Part shown: in pieces, positions 1 through 64,000 of the stretch
How positions within the stretch are numbered: the stretch's first letter is position 1
Layout: each line of letters starts with the position of its first letter
Source: Sarea resinae
Lineage: Eukaryota
Length of the DNA: 64,000 bases
Assembly (NCBI GenBank): GCA_026026165.1
Contig: JAPEUD010000010.1
Span: forward strand, 248,001 to 312,000
Reading direction: 5' to 3'
Program-made: the position numbers and the translations under genes
The notes under the pieces: generated by a model
Told to the model about the DNA's origin: nothing
The model's database searches: none
The model's input: only the letters and a program-made list of their open reading frames with translations

Positions 1-212
1 ATACTACTACTGCTATCCTCGTAGACGACAGTGACACAACGTCACCGAGGGCTCGAGGCCGACCAAGATAAAGACGGCCTGCTCTTGTTCGACTCTTCGA
101 TCCATTCACACCCTCCCACCTTCACCCCTCATCTCCATCGTCCATCCATCCATCCTCGAGACATCTTCACGTCCGCATCGACGAACGACCGACCATCATC
201 TGAAACCACATC

Positions 213-1337
213 ATGGAGAGCATCAACAACGCCGCCAGTGCGGCCAGCAAGGCCATCTGGGGAGACAACACCCAATCCCAATCCGGCCAAGAGCCCGTGT
301 CTGGTCAGACCGGTGCCGGCACCACCAATGAGCCGTACGACGCGGGCAACACTGAATGTGAGCAGCCCATGCTTCTGTGGATGGATCACAACAATGAGCA
401 CACCACTAATGCGGACCATCACAGCCAACCCCAAACTGTCTGGCCTGACTGGCGCCGACGCCCGGCCCGACTTCAACACCACCCGCGACAGCAGCCACCT
501 CGGCAACCGCGAAGGCGGCAGCTATGGCGGTTCCACGAGCGAAGGTCCCTACTCCAGCACGACCTCCACCAAGACCGGTGGCGTCGACCCCACCACCACC
601 TCCACCAGCACCGGCGGTCCCAACATCTCGGGCCCTCCTCGACCCGAGCACGAAACCGACAAGACGGGTGTGACGGGTATCCACTCCAACGACCCTAAAT
701 TCGAAGACAAGCGCCCCACGGACGCCGATGGCCCCTCGACCTCGGAGCGTGGCCAGAGCAAGGCCCCCATCGGCGGTGTCGGTGCCGTGGAGCCTTCTGT
801 CGGATCGGACCCCGCCAGCGGCACCAAGCCGACCCAGAAACAGCAGGGTGCGGATCGTCCCAATGAAGAGCCAACGGGCGAGAATCTCGATGCTCTCAAA
901 GAGCGCAAGGAGACAGCCGACGAGAAAGTCACAGGCTCCGGCGATAGCGCTGGCCAGCCTCTAGGGGAGGGCAAGAGCTCCGGCGGAGATGCGGAAGACG
1001 GCCCGGGTGCGCCAAGCAAGGGTGAGGGCACGGGCGAGAAGTACGTCAAGAGCACCGGTCTGGCGGCCGATGGCGGTGACTTTGACGTCGCCAACCCTGG
1101 TGCCGGCCGTGAAGCCGATCGTTAGTGCTCCCACACTTTATTATCGTCATGATCACCACTGATACAGTTGCAATCACAGGCCTCCTGGAAGAAAAGGGCA
1201 TCCACCATACCGTCGAGCCACCAAAGGGCGGCGATGACGAGGCCGCGCACCCCAAGGAGAGCGGCAAGCCGGCCAAGGACAAGCCCAGCGTGGGCGACAA
1301 GATCAAGGGCAAGCTGCACCTGGGGAAGAAGGAGTAG
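213..1337 (+). CDS. Hydrophilic Gly/Thr/Ser-rich fungal protein of unknown function (stress/hydrophilin-like); 3 exons: 213-357, 425-1120, 1180-1337
   Basis: ATG at 213 (MESINNAASAASKAIWG). Introns 358-424 (GTGAGC...CTAAT...CAG) and 1121-1179 (GTTAGT...CAG) join three ORF-track frames in phase. Contains TGEKYVKSTGLAADGGDFDVANPGAGREADRLLEEKG and ends DKIKGKLHLGKKE. Confidence 0.8.
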
Positions 1338-1865
1338 ATGGATTGCTACCTGGCCTTGTTCTTTCTGCACATGTTTTCCTATCCTATAATGATGTTGATG
1401 CCAGCCACCCACAATGAAAACCTTTTTCCTCTCTCTTGAAGTTTTCTCCGCCGACGGACGGAGGATCTCTGTATTACTAAATCTCCAATCGAATGCTCGA
1501 TTGAAATTTCACTGAGCACGATGTGACCAAGTCTTTGGCCCTCGGGCTGCCATGCGGCCGTGAAATCAATGTCACCCTACTCTCTACTCTTCAACCATCT
1601 ACCATACGGGTCCCCTCCCGCCTATCATGGCGTCTTCTAAACCAGGTCAGCGCAACGGCACAGCACAGACTCTATCCATCTCACCTCCCTATCACCCCCC
1701 TCCATCACTCCTCCACCATAGACATACAGCCACGAGACTGTTGTAAGACATACAAACATTACCATTACCATTACCATTACTCCCCATACGCCGATTATAC
1801 GCGGAATCATTCGAAGCGGACTTCCTTCGCGGATTTTTGAGGATAATGATTTCGAGTCCGGTCGC

Positions 1866-2918
1866 CTAGACAGACTCGCTGGCGGCCGTCGTCGCGACGA
1901 CCTTCTGAACCACTTCATCCAGATCCTCCCCTCCCAAGCCCAAAAGCTCGTTCGCAAAATCCTCCTTGCCCGACCAATCCGCCTCCAGCAGCCCCAGCAC
2001 GCCAACAAGCTCCTCCTCGGCCGCCTGCGCATTATTCCCAGGATCCCTCTCCATCTCCGCCTTGAGCTTTTCAATATACGGCCCGGACTCGACCTCCTCG
2101 ACCCGCCACGCCCCCCTCGTCGTCGTCGTCGTCTTCGCCGTCGCCGTCGTCGTCGCCGTCGCCTTCTCCAACGACGCCAACACCTCGTTCTGCGTCGTGC
2201 AGAAACTCTGGATATACAGCATGCGATTCCTGGTCTCGGCCTCGTGGCGCAGGACCCCGACGACGGCCCGCCCGACCGCCTCGAGCGTCGTGGCCGACCA
2301 CCTGCCATGCCCGCCGTCGAACACCTTGGCCTTCTTGGCGCCGCCCATCTCAAACCCCAGAAGTCCAGTCCGCAGCCCGTAGTCGAAGAAATGGCCACAC
2401 ACGAGACTGGTCCACGAGAACCCCGTGTCGTCCTCCCCCTCTCCCTCTCCCTCCTTCTCCCCCGCTGCCGCCGCCGCTGCCGCCAGCGTCCGCAAATGCG
2501 CCCGCACCCTCCCCTTGGCGCCATACAGCGGCACCAGCGCCGCCGCGCGCGCGCTCCTCGAATCACAGCTGCCAAAGTCCGCGGGCACGAAGCGCCGCAC
2601 GCCCGCGCGCGCCGCGGCGTCCGCGAGCCGCATCTGCAGGTCCGCGAGCGCGCCCGAGACGGCCACGATGAGCGCGTCGCAGCCGCGCAGACAGCGGACG
2701 AGTTCGTCGACCGAGGGGTCCGGGGAGATGAGCGTGGTGCGGACGCTGGAGGGGTAGGTGGGGTTGGAGGCCGAGGAGGCGCGCGAGAGCACGGTCACGT
2801 TGAATTTGTGGGGGGAAGCTGGGGCGGAGAGGAGCGCGGTCAGGATCGCGGGGCCCAGGTGGCCGTTGGCGCCGATCAGCGCGATGTTTTGCAGTGGTGG
2901 TGGTGGTGGTGGTGGCAT
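1866..2918 (-). CDS. NmrA-like / isoflavone-reductase-family NAD(P)-binding oxidoreductase, single exon
   Basis: N-terminal Rossmann motif IALIGANGHLG, plus DAAARAGVRRFVPADFGS and WTSLVCGHFFD, typical of NmrA/PIP-family atypical SDRs. Confidence 0.85.
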   Translation of the reverse strand: MPPPPPPPLQNIALIGANGHLGPAILTALLSAPASPHKFNVTVLSRASSASNPTYPSSVRTTLISPDPSVDELVRCLRGCDALIVAVSGALADLQMRLADAAARAGVRRFVPADFGSCDSRSARAAALVPLYGAKGRVRAHLRTLAAAAAAAGEKEGEGEGEDDTGFSWTSLVCGHFFDYGLRTGLLGFEMGGAKKAKVFDGGHGRWSATTLEAVGRAVVGVLRHEAETRNRMLYIQSFCTTQNEVLASLEKATATTTATAKTTTTTRGAWRVEEVESGPYIEKLKAEMERDPGNNAQAAEEELVGVLGLLEADWSGKEDFANELLGLGGEDLDEVVQKVVATTAASESV

Positions 2919-3289
2919 CGTGGCGTGCGGAGATGAGATGAGCTTTCTTCTACTGGATTCGGTTTCCTAGGCGGTCGTGTCACGTACGGAGTGGAGTGTT
3001 ATAGGCCTTCGGCGGCACGGTTGGAGAAACTTCAAGACGAGGTGAGGTGGGTTTTGTGGTGGTTATTGTTATCGTTGTTGTCACTGAAGGGATTGTACAA
3101 TATACTGACTGACTGACAAGCAGAAGGCGTGAGCCGAATATTATATATAGTATATATATATATATATATAGCTTTATGTACTGTGTCTCGGTTACACACC
3201 AACAATCACAACTCAGCACAACAATCATGCGCAAAGAGAAGCTTTCCGTCCCGTAGTGGTTGAGACATTATTCAGTATATAGTACAGTT

Positions 3290-4562
3290 CTAAATCGTCT
3301 TCCGTCGGAATGCCCAATACGCACTCCACGGCAGCCGCCACTCCCGCTTGCGCAAGCGCGGATCGAACACGTCGAAGTCGACCTTCTGCAAGCGCTGCAG
3401 CCACAGACTGGTGGAGACCACGGGCATCAGGACGCCGAAGCCGCGGTCGACTTCCGCTTTCGGCGAGTTGGACTCGGGCCGGGCGGAGGCGGATCCCTCG
3501 CCATGATGATCATCTTCGTGGTACTGGTGGCCCTCGTCGCCGGCGTGCTCGAAGGCGTGGTCGATGTCCTGGCCCGCGCGCACGTTCCGCAGCATCTCTC
3601 GCGCCGTGATCAGGTGGTCGTTCGCCCGCGTGGCGACTGTGAAGACGGCGTCTCGCAGCCCCGGGGCCGTGCCCGCTTCGCGCAGGACGGCTTCTTCTTG
3701 GACGCCGGCCGTGGCCATGACGTCCAGGGGGAGTGTGACGGCTCCTTGGCGACTGCTGCTGGGCAGGGAGCCGCCAAGGCCAGATGTATTGGAGTGATGG
3801 GGCGGTGGAGCAGGAAAGGCAATGAGGGGGAGGCCGCGCAGGACGGCGGTGATGCCGGCTGCCTTGCCGATGTGCGAGGCGAGGTGGTCGGTCGTTAGGG
3901 AGGTGAGGGGTAGGGCGGAGAGCGTCAAGTAAAGGAGAGTCGAGTACGTGTTCTCGGCGTAGGATTCCAGCGACTCGAGGGTCGGATAGGGGGAGTTGTG
4001 GAGTTGTTTCTCACGGGCGGAGATGACGCGCTGGAACCAGTGCTGCGAGAGGGTTGTTCTTCGGCCCGTACGGTCGGCGAGGTCTGAGAGCGCGTGCGCA
4101 AGTAGGATGACAATGGGTTCTTTTCGGGGAGTGCCGGCGAAGGAGGACCGGATGGCGTCGCGCCAGAACTGCATGCGCATGGCGCCGATGGTCGGGTTAG
4201 AGACGGTGTCGGGGATGAGGGAGAGCTCGATGTTGAAGGCACGGATGGCGAAGTAGGCGTCGAGGGCGGAGGGCGGGATGAAGGTGTGCAGGGTGTAGGA
4301 TGGGGAGTCGTATTTTCTGCACCGATTATCAGCCACTGAAAAGGATCGATCGACGTATTTGATCCCGAGCGTACTGGATCAGATTAATGCAGTATGCCCT
4401 TGCGCCGTCGACTTCGCGCTGCGCGGCACCCTGCGAGGCACCCGCTGTGGAGCTTGTGCTGTAGAGTAGAGAGCGGCCATATCTGCTGCATGGCAACTTT
4501 CTTGACGGAGTAGACCTCTGGGCGAGGAGTCTTTTGTGTGATCGAGTGCAATGGCAGTGCAT
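3290..4562 (-). CDS. NDUFAF6: NADH:ubiquinone oxidoreductase complex I assembly factor 6 (squalene/phytoene-synthase-fold); exons 4562-4375 and 4316-3290
   Basis: Arg/Ser-rich presequence-like N-terminus, then AYCINLIQ|KYDSPSY, AIRAFNIEL, MRMQFWRD, LESYAENTYSTLLY, HIGKAAGI. Intron 4374-4317 (GTACGC...GCAG) restores the frame. Confidence 0.85.
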
Positions 4563-4905
4563 GGTCGAAGATGGCAAGGACGTGTTCGGGAGAGGTTGCT
4601 GGCAAGTCGTAGATGAGGATCGCAAAGCTCAGAGTGATCGCATTGTTAATCTGAAAAGGTGAAGAGGTAGAAGTCCAGAGCCAAAGGGAGAAGGATCTAG
4701 AGAAAAGAAGATGAAATGTCTATACACAGATGATGAATTGGATAATGAATTGAGTAAAAGGGGCCCTTGGATGCCATATGTCTGCCGGGTGAAGCTCGTA
4801 GTATTGACGTCGACTTTGGCGATTCGAGATCAATATTGGTGTAGCTTCGTAGATCTGTTTGGGACAAATTGAAGCAGCCTCGTTAGTCAGCAGATTGCAA
4901 TATCG

Positions 4906-4935
4906 TCGCGTCTTCCATCGCGTAATCGCGCGCGT
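4906..4935. promoter_or_regulatory. Cluster of MCB-like (CGCG-core) elements in the NDUFAF6/RAD5 divergent promoter
   Basis: TCGCGT at 4906-4911 and 4918-4923 and TCGCGCGCGT at 4926-4935, about 115-145 bp upstream of the RAD5 ATG. MBF/Mbp1 sites are typical of fungal DNA repair genes. Confidence 0.5.
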
Positions 4936-5048
4936 TTACCCGGAGCCTGGATATCGCCGCCGTGGGAGCTTTAGGGGACAAGCATCTCACGCTGGACGAC
5001 ACCACCATTCACCAATGTGGCCCTCTCGCCGTGCCATTTCCTTTCATC

Positions 5049-8000
5049 ATGAGCCATGGAGACATTGAGGAGCGGCCAACAAAGAAGCGCCGATTCTTTG
5101 CAGAGGACTCGCCCACACCGGAGTCGCCCCAATCGCCTCAGTCGCATCAGTCGCCCCAGTCGTTGTCGGCTGATGATGCTCTAGATGGCGAGGCAACGTC
5201 ACTGGACGATATCAACGCGTTGCCCGAGGCCCCGCTAGGAGAACAGAGCGCTTCCAATGTCAATCCTGCCGACTCCTTGGACTCAAACGCCGTAGAGGCC
5301 AATTTAGATGGAACGAGTAGGGACCCGTTGCGGGCTCAGCCCGAAAGCTCTGGCGGATTTGACCAGACACTCTTCGCTAGCTTCGTTGGCGAGGAAGTGG
5401 CCCCCGAGACCATGGACAAAATACGGGATGTTTCGGGAGATAATATGGAGCGAGGTATACACTGCAGACTCGAATACGTGAACTTGATGCTAAATCACTT
5501 ATGCTCATAGCTATCAATCTCTATTTCGATGGCTCTTGGAAAACTACCGCCCCCGCGCCTCCAAGGACCAATTCAGTCGTGCCTGGCAGCTTACCCGGGC
5601 AGAGCACTTTGACGTTTTCCAGACAAAACAGCCGAGACAGTCCAGCACAATCTCCCAACGTGTCAACACCCGATCGCTCGATTCCGCGAGACAAAATTCC
5701 GCCATGGAGGTACATTGGGGCCTTCGGAGTAGGCGCTTGGGCGACGAGGAGTGGTACCAACCTTATCCAACATGGAGAGGCTGTCAAGATTGAGCGGACG
5801 AAAATCCAACCACCAAAGCCGAAGCCTGTCAAGGGAGGCAAGGCAAAAGGGGCAGTCGCCAGCTCTCCTCGTATCGTCAATAAGCGTGGGGATATCATTG
5901 TTCGGTTTACGAATTCAAGGGGCGAGGAAGTTGGGAGGTTACCAAAAGAAACAGCCGCTTGGGTGTCAACCCTCATCGATCAAAAGGTCTGTAGGTTTGA
6001 GGGCACTTGCGTCTTCGTGCCGGACCGTCTACGCACAAATGACACTGTTTATCTGCAATTAAGATGTTTTTTGTTAAGGAATGCTTTTGAAGCCGGCTCG
6101 TTCGTCAAACCACTTGATAATAATCGCACCACTGGCTTATTTGAGGCCAAGGAAACCGAGGACGAAAAAGACCTACGCCTTCGTCAGGTAGGGCTCGTCA
6201 AACTGTTCGAGGAAGTCAATCTACTCCCCTCGAAAACCAACGAAACGACAGAGAAACATAAAAGACAGGGTTTGCTACAGGCAGCCGAAGTGGCGGAGCA
6301 ATACAACAAGGAAGATCAGCCCAGGAAAGGGTCCGAGAATGGTGCCTCGTCCCCACCAGCTTCTGATGATCAAGAGGAGGGCAAGGAACTGGAGCAAGAT
6401 CAATTGGACTCACTGTATCAGAAGGCGCAATCGTTTGACTTTGATACCCCCACTGCGGAACCGGCCGAGACATTTGCAATGGATTTACGAGAATACCAGA
6501 AACAGGCATTGTATTGGATGATGGGAAAGGAGAAAGATGAACAAGCTGAGAATAAACGCACTTCGATGCATCCTCTTTGGGAAGAGTACATTTGGCCTGT
6601 CAAAGACGTTGATGATAAGGAACTTCCGACGGTTATGGGACAGGAAAAGTTCTATGTGAATCCCTATTCTGGTGAACTTTCGCTAGACTTTCCCGTGCAG
6701 GAACAGAACTGCTTGGGCGGGATTCTAGCCGATGGTGAGTTGAGAAGATGGAGAGCAAAACTCGCCAGTGCTGACAGTTGCAGAAATGGGACTAGGAAAA
6801 ACGATAGAAATGCTCAGTCTGGTTCACTCTCATCAATCAGATGTTGCCCTGAGAGCTACAAAGCAAGCCGCTTCGTCTGTGAACGGATTACCCAGACTAC
6901 CAAAAAGCTCCTCTTCGGTCGAACATGCACCTTGTACTACCTTGGTGGTCGCACCTATGTCGCTGCTCGCACAATGGGAAAGTGAGGCGGAGAATGCTTC
7001 GAAACCTGGAACGCTCAAGACTCTTGTCTATTATGGCAGTGAAAAGATTGCCAACCTTCAGCACCTCTGTTGCGAAGCCAACGCCGCGTCAGCTCCCAAC
7101 GTCATCATCACGAGCTACGGTGTGGTCCTTTCCGAGTTCAATCAAGTTGCTGCCAATAACGGCAACCGTGGCTCTCATGGCGGAATCTTCTCTCTGAACT
7201 TTTTTCGAGTCATCCTTGATGAAGCTCACCATATCAAGAACCGGCAATCAAAGACTGCCAAAGCTTGTTATGAAATCAGTGCGGACCATCGATGGGTACT
7301 GACTGGGACGCCGATCGTCAATAGGCTAGAGGATCTATTCTCGTTGGTCCGTTTCTTGAAAGTGGAGCCTTGGAGCAACTTTTCCTTCTGGAAGACTTTC
7401 ATCACCGTCCCATTCGAGTCCAGGGATTTCATAAGAGCCCTCGACGTCGTCCAAACAGTCTTGGAACCTCTAGTCCTGAGAAGAACTAAAGACATGAAAA
7501 CACCTGACGGGAAAGCCCTTGTCCCACTACCACCTCGAAATATCGAGATCGTCGAGATCGAACTCTCAAAGCAAGAAAGAGAAGTCTACGACCACATCTT
7601 CACACGTGCTAAACGCACCTTCGCCGCGAATGTCGAGGCTGGCACAGTCATGAAATCTTACACCACCATCTTCGCGCAGATTTTGCGACTCCGCCAATCA
7701 TGCTGTCATCCGCTCTTAACACGCAATAAGACCATTGTCGCCGAGGAAGAAGAAGCCGCTGCTGCCGCAAAAGAACTCAATGGTGGTCTGGCGGACGATA
7801 TGGACTTAGAAGAGCTTATCGCGCGCTTCGAAGCCGCCGATGAAGATGATGCAGACGCCAACAAGTTTCCTGCTCACGTCCTCAAGCAGATCCAAGATGA
7901 AGCCGACAATGAGTGTCCCATATGTGCCGAAGAACCCATGATCGAGCAGACCGTCACAGGATGTTGGCATAGCGCTTGCAAGAAATGTCTGTTGGGGTAT

Positions 8001-8831
8001 ATCGAACATCAGCAGAAAAAACACCCAGACGCGCCCCCTCGCTGCTTCAACTGCCGCGAACCCATCTCTCCGCGTGACGTCTTCGAAGTCGTCCGGCACG
8101 ACCACCTCAGCCCTTCCTCACTCTCCCCAACACAACACCCTCCCATGTCTCTTCGCCGCATCTCCACACACAACACCTCGGCCAAAATCGCCGCGTTGCT
8201 CACACATCTCAAACGGCTCCGGCGCGACCACCCTGAAGAGAAAGCAGTAGTCTTCTCACAGTTTACGTCGTTTCTAGATCTGCTGGAGCCCGCACTCAAA
8301 AGAGACCATATCGGGTTCCTGCGACTCGACGGCAGCATGGCGCAGAAAGCGCGCAAGGACGTGCTCAGTGCTTTTGCCGAACGGCCATCGCCCCGCAATC
8401 CCCAGCCCGATGCCCTCTCTGCCCAGACGCAGGAGCAAGAGTCCGTCTCGCTCTCACCTCCTCCGCCGGCGAAGCCAAAACCACCACCACCACAGAGCAA
8501 ACCGCACGTCCTCCTCCTCTCGCTGCGCGCCGGCGGCGTAGGACTCAACCTGACGTCCGCCTCGCACGTCTTCATGCTGGACCCATGGTGGTCCTTTGCA
8601 GTCGAGTCGCAAGCCATCGACCGCGTGCATCGCATGGGCCAATCTCGCCCCGTACACGTGTACCGCTTCATCGTCGCCACCTCGGTCGAGGAGAGGATGT
8701 TGAAGGTCCAGATGAGGAAGCAGGCCATTGCGGGGGCGCTGGGCATGATGGGCGAGGGAGCCGGTGGCAAGGAGGGCGAGGAGGAGAGGCGGAAGAGGAG
8801 GATCGAGGATATCGGCGTCTTGCTCTCCTGA
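5049..8831 (+). CDS. RAD5: DNA repair protein Rad5 (HIRAN + SNF2 helicase + RING); exons 5049-5454, 5511-6734, 6785-8831
   Basis: HIRAN-like IVRFTNSRGEEVGRLP, Walker A GGILAD|EMGLGKT split by an intron, DEAH box ILDEAHHIKN, RING CPIC...CWHSAC..C...CFNC, and helicase motifs VFSQFTSFLD, LSLRAGGVGLNL, QAIDRVHRMGQ. Confidence 0.95.
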
Positions 8832-9790
8832 GTTTGTTTTTTGTCTCCCCTTTTCCTCTGTGGATGAGAAAGAGGGGGGGTTATTGCTTTCTTTGCTGCT
8901 TGACTGAACCCTGGGTTGCTTCTACACGGTAGACCTAGCTTGACTTCTAGAAGAATCCCTGGCGACCGGAAGAAGAGAATGTAGGATTATAGAGCTTTCA
9001 CAACTGCCATTCTTCAAAGCATACTTCACTATATATCAAAAGCTGCAATTTTACTTGGCGAGCCCCGAGGGAAGAGGTGAAGACAATAAGGCATACTCTC
9101 ATGATTTTATTACAACATCCAAGCGAAAAGTATATCTGCAAAACCTATCCTTCTGCAACCACCCTCTATCTACCGGTCTCTCAAGTAAAGCACCTTTTCC
9201 ATCTCTATCTGTGCTATCTGCTATCTGGCCGTGAGTTTCGGTTATCTCGTCAACTCTAAAGATAGCTATGAAATAGAATAGATGCAGTCACTAGATATAT
9301 ATATACAATAAGCTTCTGTAACATTAAAAGGCGTGCTTGTTTTTTTTTTATTATGTCTTTCGTTCGGTAATTCTACTGTATTTCACGTTCTACTATCCCT
9401 ACTAGCATTAATGCCGGCGACATCATGCTCGAGCTCGAGGTCCTACACAGATACAGCAGGCTATTCTGACCAAAAAAAAGATGTTAAAATGAAATTCTTT
9501 GGCTAGGAGAAATCTGGTAGAAAGTCCCGTCTTCCTGCAACTGCACAAACAATGAGGGCTAGCTTTATTCGCGGTTCATTCGACCTAGGATGGCGATGAA
9601 CGCCTTGTTGCCTGTTCTTCCATTGGAGAGCTAGCAAAGGGACCGTACAGCAGTAGAATATACACTTCAGACCAATCTATCTGACAGGCTTTTGAACGCC
9701 AGAAGACTTTTCAATAGATAAACCAAAAAACAAGGCAGATGAAGGCAAAGTACAGGGGCACGGAAGAAAGTCTTGCCCACCGACCTATTC

Positions 9791-12700
9791 TCAGGCATAG
9801 GCGGCCCAACCTTAGAAAAAGCACGTCAGTCAATTGGCTATTCAATTGCTCTGCAGAGCATGGCCAGACGAATCTATACGTACCGCAATAAAGCACAGCC
9901 AGGTTCCGCTCATCACTAGCTTGCTGAATAAGCTCGTTCACTGTAGCCGTGACGCTCAAGCTCTTGGACAGCTTCTTGGCAACGACGGTCAGGGCACGAT
10001 CTGCTTCACCCTGTTCGTTCTCTTTATCCTTTGCCGCATTATGATTGCCGCCTGCCGAAACCGCCTCGGCGCCCTCGGGTTCCGGTGCCTCGCTTTGGGC
10101 CTCTTGCATTTTTTTGATCCTGAGCGGCGAGAGAGTCCAGTTATGGAGAGGGTCATAGCGAAGAACGTCAAGGATGGTCATGATACTGTACGATTCCGTA
10201 CGAAGTGCATCAAGTGTGAACTCGCAACAGCGTCGAAACACCCCCTCGGTCTTGGTAATGCCCATACCGTCAACAATATCGCGTGTCAGCCTGAATGGTA
10301 CAACCTCCGGGACTGGGAGTACTCTTCCTGACTCGAATGCTACGCCGAGGTCGATATGTACTACCTCTCCCGTCTTTTCGTCCAAGAGAATATTGTGGCC
10401 ATGTCGATCGCCCAATCCAAGGACATGGCCTAACATGGAGATTGCAGCGGTACTACGGCTATATGCAAGCCTCTTCTCAAACCAATCGTCCGGATTGTTG
10501 AAAAGCTCCATAAAGAAATACCGCATGACGGGAGTAAACCGCTCGGTGACAAGATGATACGCCTTGACGCGAACATCGACAGACTTGGATTGTACATCGG
10601 CAATGCTTTTTCGGCAGACGCTCGGTTTTAGATCTTTTGGATGGTGTTTTTGATGAGCTGGCATCAAGTAATCATGGAGAGCGATCGTATCTGAGACAAA
10701 TTCGATGATACCGGCCTTTGAATTCAGCGGAACAACTTTATAGGTTCGAATGTGTAGGTCCCGTTGACGCGTGGATCGATGATTTTGAAGTAAGTCGCTC
10801 ACTTGCTCAAAGACCTGCTCCATAATGCAGTCCTGTCGGAGATCGTCATTGCTACCTTTATACTAGATTCGACGTTAGCAGCAGCGTCTACTACGGCAGC
10901 AAGGTCTGGCTTACTATCTGCTTATAACTCATACCATCCGATCCGAAGGCAGTGACCTTTTTGGGCGTACTTACGCCGGTCAAGACTGTCATCTCAGGAT
11001 GGAATTTGCGAATAAAAGGGAGATCGCTATAGTCACAATCCGGCCTAACCATAATCTTCATTGTCGGTGGAGGAATTTTATGAGTCTCGATACTCTGCAC
11101 TAGACTCTTTCCTGAAGATGTATGGTTCAAGGCAACTTTAGATCCCTGTTTGTAAATACTGCTGTCGAGCTTGTCAATTGCAAATTTGATGAAAAATAGA
11201 TTAGTATTGTGGATATTCCGCCAAATGCGACCGGCTCTCTCATGAACTTTGAGGCGCTCTGCTATCTTCGATGCTGCCGTGCTCCTGGCAGCCGCAGTCT
11301 CATCATCGCCAGGCTTTGTCCTTGTGATCGCAAAGATCTGATACATTCCATGATAGGGATGATCAACGCAAACTCTGAGGACCAAAGCTGATAGCAACGA
11401 TTGGAAAGATTCGGATGTATCTAATAGCCGCGAGGTTAATTGATTCATTAGTGGCGCGAATCTCCGACTAGGGACTCTTCCAATATACTTTGACACGGCA
11501 TCATTGGCCAAAGTGCTATTAGAATTCTCCAGCCACAGTGCACAAAATCGTAACACATCGTTATTGAATGTCTCACAGGCCTGCAGCGACAAGAGGTAAT
11601 TTTCAAGACTCTGTCGGAGGAACGACTGACGGCTGTTGTAGATCCGTTGGAACTCTCGGTCATCCAACTCAAACCACTGCTTTGCTCTTGCTCGATGCCT
11701 TCGGAGATCATCTCGTGAACTTGACGTGGACTTCTTAATCATCTTTTCGAGATCACGGACCTCTGCCTCTTTGCGTTGCCGAAGTCCCTGAATTCGCTGA
11801 AAATCTTCCAAGTTATCCTGATTCTGCAATTGCTGGTCGCAAAAAGACGCAAACTCATGAAAAACCTGCCCAGCTTCGGCTCCTTGGGAGACGCCTTTGA
11901 GCTCCTGGATAGCCGGGCTAAGATAGTGGCGGATTATTTCATCGGGTCTTTCCAGACGTGCCTCGGCGATTTGATGGCCCTTCACGAACCATGAGCGCAT
12001 GAACAATTTACATATAGATAGGGGATGGCTTACTAATTTTGACAAAAGCTCGGCCTTTCCTATTTGAATTGATTGTTTTGCAAAATCAGTAGAACCTTCT
12101 ATCGCTTGAAGCATCCTTATAGATGCAATCATCTCGCCCTGATCCCACAGAACACTCGCTTCCTCGTGATGAATAGCTGCACTAACATTGATGCCTAGAG
12201 TTTGGCAAGGTGCAATCATCTCAGATAGATATGACGCGGTCACCAAGGAATTCTGCAGGGCACCATGGCTTCTGCTCATCTTGGACGAGTGCAAAAGAGC
12301 TTCAACCTCAGTATGACGAGCATCTCGCGGACTGACTCGAACAAGTTTCTGAAGATGATAACGGCGGCTCAACGTACTGAACAAAGTTTCCCGAGATGAC
12401 ACAATTTGGGACACATCTTCAAACCTAGACTTTATTAGCACTTTCTTTTGGGTTTATTATACAAAATATTTACCGTCCAGTGAGCATCCAAGCGCTTCGC
12501 GATTGCATCTGTGACCATACCTCCTTAAGCTGATCCATACTTTGGGATGTGATGGTTTCGTCAATCTCAGTAAGGACAGCCAGCGATCTGAGCCAAGAAT
12601 GCAGAGAGGAGCCTGTCTGGTTCGTCGTGGTCAACCGCTCCATGATAGCAAGGAGACCATCATCTACTGTACGAGACATAATCACCGGATCCGCGCTACT

Positions 12701-15700
12701 GTTCAGAGACTGAAAGGCTCGAAAGACTGCAGTAGACTCCGTTTCAGTTGTGCGAAGGACAGGCACGTCCCATTGCTCTAATTTCCTCGCCGCCTGCAGC
12801 ATCTGATCCCTTGAGTCGTTGCTTGAATTCCATCCCTGCTCTTTACTGAGAGCCGTAAAAGCAAGGCCATTCATGTCCAAGGCGCCAAGTACCCGAGCGA
12901 TACCGTAAGAATCGGCATTCGAAGTTTTGTCATTGAGTAGCCGCAATTGGCTATCGTAGTGGGCCCCTCGAAACAGCAATCCTTTGAAACCGTCTCTCTC
13001 ATACTCTAAGCGATCCATCACGGAGGCCAGAGTCGGTTGCTGCTCCACACCATAAAATGAGTCCGGGTCGTCGATGCTTTTGAAAATGGACAAAAGTAGA
13101 TTCGTGATATCCGAAGATTTGTTCACTGACGATCTCCGCGACCCACGGCTCATTTTGGATGAATGAATTTCTAAGAATAGAAGAGCCGTCTTGAACATTT
13201 GGCATTTCGCAGCGGCATTCGCTGCTTGTTGGTAGTCCAGGTCCAGCCAATGCTCACGGTCCGCCTTTGAGGACTCTCGAGGAATGGGCTGAGTACGCAA
13301 GTAGATGATCGTGTTGATTAGTAGCCGAACATGTCCGGTAGTAGAGCAGTCACAACCTCGGAACCATTCGTTGAAAGCGTCAGATATACTCTGTCGTACT
13401 GCTTGATGACGATCTGATTCATGGAATAGGGCAAGGTGGAGCACATATGGAAACAGCTTCTCTGCCACGCCGTCGACGGTCGTGAGGATTGGGGGTATGG
13501 AGCCCACAATTGCGCCCTCACTTGCAGTATGCGCCACGGAAACGGCAAGCTGTCGTATCCACGATGATTTTGACGATTTGGGGAGATAAGCGCATTTCTT
13601 GATGTCCAATATTGGCGGTTGGTGGACGTCAAAAGCAGGAGCCTGATAAGGATCCCAATCAAGTGAGCTCGTGAGGGGCCTAGGGATGGCTTGCTGAAAT
13701 TGTGTAACTTCTTCGCGCTCGATCAATCTCGATGCGATAAGCTGGAGTGTCATCTCAGCCACATTTACCTCAGACCTCTCATCACTCGATAGGAGGTCAC
13801 AGAGTAGCAGAAGTATAGATGCCTCCGAGCTTGAAGTGTGAGTGGGCGAATTCGCAACACGCTTCACTATATCTGGGTCCGACTCACGGATCAGATCCCC
13901 GTAGATACGACCACTGGAAGCAAAAGCTCTGCCAAGTACTCGGGCAGCCCATGATAAGTAGGGTTTGCCTGAAACTGCATGCTTGCAAGATCTCCAAACG
14001 GCAACAGCATCAGTAGCGGCATCGGTGTCCGACCCGAGAAAATCATCCCTAAAGGATGTCGACATTCGGAAATCAGCACACAGAAACCTTAGGGCTAGAT
14101 TTCGAGAAGGTCCTTTCAGAAGAGGTTGATCACGCCTTCCATCCTCTAACAGGCTCTTTAAGAGATCACTTTCATGCGTGCCCTTTGTCGGATTCCCTTC
14201 GTTCCGAATATTTCGGGCAGAAGATAGCAATTTTTGGAAGATCGTGCGAGACGCTTCAGTGAAGTTTGGAGAGTCATATTCGTCTAGATAGGACCCAAGC
14301 CAAGAATGGAAGGCTTGTGACTTCGATATAGTCGCTCGATGCTCACTCTCTTGGGTAGTGCTCTCATGCGGGGCGAGGAAGAAGGCCCTTGACGAAGTGA
14401 AGACGGCTAAGGATAATCCCGCAACGAAGTGCGGGACTTGGTACAGGTATGACTTGCTATTCTGCAATAGAAATTGAACGATCCCTATCGCGTCGTCTGC
14501 ACATTGTCTATCCGTGAGGTAAGGCCGTAGGGCATGGAGTAGCATCTCTAAGGGGTAATCCTGCAATGCCGTCTGGCCGGCAAGAGAAACCAGGATACGA
14601 ATTCTTCGTATGACAGAACATGCGTGAAGAGACCCAAGAGCAGGATGAGTAGCATTGAGTAGCTCCCTCACAACAAAAACAAAAAGGGCAGGAGTCCATA
14701 GAAGAAAAATGTCATGGCTGGTTCGACGACATAGATGATTGATCTCATCAATTAGATATTTTGCCTTGAAAGAAGGCTGTTGGTTTGCCGGGAGACCGCT
14801 ATCTGACGAACTGATGTTTTTGATCGTTCTAAGCGCCTTCGCCGAATATTCAAGACCAGTATGCTTTGTGAATGCTCTCTCAATATGATCTTCTTGCTCA
14901 ATAGTCCTAAACAGAAGAGCAATGATTTTGGCAAAATTCGAGTGAAGTAGTACCATGAATTTGTCATTTCCTAGACGCTTCCGAATGCGCACTTCGCCTC
15001 CTGGAACCGAGCCGTTTTCTGGGGGAGGTACGCTGATGTCCCTCCCAAGGGTATAAGCAATAGCTTTGTGAAAAGCATTTTCTATCAGAAGGTCGGGTGA
15101 GACACCAAGATCGCCAGCTAATTTCCCCACTTCTTCATCTTTTCCTCGCATGAGCAGTTGCCCGACCGCTTCGTCCTGGATATCGTTCAACAACTCAAGC
15201 AAGTCATGGTAACCAAAAATCTTGTAAGGTATCGATTGAAGCGTTTGAGTTTCAAGCCAGGTGTAGAGTATCTGCGGAACGAAAAGCACGAAAAGTTTCT
15301 GTGGACTCTCAAGCATCAAAGCGTTTGACACCTGAGTCATGCACCACGTGGCATAGACAGTCGCTTCCGGCACCAAGCCAGGGGTTTCAAAGATATGATA
15401 TACACATCGACGAAGGAGGGTAAACCAGCTCGATGCAAGTCGCGCAAGCACCAACAGTCGCAGAGCAATTCCTTCAAGCCAGTCAATGTCTCTTGGAAGG
15501 CTTTCAAGAACGTCTTCGAAAATGGCTTCATGGCTTTTAAGCACAAAGAGACCAAATATTTCCGATATCCGTTCTGCCACATGAAATTTGACAGATATGT
15601 CACCTTCCTGGAGAACATATAGCAGGCTCGTCCGGGCAGAGGGGAGGTTGAGGCTCCTTGTATACTCCGGTCGGACTTTGAGAATTTTTTGAAGCAAAGA

Positions 15701-18700
15701 CGCAACATCAATGTAAACGCTTGCAGAGGCTATTCCTTTTCCTAGCGCGATTTCTATAAACCAGTGATAAATATCTGAACACGAGTCCCAGAGATCATCA
15801 GTGCTTGGCTCTGTCCACATCTCTGCCAAGCCGGCCATAAAATCAAGGCAAACTCCCAAGGATACCTCGCACCGTTCATGCTCATAGGATTGGAGAATCT
15901 CTTGTCCAAGGTAATCGAAGAGTCGAACAGCATCCGACTTATCCATGCAGATTTCATTTGTGGCAAGATCCTTTAACAGTGGCCGACAGGCAATTAGTTC
16001 ATGCGGCCGAAGGGAGATTAAAGAATCAATCAAGGAAGTAGAAAGATATGTCTGGCCCCCAGCAGTATCGGTAGTAGTCGTCTCACTTGTGATAAAACTA
16101 AGACGTAACACAGTCGAGTAGCGAAAGCACTCAGCATCGGTCTGAGCTGCCACATTTTCGCGAGCAAAATCTAGTGTTTGTCTCTCCGAACTCGTGAGAC
16201 TAACTTCTGAGTCAAAGCCATCATCTATATCTATCAGTCCATTTTCATTAGAAGCCACGTCTTCAGCATGATATCGGCGGCTTTGCAGTGCTTTCAAGAA
16301 GCATAGACCCAAATTTCGAGCGAACTTCGGAGAGGTATCTTCCTTTCCCATGCTGATTGTCGAAGCAAGCTTGGGAAAGAATTGGTTGAGTGCATAGAGC
16401 ATGCCATCTACGACACCTTGCTCGCAGTCCTGATTGGAAGCAGAGTCTGACACAGCCCTTCCAAATTGCTCGCTAGACTCCTTGATTGCAATTGCTTTAT
16501 TGGCGTCTCGAAAGTCTGGCCAAAGACTAATTGCAGATGTAATGATACACAAGGAAGTAGCCACGCGCATCATATCAGCGTTGATGAGTTTCGTACCATC
16601 AGAAGTCAATTCTTTCCACTGTTGTCTTGATTTTTCAAGTTCAGATTGGCAAAAGTCTAATAGGAGCGCATCAGCGATATGATATCGACTTCTTGAAAGG
16701 TGACGTTCAGAAAGAACGGAGTCTCTCTGCGAGGTCTGGGATTGAGCTATGGCATCTTGCCTGTCGGCTAAAAGCAAGTAGTCGGTCAGGTTTTGGGAAT
16801 GTGAGCAAAGAAGCCAGGCTCTGGCTATAGGTCCGGACACATGAACCGATGCTGACTTGAAGTGACACCATTGTCGGTTGGTGCAGGAGGACAAGAGCTC
16901 AAGCACCAACGACGGCTGAACATGTATTGCAAATTGGGATAACAGAGCTCTGTCACTAAAGTTGGCTGGGCTTTTCATTAGTATGTCAGCTTCATGAAGT
17001 CAGTATTAGGCGTACCAGGAGACCATTTGTCAAAAAGCCATTGCAGTATTCTCTCAGCCGTAGTGTTGATAAGGTTCGGACTCTCTCGTGATCTCACATC
17101 GATGATTGCTACAAACAATGATAAGGCAGAGTCAACCAGGGCTACCGGGCCGTTTAGATTGGCAGATGAAATCATGCTGTCCATGTTGTCTGCAATTTCA
17201 TTGTAGTCTGCAAGTCCACATCGGAGGATCACCGTCATCAAATGACAGGCAGCTCTACACACTAGAGGACTAGTTGCAGCTCGAGATGCTAAATGCCATA
17301 TTTCTATCCAATCATGTTTGAGAAGCTCTGAATGAGCATGGAGTTGAAAAGCACAACTAAAGACAACATCAGAGGTTGTATGAAGCATGAGTTGGTTCTC
17401 TACCATTTACCTCGTAAGTCCAAGCAGAGCCCAGGATGCGACTGTGCTGTTTTCTTCCGACACACCTTCAACTAGGTGGCCAAGTAGATCTCTAAGTTCC
17501 GCTTCATCCAACCTGACTTCTTGTAGAAAAAAGGGAATAGTATGCAAGGCACAAAGCCTCCCTGTTGTATCAGCGAACTTAGCTAAGCGCAGCAGATCGC
17601 TGAACCGCTGCGAAGTCCGACGACGTTTGCTAGGCCTATTGAGGTCAGTGTTATCACTAGTGTCCTCGAGAGCTGTACTGTGGTCTAGTAGACAGATTAG
17701 AAACGCGTTAATGTGAAGGACCATCCAGTTCTGCTCAGGTCGCAAGGAGCCGCTCCGGACAGAAAATGCGTTCAAGCAGAGAGGCGATCCTTCCGAATCG
17801 GCGTTTGAGATTGTAAGACTCAAGTCATCTAATTGCAGCTGATCCCTCTCAAGACGCTTCGAATAATCTGATTGGAGAGTCTCGAGTAGGCCCTCTACCT
17901 TGCGTCTAAAATCGTGAGAGTCGTCATTTCGCATCAAGTGAAGTAAGTGCTCTTTTCCATACACCAGAGTGACAACCATCTCATCCTTGAGCGAAGAAGA
18001 TTTCGTACTCCATAAGACTGAGATTAAGGGAACGAGGCTTTCTATGAATTGCTGCGTCAGAGTTATATGCTGTGTCCTTGCTCTTGAAAGCACGGCATTA
18101 ATCGTGCTAAAGGCAGCCTGATGTGAACGGCTAATAGTGGCTGTCGGGTGGAGAAACCTTAACAGTGTATCAAAGATCGCTTGACTTCGGTCGAACTGCG
18201 GTGCATTTGGGGCCAAAGTCAGACGCTGTAGGCAAAGCACTAGTTCTTCAGACACGCTTTTTGGGTGCAGTTTTGAGGCGCCATTACTATCAAGCCGCCT
18301 TGGGGTTGATCTTGAGCGAGTAGAGGGGACGTTAGGAGTTCCGGTATTGCTAAACATAGAGGAAGAGCCCAGACCATTACTTGGATTTGAGCTAGTACTG
18401 GCCGCTTCATCTTCGAGGAGGTCGATCCCTTCGGTACAGAAGTCAACGAGTGAGGTCCACTGTGCCTTGGAGTAATGTTCCACATGTGGCTGATAATCCA
18501 GTACACTCCTCAGAGCCTTGGCATAGTCAAGACTCAGAGGCTCACAGTAGCCTTCGTTAGCCGTGGGCAAGGTCTGGGTAATGTGGTCTCCAAGTGCTTT
18601 GACTGTCTTCGGTTTCAATTTCCTCACGCCCACTTCCACTGCGAGTCGAAGTACTGAAGCGCACGAGGACAGTCGTGAAGCCGATTGGCTTTTGACGCTG

Positions 18701-19080
18701 ACCTTACTTGACCTGACATACACAGATTTCTCGTTCGTGGCAACACGAAATAATGCTTCGTATATCTTGTGGTATCCTTTGTCGTTGAGGGCCTCTCTGC
18801 GAAGTCGGCGTCAGCAGGTAGCTACACATATATGCATTGACACCTACAGTCTCGCACTTCTTCTGTTTTGGGAGAGGATGTGCTTTAGATCTACAGCTTG
18901 TCAACTATCATTTGACGCGAGGACGAGGTGTGACGGCTGTATTTCACTCACCAGCAAGCCCTTCCGTCCGCTCTCTGAGCCTCTCGGAGTGCACCCTCTC
19001 TATTCCGCGTTAGGTGTTATTTCTATTCAGGACTTTGGACCAGTCCTACCTATAGCTTCATTGATGTTCACTTCGGCCAT
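9791..19080 (-). CDS. TEL1: Serine/threonine kinase Tel1/ATM (TAN, FAT, PI3K-like kinase, FATC); about 10 exons
   Basis: Start [10 protein letters not shown] then [16 protein letters not shown] (TAN motif over three small 5' exons). Kinase motifs [51 protein letters not shown] end LAVLYC|GWAAYA* with stop at 9791-9793. All ORF breaks map to GT-AG introns. Confidence 0.95.
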
Positions 19081-19553
19081 GATGATGGGTGCGCAATCTC
19101 TGGAGGCGGGTGGCCTCTTCGCTGTCCTAGTATTTCATGCATTGGCCAGCGGTATAGATCGCAGAGCCCATTCAGTCCTACGGTCGGGACTGATAACTCT
19201 ATGATGGCGTTCTGGCGTCTTCGAAGCTCATTGACCAGGAATAGAACGCCGGAAGCACGAGAGTCGCAAAAGGCCTTGGGCCGGACGACACTGATGGATG
19301 TGCTGCCTACTATTTGGGTTCCAATGCTACTCCGTATTGAGTGAGGCAACACAACTCCAGCTTGAGCACGGGCCACCTCAAGCTCCGCTCCAGCGTGTGA
19401 ATCGTGCGGTTTCCTACTAAAGCCTATCGCGCACTCTGCACGCTGGAGTCAATTCACATCATGTATGGCCCGTGGGTACGCGACAGCCGTCTGCGAAAAC
19501 AGAAACATACCTTTCTACTGAAGGCATAGAACTATGCGCCCAGGTCGGCCGAG

Positions 19554-22500
19554 ATGACCGATAAAGGCAGTCTTGATGGCCTCGAAGGCTTGCACCAAGA
19601 CCTTCAGGCGCTCTTGGAGTCTCGTCTCGCCAACTTGGATAGGCTCTGGACCGCGCTTGAGGAGAAGATCGCGGATTTTAGAAAGTTGCTGGACAAATCG
19701 CCCAAAAATGACAGAAGTCGCCAAGCTCTCTCGTCCGGTGAGACAGCAATCAAAGACCGGCAGATGGACAGTAGCTGATCTCTGGGTGCTCTCGTAGGCA
19801 AGATAAGCATCGACGATGAAGAGTATTCCATCAACGAAGATTTCAAACAAAATACGCTACAGCTTGCGGATGCCCTGGAGCTTGATGAAATTGAAGCTGC
19901 TCGACTATTCCTAGCTGCACAAGATGAGGCGGATGAACTGGATCGGACCCCCCTAATAACCTCGATCATTCGTTTCCATGAGCGAAGGCATTTTCTGCTC
20001 GATTGTCTGCGCTTGGTTTTGAAGCTATCTCTAGAAGTGGATGGCAACGATGGCATCCGCGACACATTCCGAGAAGTTGTCGGGCTGGTGCTGCAAAGCA
20101 AGGACCAACCTGGTCAGACCGGTTCGTCTTACTGGCGGAAATGTCTGACGAGTATGACCGATATAGAGAAATGGCTTCACGCACTGGCGGAACGAGTTCA
20201 GAGTGCTTCAATGCTGGGACAGTCCCAGCCCCCAGAGGTCGCAGAAATTATTGAATATCAGAGGACAAGTCTCATCAGGCAGCATGAATCATTGGGCGCC
20301 ATCCTTTCTTACATTACCAAGGCAAGCTATACGAGCGTTGAAGATTTCAAAGTTCTCCTCTCATCTGTCAGATCGAAGGATAAGTTCGATGTGATATTGA
20401 TCCACTATATTCCTCCAATTGGCTCTTCGATTTTCCAATGTGGATCTCCAGATGGAATTGCTACCAACCAGGAAGCGCGCTCATTGCATCGGATGATTAC
20501 AAATGCCAGAGAGTCTGAGCCATGGCATCTGCGTTATTTCCAAGGCGCCGTCATAGCTTGGTGGCTTGCGGAATACAGTGGATGGTATCTTGACCAGTTT
20601 ATCGGATCGCCTATACAAGGAGTCGATTACGACGGTGAGGCCGAAGCTCGTTCGAAGCAATTGTTCGACTCACTTCATGACGGAGCATTCCAGTTCATGT
20701 TGTCCGTCTGTTCAGATGTCAAATCCACTGATTGGTACGACCCTGCAAGGCTAGGCCTCAAGCAATATCTCATGGGCCAGTCCCCTTCTTTAACATTGGA
20801 GCCGGTGCCGCCTAGTGTTCATTTCCAGCTCCTACTGATGGAACAATTCGAAACATTCGCGGATGCTTTCATAACAAACATGCCCGACACACTCCGAAAA
20901 CTCAAGATCGAGGAAGATGATCAGCGAAAACAGCTCCATGGGCGCTTGCAAGGTGGTTTGCAGGAAATATCCCAGCAAGAAATGCACCTCGAAAGATTCC
21001 TGGTCATAATCTCCTACGCCTTCGAGCACCGTCATGACGCTGCCCAGGCCTTTTGGTCAGATCCGGACAGCAATCTCTTTGGTTTCTTACAATGGGCATC
21101 AAAACGGCAATCGACTCCCCGTGTAAGCGCATTCTGCGAGATGCTTCGCGCTATATCGGAAGGAGAAGACTGCGCAAATGCAGCTCATGAATTTCTTCTC
21201 GAAGAAGGCCCGGTGGCATCAGGACGTTTGCGGAGAACGAGCTCTATAAGTTGGGCCCAGATATTTGGAGAGCTCCAATTCTATGCTTCAAAGATACGGG
21301 ATCGACCAGCCCCTCAGCCCGTTGCGTACCAGGCTGGCAGACCCCATCATGATGAAATCGACGAACCAGAAAGCGCAATGATGCTTGAGTGTTACCTGCG
21401 GTTAAGTACTCATATGTGTACCGAAAGCCAAGTAGCGCGGACTTGGATCCTAACCCATCCAACCTTCCACCTGGCCGAAATATTGTTTCTTCTATGCGGC
21501 AGTTCTATTCCGGGCAGACTCAGAGCCTGTGCTTTCACAACACTTCGAGCACTTGTGGTCCAAAAGACGCCTGCAATTGCGGAAAGCGTTTGGCTTTCTC
21601 TGGATCAATGGGTCTCTGGCGGTTCATCTCCCTCTACTGGTCTCCAAAAGTCCGGCGTGCCCCTGGCCCCTATGTGGGTAGAAGGAGTCATCTTCGAGCA
21701 CATTGCAACTGGATTCGAAGAACCAAATGCCTTCTGTAGTCTGATCCACGCTCTCGTTCTGCCCTATGAGGACGATGACGGCCTCAATGATTGGCTACCC
21801 TTTCCGGAAAATTTAGGTTCGGCCTATCGAATGGCCGGGATCGAGCCATATGTCGATTTTGTTACCGGACGGGTATTCGGCATGAAACTACCTGAGCTTC
21901 AGGACGCAAATCAGATTATGTTACTGAGGTGGAACTGTCTCAATTTTATTGAGACCTGCCTGTCGACATTTAATGAAGACCTGGTCATTTTTGCGAATAA
22001 ATCCAACATATCTGTCGATTCGGCAATGAGAACTTCATCATTAGCGAGCTATGTACGATTGCATCCGTTTGCAAGAGTGATGGAGTGGCTGTTCAACGAG
22101 CAAGTCCTGGCTTCCCTCTTTGCCGCCGCCCATCAGGACGTTGAAGAAGTCAACAAGGCTCTGGGAGACTCTCCGTTGGTTCTCTCACTACTCCGAAGTA
22201 TCCAGGTGATGAACCTGGTAATGAAACTACAGTCTACCTACCTTGACATCGTCCGGCCAATTATCAAGCTTCAATCGACAAATCGGAGAAGCCCCGTCGC
22301 GAACTCCGCGCTGGCTTCGTTCGAGGACAGTGTGTTGAATAACTTGCAACTTGTGGTAGATCTGGGCTTGTACTGTGGTACCGGACATCAGGATCTGACC
22401 ATCGAGTCACTGGCACTTCTTGAGAAGCTATCTGTATCTCGAAAACTCATCGCATCGTCCGTCTCGGGCTTCGGTCAGCGGCTCCAGAGGAACAAAATTA

Positions 22501-24758
22501 TAGGAATTCTCGAACGAGATATGGAATCTGATCGGATTGCGATGTCCCTAGCAGCCGAGATGCAAGTCGATGCTCGGGAAATCGGCCAAGGGCCGGGCTC
22601 GTCAGGCTATGTCATCAAAATGAGCGTCCTCAACTTTCTAAATAGTTGCTTAGCCGCTCTCCCAAACTTGCCTACCGTTGGGCACGTGCTGCTTGGGTTT
22701 TCTTGCAGTGGCAGTGAGCTTGAAGTCAAACCCGACAGTCTTTTTGCGAAAAACCTCTCTCTTTTCCATGCCGTCTTACGTATCATGCTTGAATTCCCCA
22801 CTGGGGAAGAAAACAACTACCAGGCATGGCTGATGCAAATCAAGCGAAGCTGTTTCGAAATTTTTCAGAAGCTCTGGAGGTCTTCCCTCTCCACGATTTA
22901 TACCATGACTGAGCTGAGAGCAAATGAGTTCCTGTTCGCTCAAATGCTTACTCAGTCCATCGTTGACACTAACACCCTGTGGGATGCACGCTCAATCCTT
23001 GATCCTGATTTCCTTTTCACGGACTCCTCGACCTGCTTCGAGGATTTCCTCAAGCAGCGGTTAGCTCTTTTCGATTACCTCGCAACGGAGCTACGCCTTA
23101 TTGCTGAAGAGGGCGCACCGTCTCTCAAGGCTCGAATACTTTCGTCCTTACTAGGAGCCACGTTAACTCGCGATGGAGAGCAGATTCCCAACGCGTCTAT
23201 TTTTGACCTTTTCGACTTTGTAGAGCTTGAAATTGAGGGTATACGTGGTCAGCCAAATCTCAAGTATCTATCCGACGTCGATTTTAGCATTTGTCTTGCA
23301 GAAAAAGCCAATGAGCCATCAGTGTACGATTTAGCAAGCGTTCAAGAATTGCTTGCACTGCGGCAGAACGAGCTTCGGAAATCAAACTTATTTACGAGTG
23401 CTGAGGAGCAGCAATTTCAATCCGAAGCATTGGCACTGCTCTCTTATCTGCATGGGAACAATCAGTACCAACGCCTTCTTCACGTCCGCCTCGGAGCTCT
23501 TCAAGCTTGGGTCCAGTTAATAGTTGTCCTAATGGAGAGCTATGACCTTGATCAAGAGACAAAGACTGCAATCACTCTCCAGACGCTCCAGGTTATACTT
23601 CCAAAACTCGAGAAATATGCATTAGACAACGTCGAAGAGGCAGCTGAATTAGCCGGGTTGGCAAAGGCGCTAGTCTCGAACTTTGACTTTGTGTCTTCCT
23701 GTCTTGAGCGAGGGAGGACCGGAGATGTGGCCAACGATCGACTATTCCAACTTTTCCGTGTAGCACTTCGGGGCATTCACTCACCTATCGCCACGCCCAG
23801 ATTGCGCGAGACGTTCTACAACATCTGCTATCGATACCTGACTGGTATGGCTGACGTATCAAACAGCCACCCCTCTCTCCGAAGATATAGCATTCAAAGC
23901 ATCAAAGAAGCTGGGGAGCGTTTAGTAGATGTTGTTTGTGACGACGCGTATGCCGGCGATTCCACCTGTCGTGTGTCCGCGATACTACTCCTCGACGCCC
24001 TTGTTTCACTCGCTAAGCATGAAGGTTCGGTCTATATTATCGAGTCTCTGACCCGTCTGAACTTTATTGGCATCGTCGTTGATGCTATCAAACACATTTC
24101 TGCAGAGTTCAGGGATGCCGCAGCAGAAGGTAAGCATCCAGTTACCTATAGAACTCATATCTGACTCACCGCAGATGTTCCACTTCTACTATCCTATTAC
24201 AAAGCGAAGCTATCACTATTATTACGGATATCCCAGACGAGAGTTGGGGCCGCAGCTGTCATCAATGCTGGTCTGTTCCAGTCTGTGAGAGAATCCCAGT
24301 TGTTCTCGGTTGACCCTGATTTGGGACTCGGTATGTGCATGGCTTTTCCCGTTCAAAGTTGATTGAGCTGACTTGCTTAGAAATCGACAATCCTGCAGCT
24401 CTGGAAAAGTATTATGAATTGCTGCTGTCCGTGATCCGTGTCATCAATGCAGCCGTCCTCAGCAGAGGCCCACAAAACGAGCAGACCATGCAGCAGGCGA
24501 GGAAGTTCTTGACTGAGAACCGCCCTTCCGTGGTAGCTGTTTTCAAGAGGCATGCGAAGATTGGATCAGGGCAAGCCGAAATCATTTGTGATCTCGAGCA
24601 GTTGGTGGAATCCTTTGTTTTGCTTATCACGATGACGAATTTCCTAGACGTACGTTGTCCTAAACGATCGCATGAAGATGCGGACGCTCAAACTGACCAT
24701 GTCGCAGATTGAAGAGGAGACGAGTCTTCAACGAGCACCGTCCATGGCTTTCACATAG
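19554..24758 (+). CDS. NUP192: Nucleoporin Nup192/Nup205 family; about 5 exons
   Basis: N-terminal FRKLLDKSPKNDRSRQALSSG|KISIDDEEYSINEDF...ADALELDEIEAARL is characteristic of Nup192. Long alpha-helical ORF 20013-24164. Introns at about 19738-19797, 24130-24175, 24331-24380 and 24650-24707; stop TAG 24756-24758. Confidence 0.9.
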
Positions 24759-25364
24759 GTCTCAGGGGATGCAATTCTGGGATGATTGGCTAAAAAGAGG
24801 GCCCGGTAGGCCTACTGTAGCATATCATTAGACACAAAAGCATTCCAGCGTCGTAAGTTATGTAGGAATGAATACCTACTTGAATACAGCCTAGTGTACT
24901 ATAACTACGACCAAAGCCTCTCTCAAGTCAAGGTATCTGTCTTTAGTAACGCGATCCTTGTACTGGGCACGCAGAGCATCTTCCGTGATTGATGTTGAGA
25001 AGCCTCAAGGGCACCTTCATGCGCATCCGCTTATCTCCGATATGTAGAGTATGTATACTTCATTTAATAGGCTCTGGTGGGCCAAGGATGATGGCAGTCC
25101 AAGGTACTCAATACCTAGTCTCCGCAGGCTTTGCCACCACGGCCGGCGATGGTTGACAACGAAATCAAGTAGTCAGTACTGCCATCCCCGAGATATGCAG
25201 TGATCCGCCCGACAGTACCTACTGTACTTACCTACTGTTTAACCTCCATCTCTCACACGTCACCGGCTCGACACCATCACAACTCTCATCCATAGCGTCC
25301 ACGGTCCTTCGCCTCCACGCCTTCACTTGTCCCACGGTGACACGGCGGACGGGCCGACAGATAC

Positions 25365-28328
25365 ATGCAGAACTCACAGGACCTTGCTGTTGATCGAGGG
25401 ACCGGGAAACCACACGCTCAAGCAAAGCGGAAGCTCTCGAGACAGCAATTCGTTGCTGCCGAGAGCTCGACTCCGCAATCACGGCAACAGACCCTTTCGG
25501 AGCTCTTCTCGCCCTCCGCCCAGAAGCGTTGCCCTTCGGACCCCAACGAGCTCGAATCATCCCCCGCCAGCAAGCGTCTCAAGCGCACCTCGTCCTTTCT
25601 CGGGTCGAATCCCCGCACCACACACGCCGAAGTCATCCCGCCGGAAAAGATGTATCATTTTGCACCGTCTAGCTCCAAGGCAAAGGATGTCATAGACCTG
25701 ACCAGCACTCCTTCGCCGGGCCCTTCAAAGTCAAGAGCCAATGGAGCTATGCGACCTTCCAACTTCACGCCCCACACCGGAGCAAAGAAGTTGGTAGTGA
25801 AGAACCTTCGAAAGACCCCTCGAATCAATCCGGAACTTTATTTCTCTCAAGTCTGGGACCAACTGGATTCGGCCTTGACGGCAATCTTCAACAACGAAAA
25901 GGTTCCATGTTCTCTTGAGGAGCTCTACCGAGGAGTGGAGAACCTATGTCGTCAGGATAGGGCCACCGAATTGAACAAGAGACTGACAGCAAGGTGCAGC
26001 GACTATGTCTCAACCAGATTGAAGCAGCCTTTGACGGCAAAGACGAACGTTGGCAAGGATGTGGATGTTCTACGTGCTGTTCTGGCGGCCTGGTCCAAGT
26101 GGAATTCCCAATTAGTAAGAACCCCATGATCATGCCTCGTTTGATTACACCAAATTTAACCGGCAGCAGATAACCATTCGATCTATATTTTTCTACATGG
26201 ACCGCTCTTATCTCCTTCACTCGACAACCTACCCGTCCATCAACGACATGGGTCTTATTCAGTTTCGTACGCACATATTTTCCGACACTATATTGAAGTC
26301 CAAGATCGTGCGGGGAACGTGCGATCTCATAGATTATGATAGAAGAGGAGTCGAGGACCAGCTTGATCCATCCACCTTTAGACGGGCTATTGGCATGTTT
26401 CACGATTTGGCCATATATACAAAGGAGTTTGAGCCGAAGATGCTATCGCTTTCGCAGACTTACTTCAACAATTGGGCTGTAGAAGAGAGCGAATCTCAGA
26501 GCTTGGCCGTCTACGTTGAGGAAAGCCATAAGCTCATCAATAGGGAAATGACCCGTTGCGATCTCTTCAATCTCGATGGAACTACTCGTCGTGAGCTGTT
26601 GAATGAGCTTGAAGACATTCTCATTGATGAGAGAAAAGGCTTTCTGGTCGAGACGGACAGTGTGTCCAAGTTATTGGAGGCTAACGCCACAAGCTCCTTG
26701 GAACAGCTGTACCTTCTTCTTGAGAGATTGCGGCTAGGGTCGAAATTGAGGGCTCCTTTCGAATCGTTCATCATTACTCAAGGATCTTCTATCGTATTCG
26801 ACCAAGAACGAGAGAGCGAGATGGTGGTCAGGCTATTGTCATTCAAGAAGAGGCTAGATACCATTTGGAAAGTATCTTTCCACAGGCACGAAGGGCTGGG
26901 TCATAGCCTACGAGAGGCGTTTGAAAATTTCATCAACAAGTCGAAAAAAACCAGCTCTAATTGGAACACGGACAATGCGAAACCAGGAGAGATGATTGCA
27001 AAATACGTGGATATGCTGCTTCGTGGAGGAGCTAAAGCGATTCCCACCGCGCTTTCTTCTGCCGACAAGGGTGGGCTGAGGGATGACGACGATGCGGATG
27101 GCACGATTGGCGACGAAGATGCAGAAATTAATAGCCAACTAGATCAAGTCCTTGATCTCTTCCGATTCGTTCATGGAAAGGCGGTCTTTGAAGCCTTCTA
27201 CAAGAAAGATCTTGCTCGAAGATTGCTTATGGGCCGAAGTGCAAGTGCCGATGCTGAACGGAGTATGCTAGCGAGACTGAAGACCGGTAAGTCCTCAGGA
27301 ACCGAATGAGAATCTATAACGAATCCTAACACTCTACAGAATGTGGCGCTGGCTTCACTCACAATCTTGAGCAAATGTTCAAGGATGTTGACCTTGCACG
27401 GGATGAGATGAGCTCTTACAAGACTTACATGGAAGGAAAGCACAAGAAGACAGCACTTGACCTCAATGTCAACGTGCTCTCCGCCTCGTCGTGGCCAACG
27501 TATCCAGATATACCTGTCAATATGCCTTCCGATATACTTCAAGCCATCAACGATTTCGATTCCCACTACAAGTCCAAGCACACAGGGCGAAAGTTGCAGT
27601 GGAAACACTCTCTCGCACACTGTCAGCTCAAGGCGAATTTCCCCAAGGGAAATAAAGAGATTGTTGTCAGTTCGTTCCAAACCATTGTGCTGTTGCTTTT
27701 CAATGATGTGGATCCTCGCCACCACGTTGGTTATAAAGATATTCGGGCGGCGACGGGACTTTGTAAGCCGATTAACTCTTCATTGACGGGACTCAAAGGA
27801 CGTTGCTAATCAATCTTCTCAGCCGACGTTGAATTGAAACGCACCCTCCAATCTCTCGCATGCGCCAAATACCGCCCTCTGCTCAAGCATCCCAAAGGCC
27901 GCGAAGTCAACGAGTCCGACACTTTCACCATCAACCTCACCTTTTCCGATGCCAAATATCGCATCAAGATCAACCAGATCCAGCTGAAGGAGACCAAGGA
28001 GGAGAATAAGGAAACGCACGAACGCGTGGCGCAAGATCGGCACTATGAGACGCAGGCCGCGATTGTACGGATCATGAAGTCGAGAAAGACAATCAAGCAT
28101 GCGGAGTTGGTCGCCGAGGTCATAAAAGCCACGAAGACGAGGGGGGTGCTTGATCCTGCGGATATCAAGAAGAACATCGAGAAGTATGCACCCCTTCCCC
28201 GCTTTGGCTTTGATTTACTTCTTTTGAAGGGAGACATTTTGCTGACTTTGATGACGCGACGAACCAGGTTGATTGAGAAGGACTATATGGAACGAGAAGA
28301 GGGTAATGCATATAGGTATTTGGCATAA
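25365..28328 (+). CDS. CUL4: Cullin-4 (CRL4 ubiquitin ligase scaffold); 5 exons
   Basis: CUL4-type N-terminus GAKKLVVKNLR, SLEELYRGVENLC, YMDRSYLL, KPGEMIAKYVD, FEAFYKKDLARRLL, GRKLQWKHSL, and neddylation region QAAIVRIMKSRK ending LIEKDYMER. Confidence 0.95.
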
Positions 28329-28738
28329 GGAGAGTCACAGCTTGCGTAGCTAGCACAGCCTATCAGACTTTAAGCCTTTTATGCATAGATACGTAATGTT
28401 ATGTTTCAGGCGCTGGGCGGTCTGCAAAGGGCGTCATTCCTTCTCGCCCGACGGCAAGAATCAAGCATCCACGACGATGTATGTAGAGTGTTATTTAGAA
28501 CAAGCACATCTCAGTATCTGGTGATCTTTTAGTTCACTGGGATAAAAAGGAGATTGACCCAAACATACGCATATTTGATGCATCATGACATCGTTGGGCG
28601 ACTTTGGTCCAGAACATCTCTGCGCATTTGCGCCGGAACTTGCCGTCATATTCTCTATCAAGACATGACAAGCTGTCAACCACAAGGCCAAACGCAATAC
28701 CAGATGAACAGATATATTTGATACCACGTACCTCAAAG

Positions 28739-30886
28739 ATGGGGAAGGGTAAGGATCCTTTTACAGACCTCAGCACCGAAAACAAATGCTGATTGTGACT
28801 ATCCAGGGACGGACAAACTCTACGTAAGTCGGCCGGCAGCTCGTTGCCACTATGCGCTGCCGCGGCTTGCGCTCGGCGATTGATTACTGACTTGGCATCG
28901 TCCAGATTACCCATTCGGAATGGGCTTCGGAAGATGCATACTCTGCCAGTGCTGGCTCCGGTGTCTCCAAAAGAGCGCCGGGCGCCAATTTCAGGCGACT
29001 CCCTTTCAACTTTTGCGCCGTTTCCCTCCAGCCCTTCAGCCACCCGGTCTGCACGGCTGACGGCACCATCTTCGATCTTACCAACATTCTACCATGGCTG
29101 AAAAAGCATGGCACGAATCCGGTCAATGGGACCCCACTCAAGAGCTCAGAGCTCATCAAGCTGAATTTCGCGAAGAACGACGAGGGTGAGATGGTCGATC
29201 CGGTCACGTTCAAGGTCTTCACGGACAACACGCATATCGTGGCGTTGAAGAACACGGGCAACGCCTTCGCCTGGGATACAATCGAGAGGCTCAATATCAA
29301 GCCCAAGATGTGGAAGGACCTCGTGACGGACGCGGACTTTTCCAGGGCCGACATCATCACGTTGCAAGATCCGCAGAACGTGGCGGCTAGGGATCTCAGC
29401 TCCTTCAAGTATCTCAAGGATGGCGTCAGTACGCTTACGGAAGAGCAAGAGGCGGAGAGAAGCGATCCGACGAGGAACGTGAATCTGGACGCCATGGGGA
29501 GCGCGGCCAAGGTGCTCAAGGCAAAGGAGGCTGTGGCTCGGGCGAGGGCCCAGCGAGGCGAAGACCCGAACCGCAGTCTGGCAGGCAAGTCTGGTGCGCT
29601 GTCCAAAAGAAATGGCACAGCATCAGGTAGCCCGTCAACGCGCATGGTCAAATCAGTGCCGTACAACGCCGCACAGCACACCACAGGAAAAGCGGCTGCA
29701 TCCTTTACAAGCACGGGGCTCACGCCACACACCTCTGGCGAGCGCGCCTTGCTGACCGACGAGGAGTATATGCTGAAGCCGCGACGGGTCAAGATAAAGG
29801 GGTACGCGCGGATGCAGACGACCCACGGCGATCTCAACATCGAGTTGCACACCGAGTACGCCCCGAAGGCGGTGTGGAATTTCATCCAGCTGGCCAAGAA
29901 GGGGTATTACGATGGCGTCGCCTTTCATCGGAGCATACGAAACTTTATGGTCAGATATATGTCCTCTGTTCTTCACAGTCCACAGCTAATCGAACGGTGT
30001 CACAGATCCAAGGGGGTGATCCCACCGGCACGGGAAAGGGCGGCACGAGTATTTGGGGCAAGAATTTCAACGACGAGCTCGAGGGGCCACTAGCCCACAA
30101 CGCCCGCGGCATCGTCTCCATGGCTAATAAAGGCAAGCACACAAATTCGAGTCAATTGTAAGTCCTCCCCCCCCCCCCCCCCTCGCTTTTCTCCTCTTTC
30201 CCGTCCCCCAACCCCCTATTCCCCGCTCCTAACCACCCAACTAACCTCTCCCCCTTCCTTTGCCTTTATAAAGCTTCATCACCTACCGCGCCGCCCCGCA
30301 TCTGAACAACAAACACACAATCTTCGGCTCGCTAACCAGCACGCCGTCCAACGAGACCACGCTCAAGGCGCTCGAAGCGCTGCCCACGGACCCGACCTCC
30401 GCTCGGCCCCTCGAAGACGCCCACATCATCTCCGTCGCCATCTACATCGACCCGTTTGAAGAATTCCAGGCCCGCAAACGCGAGTCGGATGACCGTGAGC
30501 GCGAGCGAGACGAGATCAAGCGGAAAGGCGGCACCGACGACGATCGCACCACGTGGACGGGGAAGAGGATTAGACCTGCTGGAGCCGGGGCCGGAGCAGG
30601 CGGAGGGGGCGGAGGAGGAGACGGCGCAGCCGGCGATGAAAGCGAGCACGGGCCCAAGATAGGCAAATACATCGGCGGCGGCGGTGGCGGCGACAACGAC
30701 AAGGACAACGACACCAACGAAGCTATCTCCCGAGACCAAAGCCGAAGCCGAAGAGGCGACGCCGACGATGAGATCGTAGGCGAGTGGCTAGACGACGACG
30801 AAGGATCCATGCTGCCACCCCCGGCCAAGAAAGCCAAATCCTCTGGTGCTGCTGCTGGTGGCTTTGGCAATTTCGACTCTTGGTAG
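28739..30886 (+). CDS. CYP8: U-box + cyclophilin protein (peptidyl-prolyl cis-trans isomerase-like 2, Cyp60/Cyp8); exons 28739-28748, 28807-28823, 28906-29949, about 30006-30157, about 30274-30886
   Basis: Spliced N-terminus MGKGTDKLYITHSEW, U-box [16 protein letters not shown], cyclophilin motifs [28 protein letters not shown] and [11 protein letters not shown]-terminus GFGNFDSW*. Confidence 0.9.
30166..30182 (+). repeat. Poly(C) tract in the last CYP8 intron
   Basis: Uninterrupted C run just after the GTAAGT donor. Confidence 0.9.
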
Positions 30887-31167
30887 TAGCTGAGTGCTTG
30901 AGTGAGTCGGCGAGAGGCTGAGAGCGGGCGAGTCGGCGAGTGAGTGAGTGACTGAGTGAGTGACTGAGTGGGCGACTAACTGGGCGAGTGACTGAGTGGA
31001 CCGGACTGGACCCCGGCGTTTCAACCATTTCTTTTCCTTCTTTCCCCTTTTCCCTTTTCCCTGTTCCCCTTCTTTTTCCTTTTCCTTCAGGCACCCATCG
31101 AACTGTTTCAGAGGGCTTAGGTCGCAGGGCGCATGGACGTGGCATGGTATGGCACGCAATGGGATAT

Positions 31168-31228
31168 AACACAACACAACACAAAACAACACAACACAAA
31201 ACAACACAACACAATACAACACAAAACA
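31168..31228 (+). repeat. (ACAAC/ACAAA)n pentanucleotide microsatellite
   Basis: aacacaacacaacacaaaacaacacaacacaaaacaac... read directly. Confidence 0.9.
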
Positions 31229-31340
31229 TAGTCTCTATCACGCACAGAATGACTAACGACCAAATCACCCTCGTGATTTTCTTTCCCCTCTTTCCCCACC
31301 CATCCCCCCCCCCCGCAAAAAGAAAAGAAAATCGGAGTTC

Positions 31341-31440
31341 CCTTCCCTTCCCTTCCTTTCCCTTCCCTTCCCTTCCTTTCCCTTCCCTTCCCTTCCTTTC
31401 CCTTCCCTTCCCTTCCTTTCCCTTCCCTTCCCTTCCTTTC
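31341..31440 (+). repeat. Higher-order polypyrimidine repeat: 5 perfect copies of CCTTCCCTTCCCTTCCTTTC
   Basis: The 20-bp unit is (CCTTC)3 plus CTTTC, repeated exactly five times. Confidence 0.95.
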
Positions 31441-31945
31441 TATTAGGAACTCGGATTCGGAGTCGGATCCAGGCTCAGCTGGAGATCGATATATCCATCT
31501 ATCTATAGGACACAGGGTCTATGTATGTATGGATGTGAACTGAAAGTTTTGTGATCATCCAACCGATCGAGACAGAAAGTTAGACGGACGGGCAGAAGGC
31601 AGACAGACAGAAGGCAAGTCTTCACGCCATATATAATGATCAAGCGAAAGAGAGAGGGGAAAAAACAGAAAAGAAAAAGGAAAAGGAAAAGAAAAGTAGT
31701 CCCATCCATCCATCCATCCATCCGTCCGTCTTTTCCCCCTTCCCCCACCTTTTCCCCAAAGAAACGTAGAAAGAAACAAACAAACAGCCGCCGACGAACC
31801 AACCAACCAACCAACCAGACAACCAACCAGCCCCAGCCATTCCCTCTCAGACCCTCACATACACACAGACACAACTTTTCAGACGACCTACATCAAGAGC
31901 AAGAAAAAGTTTCTCCGCACCTAGCACCTAGCACCTAGCCCCGAT

Positions 31946-34729
31946 TCATTCAACACCGCCCTGCCATCTGAGCTCGACGACCCAGCGGCCGCCAAACTCG
32001 ACGCCCTGGCGCCGACGCGATCCGTATTTCCGCCACGCGCCCGGCCCAAGCCCGATATCCAGCACGTAGAGACGCCAATGTGTGGGTTCTGCGGCGGCGG
32101 CGGCGGCGTGGTGGAGGTGGTGGGAACTCGACGAGGAGATGGATTTCGCCATGGGTGCTGACGACGACGAGATACTAGACGAGGGGCCCGAATTCGACAT
32201 GGCGGCCAAGATGCCGGTTTTGGGCGCGCCGAGACACGCGATGAGGGTGGGGTTGATCATGGGCGTGTGCGATGAGGGCGATGGGGCGAGGCCTGTTTTT
32301 CATGGTCAGCAGCCGATTACACGAGAGCGGTATAATGAAAGCAGGTATGGGTTCGAAATCTTTCGAGTGCATGTTGCCCAGCGGGACTCGTGAGAAAACA
32401 AAATGCCGGACGGCAAAAGTCAAACAAACTCACCACTTGACCCGTCGACGCCACTCGGGCAATCCACAGCCAACACGCCAGCCTTGGCTCGATTGGCCCA
32501 CCTCGCCATTTCGCACACGGCTTCCTGATCATCTACTCTCAGCTCCTCATATGGGACATGCCAGCCCAGAAGCGCGTCGACTATCAGCTCCGGCGGCGTC
32601 ATGGAGTCGTCTTTTGAATTCAAGGAGGTTAAAGCGGTCTCCCAGGGTTCTACCTTTCCATTGCCGCCACCGCCAGTCATCTTTCGGAAAAGAGAAAGCT
32701 GCCTGCGCACAGGCTCGCATAGCTCGGAGTCTCCCCTTTCGAGGCCCAGGATGGTGATCAGAACGCGCACGCCGTGGCTTCGGAGATGGCGAGCGGCTGC
32801 CACGGCACGGGCGCCGTACTTGTGGTTCCCCGTTAGTAACACGACAAGAGGAGCTGGGTTGTTGTTGCGGCTGGTGTTAGGAGTAGCAGGAGCATGAGAG
32901 AGGCGTTTGCCGCCAGGATTGAGAGCGGAAAGTGCAAGCTCGGCAATGCCGCGAGCGGCGTTCTCGATCATCATATCTTCCGTCAAACCAAATTCGTACT
33001 CAGCCAGGTGTTCGAGCTCGAGCATCTGGACGGGACTTAGCGTGGGACAGAGACGGTTGCCCGGGACGAGACGGAGAGAGGGTTTCGCAGACGTGGAGGA
33101 GGAGGGGTCGAGGAATTGAGAAGTGGTGGAAGAGGACACTTTTCGGAGTTTAGTCGAGGCGTGGGATGAAGAGTATTGAGATCGATTATTGGCATTGAGG
33201 GAGTTGAGAGTATGAGCGGAAGGGGTGAGAAGAGTTTGGCCTGCTGAAGCTATGACTGCGCTTTCTTTTCGTGAAGATGGTCGGCGCGCCGATACGGCCG
33301 AGGCGCGAGATATGCCTCTGATAGAACCCCCCCGGCTTCGTACCCTCCCATCGTTCTCATTCTCCTTATATTCCTCATCTTCTTCTGTGCTTGCAATCCA
33401 CTCGTTGGGCCCATCTGGCATGTCGAGGACGTTCTCGGTCGGATGAAGGTTCTTCCCTCCAGCTGTGCCAGGCCGGGCCCGTGGCAATCTGTTAAAGCTT
33501 ACCAAGCGTTCTTCATCGGCCGTCGTATCTTCGGTCCTTATCTGATCAAAGACAGCGTGTTTATCAAATTTCGATAGATTCCCCTGGAAGTCGAATTCTC
33601 CTAGACCCTGGATATCGGTAGCTTCCTCTGTTGCCCAGCCATCGTTGTCATCACCAAGCATCGCCCGTTGGCTTCGATTCTTACGCTTTGAGGATTTGAT
33701 GGCCTGGCGACCTGCAGCGCCGGTGATCAGACCCGGAATACGCTCGTTTTTCCCATTGGCCGTTTCGACACGAGAGGCCTGGCGAGCCTCCTTGGTCCGA
33801 ATAGCACGAGCTTGTTTGAGAGACACCTCGGGCGACGTTACCCCCTCGGGCGCATCTAATTCAGCTGGTCGCACCTCATTTGCTGCATCTTTGTGGCCTT
33901 TGCCGCGTCCACCCCTTCTACTGCGCTTTCCAGTATATTCGTCATTCTTGGGAGGAGCTTCGAAAGCGTCGATGTAGACTGGGGCATGTGGTGTAAGGTC
34001 CTTATCATTAACAGCAGGATCTGTACCGAACCCTTCACCATGGCCATTCAAGCTGAGGTCGTTGAAAGGCGCGTTCAACGTGGCAGATGTTGGGTCTGGC
34101 TCATGCCTCAACGGGATTGCAGGCACCGTAAATTCCGTTCGGACGTGTTCCGTGGCTTGGGGTTGTGAAGCTGTTTCCGAGCTCGTAATTGGTACAGAGA
34201 CAGAGACATTCCTCGATTGCAGTTCCTGTGGTTCTGATGACCGGCTTTGATTGGTGACTGTGCGCAGCGGCGCTTCTGGCTGAGGGGCTGAAGGCTTTCT
34301 TCCGTAACTGAGAATAGCAGGGTCGGGAAAGTGCGCACTCGACAGGGATTTACGAGGCTCTGGAGCGAGTGCGCCTACTTTCGCCGGTTGAGGGTATATC
34401 TGCTGGAACTGCGATGCTTTGGCATGAGGAGGTGCAATATTTGGGACGTCAAGCGGGAGTGGTGAGACATGGCGTTCCGGTAGCACCTCAAGATCAGCTA
34501 TCTGCAAGCCATCGACACGATATTCGGGCAACTGATGGCCAGTTTGCCGAACATAGACTGAGTAGGGTTAGCTGTTGTTCAAGGCAAGGGCCGAGAGAAT
34601 CAACGCGTGCGTACCATCATGTAAAATCAGTTGCTGGCCAGCTACATCAGCAACGAGGCCGTCGAGCTGGATATTCGCCGGGGACTTGAGAGTCACCGAC
34701 ACGGTCACGCCGATAAATTGAGCGGCCAT
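31946..34729 (-). CDS. EDC3: Enhancer of mRNA decapping 3 (LSm + FDF + YjeF_N); 3 exons
   Basis: LSm start MAAQFIGVTVSVTLK, FDF domain DIQGLGEFDFQGNLSKFDKHAVFDQIR, YjeF_N motifs MMIENAARGIA, IVDALLG, AVDCPSG, ACLGAPKTG, VLDIG. Confidence 0.9.
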
Positions 34730-35284
34730 GGTCAACACGTCTTCCTCAAGTGGTCAGATTGCCAAGGACTCATATTCTCCGTGTAGTTGGTGAGGGAAGG
34801 TGGAAGGTGAGAGGTGAAGCACTTTCAGAGCTGCCGTCGCAAGTCGCAGTGGCCCGAACTTCGCTAAAAGAGCTGTGGGCAAGGAAGGTGCTACACGCGT
34901 CTGAGCTAAAGTTGACCTCTTGATAGTAGCATAGGTACGGTATGGTAGGGAGTAGGACATCAGTGAATGATGGGATTCATATCACGAGTCCGCCCTTATA
35001 TTCACATTCATCATCACTTTTAATGTCATATCTAGAGTGGAGAGAAACTTGGAGGGAATCAATATTTCTTGCCGCGGGGTTAAGTAAATCACCCCGAGGA
35101 AAAGAATAGATAAAAGTCAAGATGGAAACTTTCACCAGGCAAATGGCTCCTCTATAGCTCCGCAAGTCCCACGAGCACGCAGTGAAGCAAATCGGCTATG
35201 GTCTGAAGAGACGACCGCGCTTTCCCTCGAGATCAACGCCTTAGAACTTGTTCAGAAGCAACTTTCAGTAATCAAATCAGACCC

Positions 35285-38115
35285 TCACGCGTTCTCCATC
35301 ATAAGCAGCGCCTCCTCGTCGTCATCGAAATCGGCACCAGAGCCCCTGAAGCCCTTGTCCTGCACCGCCGCAGGATTGGGAGGCTTCTTCAGCCTTCGCC
35401 CAGAACTGCCAACTTCGCCAACACTGTATAGACCATTGTAGAATTCCCGAACCTTATCGTGCGCCATGACCTTACGGGGATCGAATCGCAGCACCTGCAG
35501 GCCTTCCTGGGACGTTGCACGACTTAGCGCGACGTACGCCTGACCCTTCTCGAAGACTCTTCCTAGGTCGACCTTGACACGCTCCATAGTCTGCCCCTGA
35601 GCCTTGTGGATCGACAGAGCCCAAGCAAGGATGAGCGGAACCTGTGATCGCGAAGCCTGTACTTCGCCGTTGGGAAGCTCGATACTCCACGACTCCGGTT
35701 GGCAGAGCAGATCCCTCGAAGTGCCATCTGATATTGAGAAGCGGACAAGAGGCCATTTTTTACTGGTATCACCCGCAAGGTCCTTGTTAAGCATTGCCAT
35801 TGCCTTTAGCTTTGCTCGAGAGCGTTTCAAAGATTCGTCTTCTCCTGAATCCGTGCCTTCGCCTGCCTGAAGCTCCTCGTCCTCGTGGTAACTATCGAAT
35901 TTTCTCTCGTCCATGAAACCTACCACTTTCCCGAGGGAGCCATTGACCAGAGACACATCAATGTTCTTGATGAGCATTACCTGCGAGCCCTTTTTCAACT
36001 CGATCAACGGAGGTGCCATGCAATTCGAGAGTAACTTGTCTCGCTGGGTCTTATCCATAATGGAACCTCCATCCCTAGCTTCAAAAAGATAACTTGGTCC
36101 GGTCAAATTTCTCATCCTGACGTTGTTGGCATTATCGACCTCGTTACGAGTGGGGAAACTGGACATCGTTAGGCTCTGAAACCAAATGCAGACTGGAAGA
36201 CTTACAGCTCAGTGGCATCCAGATCATCATTATAATGGATAGGTCTACTGAGGGACCTGAACGTCTCGATTGACTTCTGGCTGAGCTTGCCTAATCTCAT
36301 CTCGTTGAGCATATCGGCAAAGGCTAACAACCACAATTAGATTAGGCATTTCAAATGAGTCATTGCATTGGCCATACCAGGATCTTTCTGCCGGAAAACT
36401 TGTGTTAATCTGATGGTATGATGGATTGCAGTGTTCCAGGTCGTCGCCTCGAAGGCGAACTTTGCCAACTTGCCGTAGTCCGGGACAGGCGGTAATTGAA
36501 AGAAATCCCCCGTAATGATGAGTTGGATGCCCCCAAATGGCCGTCCGTTGTTCTTAATATCACGGGCAATTCTCTCGAGTTTGTCAAACAGCTCTCCGTC
36601 AACCATGGATATTTCGTCAATAATGAGAACTTTGGTACGGATCCAACGACTTTTGGCCTTCTGATTCTTCTTGACTCGCTTCACCAGTTCCGTAGCACTT
36701 TCCTTACCTAGGCCAATACCACCGTAGCTATGAAGCGTTACTCCACCAATATTACAGGCAGCCAAGCCTGTTGAGGCGGTGACGGCTACTCGATCGGGTT
36801 CGCGCGAATGTTTCCGGCGAAGGGCTGCGATGATCTCTCGAAGCAGGACGGATTTTCCGGTACCTATGTCTGTGAGTCTTGGTACTTGTGTAATGGATTC
36901 AGAAGCACCGACCTGCCGATCCGGTAAAAAAAACGCTCTTCCCTTGATTTACGACAAAATCTACGACTCTTGACTGCTCGTCACTCAAGAATATGGGAGA
37001 GGGAGCCCCCCTCGTCTTTCCGCTTGTGGTGTGATGTGTACCTCCGTCAAGACCTTCCTTGGCCTTGTTAGACTTTCTATTAGCTTGCTTGAGTTTCTTT
37101 TGCTCCTCCTTGATGGCACTCTGAGTGGTATCCCAGAATGGGGAATTCGACTTCTCTTTCGGTAATGGGGTGATATGGCCCTTGGAAATTTGGTTGGAGC
37201 GTCTCTGATTATCAAAGCGAACACCACTTCCGGCTTGACTGGCATCAGCTGTAATACGATCAGTTGGGTTTCTGCATGCACTCCCTATACAAAACGAGGG
37301 TGGGGCAACATCGTCCAAGCATAAGAGAGGGTGCATTGCAGGTGAGTCTTACATTGCTGCTCTTCTTTCAACCACGGGATCACCCTTCGCTTGCTCGGGC
37401 GAGGATTCGAATCTTCAGCGATATTCGTTTGGGGTATTGATCTACTTCCAGCTTGAGAGGATGCGCGAGTAGATGCCTGAGCAGTCGCCTGCGTGGATGC
37501 CCGAGCATTCAGAGTCGACACTTTATGCTCAACGGGTGATGAAGACCAGGGCAGCTGTGAGCTAGTTGTGGGCGGAGCAGGGTTGGATGGCGGTGGTAAA
37601 TTCTCCCGGGGAGGCGCGGCTGGTAATGGAACTGCTTGAGGTACGGTAGGCTTTGATATCGGGTCATCGATATCCACATCCAAGTCCAAGTCCGCATCAT
37701 CCTCAAAGTCATTCTCATCGAAATACACAGCCTCATGCAACTGTCCTATGCCCGTCATGCTTGATTGCACGTCGTCCTGGATGATTATCGGCTGACTGTC
37801 CTGGAAAGAGTCCTGCTTCATTAGGGTTGCCGTCAAACCTGCTGCTTGTGCAGCGGTACGTTTTGTTCCGGGAAGGGGCCAATCTCGTCGGGAGGCGTTG
37901 TTTCGTGCATTAACTGCCGATGGAGGGCTCGGTTTCAACGCACCGAGCGATAGATGAGTGACAGAGGAATTTCGAAGTCGTGATTGGTGCTGTAGGTCGA
38001 AACCGGAGGCATCTCGATTAGGCGCACGAGTGCTGGAGAGGGTGGACTGTGTTGCAGGCGTCTGTTTCTGGGATGGAGCAGCCGCTTCAGCTCTGTTGAT
38101 TGCCGAAGCCAGCAT
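35285..38115 (-). CDS. PIF1: ATP-dependent DNA helicase Pif1; 5 exons (possible upstream in-frame start at 38220)
   Basis: FFTGSAG|TGKS Walker [85 protein letters not shown]. Confidence 0.95.
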
Positions 38116-38395
38116 TCTTTCCGATTGGAGTTGCGTCGAAGTGCAGCTGAGAGAACGACAGAGCGTCAGAGTGAAGATTGAGACGAATGCTGTGGTAGAA
38201 TGAAGACGCGGCACCACCATACACGTCGGCTTTGGCCTGAGGAGAGCCAGGACAGCGATGCAGAGGCACTGGTAAGCGTCGAGGACCAAAATTGAATTGT
38301 CTCACAAAGCAAGAGACATCGGATCTTGAGTTTGCGGAATGGCGTTCACAGCGGGAGACCACTTCTCTCTTGTTTCTCTACCTACTGCAGTGCTA

Positions 38396-38473
38396 CCGCG
38401 TAGTGCTTTCCGGGCGGACGTGATTACGGCGCCACGGGTGTTACAAGAGGCGGAACCCACGCGTGCCTCGCGT
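38396..38473. promoter_or_regulatory. MCB-like elements upstream of PIF1
   Basis: CCGCGT 38396-38401, perfect ACGCGT 38459-38464, TCGCGT 38468-38473. Confidence 0.5.
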
Positions 38474-39448
38474 AGATAAGATCATCGACGCCACGACATC
38501 GACTGCTATAAACTTATTCACATTCACGTTCTCCGGGTAGACAGGATTAGGCAGCTCAACATCGACCATCACAGCACATACGATCGAGGGCTATCAATTC
38601 GTTTTGCTTCCAACCTCCTCATCATCTCTCTGTATCTTCTGAGCGATAGTAAAGATCCCTAATGAGCTACTAACCACTTCCATTCGACCTCGCCACATTG
38701 ACCATTCAAACTCAACGCTGCTGCTACTGCCACTGCTGGTGCTTAATAATCCAGACGTTCAGATCTGAAGAGGACATTGCAGCAGGGAACCCCACAAAGT
38801 ACGCACATGGAGGCGTGACCCGCCATCGCAAGAAGAAATAAATCAAGGACTTCAGATGCTCAAGCATGTCACAAAAAAAAGTGATGACGAGCAAGGAAAT
38901 TCGTGAAAAGATGATATCAGACGAGATGCCATTCTGGAGAAAGAGAACTACAGACATTCTGGATCAAGCAGAGTCGGGAGAAATTTGCAGAGAGGACTAA
39001 GTAAACTCGTGAATGCTGACGGAGAGAGGAGAAAGAAGCTCACAAAGCAGGTCGACGGAGAAATAATCTCGTCAGACCACTTCCGTGAGATCAAGATGTG
39101 AAAACGACTTTTTGAACAGTTGCAACGAGGTAGAGAATTTGCTCAATGCTGGGAGTGTAACGGCGAAGAACATTGATCGCAAAGCAGTCGAACTAAAGAC
39201 GCTGATCAAAGGAGATAGTTCAATGTCACTGCAGGGTGGAAAGCCCGCAGCAAGCCAATTCGTCTCTCTTCGCGAGAGCAAGACACACGTGCAAGCACAT
39301 GAGAAGAAAATAAAAGCAAGACCAGAGAGATCCAGAAACCCTTCAGGAAAGCAACACCGATGGGCTACTATCCAAGAGTGCGCATGAGAAGCCCGTGATT
39401 TCAAGCCGTCGTCATTGGACCCCACCGCCTGCACCTAGACCGCAAAGT

Positions 39449-41274
39449 CTAACCCTGGTATCCGCTGAAACCATTTCCGACATTGTTGAAGCTAGCAGGG
39501 CTAGGCTGAGCCCATTGAGCGCCAGGAGTTTGATTGCCGCGGCCGTAGCCGCCAGCACTAGCTGGCATCTGGCCGTAGCCTCCAGCGCCGATGGCAGGTC
39601 CAGCGAAATTGCCTTGCTCTTGGGCCCACCGCTGACCACCAGGACTTGGGCCTTGATCGTCGAGTAGATTAGCAAAATTCCACCGACACATTCCAACAGA
39701 AGCTCACCTTGGGGAGTCATTGGGCCACCAGGTCCACCGTATTGTGGGAAGTAAGGCGACGGCGACTGTCCATAGCCTGCAGGGGTGCCCGCTTGCTGCG
39801 GGGAGTAGCCTTCGAATTGACCGGTAGGAGGACGATCTTTACCCCACTAAGTACAGAAGATTAGCTCATTCCCAAGATCGACTTGATTCCCCAAACTTAC
39901 GCTGCACTTCAATGGACGTCCGTTGACATTGTAACCGCTGAGCTGGCAAATGGCCATAGCCGCATTCTCGTGAGTATCCATCTTCACAAAGGCAAAGCCA
40001 CGGTCGGATTGAAATCTTGTTTCGACCACATAACCGAAGTTCTGAAAGAGTGGAACTAGATCATTCTGCGTGGTATATGGCGTGAGGTTGCCGACATAGC
40101 AGGTTGTTTGCCACTGTGGGGTCTGTTGAACGATCATGTCATAGCTCTGGACGCCATGGGTGGGGAAATGATGGTGTCCGTACGGAGTTGTAGGAGTCAT
40201 GCCCATTGAAGCCATTGCTTGCTGTTGAGAGATGGAGGGCTGGCCTTTCTGGTTCGCCCAGTTGCAGCGAATAGCGCGGGATCCCAGCCATTCGCCATCC
40301 ATCGAACTGAGAGCTTTCTCTGCATCGGCACGGTCACGGAATGCCACAAAACCATAGCCACGGGATCGGCCAGTCTTCATGTCCCACATTACACGAGCTT
40401 CGGATACAGATCCAAAGGCCGAGAACGCTTGTAGAAGAACTTCATCGTTGACTTCGTTGGAAAGGTCGCCCACGAAGATGTGAAAGTGGTTGGATGTATC
40501 TTCTTTGCTGCCAGTATTGGATTGGTAGGCCCAGTTGACACGAATCTCCTACAGCGGTCTATATATTAGTCATCTACTTGATCATAGCATCAGGATCTAC
40601 TGACGACTTGGTGGACCCTCCTCCCGTTCAAGGTCGACATGGCACGCTCAGCTGCACCGGGATCGTCGTATTCGATGAAACCGTAGTTGAAGCCCTTGCT
40701 CTAAGATTTCTTGTGTGTTAGTAGCAGGCCAACAATGGGGGTCGTGAAAGGTAGATGATGAAGTTGGGTGTGAGCGGCTGAATATATACTACGCCGAACT
40801 TGGGGAATTGGGTGAATGGCGTTCCAAAGGAAGTGGGTGAATGAGCATCGTCCTCGATAGACGAGGTACATCAATAGCTAGGTGAGAGATGGATTATCTT
40901 ACGTTCTTATCAGGGATGATCTTGACGCTCTGAACGTGACCGGTGGTCTCAAAGATCTGTCGGAGAACGTCCTCCGAAACTCTGGGATCAAGCCCACCCA
41001 CGTACAAAGCACGTTTGTTCGGCTCGGGAGCGGCGCGACGCACAAACCCGCCGCCGGCACCGCCAGGCGACATGACACCCGACATTGGAGAGGTCATGGC
41101 CGTGGGAATCGGATTCGTGTTCTGCGGAATGATGACCGGTGGGAGAGGCGGCGGGGGCATGTGGGTACCCTGACCCGGGCCGCCCTGGCCGTTGTCATAT
41201 TGCTGCTGCCCGGGGGCCACGGAGCCTTGCGGCGGCGGGGGCAGCGAAGAGTTTTGATTCTGGTTATCGGCCAT
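39449..41274 (-). CDS. PUB1: Poly(U)/polyadenylated RNA-binding protein Pub1 (TIA-1 family, 3 RRMs); at least 5 exons
   Basis: RRM1 ALYVGGLDPRV...KIIPDKN|SKGFNYGFIEY, RRM2 HIFVGDLSNEV...RSRGYGFVAF, RRM3 TCYVGNL...RGFAFVKM, and a Gln/Gly-rich tail. Confidence 0.95.
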
Positions 41275-43344
41275 TGCGAAAGAAATGACGAACAGATCCG
41301 TTTCACTACCGAATGAATATACTTGTGAAAAGGATCAAATCTAGGGACCTCGGGGGTCAGCTTTGGAAAAAATCTCAGGGCGCGCGACGTTTCATTTGGC
41401 GCGGTGATCGGAATTACGAACCGATCAGGGAGCTTGACACGGCAGATGATGAGCTTCCTAGAAAGTAGATTGATATGGTCGGACGAAGCTTGAAAGAAAT
41501 CGGCAGGCCGTTCGCTGAAATGATGAACGGAGAACCGAAAGGAACAAGTTCGAGGTTGGAGGCTGAATAACTGCCCAAAGCTAGTGGTCAACAAAAAGAT
41601 TATCAAAATGGCGAGAGGTGCAGGGCCAGAGGTACGTACGAGATAAATGGACGAAACGAGACAAGAGAAGACGGGAGGAAAAGAGAGGAATCACTCGAAT
41701 CCAAACGCCCACGCTTGACTTGCGATGGAGATGTACTTCGAACCGAAGAAAGGAGAAGGGAACGGATGGAGATGAGGAGGGGAAGAGAGAGAGCGAAGAG
41801 GAAGAGGCGGAGAGGAGAGAAGAGGGACAGCAGAGGAGGAGGAGGAGGAGGAGCAAGACGAACAGAGCAGTCAGTAGGTAGAGTGAGGTACAGACAGTAC
41901 TGGAAGTCGGTACTTTTGGTGGCTGCCACAGCAGAAGCAGCCAAGTCGGCCGTCGTAGGTAGACTCGTGGGAGAGGACCTAAGTAGGTACCTGTGAGTTG
42001 GGCGGGTGGTTGGTTGAATTCAAGGTACCTGGAACCTGAAGGGGAGCTCCAGGACCCTTTCGAGTAGGGCGTGACAGCGGAAGCGACAGGGTGTGGGAGC
42101 ATGATCGAGGGTATCTCTACTCCGTACTCTACCAGCTCGACCACCACCACCGGGACAAGGACTTACTTCAGTAGTAAGCGAGCGCATTTCGGTACAGAGG
42201 GAGCGAGGTAACTTCGTACGGTAAGCAGGTACCGAGCAAAGTGTCTTCCTTCACATACAATAATAACGATGGCGATGATGGATAATGGATGGAGCCCACG
42301 ATCAGCCTCCATCAGCCTCGAGGGAGGCAATTGAAGAACGACGATCCCATAGGAGGGGTCACAGCAGAGCAGCAATCCGGGCATCAGCAGGCATGTCGGC
42401 ACATGATGCCCCGTGTGCCCTGGGTCTCGAGAGAGACTCATGGATGCCCGCCCGCGCCAGCGTCTGCGCCGTACTCCGAGTATATCATATTTCAAGAGCC
42501 ATTTTATGATTTGTCGAGTTCATCTGATATTCAGTAACACGCCTCCAGGGCTGGCTCACCGAACACAGAAGTGGCCAGTTCATGACATACCTTCACCTAC
42601 TTGGGAGGTCTACTTCAGTAGCTTGGGCATCTGTACTCCGTACGCCTCTGGGCCAATTTACATCTCGGATGTATCACCACTCTACGGAGTACTCTCTCTG
42701 CCCCTCATCCCCCCTGACTGCCGCCGCGAGCATTACCGTCGGAGCATTCGCGCCTTATTGGCCTTTGCTCGGGTGTGACGTTAGTCGAGGTCATATCTCT
42801 TCTGAAGCTGTCTAATGTATGATCTGTGAATATCTGTCGGGGTGCACGTTCAGGTCGGAATCTGAACACCATATCTTCGGCCTTTCTACTGTGCTGATGA
42901 TAATCCAAAGAAATTCGACCGTTTGGTGTTTACCTTTGCAGACCCTCTTCAGGAAGTCTTCGAGCTAGACCCAAGGGAGCGCACCGCTCAAAAGGTGTCT
43001 GGTACCTCAACGCCCTACCAGTGTGGCCGCGAATCCAGGTGTCTCTACTTTTCGACTTTCCCACCTTATGAACACCAGGGTTCGGAGATGATCTTCTCGG
43101 ATCTTCCCGCAAGAGCCTATCCATCAATGGAGCTACATCCGACATGGTGCTCCATTCCATTGATCATTCACCTCATCTTGCCTGAGCTAGATATACTAAT
43201 CTTGCATCTGAGCAACGAATGCCCGACAAACGACCTTTGATTGATGCGCTTTCTCAGGGCAGTTGATCGCGCCGCGTTGGACTTTGGTCTCGTTAGTCTC
43301 CTGCTTACATCGATTGCCGGCTCGCCCTGCGTCAAGAAGCTAGT

Positions 43345-44584
43345 ATGGCTCAACACCAGACCGAGCAGCATCCGCTGGACAGGCTCCCTGCCATGCTCAA
43401 CCTCGTGGTACGCTGGTTCTCGTTCAGCTTCCTCTCATTCATACTGATCAATCATGCCTCCAGATGATCCAGACCGGGAAAGCTTTTCGGGAATCGGCAA
43501 AGCACAGCCCCGAGAACCTCGTCAATGTCAATGCGCATCTGAGGCTTGTATTGCCGGGAGCGCTGAATCGATATCACGAAGCTTTGGATGCCATTGAGAT
43601 TGAAATCGTGGGTATTCGTAAGGCAACTTATCTATGATAGATTTAACATATTCATCCTAGCTACGGGCCAAGGCCACCATCGAGAGAGACCTTGCTGTAT
43701 GCAAAGCCCAGCGATTACGAAAGGAACACGAGGCTGCAGAAAAAGATCGTCTTGCTGCTGAAGAATTAGCAAAACAACAGCAGGCGTCTATGCCCGTGGA
43801 TCCCCAGCCGAAGGACCAACCGTCGTCGCAGGAACCGGACCGTACCGACCAGGATGTTACCATGACAGACGAGCCATTGCCTACTAAGAAAGAGGAGAAC
43901 GAGGAGGGATCGGAGCCGAGAGACGTCGCAGGGACACAGCCTCAGGCTGACACAGAAGGATCGGATGAAAAGCCTAAACCAACGGATCCGCTCAAGCCAG
44001 AACCGCAGGAGTCGGATGTCGCCATGAAAGCCGAAGGCGAAAACCAGGAGAATTCACAAGATGCACATCAGAACCCGCCCGATGGTTCCGCCCCAGCATC
44101 GGCCGGCTTCGATAACTTCTCATCGCTGTTTGGCGAGCCTACAACAGGCGAGGAATACAACTTGGATTTCGACCTTGACCGGCCCTCGGACGCTGCTGGC
44201 AACGGCACCACGGTGAATCATGACCATCTGTTTGGCGACGACAGCAGGAGCGCCGATACAAACCTGCCTGGCACGTCCAGTGAGGACGTGGCCGTGCTTC
44301 TCCCCGGCTTGGAGAATTATGCGAACGCCACAGATGATTTCGGCATGGTCGACGCTCCACCGACATCGACATCGGTCGAAAATACGTCGGTGCCTGCGCC
44401 ATCCCCCGAAACGGCAGCGCCAAACAAAGACAACAACAGTGGAGATTTCCCACCGCCCGAGTCCAACTTCGACGACCTCTTCTTCAACACGGGTGAATTC
44501 GGAGACGGCACCGGGGATCAAGACGATATGCTAGGCGAGGGCGGAGAGTTCAATGATGCTCTTTGGGACTTTGACCGCACTTGA
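43345..44584 (+). CDS. Helical N-terminus plus acidic low-complexity C-terminus; probable Mediator tail subunit Med2/MED29-like; exons 43345-43407, 43464-43607, 43661-44584
   Basis: Spliced sequence MAQHQTEQHPLDRLPAMLNLV|MIQTGKAFR...LNRYHEALDAIEIEI|LRAKATIERDL joins the ORF-track frame 43790-44584 through canonical introns. The family call rests on motif resemblance only. Confidence 0.6.
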
Positions 44585-46752
44585 GACCGGATGAGCTTCT
44601 TGAAAGAAAACAATTTGGTAAAGCGACTTGAATGGAAGCTATTGATGGCTCGTTCTTCTCCGAACGGCGATGAGACGACAAGATCAACGAACAGGAGGCT
44701 TCTACGCATCAACAACAACAGCACAGTGAAGAGGCAATAGCAAGAGCCCCAGCCTCATCCCCGAAGCCTTCACAACACGCCGATCATCCCGACCACTCCA
44801 ACCAGCACCGTGCAGCCATCTCAAGACAGACGCCAAGGACACGTCCGGGCCTTGGAATTCTCCAAAACCAGAATCGAGTGTGCATATCTTTGTTCATTCA
44901 TGTCCCTGCCACTGTGGATGGATCCCATGTCCTTGACACCGCCGCTCCCGGCACTGAAGCTGCCTTGCGGGAGAATCGAATTGGGTTCCTCGGCTGACAA
45001 CGACGTAAAACGGTTATTGGGAAACGAAAGTCAGCCAATCAGTTGATGAGCCAATCAATCGATGAGCCATCTCAGCGCGCACGCACGCACGCACGCACAG
45101 GCTTCGACTGCACGCTTGCAGACAGATAGCCCCACACACGCACAGACAAGGCTGAAGAGAATTGTAGAACAGCTCCTCTACAAAAGCCATTCACATAGTT
45201 CACACAATCCACCTAACATAACACACACACATCCACATCCACATCCACATCAAACCCCTTCCTTACAACCACCATAACCTCTCCATCGCAGCTATAGCCC
45301 ACCCATCCCTACGGTCCACAAACAAAGCATAAGGTAGCTTAGCGATCTTGTATCCACAGCACCTGAAACCAACATAATCCATAATACAAAAGTGATCCGC
45401 AACCCTACCACTATAATACTGTAATAAGACAGCAGTACTAGAATTAGAAAAACGCGTTACATTTGCTTCTAAAGAAAAACAAAAAAAGGCCGTTCCTTTG
45501 TAGCCGTTATGATATAGACACCACTATAGCCTCTTTATTGTAGACGTGGTTTGTTTCTTCACAACGCGGGCGTCGGTAGACATGGCACAGCATAGCTTAG
45601 CTTGGCTTGGGTTGGAGAGAGATCTTGTGGTGTAGTCTTTGAGGCAGAGTTTTTTGTAGATGTAGGGGCTGTGGAACTGTGATCCTGTCATCCTATAATT
45701 CCGTAACCCCACACACAGTAATATAAGAGAGGAAGAGAGAAGTAATAGTAAACAGAATTAGAAGAGTCAATAGATAGACAGCCAAGGAGACAGACAAGAC
45801 CGATAGATAGAAAGACAGGCAAACAGACAGACAAATTCCGATCGAAAAGAAAAAAGGAGAGACAATTCCATATGCATTTCTATCCTAGCACTACACCCTA
45901 GCACTAAACACCAGTAAGCAAATTCTGAAACCCAGGGTAAATCCTGACACTCAAAAGAAACAAACGGAAACAAAACTCAACACAAACAAAAGTTAACAAG
46001 AAAAGTAAAGCTAAGCTTCCACCGATCGATCAAACCCAAACAAAAAAAAGACCAGATCAAAGAACGACCACTACTACATCTATCACGTAGCTGTATGTGT
46101 ATCTGTATCGGTATCTGGATCTGGATCTGGATCTGGATCCTGCGTTTCTATACACATCTCACGAATCCCACCAATCCCACAGATTTCACGTACCTGTATC
46201 TATATCTGCATCTTTAAGTTTCTTCAATTCTTTCTTTGGTTCTTAGCACACAAGCTATAATCTGATCCGAATCTAGCCATCTTGCCCTCATCGGCAACAC
46301 ATGCGATAAGTTTCCCCTTCCCCCCCTGGAGGAGCTAGTACTACACAGAGAAGAGTCTGCAAACCTGCAAGCCTGCGAGATCATCATCTAGACGTCCTGC
46401 CTACTTCCTATTTCATACGCCCCCGGCCCCGGCACCTCCCCGTTGCCTGTGTACGCAGTCGCTAGAAAGAGAGAGAAGGAAAAATGCTAGAGGAAAAAAC
46501 GCTATCATACCGTATATCCGTGCCTGTCCTAGCTAGGTATGCTCTGAGTATCGATGCAGCAAGTAAGTGAGCAAGCAAAGTGTAGAGCGAAACATGCCGA
46601 GAAAAAAAAAGAAATTAGAAAAGAAAAAAAGGAGAAGAAGAGCGCGTGACGACCAGCAAATACACATCATCGCAAAGGTACCCCCCTTTTCCAGTTTCCC
46701 CACCCACACACACATACACACACACTCTCTCTCTCCCACTTCACATCAGCCC

Positions 46753-48537
46753 CTAGTCAATCTCACCCGCCAACTGCACACTGACCTCCCACCTGCCGCC
46801 ACCGGCGCCATAGCCGCCCCCCAAGCGATTCCGCACCAGAGCGCACAGCCGCTCGCGCAAACGACTGCCGCCGTCGCCCGCGAGCGCTTCGGTGCCGCGT
46901 ACGCGCAGTTTCAGGTTCGCCATGCTGAGCCCGTAGTGCACCTGCCAGAACTTTGCTTCTTCGACGCGGCTGACGGCCAGGTCGGCTTCGATTTCGGAGA
47001 GGATGCGGGCGATGGGCGTGGCGGATGAGGTCATTATGGATGAGGAGGGCGTGGGTGCGGTTGTGGTGGCCGTGGCAGTGGAAAGCGAGGAGGTGGTAGA
47101 TGCTGATGAGGAGGAGGAGGAGGAGGAGGATGGCGGCGAGTACGACATCAATAGCATGAAGCCCAGCGTCTTGACGAGACGCGCGCCAAGCACGCACATA
47201 GACGTGGCCAGGGAGATGGACAGCGCGCGGTCGAGCCAGAGATACAGATCGACGCTCAACAGCGGTAGCAACAACATTAGCGCCGAGGTGGACAGGGTCA
47301 GGAGATGAGACGGGTTGGAGAGGATCGAGGGCAGCGACGAGAGCGTGGAGAAGCGGAGCGCCTTGCCGATGCGGGCGTGGTTCTTCAGCAGCAGCGCCGA
47401 CGTCAGCGTCGAGATGATGGCGAGCAGCGACGAGAGATCCACCGAGCCCGGCGACACGCGCGCGTGTGGGTGCGGGTGGTGCGGTGTGTGGTTTCCCAGC
47501 GATTCCAGCAGGTGCTGCAGGTTGTGCGATATGAGGTCCATGCCCATGAAGAGGAGGAAGACGGACATGGCGAAGGAGGCGAGGACTTCGGCGCGCTCGA
47601 GGCTAGACGAATGTGTGTGAGTAGAAAAGGGCCCTAAATGGTGGGAGCCCGAGAGAGTTGGGGAGGAAGAAGAAAACAGGGGGCTCACCCAAAGGGATGT
47701 CGTATGCTCGAGCGTTTCCAGACCTCGAAATTGCCCAGCACGTCGACAACCACGCACAGGAAAGCTCCCAGGGCATCAAACAGAATCATGTGCGAGAGCG
47801 AAGTCATGGCCAAGGAGCCCTGCGCGCTCCACAGAGTGTAGCCTGCGACAAAGGTGTGGCAGAAGCACCAAGCCGTACGGGACTTTTGCTCTTTCGACAT
47901 ACTCTTGCGACATTCGAGGAAAGTCGGAATTGGTAGGGAGGCGGGGAGGGCTAAGGGGGCGCGAGGGGCAGGCTCGAGGAAGATCTGGTGCGAGACGCTG
48001 CTGTGTTTGTATTTGTGGCCGCGGCGTTGACCGACATTCTGATCATGGATAAAAGATAGACGTATTAGCTTTCCCCCTCATCGTCTTATAGCGCCGTACA
48101 GCAGCTGTGACATTCGTCGTAGACATGAAAATGGAAAATGCACATACCGATTTCGCAACCGGTGACTTCGCTATCGTGGTAGTCTGGAAATTGAACGGAT
48201 TCCTTGCCACCTCTGCCGCCGACGCAGATGATGCCTTGGGGGTTGCCCCCGTACTGTCGGTCCCATTCATCGGGCTGTACAGTGACCCCGACCTCGCAGG
48301 ACTGAGGGTGTTTGACGCGGGCGATGCCATGGCCGAGGACATTGAGCCGAAGCTACGGCTGGCATAGTTGTCGTCGAGTGGCGAGAGCGCGTTGGGATCG
48401 AACGACACCTTGGCCGGCGAAGGCTGCGCGAAGCCCTCGAGACCGAGACCGGTTGAGTCTGCGTATTGATGGTCGTGGTCGTCAGGGGGCGGGGTGGGCG
48501 TCCGAGGTGGGACGGGTAGAGGCAGGTTGGATGCCAT
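46753..48537 (-). CDS. ZRG17: Cation diffusion facilitator family ER zinc transporter Zrg17-like; exons 48537-48148, 48038-47689, 47602-46753
   Basis: Pro-rich start MASNLPLPVPPRTPTPPP, QRRGHKYKHSSVSHQIFLEP, SHMILFDALGA, VWKRSSIRHPFG|LERAEVLASF, a His-rich loop HTPHHPHPH, and AKFWQVHYGLSMANLKL. Confidence 0.85.
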
Positions 48538-48897
48538 AGTTTTGGTGGATGCTGGTTTATCTGAAGGAGGCCATGGGGAGTTTAGGGAGGATCTGAGGAG
48601 GAGCTGTAGCCTGGTCGTGAGGTCGTGAGCGGACCGTGTTTATTATGCGAATACGAAGGATGGAGATGTTGACGACGGCGTTGGATGGAGAGGGGACATG
48701 GGAATTGGGAGATGGCAGACGGCGTTCCCCAGATCGAGGTCCCTTTGGCGAGATGGCTGCGAGCGATGACGAACCTGGGGGCTGTAGCTCACCTCTCTCA
48801 ACACAACCACGACAACTCTCTTCACACCCGCACCACCAAAAGCCATTGCGCCTTCATCGTGATGCAGCTACTCTTCGCAGAAGGCTGAAGACGCCGT

Positions 48898-50202
48898 ATG
48901 ATGGAAGATGGATCTTCACTCTCTGCTGTGGTCGCAGAGAAGGAGACGGACCAGACCAAGTCACAGGCAGAAGCACAGGCACAAGCACAAGCGCGCATCG
49001 ACGTGAAAAGGGCGCCGCCCAATACTACCTCCTCCTCTTCCAGCTCCACCGAAGCACAAACAACACCGCCGGCAAAAGAGGGCCTACCACTCGGCCATAA
49101 CCACAGTCGAAGCCTCTCAGGCGGCGTCCTATCGAAACGGTCCTCGCTGCGCAACACAAGTTCGGAGCCCGACGAGCCAGCGGCAAAGGGAGTCGATTCG
49201 AACAACGGGACGACCATCCACCCCACAAACGGCCATGTGCCTGTGCCCGCGCCTGCGTCTCCCGAGAGGCACTCGGCCATGCGGACGGCCGTCCAGCAGC
49301 AGACCAAGACGCGTAAACGAAAGGGTTCACTCAGGAAGACGGCGCTGCTGGGCACGGGCATCTTGCGACTGGAAAGCAGCCGAGAGCGACGGGGTAGCTC
49401 GAGCCTCCTCGAGCCCGTCAAGCAGCAGTCAGCCGATACGCAGCGCGAGAACGATGACTCGGGCGGCGGCGGCGGCGCCGCCGCAATACGTGGGGCAATT
49501 CCATCCGGCTTTTCCAGCAACAGTCGAGACCAGGCGACGAGACTCGCCATGCCCACGACGAAGACAACAACAATAACGACCAGCAGCAGCAGACCAGCGA
49601 AGCCGGATTTCCCGCGCCTCCAAACCCTCTCGCACGCGCACAACAGCCGCACGCAAACCCAGCACGCCACCATCTCACCAACGACATCCTCTCCGACCAC
49701 CAGCCCGACCCTAGTCTCGCCCTCCACAACAACAACCACAACCTCAGACGACGAGCCGCCGTCGCCCGTGCCCAAAAACCCCACCTCCTCACTCCTCTCG
49801 CCCTCGACCTCCCCACCATCCTACTTCCCCCCCTCGCCCCTCTCCCAACCCAACACCCCACTCAACAACACCAACAACACCACCAACGACGCCACCCCGC
49901 TGCCCCCTTGGGACTGGGACTACACGTCGACGGCGTCGTGGGGCTGGGTGCTCCTGACCACGACCTGGCTCGTCTTCGTCATCGGCATGGGCTCCTGCTT
50001 CGACGTCTGGTCGTGGGCCTGGGACGTCGGCCAGACGCCCTACGCCCCGCCCGAGCTCGAGGACGACCCCACGCTCCCCATCGTCGGCTACTATCCCGCG
50101 CTCATCATCTTGACCGCCGTCATGGCCTGGGTCTGGGTCGTGGTCGCTTGGGTCGGCATGAAGTATTTCAAGCATGCCAAGATTAGCGGGGAGGATGTTT
50201 AG
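48898..50202 (+). CDS. PIG-Y/Eri1-domain protein (GPI-GlcNAc transferase subunit Y) with a long disordered N-terminus, single exon
   Basis: C-terminal two-TM module WGWVLLTTTWLVFVIGMGS...YYPALIILTAVMAWVWVVVAWVGMKYFKHA matches the PIG-Y/Eri1 pattern (W.G.K.F.H). Confidence 0.75.
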   Translation: MMEDGSSLSAVVAEKETDQTKSQAEAQAQAQARIDVKRAPPNTTSSSSSSTEAQTTPPAKEGLPLGHNHSRSLSGGVLSKRSSLRNTSSEPDEPAAKGVDSNNGTTIHPTNGHVPVPAPASPERHSAMRTAVQQQTKTRKRKGSLRKTALLGTGILRLESSRERRGSSSLLEPVKQQSADTQRENDDSGGGGGAAAIRGAIPSGFSSNSRDQATRLAMPTTKTTTITTSSSRPAKPDFPRLQTLSHAHNSRTQTQHATISPTTSSPTTSPTLVSPSTTTTTTSDDEPPSPVPKNPTSSLLSPSTSPPSYFPPSPLSQPNTPLNNTNNTTNDATPLPPWDWDYTSTASWGWVLLTTTWLVFVIGMGSCFDVWSWAWDVGQTPYAPPELEDDPTLPIVGYYPALIILTAVMAWVWVVVAWVGMKYFKHAKISGEDV

Positions 50203-50211
50203 GTTCAGTAA

Positions 50212-50230
50212 GGGGGGGGGGGGGGGGGGG
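50212..50230 (+). repeat. Poly(G) tract directly after the PIG-Y-like stop codon
   Basis: About 19 consecutive G. Confidence 0.9.
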
Positions 50231-51349
50231 GTTATTGGCTTTGGTTTTCATGACGAGGTCTCAGAAGAAGGGAGCGGGGTGGGAAGAAGCCGGGAAGCGG
50301 CGGGGTAAAGGGGGCGATGTAGACTGAGAGAGTTGTGAAGCCCTACGTCTTGGGAACATTCGCTCTTAGCATTTACTCCTGGAGTTTTTTTTTTTTGCCT
50401 TTTTTCATTAGGGGGCGGGAGGGGTTTCTTTAGCCCGTCCTCCTCCTCCTTCTTCTTCTTTTTCTTCTTCTTCATTTTCACCAGGCCGTCACTATTCCCT
50501 CTATCTCCATAGCCGTACAGCTCAAACAGAAACAGAGATACCCGCGTTTCATCCAAACAATTTTCCATCACTACCTACCTACCTACCTACCTACCTCCAC
50601 CTTGTTCTTCATCTCAAATCAGATCAAAAACATCATCTCGGATCAATTACGGAGATATCTTTTTTAGATCCTCATCAATCAAGCAAGCAAGCATCATAGC
50701 ACAGGTGCACAGGTGCAAACAAGAGTAAAGAGGAAATAGTAATCCGAAGTTTTTCTAACCTAATAAGACAGGATGTTGAAGAGCGGTTGTGAAGTGAAGT
50801 AGAGTGAAGGGGGAGGATGTGGTGGGTGCCCCGCTCAGCCTCCCCCCTCCCGCCGCCGCCGCCGCCGCCGCCTAAATGGAAGAAGATGCCGGAGACTTGT
50901 AGGATGCTAATGTAGCAACAAAATCAAAAACGCCTACGCTTGCGCCCAGTCATGCTCGTTGCGGGACGTGAATTTCATGAGAGAAATGCGGAAGATGGTA
51001 ATGCGATGAGGTACAGGCGGAATGGGAGGGGTATGATGTGACGAATTGATGGATGGATGGGTAGGTGAATGGACGGATGGATGATGCTGATGTCGAGAGA
51101 TGCTGTAATTTCAGATGCAGTGGAGTGTCGGATAGCGAATGGGTGATGCGGAAGAGGCCATGGCGAGACGAGACGATGCAATGGATGCAAACAAGTAGGC
51201 CATGATGCCGTGGGATACAATGCGAAGCAATGCGATGCGATACCGCAGAAGGCAGACGGTCATAGACTAGCGCAATGGTCGAGTGGAAACCCAGAGCGGT
51301 TTCTTTCCCGCTCCCTCGGTCAACCCCCTCTGCCTCCTACACTTCTCCC

Positions 51350-52081
51350 TTACTGACTCAGCCGACGGCTCCGATGCCGATGTTTCTTATACTCGTGCTC
51401 GAGCAATTCGGCCGCCAACGCGCCCCCAACCGCACCCAGAAGCCCATGGCCCTTCTTATGCCCGGCCCAGTATCCCGCCGCGCCACCCGCGATGACGGCA
51501 CCCATGCCGCGCACGCCGTCTGCCGGGCCCGGGCCCCGGACTTCCCAGAAGGGGTCATGCGTGCCGGCGGGGTTTCCTCGGTCTTTGTCGTCATCTGGAC
51601 CGTCGTCGTCGTTGCGGTCGTAGTCCCGGTCTCTGTCGGTATCGCTATGGCGGCGTCTACGGCGACTCCGACGGTGCGATCGCTTTCCACCGTGCGAGGA
51701 CGTCGACGAGTAATCTGAGGCGTCATCTGCGTCCCAGTCAGGCGTGGGTGGTTGGTAGTAATGCGGTGTTCCTGAGCCAGGAGGGTTATAGGAGGGGAAG
51801 CGGTTTCGGTGCTCGTATTGGGAGGGTGGGGGGTAGTAAGAGGGGTTCGGGCCCGCCGGCTGTTGTTGTTGCTGTTGTTGCGCATATGGAGGTGGTTGAA
51901 ATGAGGCCATTTCGGCGTTATTGTATTTCGGACCGGAAGGAGGGGCGCTCTGGTATCGCTGTGTTGGAGCGGGGGGGGCGTAAGGAGAGCGGTTGCGCGT
52001 GTCGGGGTCTTGGTTGTAGGCGTTGTAGGCGGGGGAGGCCGAGTATGCTTGTCGGAACCGGGGGTCGTAGGACCCTGACAT
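51350..52081 (-). CDS. Pro/Tyr/Gln-rich protein with a C-terminal glycine-zipper 2TM motif, function unknown
   Basis: ATG-initiated 243-aa ORF with C-terminal RGMGAVIAGGAAGYWAGHKKGHGLLGAVGGALAAELLE. Confidence 0.75.
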   Translation of the reverse strand: MSGSYDPRFRQAYSASPAYNAYNQDPDTRNRSPYAPPAPTQRYQSAPPSGPKYNNAEMASFQPPPYAQQQQQQQPAGPNPSYYPPPSQYEHRNRFPSYNPPGSGTPHYYQPPTPDWDADDASDYSSTSSHGGKRSHRRSRRRRRHSDTDRDRDYDRNDDDGPDDDKDRGNPAGTHDPFWEVRGPGPADGVRGMGAVIAGGAAGYWAGHKKGHGLLGAVGGALAAELLEHEYKKHRHRSRRLSQ

Positions 52082-52203
52082 TGAGATGGTGCTGTGGAGG
52101 AGTAGCGGCGGGTAGATAAAGGTATCAGGCGATTGTTGTAGTTGAGGAGGTGATAAGTTTTAGGGGTGAGGACTGAGTCCGGTCTGAGATTGACACAGGT
52201 GGC

Positions 52204-52281
<78 letters not shown>
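52204..52281 (+). repeat. (AGT)26 trinucleotide microsatellite upstream of the glycine-zipper gene
   Basis: Perfect agt repeats read directly. Confidence 0.95.
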
Positions 52282-52282
<1 letters not shown>

Positions 52283-53052
52283 ATCGATGAGAAGGATATG
52301 GAGAATCTCTTTGACAATGTGGCGACGATGAACAGTCACAGAAGGATTATATACTGGATACTCCGGAGTAGGATAACGGCCACTTGCTTACCCATCCATG
52401 TGGTGGGAATGTGGCAATATGGATCGATCTCGGCACAAAACGACCCCAATGGTGGCATGGGATTTGGTAAGGGCCATCGGTCAGCCTTCTCAGGGTCCAT
52501 GTACAGTGACGCCAGTGCGCAGCGTCGAGGATGTCGTAGCGACCCGAGTGCCGCGAGAGCACAGCCCCGACCGCCCGAGCGTATCCGCATCAGGCACAGG
52601 AACCCCTCCCCGGCCACATCATTGGTGCTCGCTGCGGCCACTCACCGCCACATCTCACCATCCGTCATCGTCTCTGCGTACTACTCCGGAGTATTCCTAG
52701 AGCATAACTTTACGTCAGTCAGGAGGTCACCTGCGAGGCCAGCGGAGATTCGTCCAAAGACGTACTGGCGTGGAAAAGTGCATGCTGTGCAGACAGAGGA
52801 GAGTACGCGATTTTCCTTCGCCTGGGCTTTGGCTCCAGCTGCCTCGATGCTCTTCCGGCAACGATTGGCGACGGGAGAATAAGACATGCGGGGTGAGGTG
52901 TCGAGAGACGCTCTGACACCTATCCAAAGCCAATCACTGTAGCACGATCCGAGTAATTTCCAACGGCACAACTTTGGTCCAGATGCACGCCTCGATTGTT
53001 CCTCGACTAAGTGTACAGTATATTAAGCAGAATGCCTATCATCGACCATCGC

Positions 53053-54146
53053 TCACCAAATCTTATTATCGGCCTTGCTGATCCGTTGCTCCCCATCCTC
53101 GACAACTGCAGCCTTTCCTCGCACCACCTTGCGCGTCCCGGGGGGCCGGAAATACAAACTCGGGCCCTGACCTTCGCCCACCAGATGGTTCAAGTAACCC
53201 CGATGTGCCGGATCGCGATAGTATTCAATGTCCTTTCGGGAAGTTGGGTCGGGGAGTCGGTATGCGAAGCGCTTAGCGGGCGGTGCCGTGGTCTCGGCGG
53301 CGGGAGATGATGTGGTAGTCGATGGGGAATAGGCTGGTAGAGACACCAAGGGGTCTGATTGGCCGCGCAGGATACGTCGGATCGCTGGTTTCGTGTAGAA
53401 TCGAGTCGTGATACTACCGCCGGCGCTCTCAATCGCATTGATGGCAGATGTGGAGGCGCGGGATACGATGATGTTTATTGGAGTACGGAGCTCAGAGGCG
53501 CCCTGAGAATAAAGAAGTCAGATTCGATGTTTGCATCAGCGGACGTGCGCCAAAGGGCGGGACAGCGATTGATGCTGCTCATTCGATGTGGCAAAGGATA
53601 GAAGACGTACTCTTGCGAGTAGCTTGACGCCATCTTTAACGCCATGTAGACAGCGCGAGTCGTTGAGCTCTTTCAATGTGATGGGCTTTGAAGGGTCGAG
53701 CCGACCCTGATCGATCCAGCTCTGGAGTCGATCGACGTTCAACGGCGACATGTCGACAGAGAAACTAGAGCAGTAAGTTCAGCCGATGGTCACTATATAT
53801 TTTTCCTCGACTCGTATGAAAGATGTGTTTTCACGCACTGATTTTCGAAGCCTCGTGGGCCGTGGACAACTTCTATGGGCGTCTGGCCACCATTGAAGCC
53901 GGTAGGAACTTTTCCATGCTGCTTTTGACCCTTGTGGCCTCTTCCGGATGTCTTTCCTTTCCCTGACGACGGTCCTCTACCCCTTCGGATGCGCTTGTTG
54001 TAGGCTCCAGCGTTATCCGACAACGAGGACAGGATCGAGGCCGCTCGTTGTTGCTGAGAGAGTAGAGACAATATTACAGAGGAGGGCGAGGACGAGCATG
54101 GCCTGAGGGAGCAGGCCGCTCGTAGTTGATTTAATCGTGGAGGCAT
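53053..54146 (-). CDS. MRPL10: Mitochondrial large-subunit ribosomal protein uL15m (MrpL10); 3 exons
   Basis: Presequence MPPRLNQLRAACSLR, uL15 motif RRGRGPSSGKGKTSGRGHKGQKQ, LQSWIDQGRLDP..ITLKEL, DGVKLLAR, and DIEYYRDPAHRGYL. Confidence 0.9.
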
Positions 54147-54724
54147 GATGGACGATATCACGACCTTGGTGCCTGCTGCTACCTTGGAGGTTCATGATCA
54201 AAGTCGAGGTTTGACAGCCACATTCGCTTAGTCATCATTGAGGCTCTCTTCCGGCCACAGCTCCCTGCCGAGGGGCGTCGGGCGCCTGCAATGGATGGCA
54301 GACGTCCATGGATCTCGTTTAGATTTCCGCATACGGCAATGTGCCAGAAAGGATGGCATTCCGATTCTTCCAGGTTGGCAGAATGCAGCTTGGTAGGGAG
54401 AGAGTACTCAGTACTTCTAAAGCCTCCTATCCCAGTCGTATGTTCAAGTCTTGAGTACCTTAACTTTCTCCCGTCTGCTTGTTACGGGACCCCTACAGTA
54501 CTTGGCATATCCTCACAAGAGCCAAGATATATATCTGGCTGCTTCCGCTCAGCGTGATTGACACGCTCTACTCCTGGCTATCTCGGTGATGCGCGACCTC
54601 TTGAGAGAGGAAAAGCGACCGCGCAGGTGAACGGATACAGTGACCACCGAGAGTATCATCGAGCCTCTCGACCGCCCTCACGAGAGGAGCTTCATTGCTC
54701 GTTCTAGGGTGCCATACCCTCAAA

Positions 54725-56865
54725 ATGGCTGCCTTCGATCGGGGCAAACAACGCCTCTTTTTCCTCATCGCAGCTCTTGGCGTCGTTCTGATATTGGGCA
54801 ATCTCTTTGTACTCTCTGGCGAGGATGTACGCTCCCATCTTATAAGTCTGCCGATTCCAGGTATACCAAAAGAAGAGGGACAGCCAGCAAAGCCGTCTTC
54901 AACGGTAAGTCCACTACGATCTCAGTGACTTTGTGAGTCTGCTAGACTCAATCGCTCACGTTTCTGACTATGTCTAAGCCGCCGTCGGAATGGGAAGAGC
55001 CGGTCGACACGCATCCTATCGCTGTTTTGATGAGGGAGGCCGACCAGAAGTGGAAGGAATATGAAGAAGATCGTTCCAAGACATTTCGAGAAACCGTCAG
55101 CAAATACCGACGGAAATATGGCCGACATCCGCCTCCTGGATTCAAGGAGGTACGTTCACAAATGTCCAGCTGCTATCGGAACCTGCAACTAACCTAGTCA
55201 TGAAGTGGTATCAATTTGCGCGGGAGAAGAACGTCTACAACATTGATGACTTTGAGCAGATCATGGACGATCTGAGGCCTTTCTGGGGCGTGGAACCAAA
55301 AGCCATTCGAGCCTTGGCTGCAACGCTGTGGGAAGAAAATTCAAACGGGATCTCGGGGATTCATATACGCGGGCACAAAATTGTCAATGAAACCAACAAG
55401 GGATGGCGATCCGAAACACTTGTCACATTGATCGAGAAATTCGTCGAACATCTGCCTGACATGGATATTGCGATGAATCGACTTGACCAGCCTCGCGTTG
55501 TGGTTCCCTGGGAGGATATGCAAGAGCTGCTGGCAAAGGAGAGGGACAGTCGGCAAATGCGGCCTGAGGCAGCATATGAATTCACTCAAGGCATGGACGG
55601 CTTTGCTATGCTCGGGCCCAAGCCCGAGAATTACACATTAGACCCACCTCCGGAGAAATTGGACTTCTTCCAAGGCCGAGGAAAGCAGTATATGGACATC
55701 GCGAAAAAGGCATGCCCCCCTGAGTCTCCCGCTCGAAACAAAGATGCGACCCTAGAGGATTCCGAGAAGCTTTACAAGCACCGGCTGGGAGGGTTGGTCA
55801 CGAATTTCAACCGATCGAGCGATCTCTGCACGGTTGGCCCAAGCATTCAAGAGAAACATGGCTTTCTCTACGCTGCGACCTCTGTTGTTGCGACTCATAA
55901 GCTTGCGCCCATCTTTGGAGAGTGCAAGGTCAATGTCAACAACGACATCCTCTTCCCTGCGAACATGTACTGGAAACACGATGATCGCTACGACTACGAC
56001 GACACCCATGACCTACACTGGGATGATAAGCATGACTCTGTGGTCTGGAGAGGTGTTACGTCTGGTGGGGTACAGCTTGAGGACAACTGGAAGCGCATGC
56101 ATCGGCAGCGCCTTGTCCAGTTGCTGAATGGAACAGAAATGCAAGGCAAAGATGTGCGAATCCTGACAGAAGTTCCCGAAAAGAAGGGCGAATACGAGAA
56201 CTTCCGTCAATTTCAGCCGTCCAAGTTCGCCGAGGAGCACACTGATGTGGGCTTTACCGAAGCCTGGGGCTGCATTCCAAATTGTGACTTTTACAAAGAC
56301 GTGTGGACGCTCAAACCGCAGGTCTCTCTCTCGGAACAATTCGAATACAAATACCTCGTGGACGTGGATGGTCATTCTTTCTCGGGCAGATGGCGAGCCT
56401 TCCTCGAGAGCAAGTCTCTCGGCATCAAAGCGACCGTCTTCCGTGAATGGCACGATTCGAGGTTGTTTGCGTGGCGACATTTCGTGCCCATGGACAACAA
56501 ATTCGATGATATATACACTCTACTGACCTACTTCATCGGCCTCGGCCGGCCGGGCCAGAATCCCCAAGATAACTACGCTAACGGCGAGGCATATGTCAGT
56601 CGCCACGACATCGAAGGGAAGAAGATTGCCAACCAGGGCCGCGAATGGGCGGGCAAGGTCTTGCGAAGGGACGACATTGAGGTTCGTACTTTTTCTCCGG
56701 CCTGGGGCGATTGTTCCCTCGGGCATTGCTGATGGCGGACAGATTTATACCTTCCGACTGCTCTTAGAATACGGCCGCATCATCGACGACAATCGCGATC
56801 AGATCGGCTACTTTGGAGATGGCGGCGAGTTGGACAAGTACGACGGCAAGAAGCCGACGGCATAG
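54725..56865 (+). CDS. Glycosyltransferase family 90 (CAP10/Cxt1-like beta-1,2-xylosyltransferase); 4 exons
   Basis: Type II signal anchor RLFFLIAALGVVLILGNLFVL, YRRKYGRHPPPGFKE|WY, LPDMDIAMNRLDQPRV, WRGVTSGG, YKYLVDVDGHSFSGRW, FREWHDSRLFAWRHFVP, YTFRLLLEYGR. Confidence 0.9.
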
Positions 56866-58188
56866 GGGCACTTTTGATCTTGCATCTCACGGCGTTCCGA
56901 GGGGGTCTTCGAACAGGGATGCATTTGGGGCCGCGTTGGGTTGGACGGTCGACGCGGCGATGTACATATACCCAGTACGCAGTAGTGCTGTGGCTTGGAC
57001 CATGGATTGTATGGATTGTATCGTATCATGCGTGTAGAAGCAAAAGAGAGTTCATGTTCAGATCCAATCCCATGGCCATTGATGCCATCGAGCCGTGTGT
57101 GCGTGTCTACGGAGTACTCTGGAGGAGGTGGGGCGGCGTGTCCTATGTACTACGTAGTTGTTGATGGAAGACGACGGAATGCTGGACCGAGGGCCTTCCA
57201 ATCGGTTTGCAACGAGCATAGTAGAGTATGTAGTATGAAGTACTACTCGGAGTACATGCTCCTAACATCGGAGATCTAATCAGACAAGAGATGGACGGCG
57301 CAGGATCATCATCGGTCAGGTTCTCCGGACTCCTCCCCTTCATGCTTCAGACCTCCAGACCCTTCTCCGCTGGAGCGAACCCCTGATTTCGTCTGGTGCT
57401 CCAGTGAGAGGGGGCGCGAGTGCTGGCATGACGCTGCATCATGCAATCTCCATGGTTAAGCGTGCGAACCACGGCCCAGATCCCGGTTGCACATCATCGC
57501 CGCAGCACGAGCGAGAGAAGCCATGCGCCCGACAGTTCCGGGTTCGCGGACAATTACGGGGAAGCCTAGATGGCCGGGCTGGCCGGGCGGAGACTCCGCA
57601 TTCCAGCTCCCATCTTCCCTGATGGGACGGAGAAACATGACCTCCATTTGACGCTGCCTCCTGCCTACATAGTACGCCGTCTTCTCTCTCTGATACCGGC
57701 CCTGGACCGTAGATTCCGGCGGTCCTCCTCCACCGGAAAGGTATCTCTCTCTACCTCCTCTGCCCGATGGCTTAGGGGGGGCGTCCGAGCTCATGCCAAG
57801 CTGCGTAGTACTTCGTACGTAACTGATCTTGCTGAAGAGTGAGTAATACGGCGTAGAAGAGAAAAAAGGGAAGAGCGAAGAAAGAAGCAAGAAGCCAGAA
57901 GCAAGAAGCAAGACGATACTAGAATTGATCTCTTGGATCATTACTCATCCATCTTCGTTCACTGGGACGGACTCCCCTCCGCGACCGACCACGGCAGATT
58001 GTGGTCGCTAAAGAAAGATTTGACCGCAGGAGTCACCGTCTACTTGACTGTGCAAACCATCTCTTGCGGCTCAGCTCTCATCCAGCTGATTGCCAACCTC
58101 TCCACTCTTCCCTTTTCCCCTTCGATCTTCTTCTTCCTCATCCTCTTCCTCTTCCTCTTCCTCGACCGCCCCGTCGCGACGCCTGTCA

Positions 58189-60218
58189 ATGGCAACGACT
58201 ACGGTGATGAGGCCTCTGCTCTCGTCCGCTGGGGCTTTGGGCTTCCGGCCTGCCGCTCGTCGGGCCGTCGTTGCTCCGTCACGCCCTCTCACTTCGATAA
58301 CGCGCCCGATTGCTGCAGCATCGCCGTGGAGTCGACTGCCGGTTCAGCAGCAATTCCGTCGAGCGTACGCCGATGCGGCAGCTCCTGCGCCCAAGAAGAA
58401 GAAGAGCCCGTTTCGGTTCTTCCGATGGGCATGGCGCTTGACCTATCTGTCAGCATTCGCGGGCGTTGGATATCTGGCTTGGGGTGTCTACAACGCTCGG
58501 AACCCCATCGATCAGCCAGAGCCCAGCCCCGACAAGAAGACTCTCGTCATTCTCGGTATGTCGTCGCTTTCTCGGCGTCGTCGGGTTGGCTTTGTTACTG
58601 ACGGCCGATATCGCAGGGACCGGATGGGGCTCTGTGTCGCTGTTGAAGAAGCTCAAGACGGAAAATTACAATGTCATCGTCATCTCTCCTCGGAATTTCT
58701 TCCTCTTCACTCCATTGTTGCCGTCGTGCACGACCGGAACCATTGAGCATCGCTCGATCATGGAGCCCGTGCGCAACTTTCTCCGACACAAGAAATGCGC
58801 CGTCAAGGTAAGTGATATGGCTTGGCTCTCCCTTTTCGATTGATACCAACCATCTATTCAGTTCTACGAAGCCGATGCCACCAAGATCGATTACGAGAAG
58901 AAGGTTGTCTATATCAGCGACGATTCCGAGGTCAAGGGCGACACTTCATCCACGGAAGTTCCTTTTGACCTACTTGTCATTGGTGTAGGGGCCGAGAACG
59001 CAACCTTTGGTGGGTGGAGAGCATATTCATCGTTTTGGCATCATATCTAACGACGGCCTCTAGGCATTCCTGGTGTGCGCGAGCATTCTTGTTTCCTGAA
59101 AGAAGTGGGTGACGCGCAGGAGATCCGAAAGCGAATCATGGACTGCGTTGAGACCGCCAACTTCAAGGATCAGAGCCCCGGAGAGATCGAGCGGTTGCTG
59201 CACATGGTCGTAGTTGGCGGCGGGCCGACTGGTGTGGAATTCGCGGGAGAACTCCAGGATTTCTTTGAGCATGATCTGAAACGATGGATTCCTGAAGTCA
59301 AGGAGAAGTTCCACGTCACTCTGATCGAGGCTCTTCCCAACGTAAGTGGTGCGCATTTCTTGACAGGCAATCTCTCTGACGGTGTCAAGGTCCTCCCTTC
59401 ATTCTCTCGACAACTGATCGACTACACGGAGAAGACGTTCAAGGAAGAGACCATCTCCATCCGGACCAAGACCATGGTAAAGAGAGTGACGGACAAAACC
59501 ATCGAAGCCGAGTTCACCAAGCCTGATGGAACCAAGGAGCTCGAGGTCATTCCCTACGGTCTTCTCGTCTGGGCGACGGGCAACGCCCTCCGTCCCGTCG
59601 TCAAGGATCTGATGAGCCAAATCCCGGCCCAAAAGGACTCTCGCCGCGGCCTGGCCGTGAACGAGTATCTGGTGGTCAACGGCACCGAGGGCGTCTGGGC
59701 CGTCGGCGACTGCGCCATCTCGCACTACGCGCCCACGGCGCAGGTGGCCGCGCAAGAGGGGGCCTTTTTGGCGCACCTCTTCAACCACATGGCGCGCTCC
59801 GAGGACCTCGAGACGGAGCTCAAGCTGCTCTCGGAAGACCAAGCGAAAGCGCCGACGGAACAGGCGCGCAACGAGATCTTCGCCGAGATCAAGGAGCGCC
59901 AGCGCCAGCTGCGACGCGTCAAGCACGTCGGGCCCTTTGAGTACTCGCACCAGGGCAGTCTGGCGTACATTGGCAGCGAGCGGGCCGTGGCCGACATCAG
60001 CTGGCTCAGTGGCAATTTCGCCAGCGGCGGCACGCTGACGTATCTGTTCTGGCGCAGCGCCTATCTGAGCATGTGCTTTAGCAGTAAGTAGAACCTTTTT
60101 TTGAGTGGCTGATGTTTTGCTGATATATTGTTTCCGTGTCACAGCCCGGAACCGCGTTCTTGTGCTCGTCGACTGGCTCAAGGCCAAGATGTTTGGCCGA
60201 GATGTGTCGAGGGAGTAG
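58189..60218 (+). CDS. Mitochondrial external alternative NADH dehydrogenase (NDH-2, Nde1-like); 6 exons
   Basis: Presequence, TM segment, [77 protein letters not shown], ending FGRDVSRE*. Confidence 0.92.
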
Positions 60219-60245
60219 AGGAGGGGAGTGGACGAGAGGGGTATA

Positions 60246-60340
60246 GAGGAGAGGAGAGGAGAGGAGAGGAGAGGAGAGGAGAGGAGAGGAGAGGAGAGGA
60301 GAGGAGAGGAGAGGAGAGGAGAGGAGAGGAGAGGAGAGGA
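60246..60340 (+). repeat. (GAGGA)19 pentanucleotide microsatellite in the 3' flank of the NDH-2 gene
   Basis: Perfect gagga repeats read directly. Confidence 0.95.
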
Positions 60341-60902
60341 GAGCAGTAGAGTAGACGCAGTAGGCTTTTATCTACCAACTTCACCATCGTCTCCCTCTAT
60401 CCTCCATCCTCCGTCTTCGACCTCTCCTCTTATGGCCCGGTTGTATCATACCGGGGAGGTCCGGACACACGAGAGAAAGAGAAAGAGAAAGAGAGCAAGA
60501 GAGACAAAGTTGTGGATAGATGGATCCAGGCACCACCTTTGATTTTCTGGCTCATCCTATCTGGCCGATCCTGCTGCGTCCTCTTGTCTTGTCTTGTCTT
60601 GTCTTCTCTCTTGTTGTTGGTCTTTCCTTTTTTTCTTTTTTTCCAGATTTTCCTGTCCCTCCCCCTTGGTGGCTGTTCTGTTGGTACGTTTCTTTTGTTG
60701 TTCTCTTGAGTAGTAGTGGGATTCGTTGGGTAGGGGGAAGATAGTATAGTAAAGAGGAGAGGGGGGGAGAGAGGGAAGAGGGGGAAGGGGTCCTATATCT
60801 ATCTACCTACCTAGTGGCTTAGAATTTAAGTAATGTTCTCTGTGCTCTGTTAGGCTTGATGTTCTTTAGCTCTTCTCTGCCCTCTACACTATATGCTCTT
60901 TG

Positions 60903-60980
60903 CCTTTACTTTGCGCCTTTACTCTATGCCTCTACTCTACACCTTTACTCTACACCTCTACTCTACACCTCTACTCTTTA
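60903..60980 (+). repeat. Degenerate 13-bp tandem repeat (about 6 units, consensus CCTYTACTCTACA)
   Basis: Units: cctttactttgcg, cctttactctatg, cctctactctaca, cctttactctaca, cctctactctaca, cctctactcttta. Confidence 0.85.
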
Positions 60981-61172
60981 CCTTACCTTTTTACTCTTAC
61001 CTCTTAGCCTTCCTAGCCTCCTTACTAGCTCAATCCTCTTTTCCTACTGTACTTCTAGGTAGACTCTCTACTAGAAGATCTAACTAATCCTAGTATACTC
61101 TCTTCTCTTCCTCTTTCTCTTCTCTCTTTCTCTTTCTTTTCCTCTTTCTCTATCCTAAATTCTTATCCTCCT

Positions 61173-61259
61173 CTTCTTCTTCTTCTTCTTCTTCTTCTTC
61201 TTCTTCTTCTTCTTCTTCTTCTTCTTCTTCTTCTTCTTCTTCTTCTTCTTCTTCTTCTT
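61173..61259 (+). repeat. (CTT)~29 trinucleotide microsatellite
   Basis: Perfect ctt repeats read directly. Confidence 0.95.
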
Positions 61260-64000
61260 TTTTTCTTATGTTCTTCTTTCTCTTCCTTTATAGCTTTCTT
61301 CTTCTTTCTTTATTATTTCTTCCTAGTTAGGTAGGTAGTAAGATTAAACTTAGTAAGTATCTTTAAAGTATAATAGTAGTAGTAGTAGTAGTAGTAGGAG
61401 AAGGATTTAATAATTAGAGAAAAAGATATATAAAGATAGAGGTAGAGAGAGGAGAGAAAAGAGAGAAAGGAGAGAAATAGGAATATTCTCTATACTCTAT
61501 TAGGTTCTACACTATATACTCTAACATCTACTCTTTACCTCTCTATCTCTCTTCTCTTCTTATATCTTGAAATTCTTTTCTCTCTAGAATAGCGCCTATG
61601 GTTAGTGGTGAGGTTAGTATCTCTTAATCTCTCTCTCCCTCTCTCTCTCTCTCTCTTTTTTACATAGTAATAGCAAAGATTAGTAGGTAGTTAAATGCGT
61701 GAGTAAGTAGGTAAGTAAGTAAGCAAGTAAGTCAAGTATTTTACTTTCTTTACGCTCCATCTATCTATCTATCCTACCTATCTATTGATCTACTTATATA
61801 TCTATCTATCCTACCTATCTCTTATACCTACCTATATCCTATATCCTATTCTCTATACTAGACCCCTCTCTTTTCTCTTTCCTTACCTCTTTCCTTACTC
61901 TCTCCTTAGCCTCTCCTTACTCTCTTTCTTTACTAACGTCTCTATTGTTCTATTGTAGTTTAGATAGAGAAGGACTAAGGTAGGATGACATTATTACCTT
62001 GCTATTGCTATGAATTGTAAAAACAAGGAGAGGAAGTAAAACGTAGACAGTAGTAGTAGTGGTAGTGGTAGTACGTGAAGGAGAGAAGAGAAGATAAGAG
62101 AAGATAAGACTAAAGAGACATGCAATAGCTAAGAGGCCTAGAGAGGTTATATAATGTATTATGTTAAGCATCTATAAGGTAGCGTGTGAGCTGTAAGAGT
62201 AGGGTGTAAGCTGTGAGCTGTAAGCTGTGAGTTATAAGAGGAGAGGAGGGTAGAGGAGGGTAGGGTATGGTTGACAAGAGGGTGTTGCGAATTAGTGTCG
62301 TGGATTGATATTATAGGAAGTGTGTGGGATAGTATTTTGGTATCGTAGGAGTCGTAGGAGTTGTAGGGAGGTGTGGGAGTTGTGGAGCATGCCATGGAAG
62401 GACTATAGGGGTTAGAAGAGCTATGAGAGCTAAAAGGGCTGGACGAGCTGGACGAGCTGAGTGATAATAGTGATGATGTTGAGCGACGATGAGGATACGG
62501 GAAGAGGAGATGTTTGTGGATATCTTCACGGGGGCGGGCTGTTGCCTCTGCCTCTGCCTCTGCCTGTGCCAGCCCACGGTCAATCACCATCGAACAAAGA
62601 CACCAGCCATCACCATTTACACTTCGAGTCCAGATAGAGAGGAAACGACTGGCGGGCAGCCTCTCCCGACTCCAAGACCGTCGGTGATATGGTCATGGTC
62701 GTCATGGTCATTTCGTCTTTGCAGGAAACCCAGCGGTGTGAGAAACATTGAAAAAAGTAATACTCAAAGCGATCGAACGTCGCAGTGACGAGTAAGACGG
62801 CATGAGCGGCAGCGAACAGCAACATCAACGCCTGAAGCAGATGTTCTTAGCTGCACGGCTCCATGACGAGACAGCCAGCCAGCCAGCCGGATAGACAGCC
62901 GGCTGGACTAGGCGGGTAAGAAGGAGAGAAAAAGGAAACGTTGGAGAGAAAAGAATGTTGGGCATTCCATCTCGATCATGTAGATGGCCGGTTTCCGTCT
63001 CTTTCAGATACACCGCAGTCAAGCCGCTCGCTCTATGACAGTAGTACTCATGGCGGTGCCGTGATGCGGTGTCCTCCTGTCGAAGATGACAGTGATAATG
63101 TCCATAGTGGGTCGATCCGTCGAGCACTCATTCGCAGGATCGAAATTTCTCGGCGGAGCCTTGCCAGCTTAGTACGGCCTATCGCCCAGGGTACGGAAAA
63201 GAAAATAAAGGGACGTTGGTTGCCCCAAATCCGATGAAGGGACAAAGTAGCAGAGCAGGCGTTCCAGGTAAGATAGTACTCAATCTCCGTCATAGGCCCC
63301 GCCGACCAAAGTCCGATGCAGATGGATCATGGATCATGGATGGATCGACGGATCAAGGATGCCTGGTAGATGGAGTCGAGTAGAGTACGAGTAGATGCTC
63401 CTGAAAGCCCGACTCCACCCCATCACTCCCAAAGAAAAATCCCACCAGAATCGATCGTGGATGGACGGACAGCCGAGGAGCGGAACGACTGCTGAGCTTC
63501 GATCCGTGGCCACAGTGGAGGAGAGAAGAAGGGCGGGAAAGAGGGGTAGCATGGTAGGATGGATCTCCCGGGCTGATCTTCCTTGTCTTATCTCCTTGGC
63601 CTCTTTTACTCTACTCGGTATCACTACTACTCCGTACTCTGAGTACTCTACTACCTACATAGTACGACAAGGAAGCACCTTGCCATTCTGCCGCCGCGCT
63701 CCTCCTCCTCCTCCTCCTCCTCGCGCTCTTGCGTGTCATTCGGCTGTCAAATCCATCTCTCTCTCTCGTGCTTCCGCTCCCTCGGCCTGCAGGCGGGCCA
63801 GAGATCCCAGACGAGACCTCGCACTTGGCGCTTTGCATCGAATGCCATCCCTCGTACCCTGGAGGCTACTCCGTATCAAGTACAGCGTACTTGCCTGCTG
63901 CTGGTGAGCCAAATCCTGCCGGGACGTGAAGATCGTTCCCCAACTCTGGCCGCTGATTGCAGTCTCGGGACCGCCCCTACATGATCGATACTGAGTGTCA

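Follow-up and report, generated by a model that had tools for sequence, protein, structure and literature searches.

The word TACTCCGTA and its relatives are present in thousands of copies across the non-coding DNA of the Sarea resinae genome, and we consider it fairly probable that they are accumulated excision footprints of fungal-type, TA-duplicating cut-and-paste elements of the Tc1/mariner superfamily, with CTNCG-ended donors for the TACTNCGTA family. This scar origin is the best-supported reading of the words: supported, but not proven.

Abundance and setting of the words

In the 25.5-Mb genome there were 1,452 copies of TACTCCGTA, versus 187 of its reversed control, and TACTCCGGAGTA was present at 471 sites, versus 0 for its control. 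In a 664-kb sample, 54 copies of TACTCCGTA were observed where an order-3 Markov model predicts 3.1, and the word ranked first among the non-microsatellite 9-mers of non-coding DNA. Seven copies were present on the two strands of the window (the whole 64,000-nucleotide stretch analyzed, positions 248,001 to 312,000 of contig JAPEUD010000010.1 in assembly GCA_026026165.1), whereas 100 dinucleotide shuffles gave 0.16 on average and never more than one. The preliminary description was borne out on its excess of this 9-mer, on the words at its 16 coordinates (present at 16/16) and on their non-coding location: under a crude coding model, predicted coding segments contained none of the 81 TACTCCGTA, TACTCCGAGTA and TACTCCGGAGTA sites. 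Five open frames overlapping or adjoining window sites had no Pfam match, while a sixth, of low complexity, had only a sub-threshold one. An RNA explanation of the words was rejected, as neither an Rfam family nor a tRNA was found in the window.

The words of the window are as follows:

19328..19336, plus strand: TA-CTCCG-TA in the 473-bp divergent TEL1/NUP192 promoter, flanked by the inferred starts of TEL1 (19080, minus strand) and NUP192 (19554, plus strand)
22189..22200, plus strand: TACTCCGAAGTA in the NUP192 reading frame, a chance match in coding DNA that was left out of the scar count
42118..42131, plus strand: upstream of PUB1, a chain of TA-CTCCG-TA and TA-CTC-TA linked by the second TA of the former
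42164..42173, plus strand: TA-CTTCAG-TA, an enriched related word outside the CTNCG rule
42472..42482, plus strand: TA-CTCCG-AG-TA, the 3-nt overlap form
42611..42620, plus strand: TA-CTTCAG-TA
42634..42642, plus strand: TA-CTCCG-TA, with its flanks the full published SomA 11-mer GTACTCCGTAC (the only one among the seven window TACTCCGTA sites)
42683..42691, minus strand: TA-CTCCG-TA
52359..52370, no strand: TACTCCGGAGTA palindrome, the 2-nt CG overlap form, non-coding
52682..52693, no strand: TACTCCGGAGTA palindrome, chained after TA-C-TA
54405..54413, plus strand: TA-CTCAG-TA, CTC family
56976..56984, minus strand: TA-CTGCG-TA, a sister family absent from the preliminary description
57108..57116, minus strand: TA-CTCCG-TA
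57148..57156, plus strand: TA-CTACG-TA, a sister family likewise absent from it
57222..57254, no strand: chain of TA-x-TA words with common TAs, from TAGAGTA to TACTCGGAGTA (57244)
57809..57817, plus strand: TA-CTTCG-TA, a sister family, not decay
63381..63393, plus strand: TA-GAG-TA chained to TA-CGAG-TA, both equal to ends of a resident CTCG-ended MITE
63628..63636, plus strand: TA-CTCCG-TA within a chain of related words
63867..63875, plus strand: TA-CTCCG-TA

Under crude gene calls, the words reached 3.0 per 10 kb in divergent spacers, 1.8 in tandem ones and 0.55 in convergent ones (a promoter bias, the first being ~5-fold denser than the last), and their density rose with spacer length.

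Word grammar and pairing of ends

The general form TACT-N-CG-N'-AGTA was a perfect palindrome at 85 of the 105 tallied sites (shuffles: mean 38, maximum 56), and the halves of the 12-mer co-varied, the mixed C/G form being observed three times versus 22.5 expected. This spectrum fits a model in which CTNCG overhangs of 5 nt are joined if the overlap is paired at both of its end bases. Under such a pairing rule TACTCCGTA, TACTCCGAGTA and TACTCCGGAGTA represent overlaps of 5, 3 and 2; for CTCCG junctions the end-paired forms numbered 54, 11 and 16, and the unpaired forms 0, 0 and 0. In a hold-out of 68 loci unused in deriving the rule (loci already in the analysis, not a fresh unbiased genome stretch), 35 junctions were end-paired versus two unpaired. 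The words can also be written with four element bases, yet the spectrum fits five better. The CC, CCT and CTC words do not obey the rule, and both the count of TACTTCAGTA (9 versus 1.0) and the rarity of TACTTCGAAGTA lie outside its reach.

The preliminary description had composed the words from a prefix of CTCC and a suffix of GGAG between two TAs. The words are real, but some further forms predicted by that grammar were absent or near background in the 664 kb (TACTCCAGTA 0 versus 1.2; TACTCCTA 22 versus 13.8), while the CTCCG/CGGAG parse accounts for both the forms present and the forms absent. A further parse, into CGGA-ended elements, was rejected: TACGGATCCGTA was found 0 times and the other longer forms were at background. 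At position 5 the counts were C 54, T 38, A 25 and G 14. TACTTCGTA, which had been taken as a C>T variant, represents a sister family instead of a decay product: given the 38:54 ratio, decay would make the mixed 12-mer more frequent than the pure one, whereas 5 mixed and 47 pure were observed, and decay is therefore rejected. Decay itself was ~7% per site, with an excess of change at CpG. Words in which either TA was altered by a single change numbered 1-6 per variant (versus 54), near background, with one exception that is a related 12-mer.

Hairpin footprints of the hAT/P-nucleotide kind are likewise short palindromic scars in spacers. However, the stepwise left-end mirror forms are missing here (TACTCCGGTA 0 and TACTCCGGATA 1 in 664 kb), and the inner bases are constant, not flank copies; the hairpin model was thus rejected.

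Resident elements and candidate donors

Three TA-flanked inverted-repeat families reside in the genome: i) a CCTG-ended element of 2.9 kb (DD34E) whose repeats match at 116/120 bases; ii) a CTCG-ended MITE at six loci; iii) CAGT-ended, Tc1-like elements. In a ranking over 404 kb of non-coding DNA (non-RIP, microsatellites masked), the first three bases of these three families, CCT, CTC and CAG, took ranks 1-3 of the 28 three-base TA-xxx-TA words; moreover, CC ranked 1 of 9 two-base words, and CTCG and CCTG ranked 1 and 4 of 110. RIP also produces TACCTA, TACCTTA and TACTCTA.

The TA-CTCC...GGAG-TA elements envisaged by the preliminary description did not turn up: family searches, whose counts are lower bounds, and inverted-repeat scans covering <0.9 Mb of the 25.5 Mb yielded no CTCC- or CTNCG-ended element, and an inverted-repeat scan of 80 metagenome loci yielded no CTC-ended one. 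Donors of pogo/Fot1 type were rejected, as DDE_1 gave one match and HTH_Tnp_Tc5 two, in intact, domesticated-looking genes, and the single pogo/Fot1-type gene scanned lacked a TA-anchored repeat. Retroelement copies (25 loci, 84 kb, TA-rich, 80-96% alike) served as paralogous empty sites; they contained neither a CTNCG word nor an indel resembling a footprint.

Thus scars of a TA-duplicating element, as originally suggested, are supported, while their assignment to a plant-mariner type is not. It is very improbable, and already largely refuted, that the words are scars of a Stowaway/plant-mariner element (DD39D, CTCCCTCC-ended). Triticeae Stowaway footprints, e.g., TACTCC...AGTA, do show a similar pattern (PMC1925063, in excerpt), but the Stowaway terminal repeat TA+CTCCCTCCRT was at or below background (6 versus 12 in the control), with its partner end absent from the locus at 6/6 matches. 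PlantMar elements, in the available excerpt of PMC7325037, are reported from plants and a few oomycetes only, whereas the host of the window is an ascomycete. The label fails on two counts, a terminal repeat no commoner than background and the lack of any CTCC-ended element in the searches above; furthermore, catalytic spacing was DD34E, not DD39D, in both DDE_3 matches measured (2 of 5), and the plant form TACTCCAGTA was absent from the hold-out as well as from the 664 kb. A search for DUF7769, a family that we take to be linked to plant mariners, gave no match here and none in any control.

Proposed route from insertion to scar

Tc1/mariner elements duplicate TA at insertion, and their staggered excision followed by end-joining leaves TA-x-TA. 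On the proposed route, insertion at a TA would have duplicated it, staggered excision would have left both flanks with single-stranded tails made of the element's first bases, and end-joining would have sealed the tails into TA-x-TA. The TACTNCGTA family would descend from elements ending 5'-CTNCG (CTCCG commonest) with 5-nt tails, which were presumably joined only if both end bases of the overlap paired. New TAs may have been re-used for insertion, generating chains of words; 33 of 155 sites lay ≤10 bp from another site (1.4 expected), and family words filled 63 of the 262 slots sharing a TA with a site (9.7% background). The donors may have been destroyed by RIP while their scars persisted, and some scars may later have become factor-binding sites.

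Known footprints of Tc1/mariner elements and Stowaway MITEs share with these words the TA on both sides, the few inner bases equal to element ends (here for the CC/CCT, CTC/CTCG and CA/CAG words), the re-use of the same TA and, on the proposed route, the repair by end-joining (PMC1925063, PMC4561436 and PMC3894167, all in excerpt). On the other hand, the words described here are on a genome-wide scale, in an element-poor fungus, and are not Stowaway; their tail is a putative 5-nt CTNCG, whereas the excerpt of PMC1925063 describes footprint fragments of 1-4 bases, not 5, and the donor of the main word was not found in the searches.

Published occurrences and implications

TACTCCGTA is a top word in Aspergillus as well as in this genome, and an orphan in both. 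In Aspergillus fumigatus, GTACTCCGTAC is the SomA ChIP motif, found in 119/476 peaks, and its origin is not given in the excerpt available (PMC7667024). The two have in common the 9-base core, the preferred G and C flanks (here at 22/54 and 29/54 TACTCCGTA sites respectively) and a location in promoter-side DNA, but here the word is a putative binding site and one member of a co-varying TA-x-TA family. The same word also appears in CTACGGAGTA, the target site of the Starship Tardis in A. fumigatus, which exceeds the 99.99th percentile of 10-mers in that genome; its nature is posed as an open question, with a factor-binding site suggested (PMC12153272, in excerpt). There it is the landing site of a giant element, whereas here it is read as the excision product of other elements. 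Among the literature matches listed, where coverage of subscription journals is thin, a footprint origin of the word in fungi was unproposed.

A scar origin would explain why an Aspergillus word stands in print as both a protein-binding site and a giant-transposon landing site. If it is true, very common promoter words of filamentous fungi are what transposon traffic left behind after RIP had erased the donors; spacer k-mer spectra record extinct elements and their cleavage geometry; and motif calls from fungal ChIP peaks need a background that includes scars. More tentatively, TACTCCGTA might be the fossil scar of an undescribed clade of the Tc1/mariner superfamily (CTNCG ends, 5-nt stagger); thousands of such scars would have shaped much of the promoter vocabulary of filamentous ascomycetes, with later co-option on two occasions (as SomA sites and as the Tardis landing site); we regard this as possible but doubtful. 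Should the scar origin fail, the motif is still one of a co-varying family of words that a single consensus misses.

Alternative explanations

The main rival to the scar origin is a transcription-factor site: the words would be sites for SomA, or for a CGG-reading Zn2Cys6 protein with the half-site TACTCCG, created by point mutation and retained by selection in long regulatory regions. Such an origin, which we judge unlikely, is consistent with the higher word density in divergent and long spacers, with the apparent degeneracy at position 5, with GTACTCCGTAC as the top motif of SomA ChIP and the loss of EMSA binding with a mutated probe (PMC7667024, in excerpt), and with predicted C6 motifs that overlap the word (PMC12153272, in excerpt). 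However, i) independent half-sites would not co-vary as the 12-mer halves do; ii) three geometries (9, 11 and 12 bp) would be needed; iii) the sites did not peak by gene starts (5/48 lay within 500 bp) and were not biased in orientation (22 versus 26); iv) the identity of CCT, CTC and CAG with resident element ends is left unexplained; v) the word cluster upstream of PUB1 was not conserved in 28 other fungal loci, where the 3-kb stretches preceding the 28 PUB1 orthologues contained two family words in total, neither of them CTCC, versus six here (one gene, distant fungi). The words were also patchy across lineages, with two CTCC-family words in the 515 kb of 33 other fungal loci versus 81 in 664 kb here. 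Co-option of scars as regulatory sites, raised in the preliminary description, is plausible, but the published factor is SomA (ChIP plus EMSA), and for C6 proteins the excerpted sources offer a predicted overlap only (PMC7667024, PMC12153272).

The scar origin makes a prediction that is testable in existing population genomes, a 7-base insertion at a single TA. In strain pairs of other fungi, single-TA versus TA-x-TA alleles were seen, none of them CTCC, and six of the 27 non-tandem, repeat-flanked indels were TA to TA-x-TA (2.6 expected; P=0.047, a weak excess). At the densest 10-kb locus of the words (L058), one run, possibly the genome's own source, showed no indel or variant, and two other runs held short alien pieces only. 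Slippage and template switching, independent of any transposase, could perfect short inverted repeats and thereby create TAC...GTA words and palindromes in unconstrained spacers. Every favored word form is indeed an inverted repeat, and some tandem runs of one word are present. ATCCATGGAT, a palindrome that lacks TA flanks, is likewise enriched, with 13 sites, and among the polymorphic TA-type indels of other fungi there are some simple tandem duplications. We nevertheless hold such a mutational process to be quite improbable as the source of the words: it leaves the fixed CTNCG core, the lineage-specific words and their match with the ends of resident elements unaccounted for. Nor does it explain how one strain of another fungus (L129), and no other, came to carry an identical non-tandem insertion of 6 bases at two TAs separated by 157 bp.

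Abundance and composition of the word family

The family of TA-x-TA words is a real, genome-wide feature. All 16 words that the preliminary description had placed in the window were found at their coordinates (16/16), and the enrichment it proposed was borne out: TACTCCGTA occurs seven times in the window (0.16 in shuffles) and 1,452 times genome-wide, against 187 for the reversed control, and the palindromic 12-mer TACTCCGGAGTA has 471 sites genome-wide versus 0 in the control. The non-coding location also held, with 0 of 81 CTCC-family sites in predicted coding DNA of a 664-kb sample that includes the window (a crude model, calling a fraction of 0.32-0.38 coding). The fungal DNA of the window is densely packed with genes, namely RAD5-like, TEL1, NUP192, cullin, PIF1, PUB1-like and NADH dehydrogenase (names assigned from domains); one of its proteins has 99% identity to a Sarea resinae-labelled protein, the following matches being 76-81%.

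The family is broader than first described. Position 5 is variable in the 664-kb sample (TACTCCGTA 54, TACTTCGTA 38, TACTACGTA 25 and TACTGCGTA 14, vs 2-4 expected each), and the halves of the 12-mers TACT-N-CG-N'-AGTA co-vary: among 105 hand-tallied sites (58 + 47 from the same stretch, among the matches listed), 85 were perfect palindromes (C 47, G 20, A 17, T 1), whereas 20,000 shuffles averaged 38 and never exceeded 56. Mixed C/G 12-mers numbered 3 against 22.5 expected. Moreover the T form, earlier noted as a C>T variant, is not a decay product, because mixed C/T 12-mers were only 5 vs 47.

Junction grammar

The words had been parsed as TA, a prefix of CTCC, a suffix of GGAG and TA. Such words exist, but overlaps from 4 to 0 count 22 (13.8 expected), 54, 0, 11 and 16 under this parse, with pairing at none. 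With 5-base CTCCG tails, the three end-paired overlaps count 54, 11 and 16, and each of the three without pairing counts 0; only in CTCCG does the overlap of 3 pair, and its counts in the sister families (CTNCG words with another base at N) are 1, 3 and 0. The CTCCG parse is the better grammar. The end-pairing rule was derived post hoc, and a hold-out of 68 own-genome loci (~246 kb that had not entered the derivation, with much AT-rich repeat) contained 35 paired and 2 unpaired forms. Several words run contrary to the rule: CC, CCT and CTC are abundant without pairing and TACTTCGAAGTA is scarce. The rule also leaves TACTTCAGTA (9 vs 1.0) unaccounted for.

Mechanistically, excision would leave a 5-base tail, to be joined by end-joining. 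In the available portions of the sources, published footprint fragments are 1-4 bases long (PMC1925063), and staggered cleavage, overhangs derived from the element and end-joining that anneals imperfect ends are described (PMC4561436, PMC3894167).

Two other words were seen in the 664-kb sample: TACTATGAGTA/TACTCATAGTA, enriched outside the CTNCG rule (12 vs 0.17; e.g. L058:5000, 5742 and 7043), and the palindrome ATCCATGGAT (13 sites vs ~1 expected, all non-coding; e.g. L058:2147-2165), a separate family since it is without TA flanks.

Resident elements and donor search

Three TA-flanked inverted-repeat families were found in the genome, all outside the window.

TA-flanked inverted-repeat families
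L001:1268-2577 (G000:C71) and L002, left end: Tc1-like DD34E elements, CAGT/CGGT ends
L040:5924-6192 (G000:C1:635924-636192), copies L096-L100, 6 loci: MITE of ~270 bp, TA duplication, 34-bp terminal repeats starting CTCG
L206:3545-6461 (G000:C86:173545-176461): RIP-damaged 2.9-kb DD34E element, 120-bp terminal repeats starting CCTG (116/120 repeat bases match)

The L001 element, with one stop separating two frames and diverged ends, abuts a chain of TA-x-TA words, TACTCCGTA among them; two partial relatives lie elsewhere. GGAGTA precedes the L002 left end. The MITE, for which no autonomous partner was found, is consistent with the same pairing logic at four bases (TACTCGTA 40 vs 15.6; TACTCGAGTA 4 vs 0.8).

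Short enriched words match the ends of these elements, although all three ends start with C, like most enriched words: CCT, CTC and CAG take ranks 1, 2 and 3 among 28 three-base words, CC is first of 9, and CTCG and CCTG are first and fourth of 110 (404 kb of non-coding sequence, after masking of AT-rich and microsatellite stretches). Shorter words are likewise overrepresented in the 664-kb sample (TACCTA 442 vs 163, TACCTTA 154 vs 32, TACTCTA 149 vs 57), a match qualified by RIP-damaged repeats yielding all three through their composition. Two intact CENP-B/pogo-like genes of domesticated look (L006, G000:C133; L104, G000:C23), one with a DDE_1 domain and one with HTH only, may be candidate binders of terminal-repeat-like words.

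A CTCC- or CTNCG-ended donor was found neither in the <0.9 Mb scanned for inverted repeats nor by profile searches, from which RIP masks old copies.

Distribution and decay

Among non-coding sites, 33 of 155 have a neighbouring site no more than 10 bp away (1.4 expected), and 63 of 262 slots sharing a TA with a site, which are not independent, contain a family word, vs 9.7% background. CTCC-word density per 10 kb is 3.0 in divergent, 1.8 in tandem and 0.55 in convergent spacers. The six core words are missing from all 77 spacers <700 bp in the spacer classification, the exception, found by hand, being a 473-bp spacer with site 19328. Predicted gene starts lie no further than 500 bp from only 5 of 48 sites, and orientation bias is absent. 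One-mismatch 12-mers number 485 (control 53) vs 471 perfect, i.e., ~7% change per site, in excess at CpG, which fits neutral decay and possibly also selection.

With 18 strong sites in a 10-kb stretch and tandem runs of the 7-base unit, a long spacer at L058:2000-8000 (G000:C2:160000-166000) carries the densest clusters seen. Window positions 60900-62300 are AT-rich (GC 0.34), microsatellite-rich and RIP-like, with a 13-bp tandem array containing TACTCTA; no transposable element was identified there. A perfect (AGT)26 microsatellite (52204-52281) lies just upstream of a minus-strand gene, adjoining two 12-mer sites.

Empty sites and other fungi

Using 80 of 309 confirmed metagenome PUB1 loci, with strain clusters 96-99% alike, we found 119 indels of 3-12 bases, 56 of them non-tandem and 27 of these with a flanking repeat of at least 2 bases. 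Six of the 27 were TA to TA-x-TA (2.6 expected, P=0.047), none being a CTCC word, with insertion or deletion polarity assigned by majority only. In L129 only, two TAs separated by 157 bp carry the same 6-base insertion (x=GTTC); the others have x=CTAG, TGA, CGAG and CTGAC, of which TGA is the second-ranked three-base word within its strain cluster, and CGAG and CTGAC are near-tandem.

CTCC words are nearly absent in these fungi (2 in 515 kb, TACTTCGTA 11; 33 non-redundant loci, PUB1 exon excluded). In the 28 loci that include 3 kb upstream of the gene, nothing corresponds to the six-site cluster preceding PUB1 in the window. Top TA-x-TA words in other fungi are CAG and TGA in L137, CC in L151 and CCT in L106, suggesting that scar spectra differ between lineages.

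Retroelement copies in the own genome had neither CTNCG words nor footprint-like indels, and so show no trace of scars formed recently. One family (L070-L085) has about a dozen copies, heavily mutated by RIP, that are 80-96% alike and almost indel-free. Close to a contig end, an AT-rich stretch contains a long and perfect inverted repeat (L194:4136-4697), which may be an assembly artefact.

Origin of the words

The excision-scar reading of the preliminary description survives in part: the words resemble Tc1/mariner footprints, but they are very unlikely to be a Stowaway/PlantMar product, and no donor of the main word was found in the sequence scanned. TA followed by the Stowaway repeat occurs 6 times vs 12 in the control, and none of the six has a partner end. 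Parts of PMC3660474 and PMC4423477 confirm TA as the target and the repeat of the plant elements, and part of PMC7325037 describes PlantMar as confined to flowering plants and a small number of oomycetes. We consider it fairly probable that the family behaves like accumulated Tc1/mariner excision footprints. A palindrome-making process free of transposase is improbable.

A factor-binding site maintained by selection is a less likely explanation: co-variation between the two halves of the 12-mer is not what a dimer that tolerates any base at a single position would produce. According to the accessible text of PMC7667024, the leading motif in SomA ChIP of A. fumigatus is GTACTCCGTAC (119/476 peaks), with binding backed by EMSA and a mutant probe. 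The passages seen of PMC12153272 give CTACGGAGTA as the target of the Starship Tardis (>99.99th percentile of 10-mers), suggesting a factor site and leaving the question open. Excerpts of PMC11537487, PMC12430421 and PMC10512250 contributed nothing further, and our literature search found no published proposal of a footprint origin for TACTCCGTA among the matches listed. Scar origin and subsequent use by SomA are mutually compatible.
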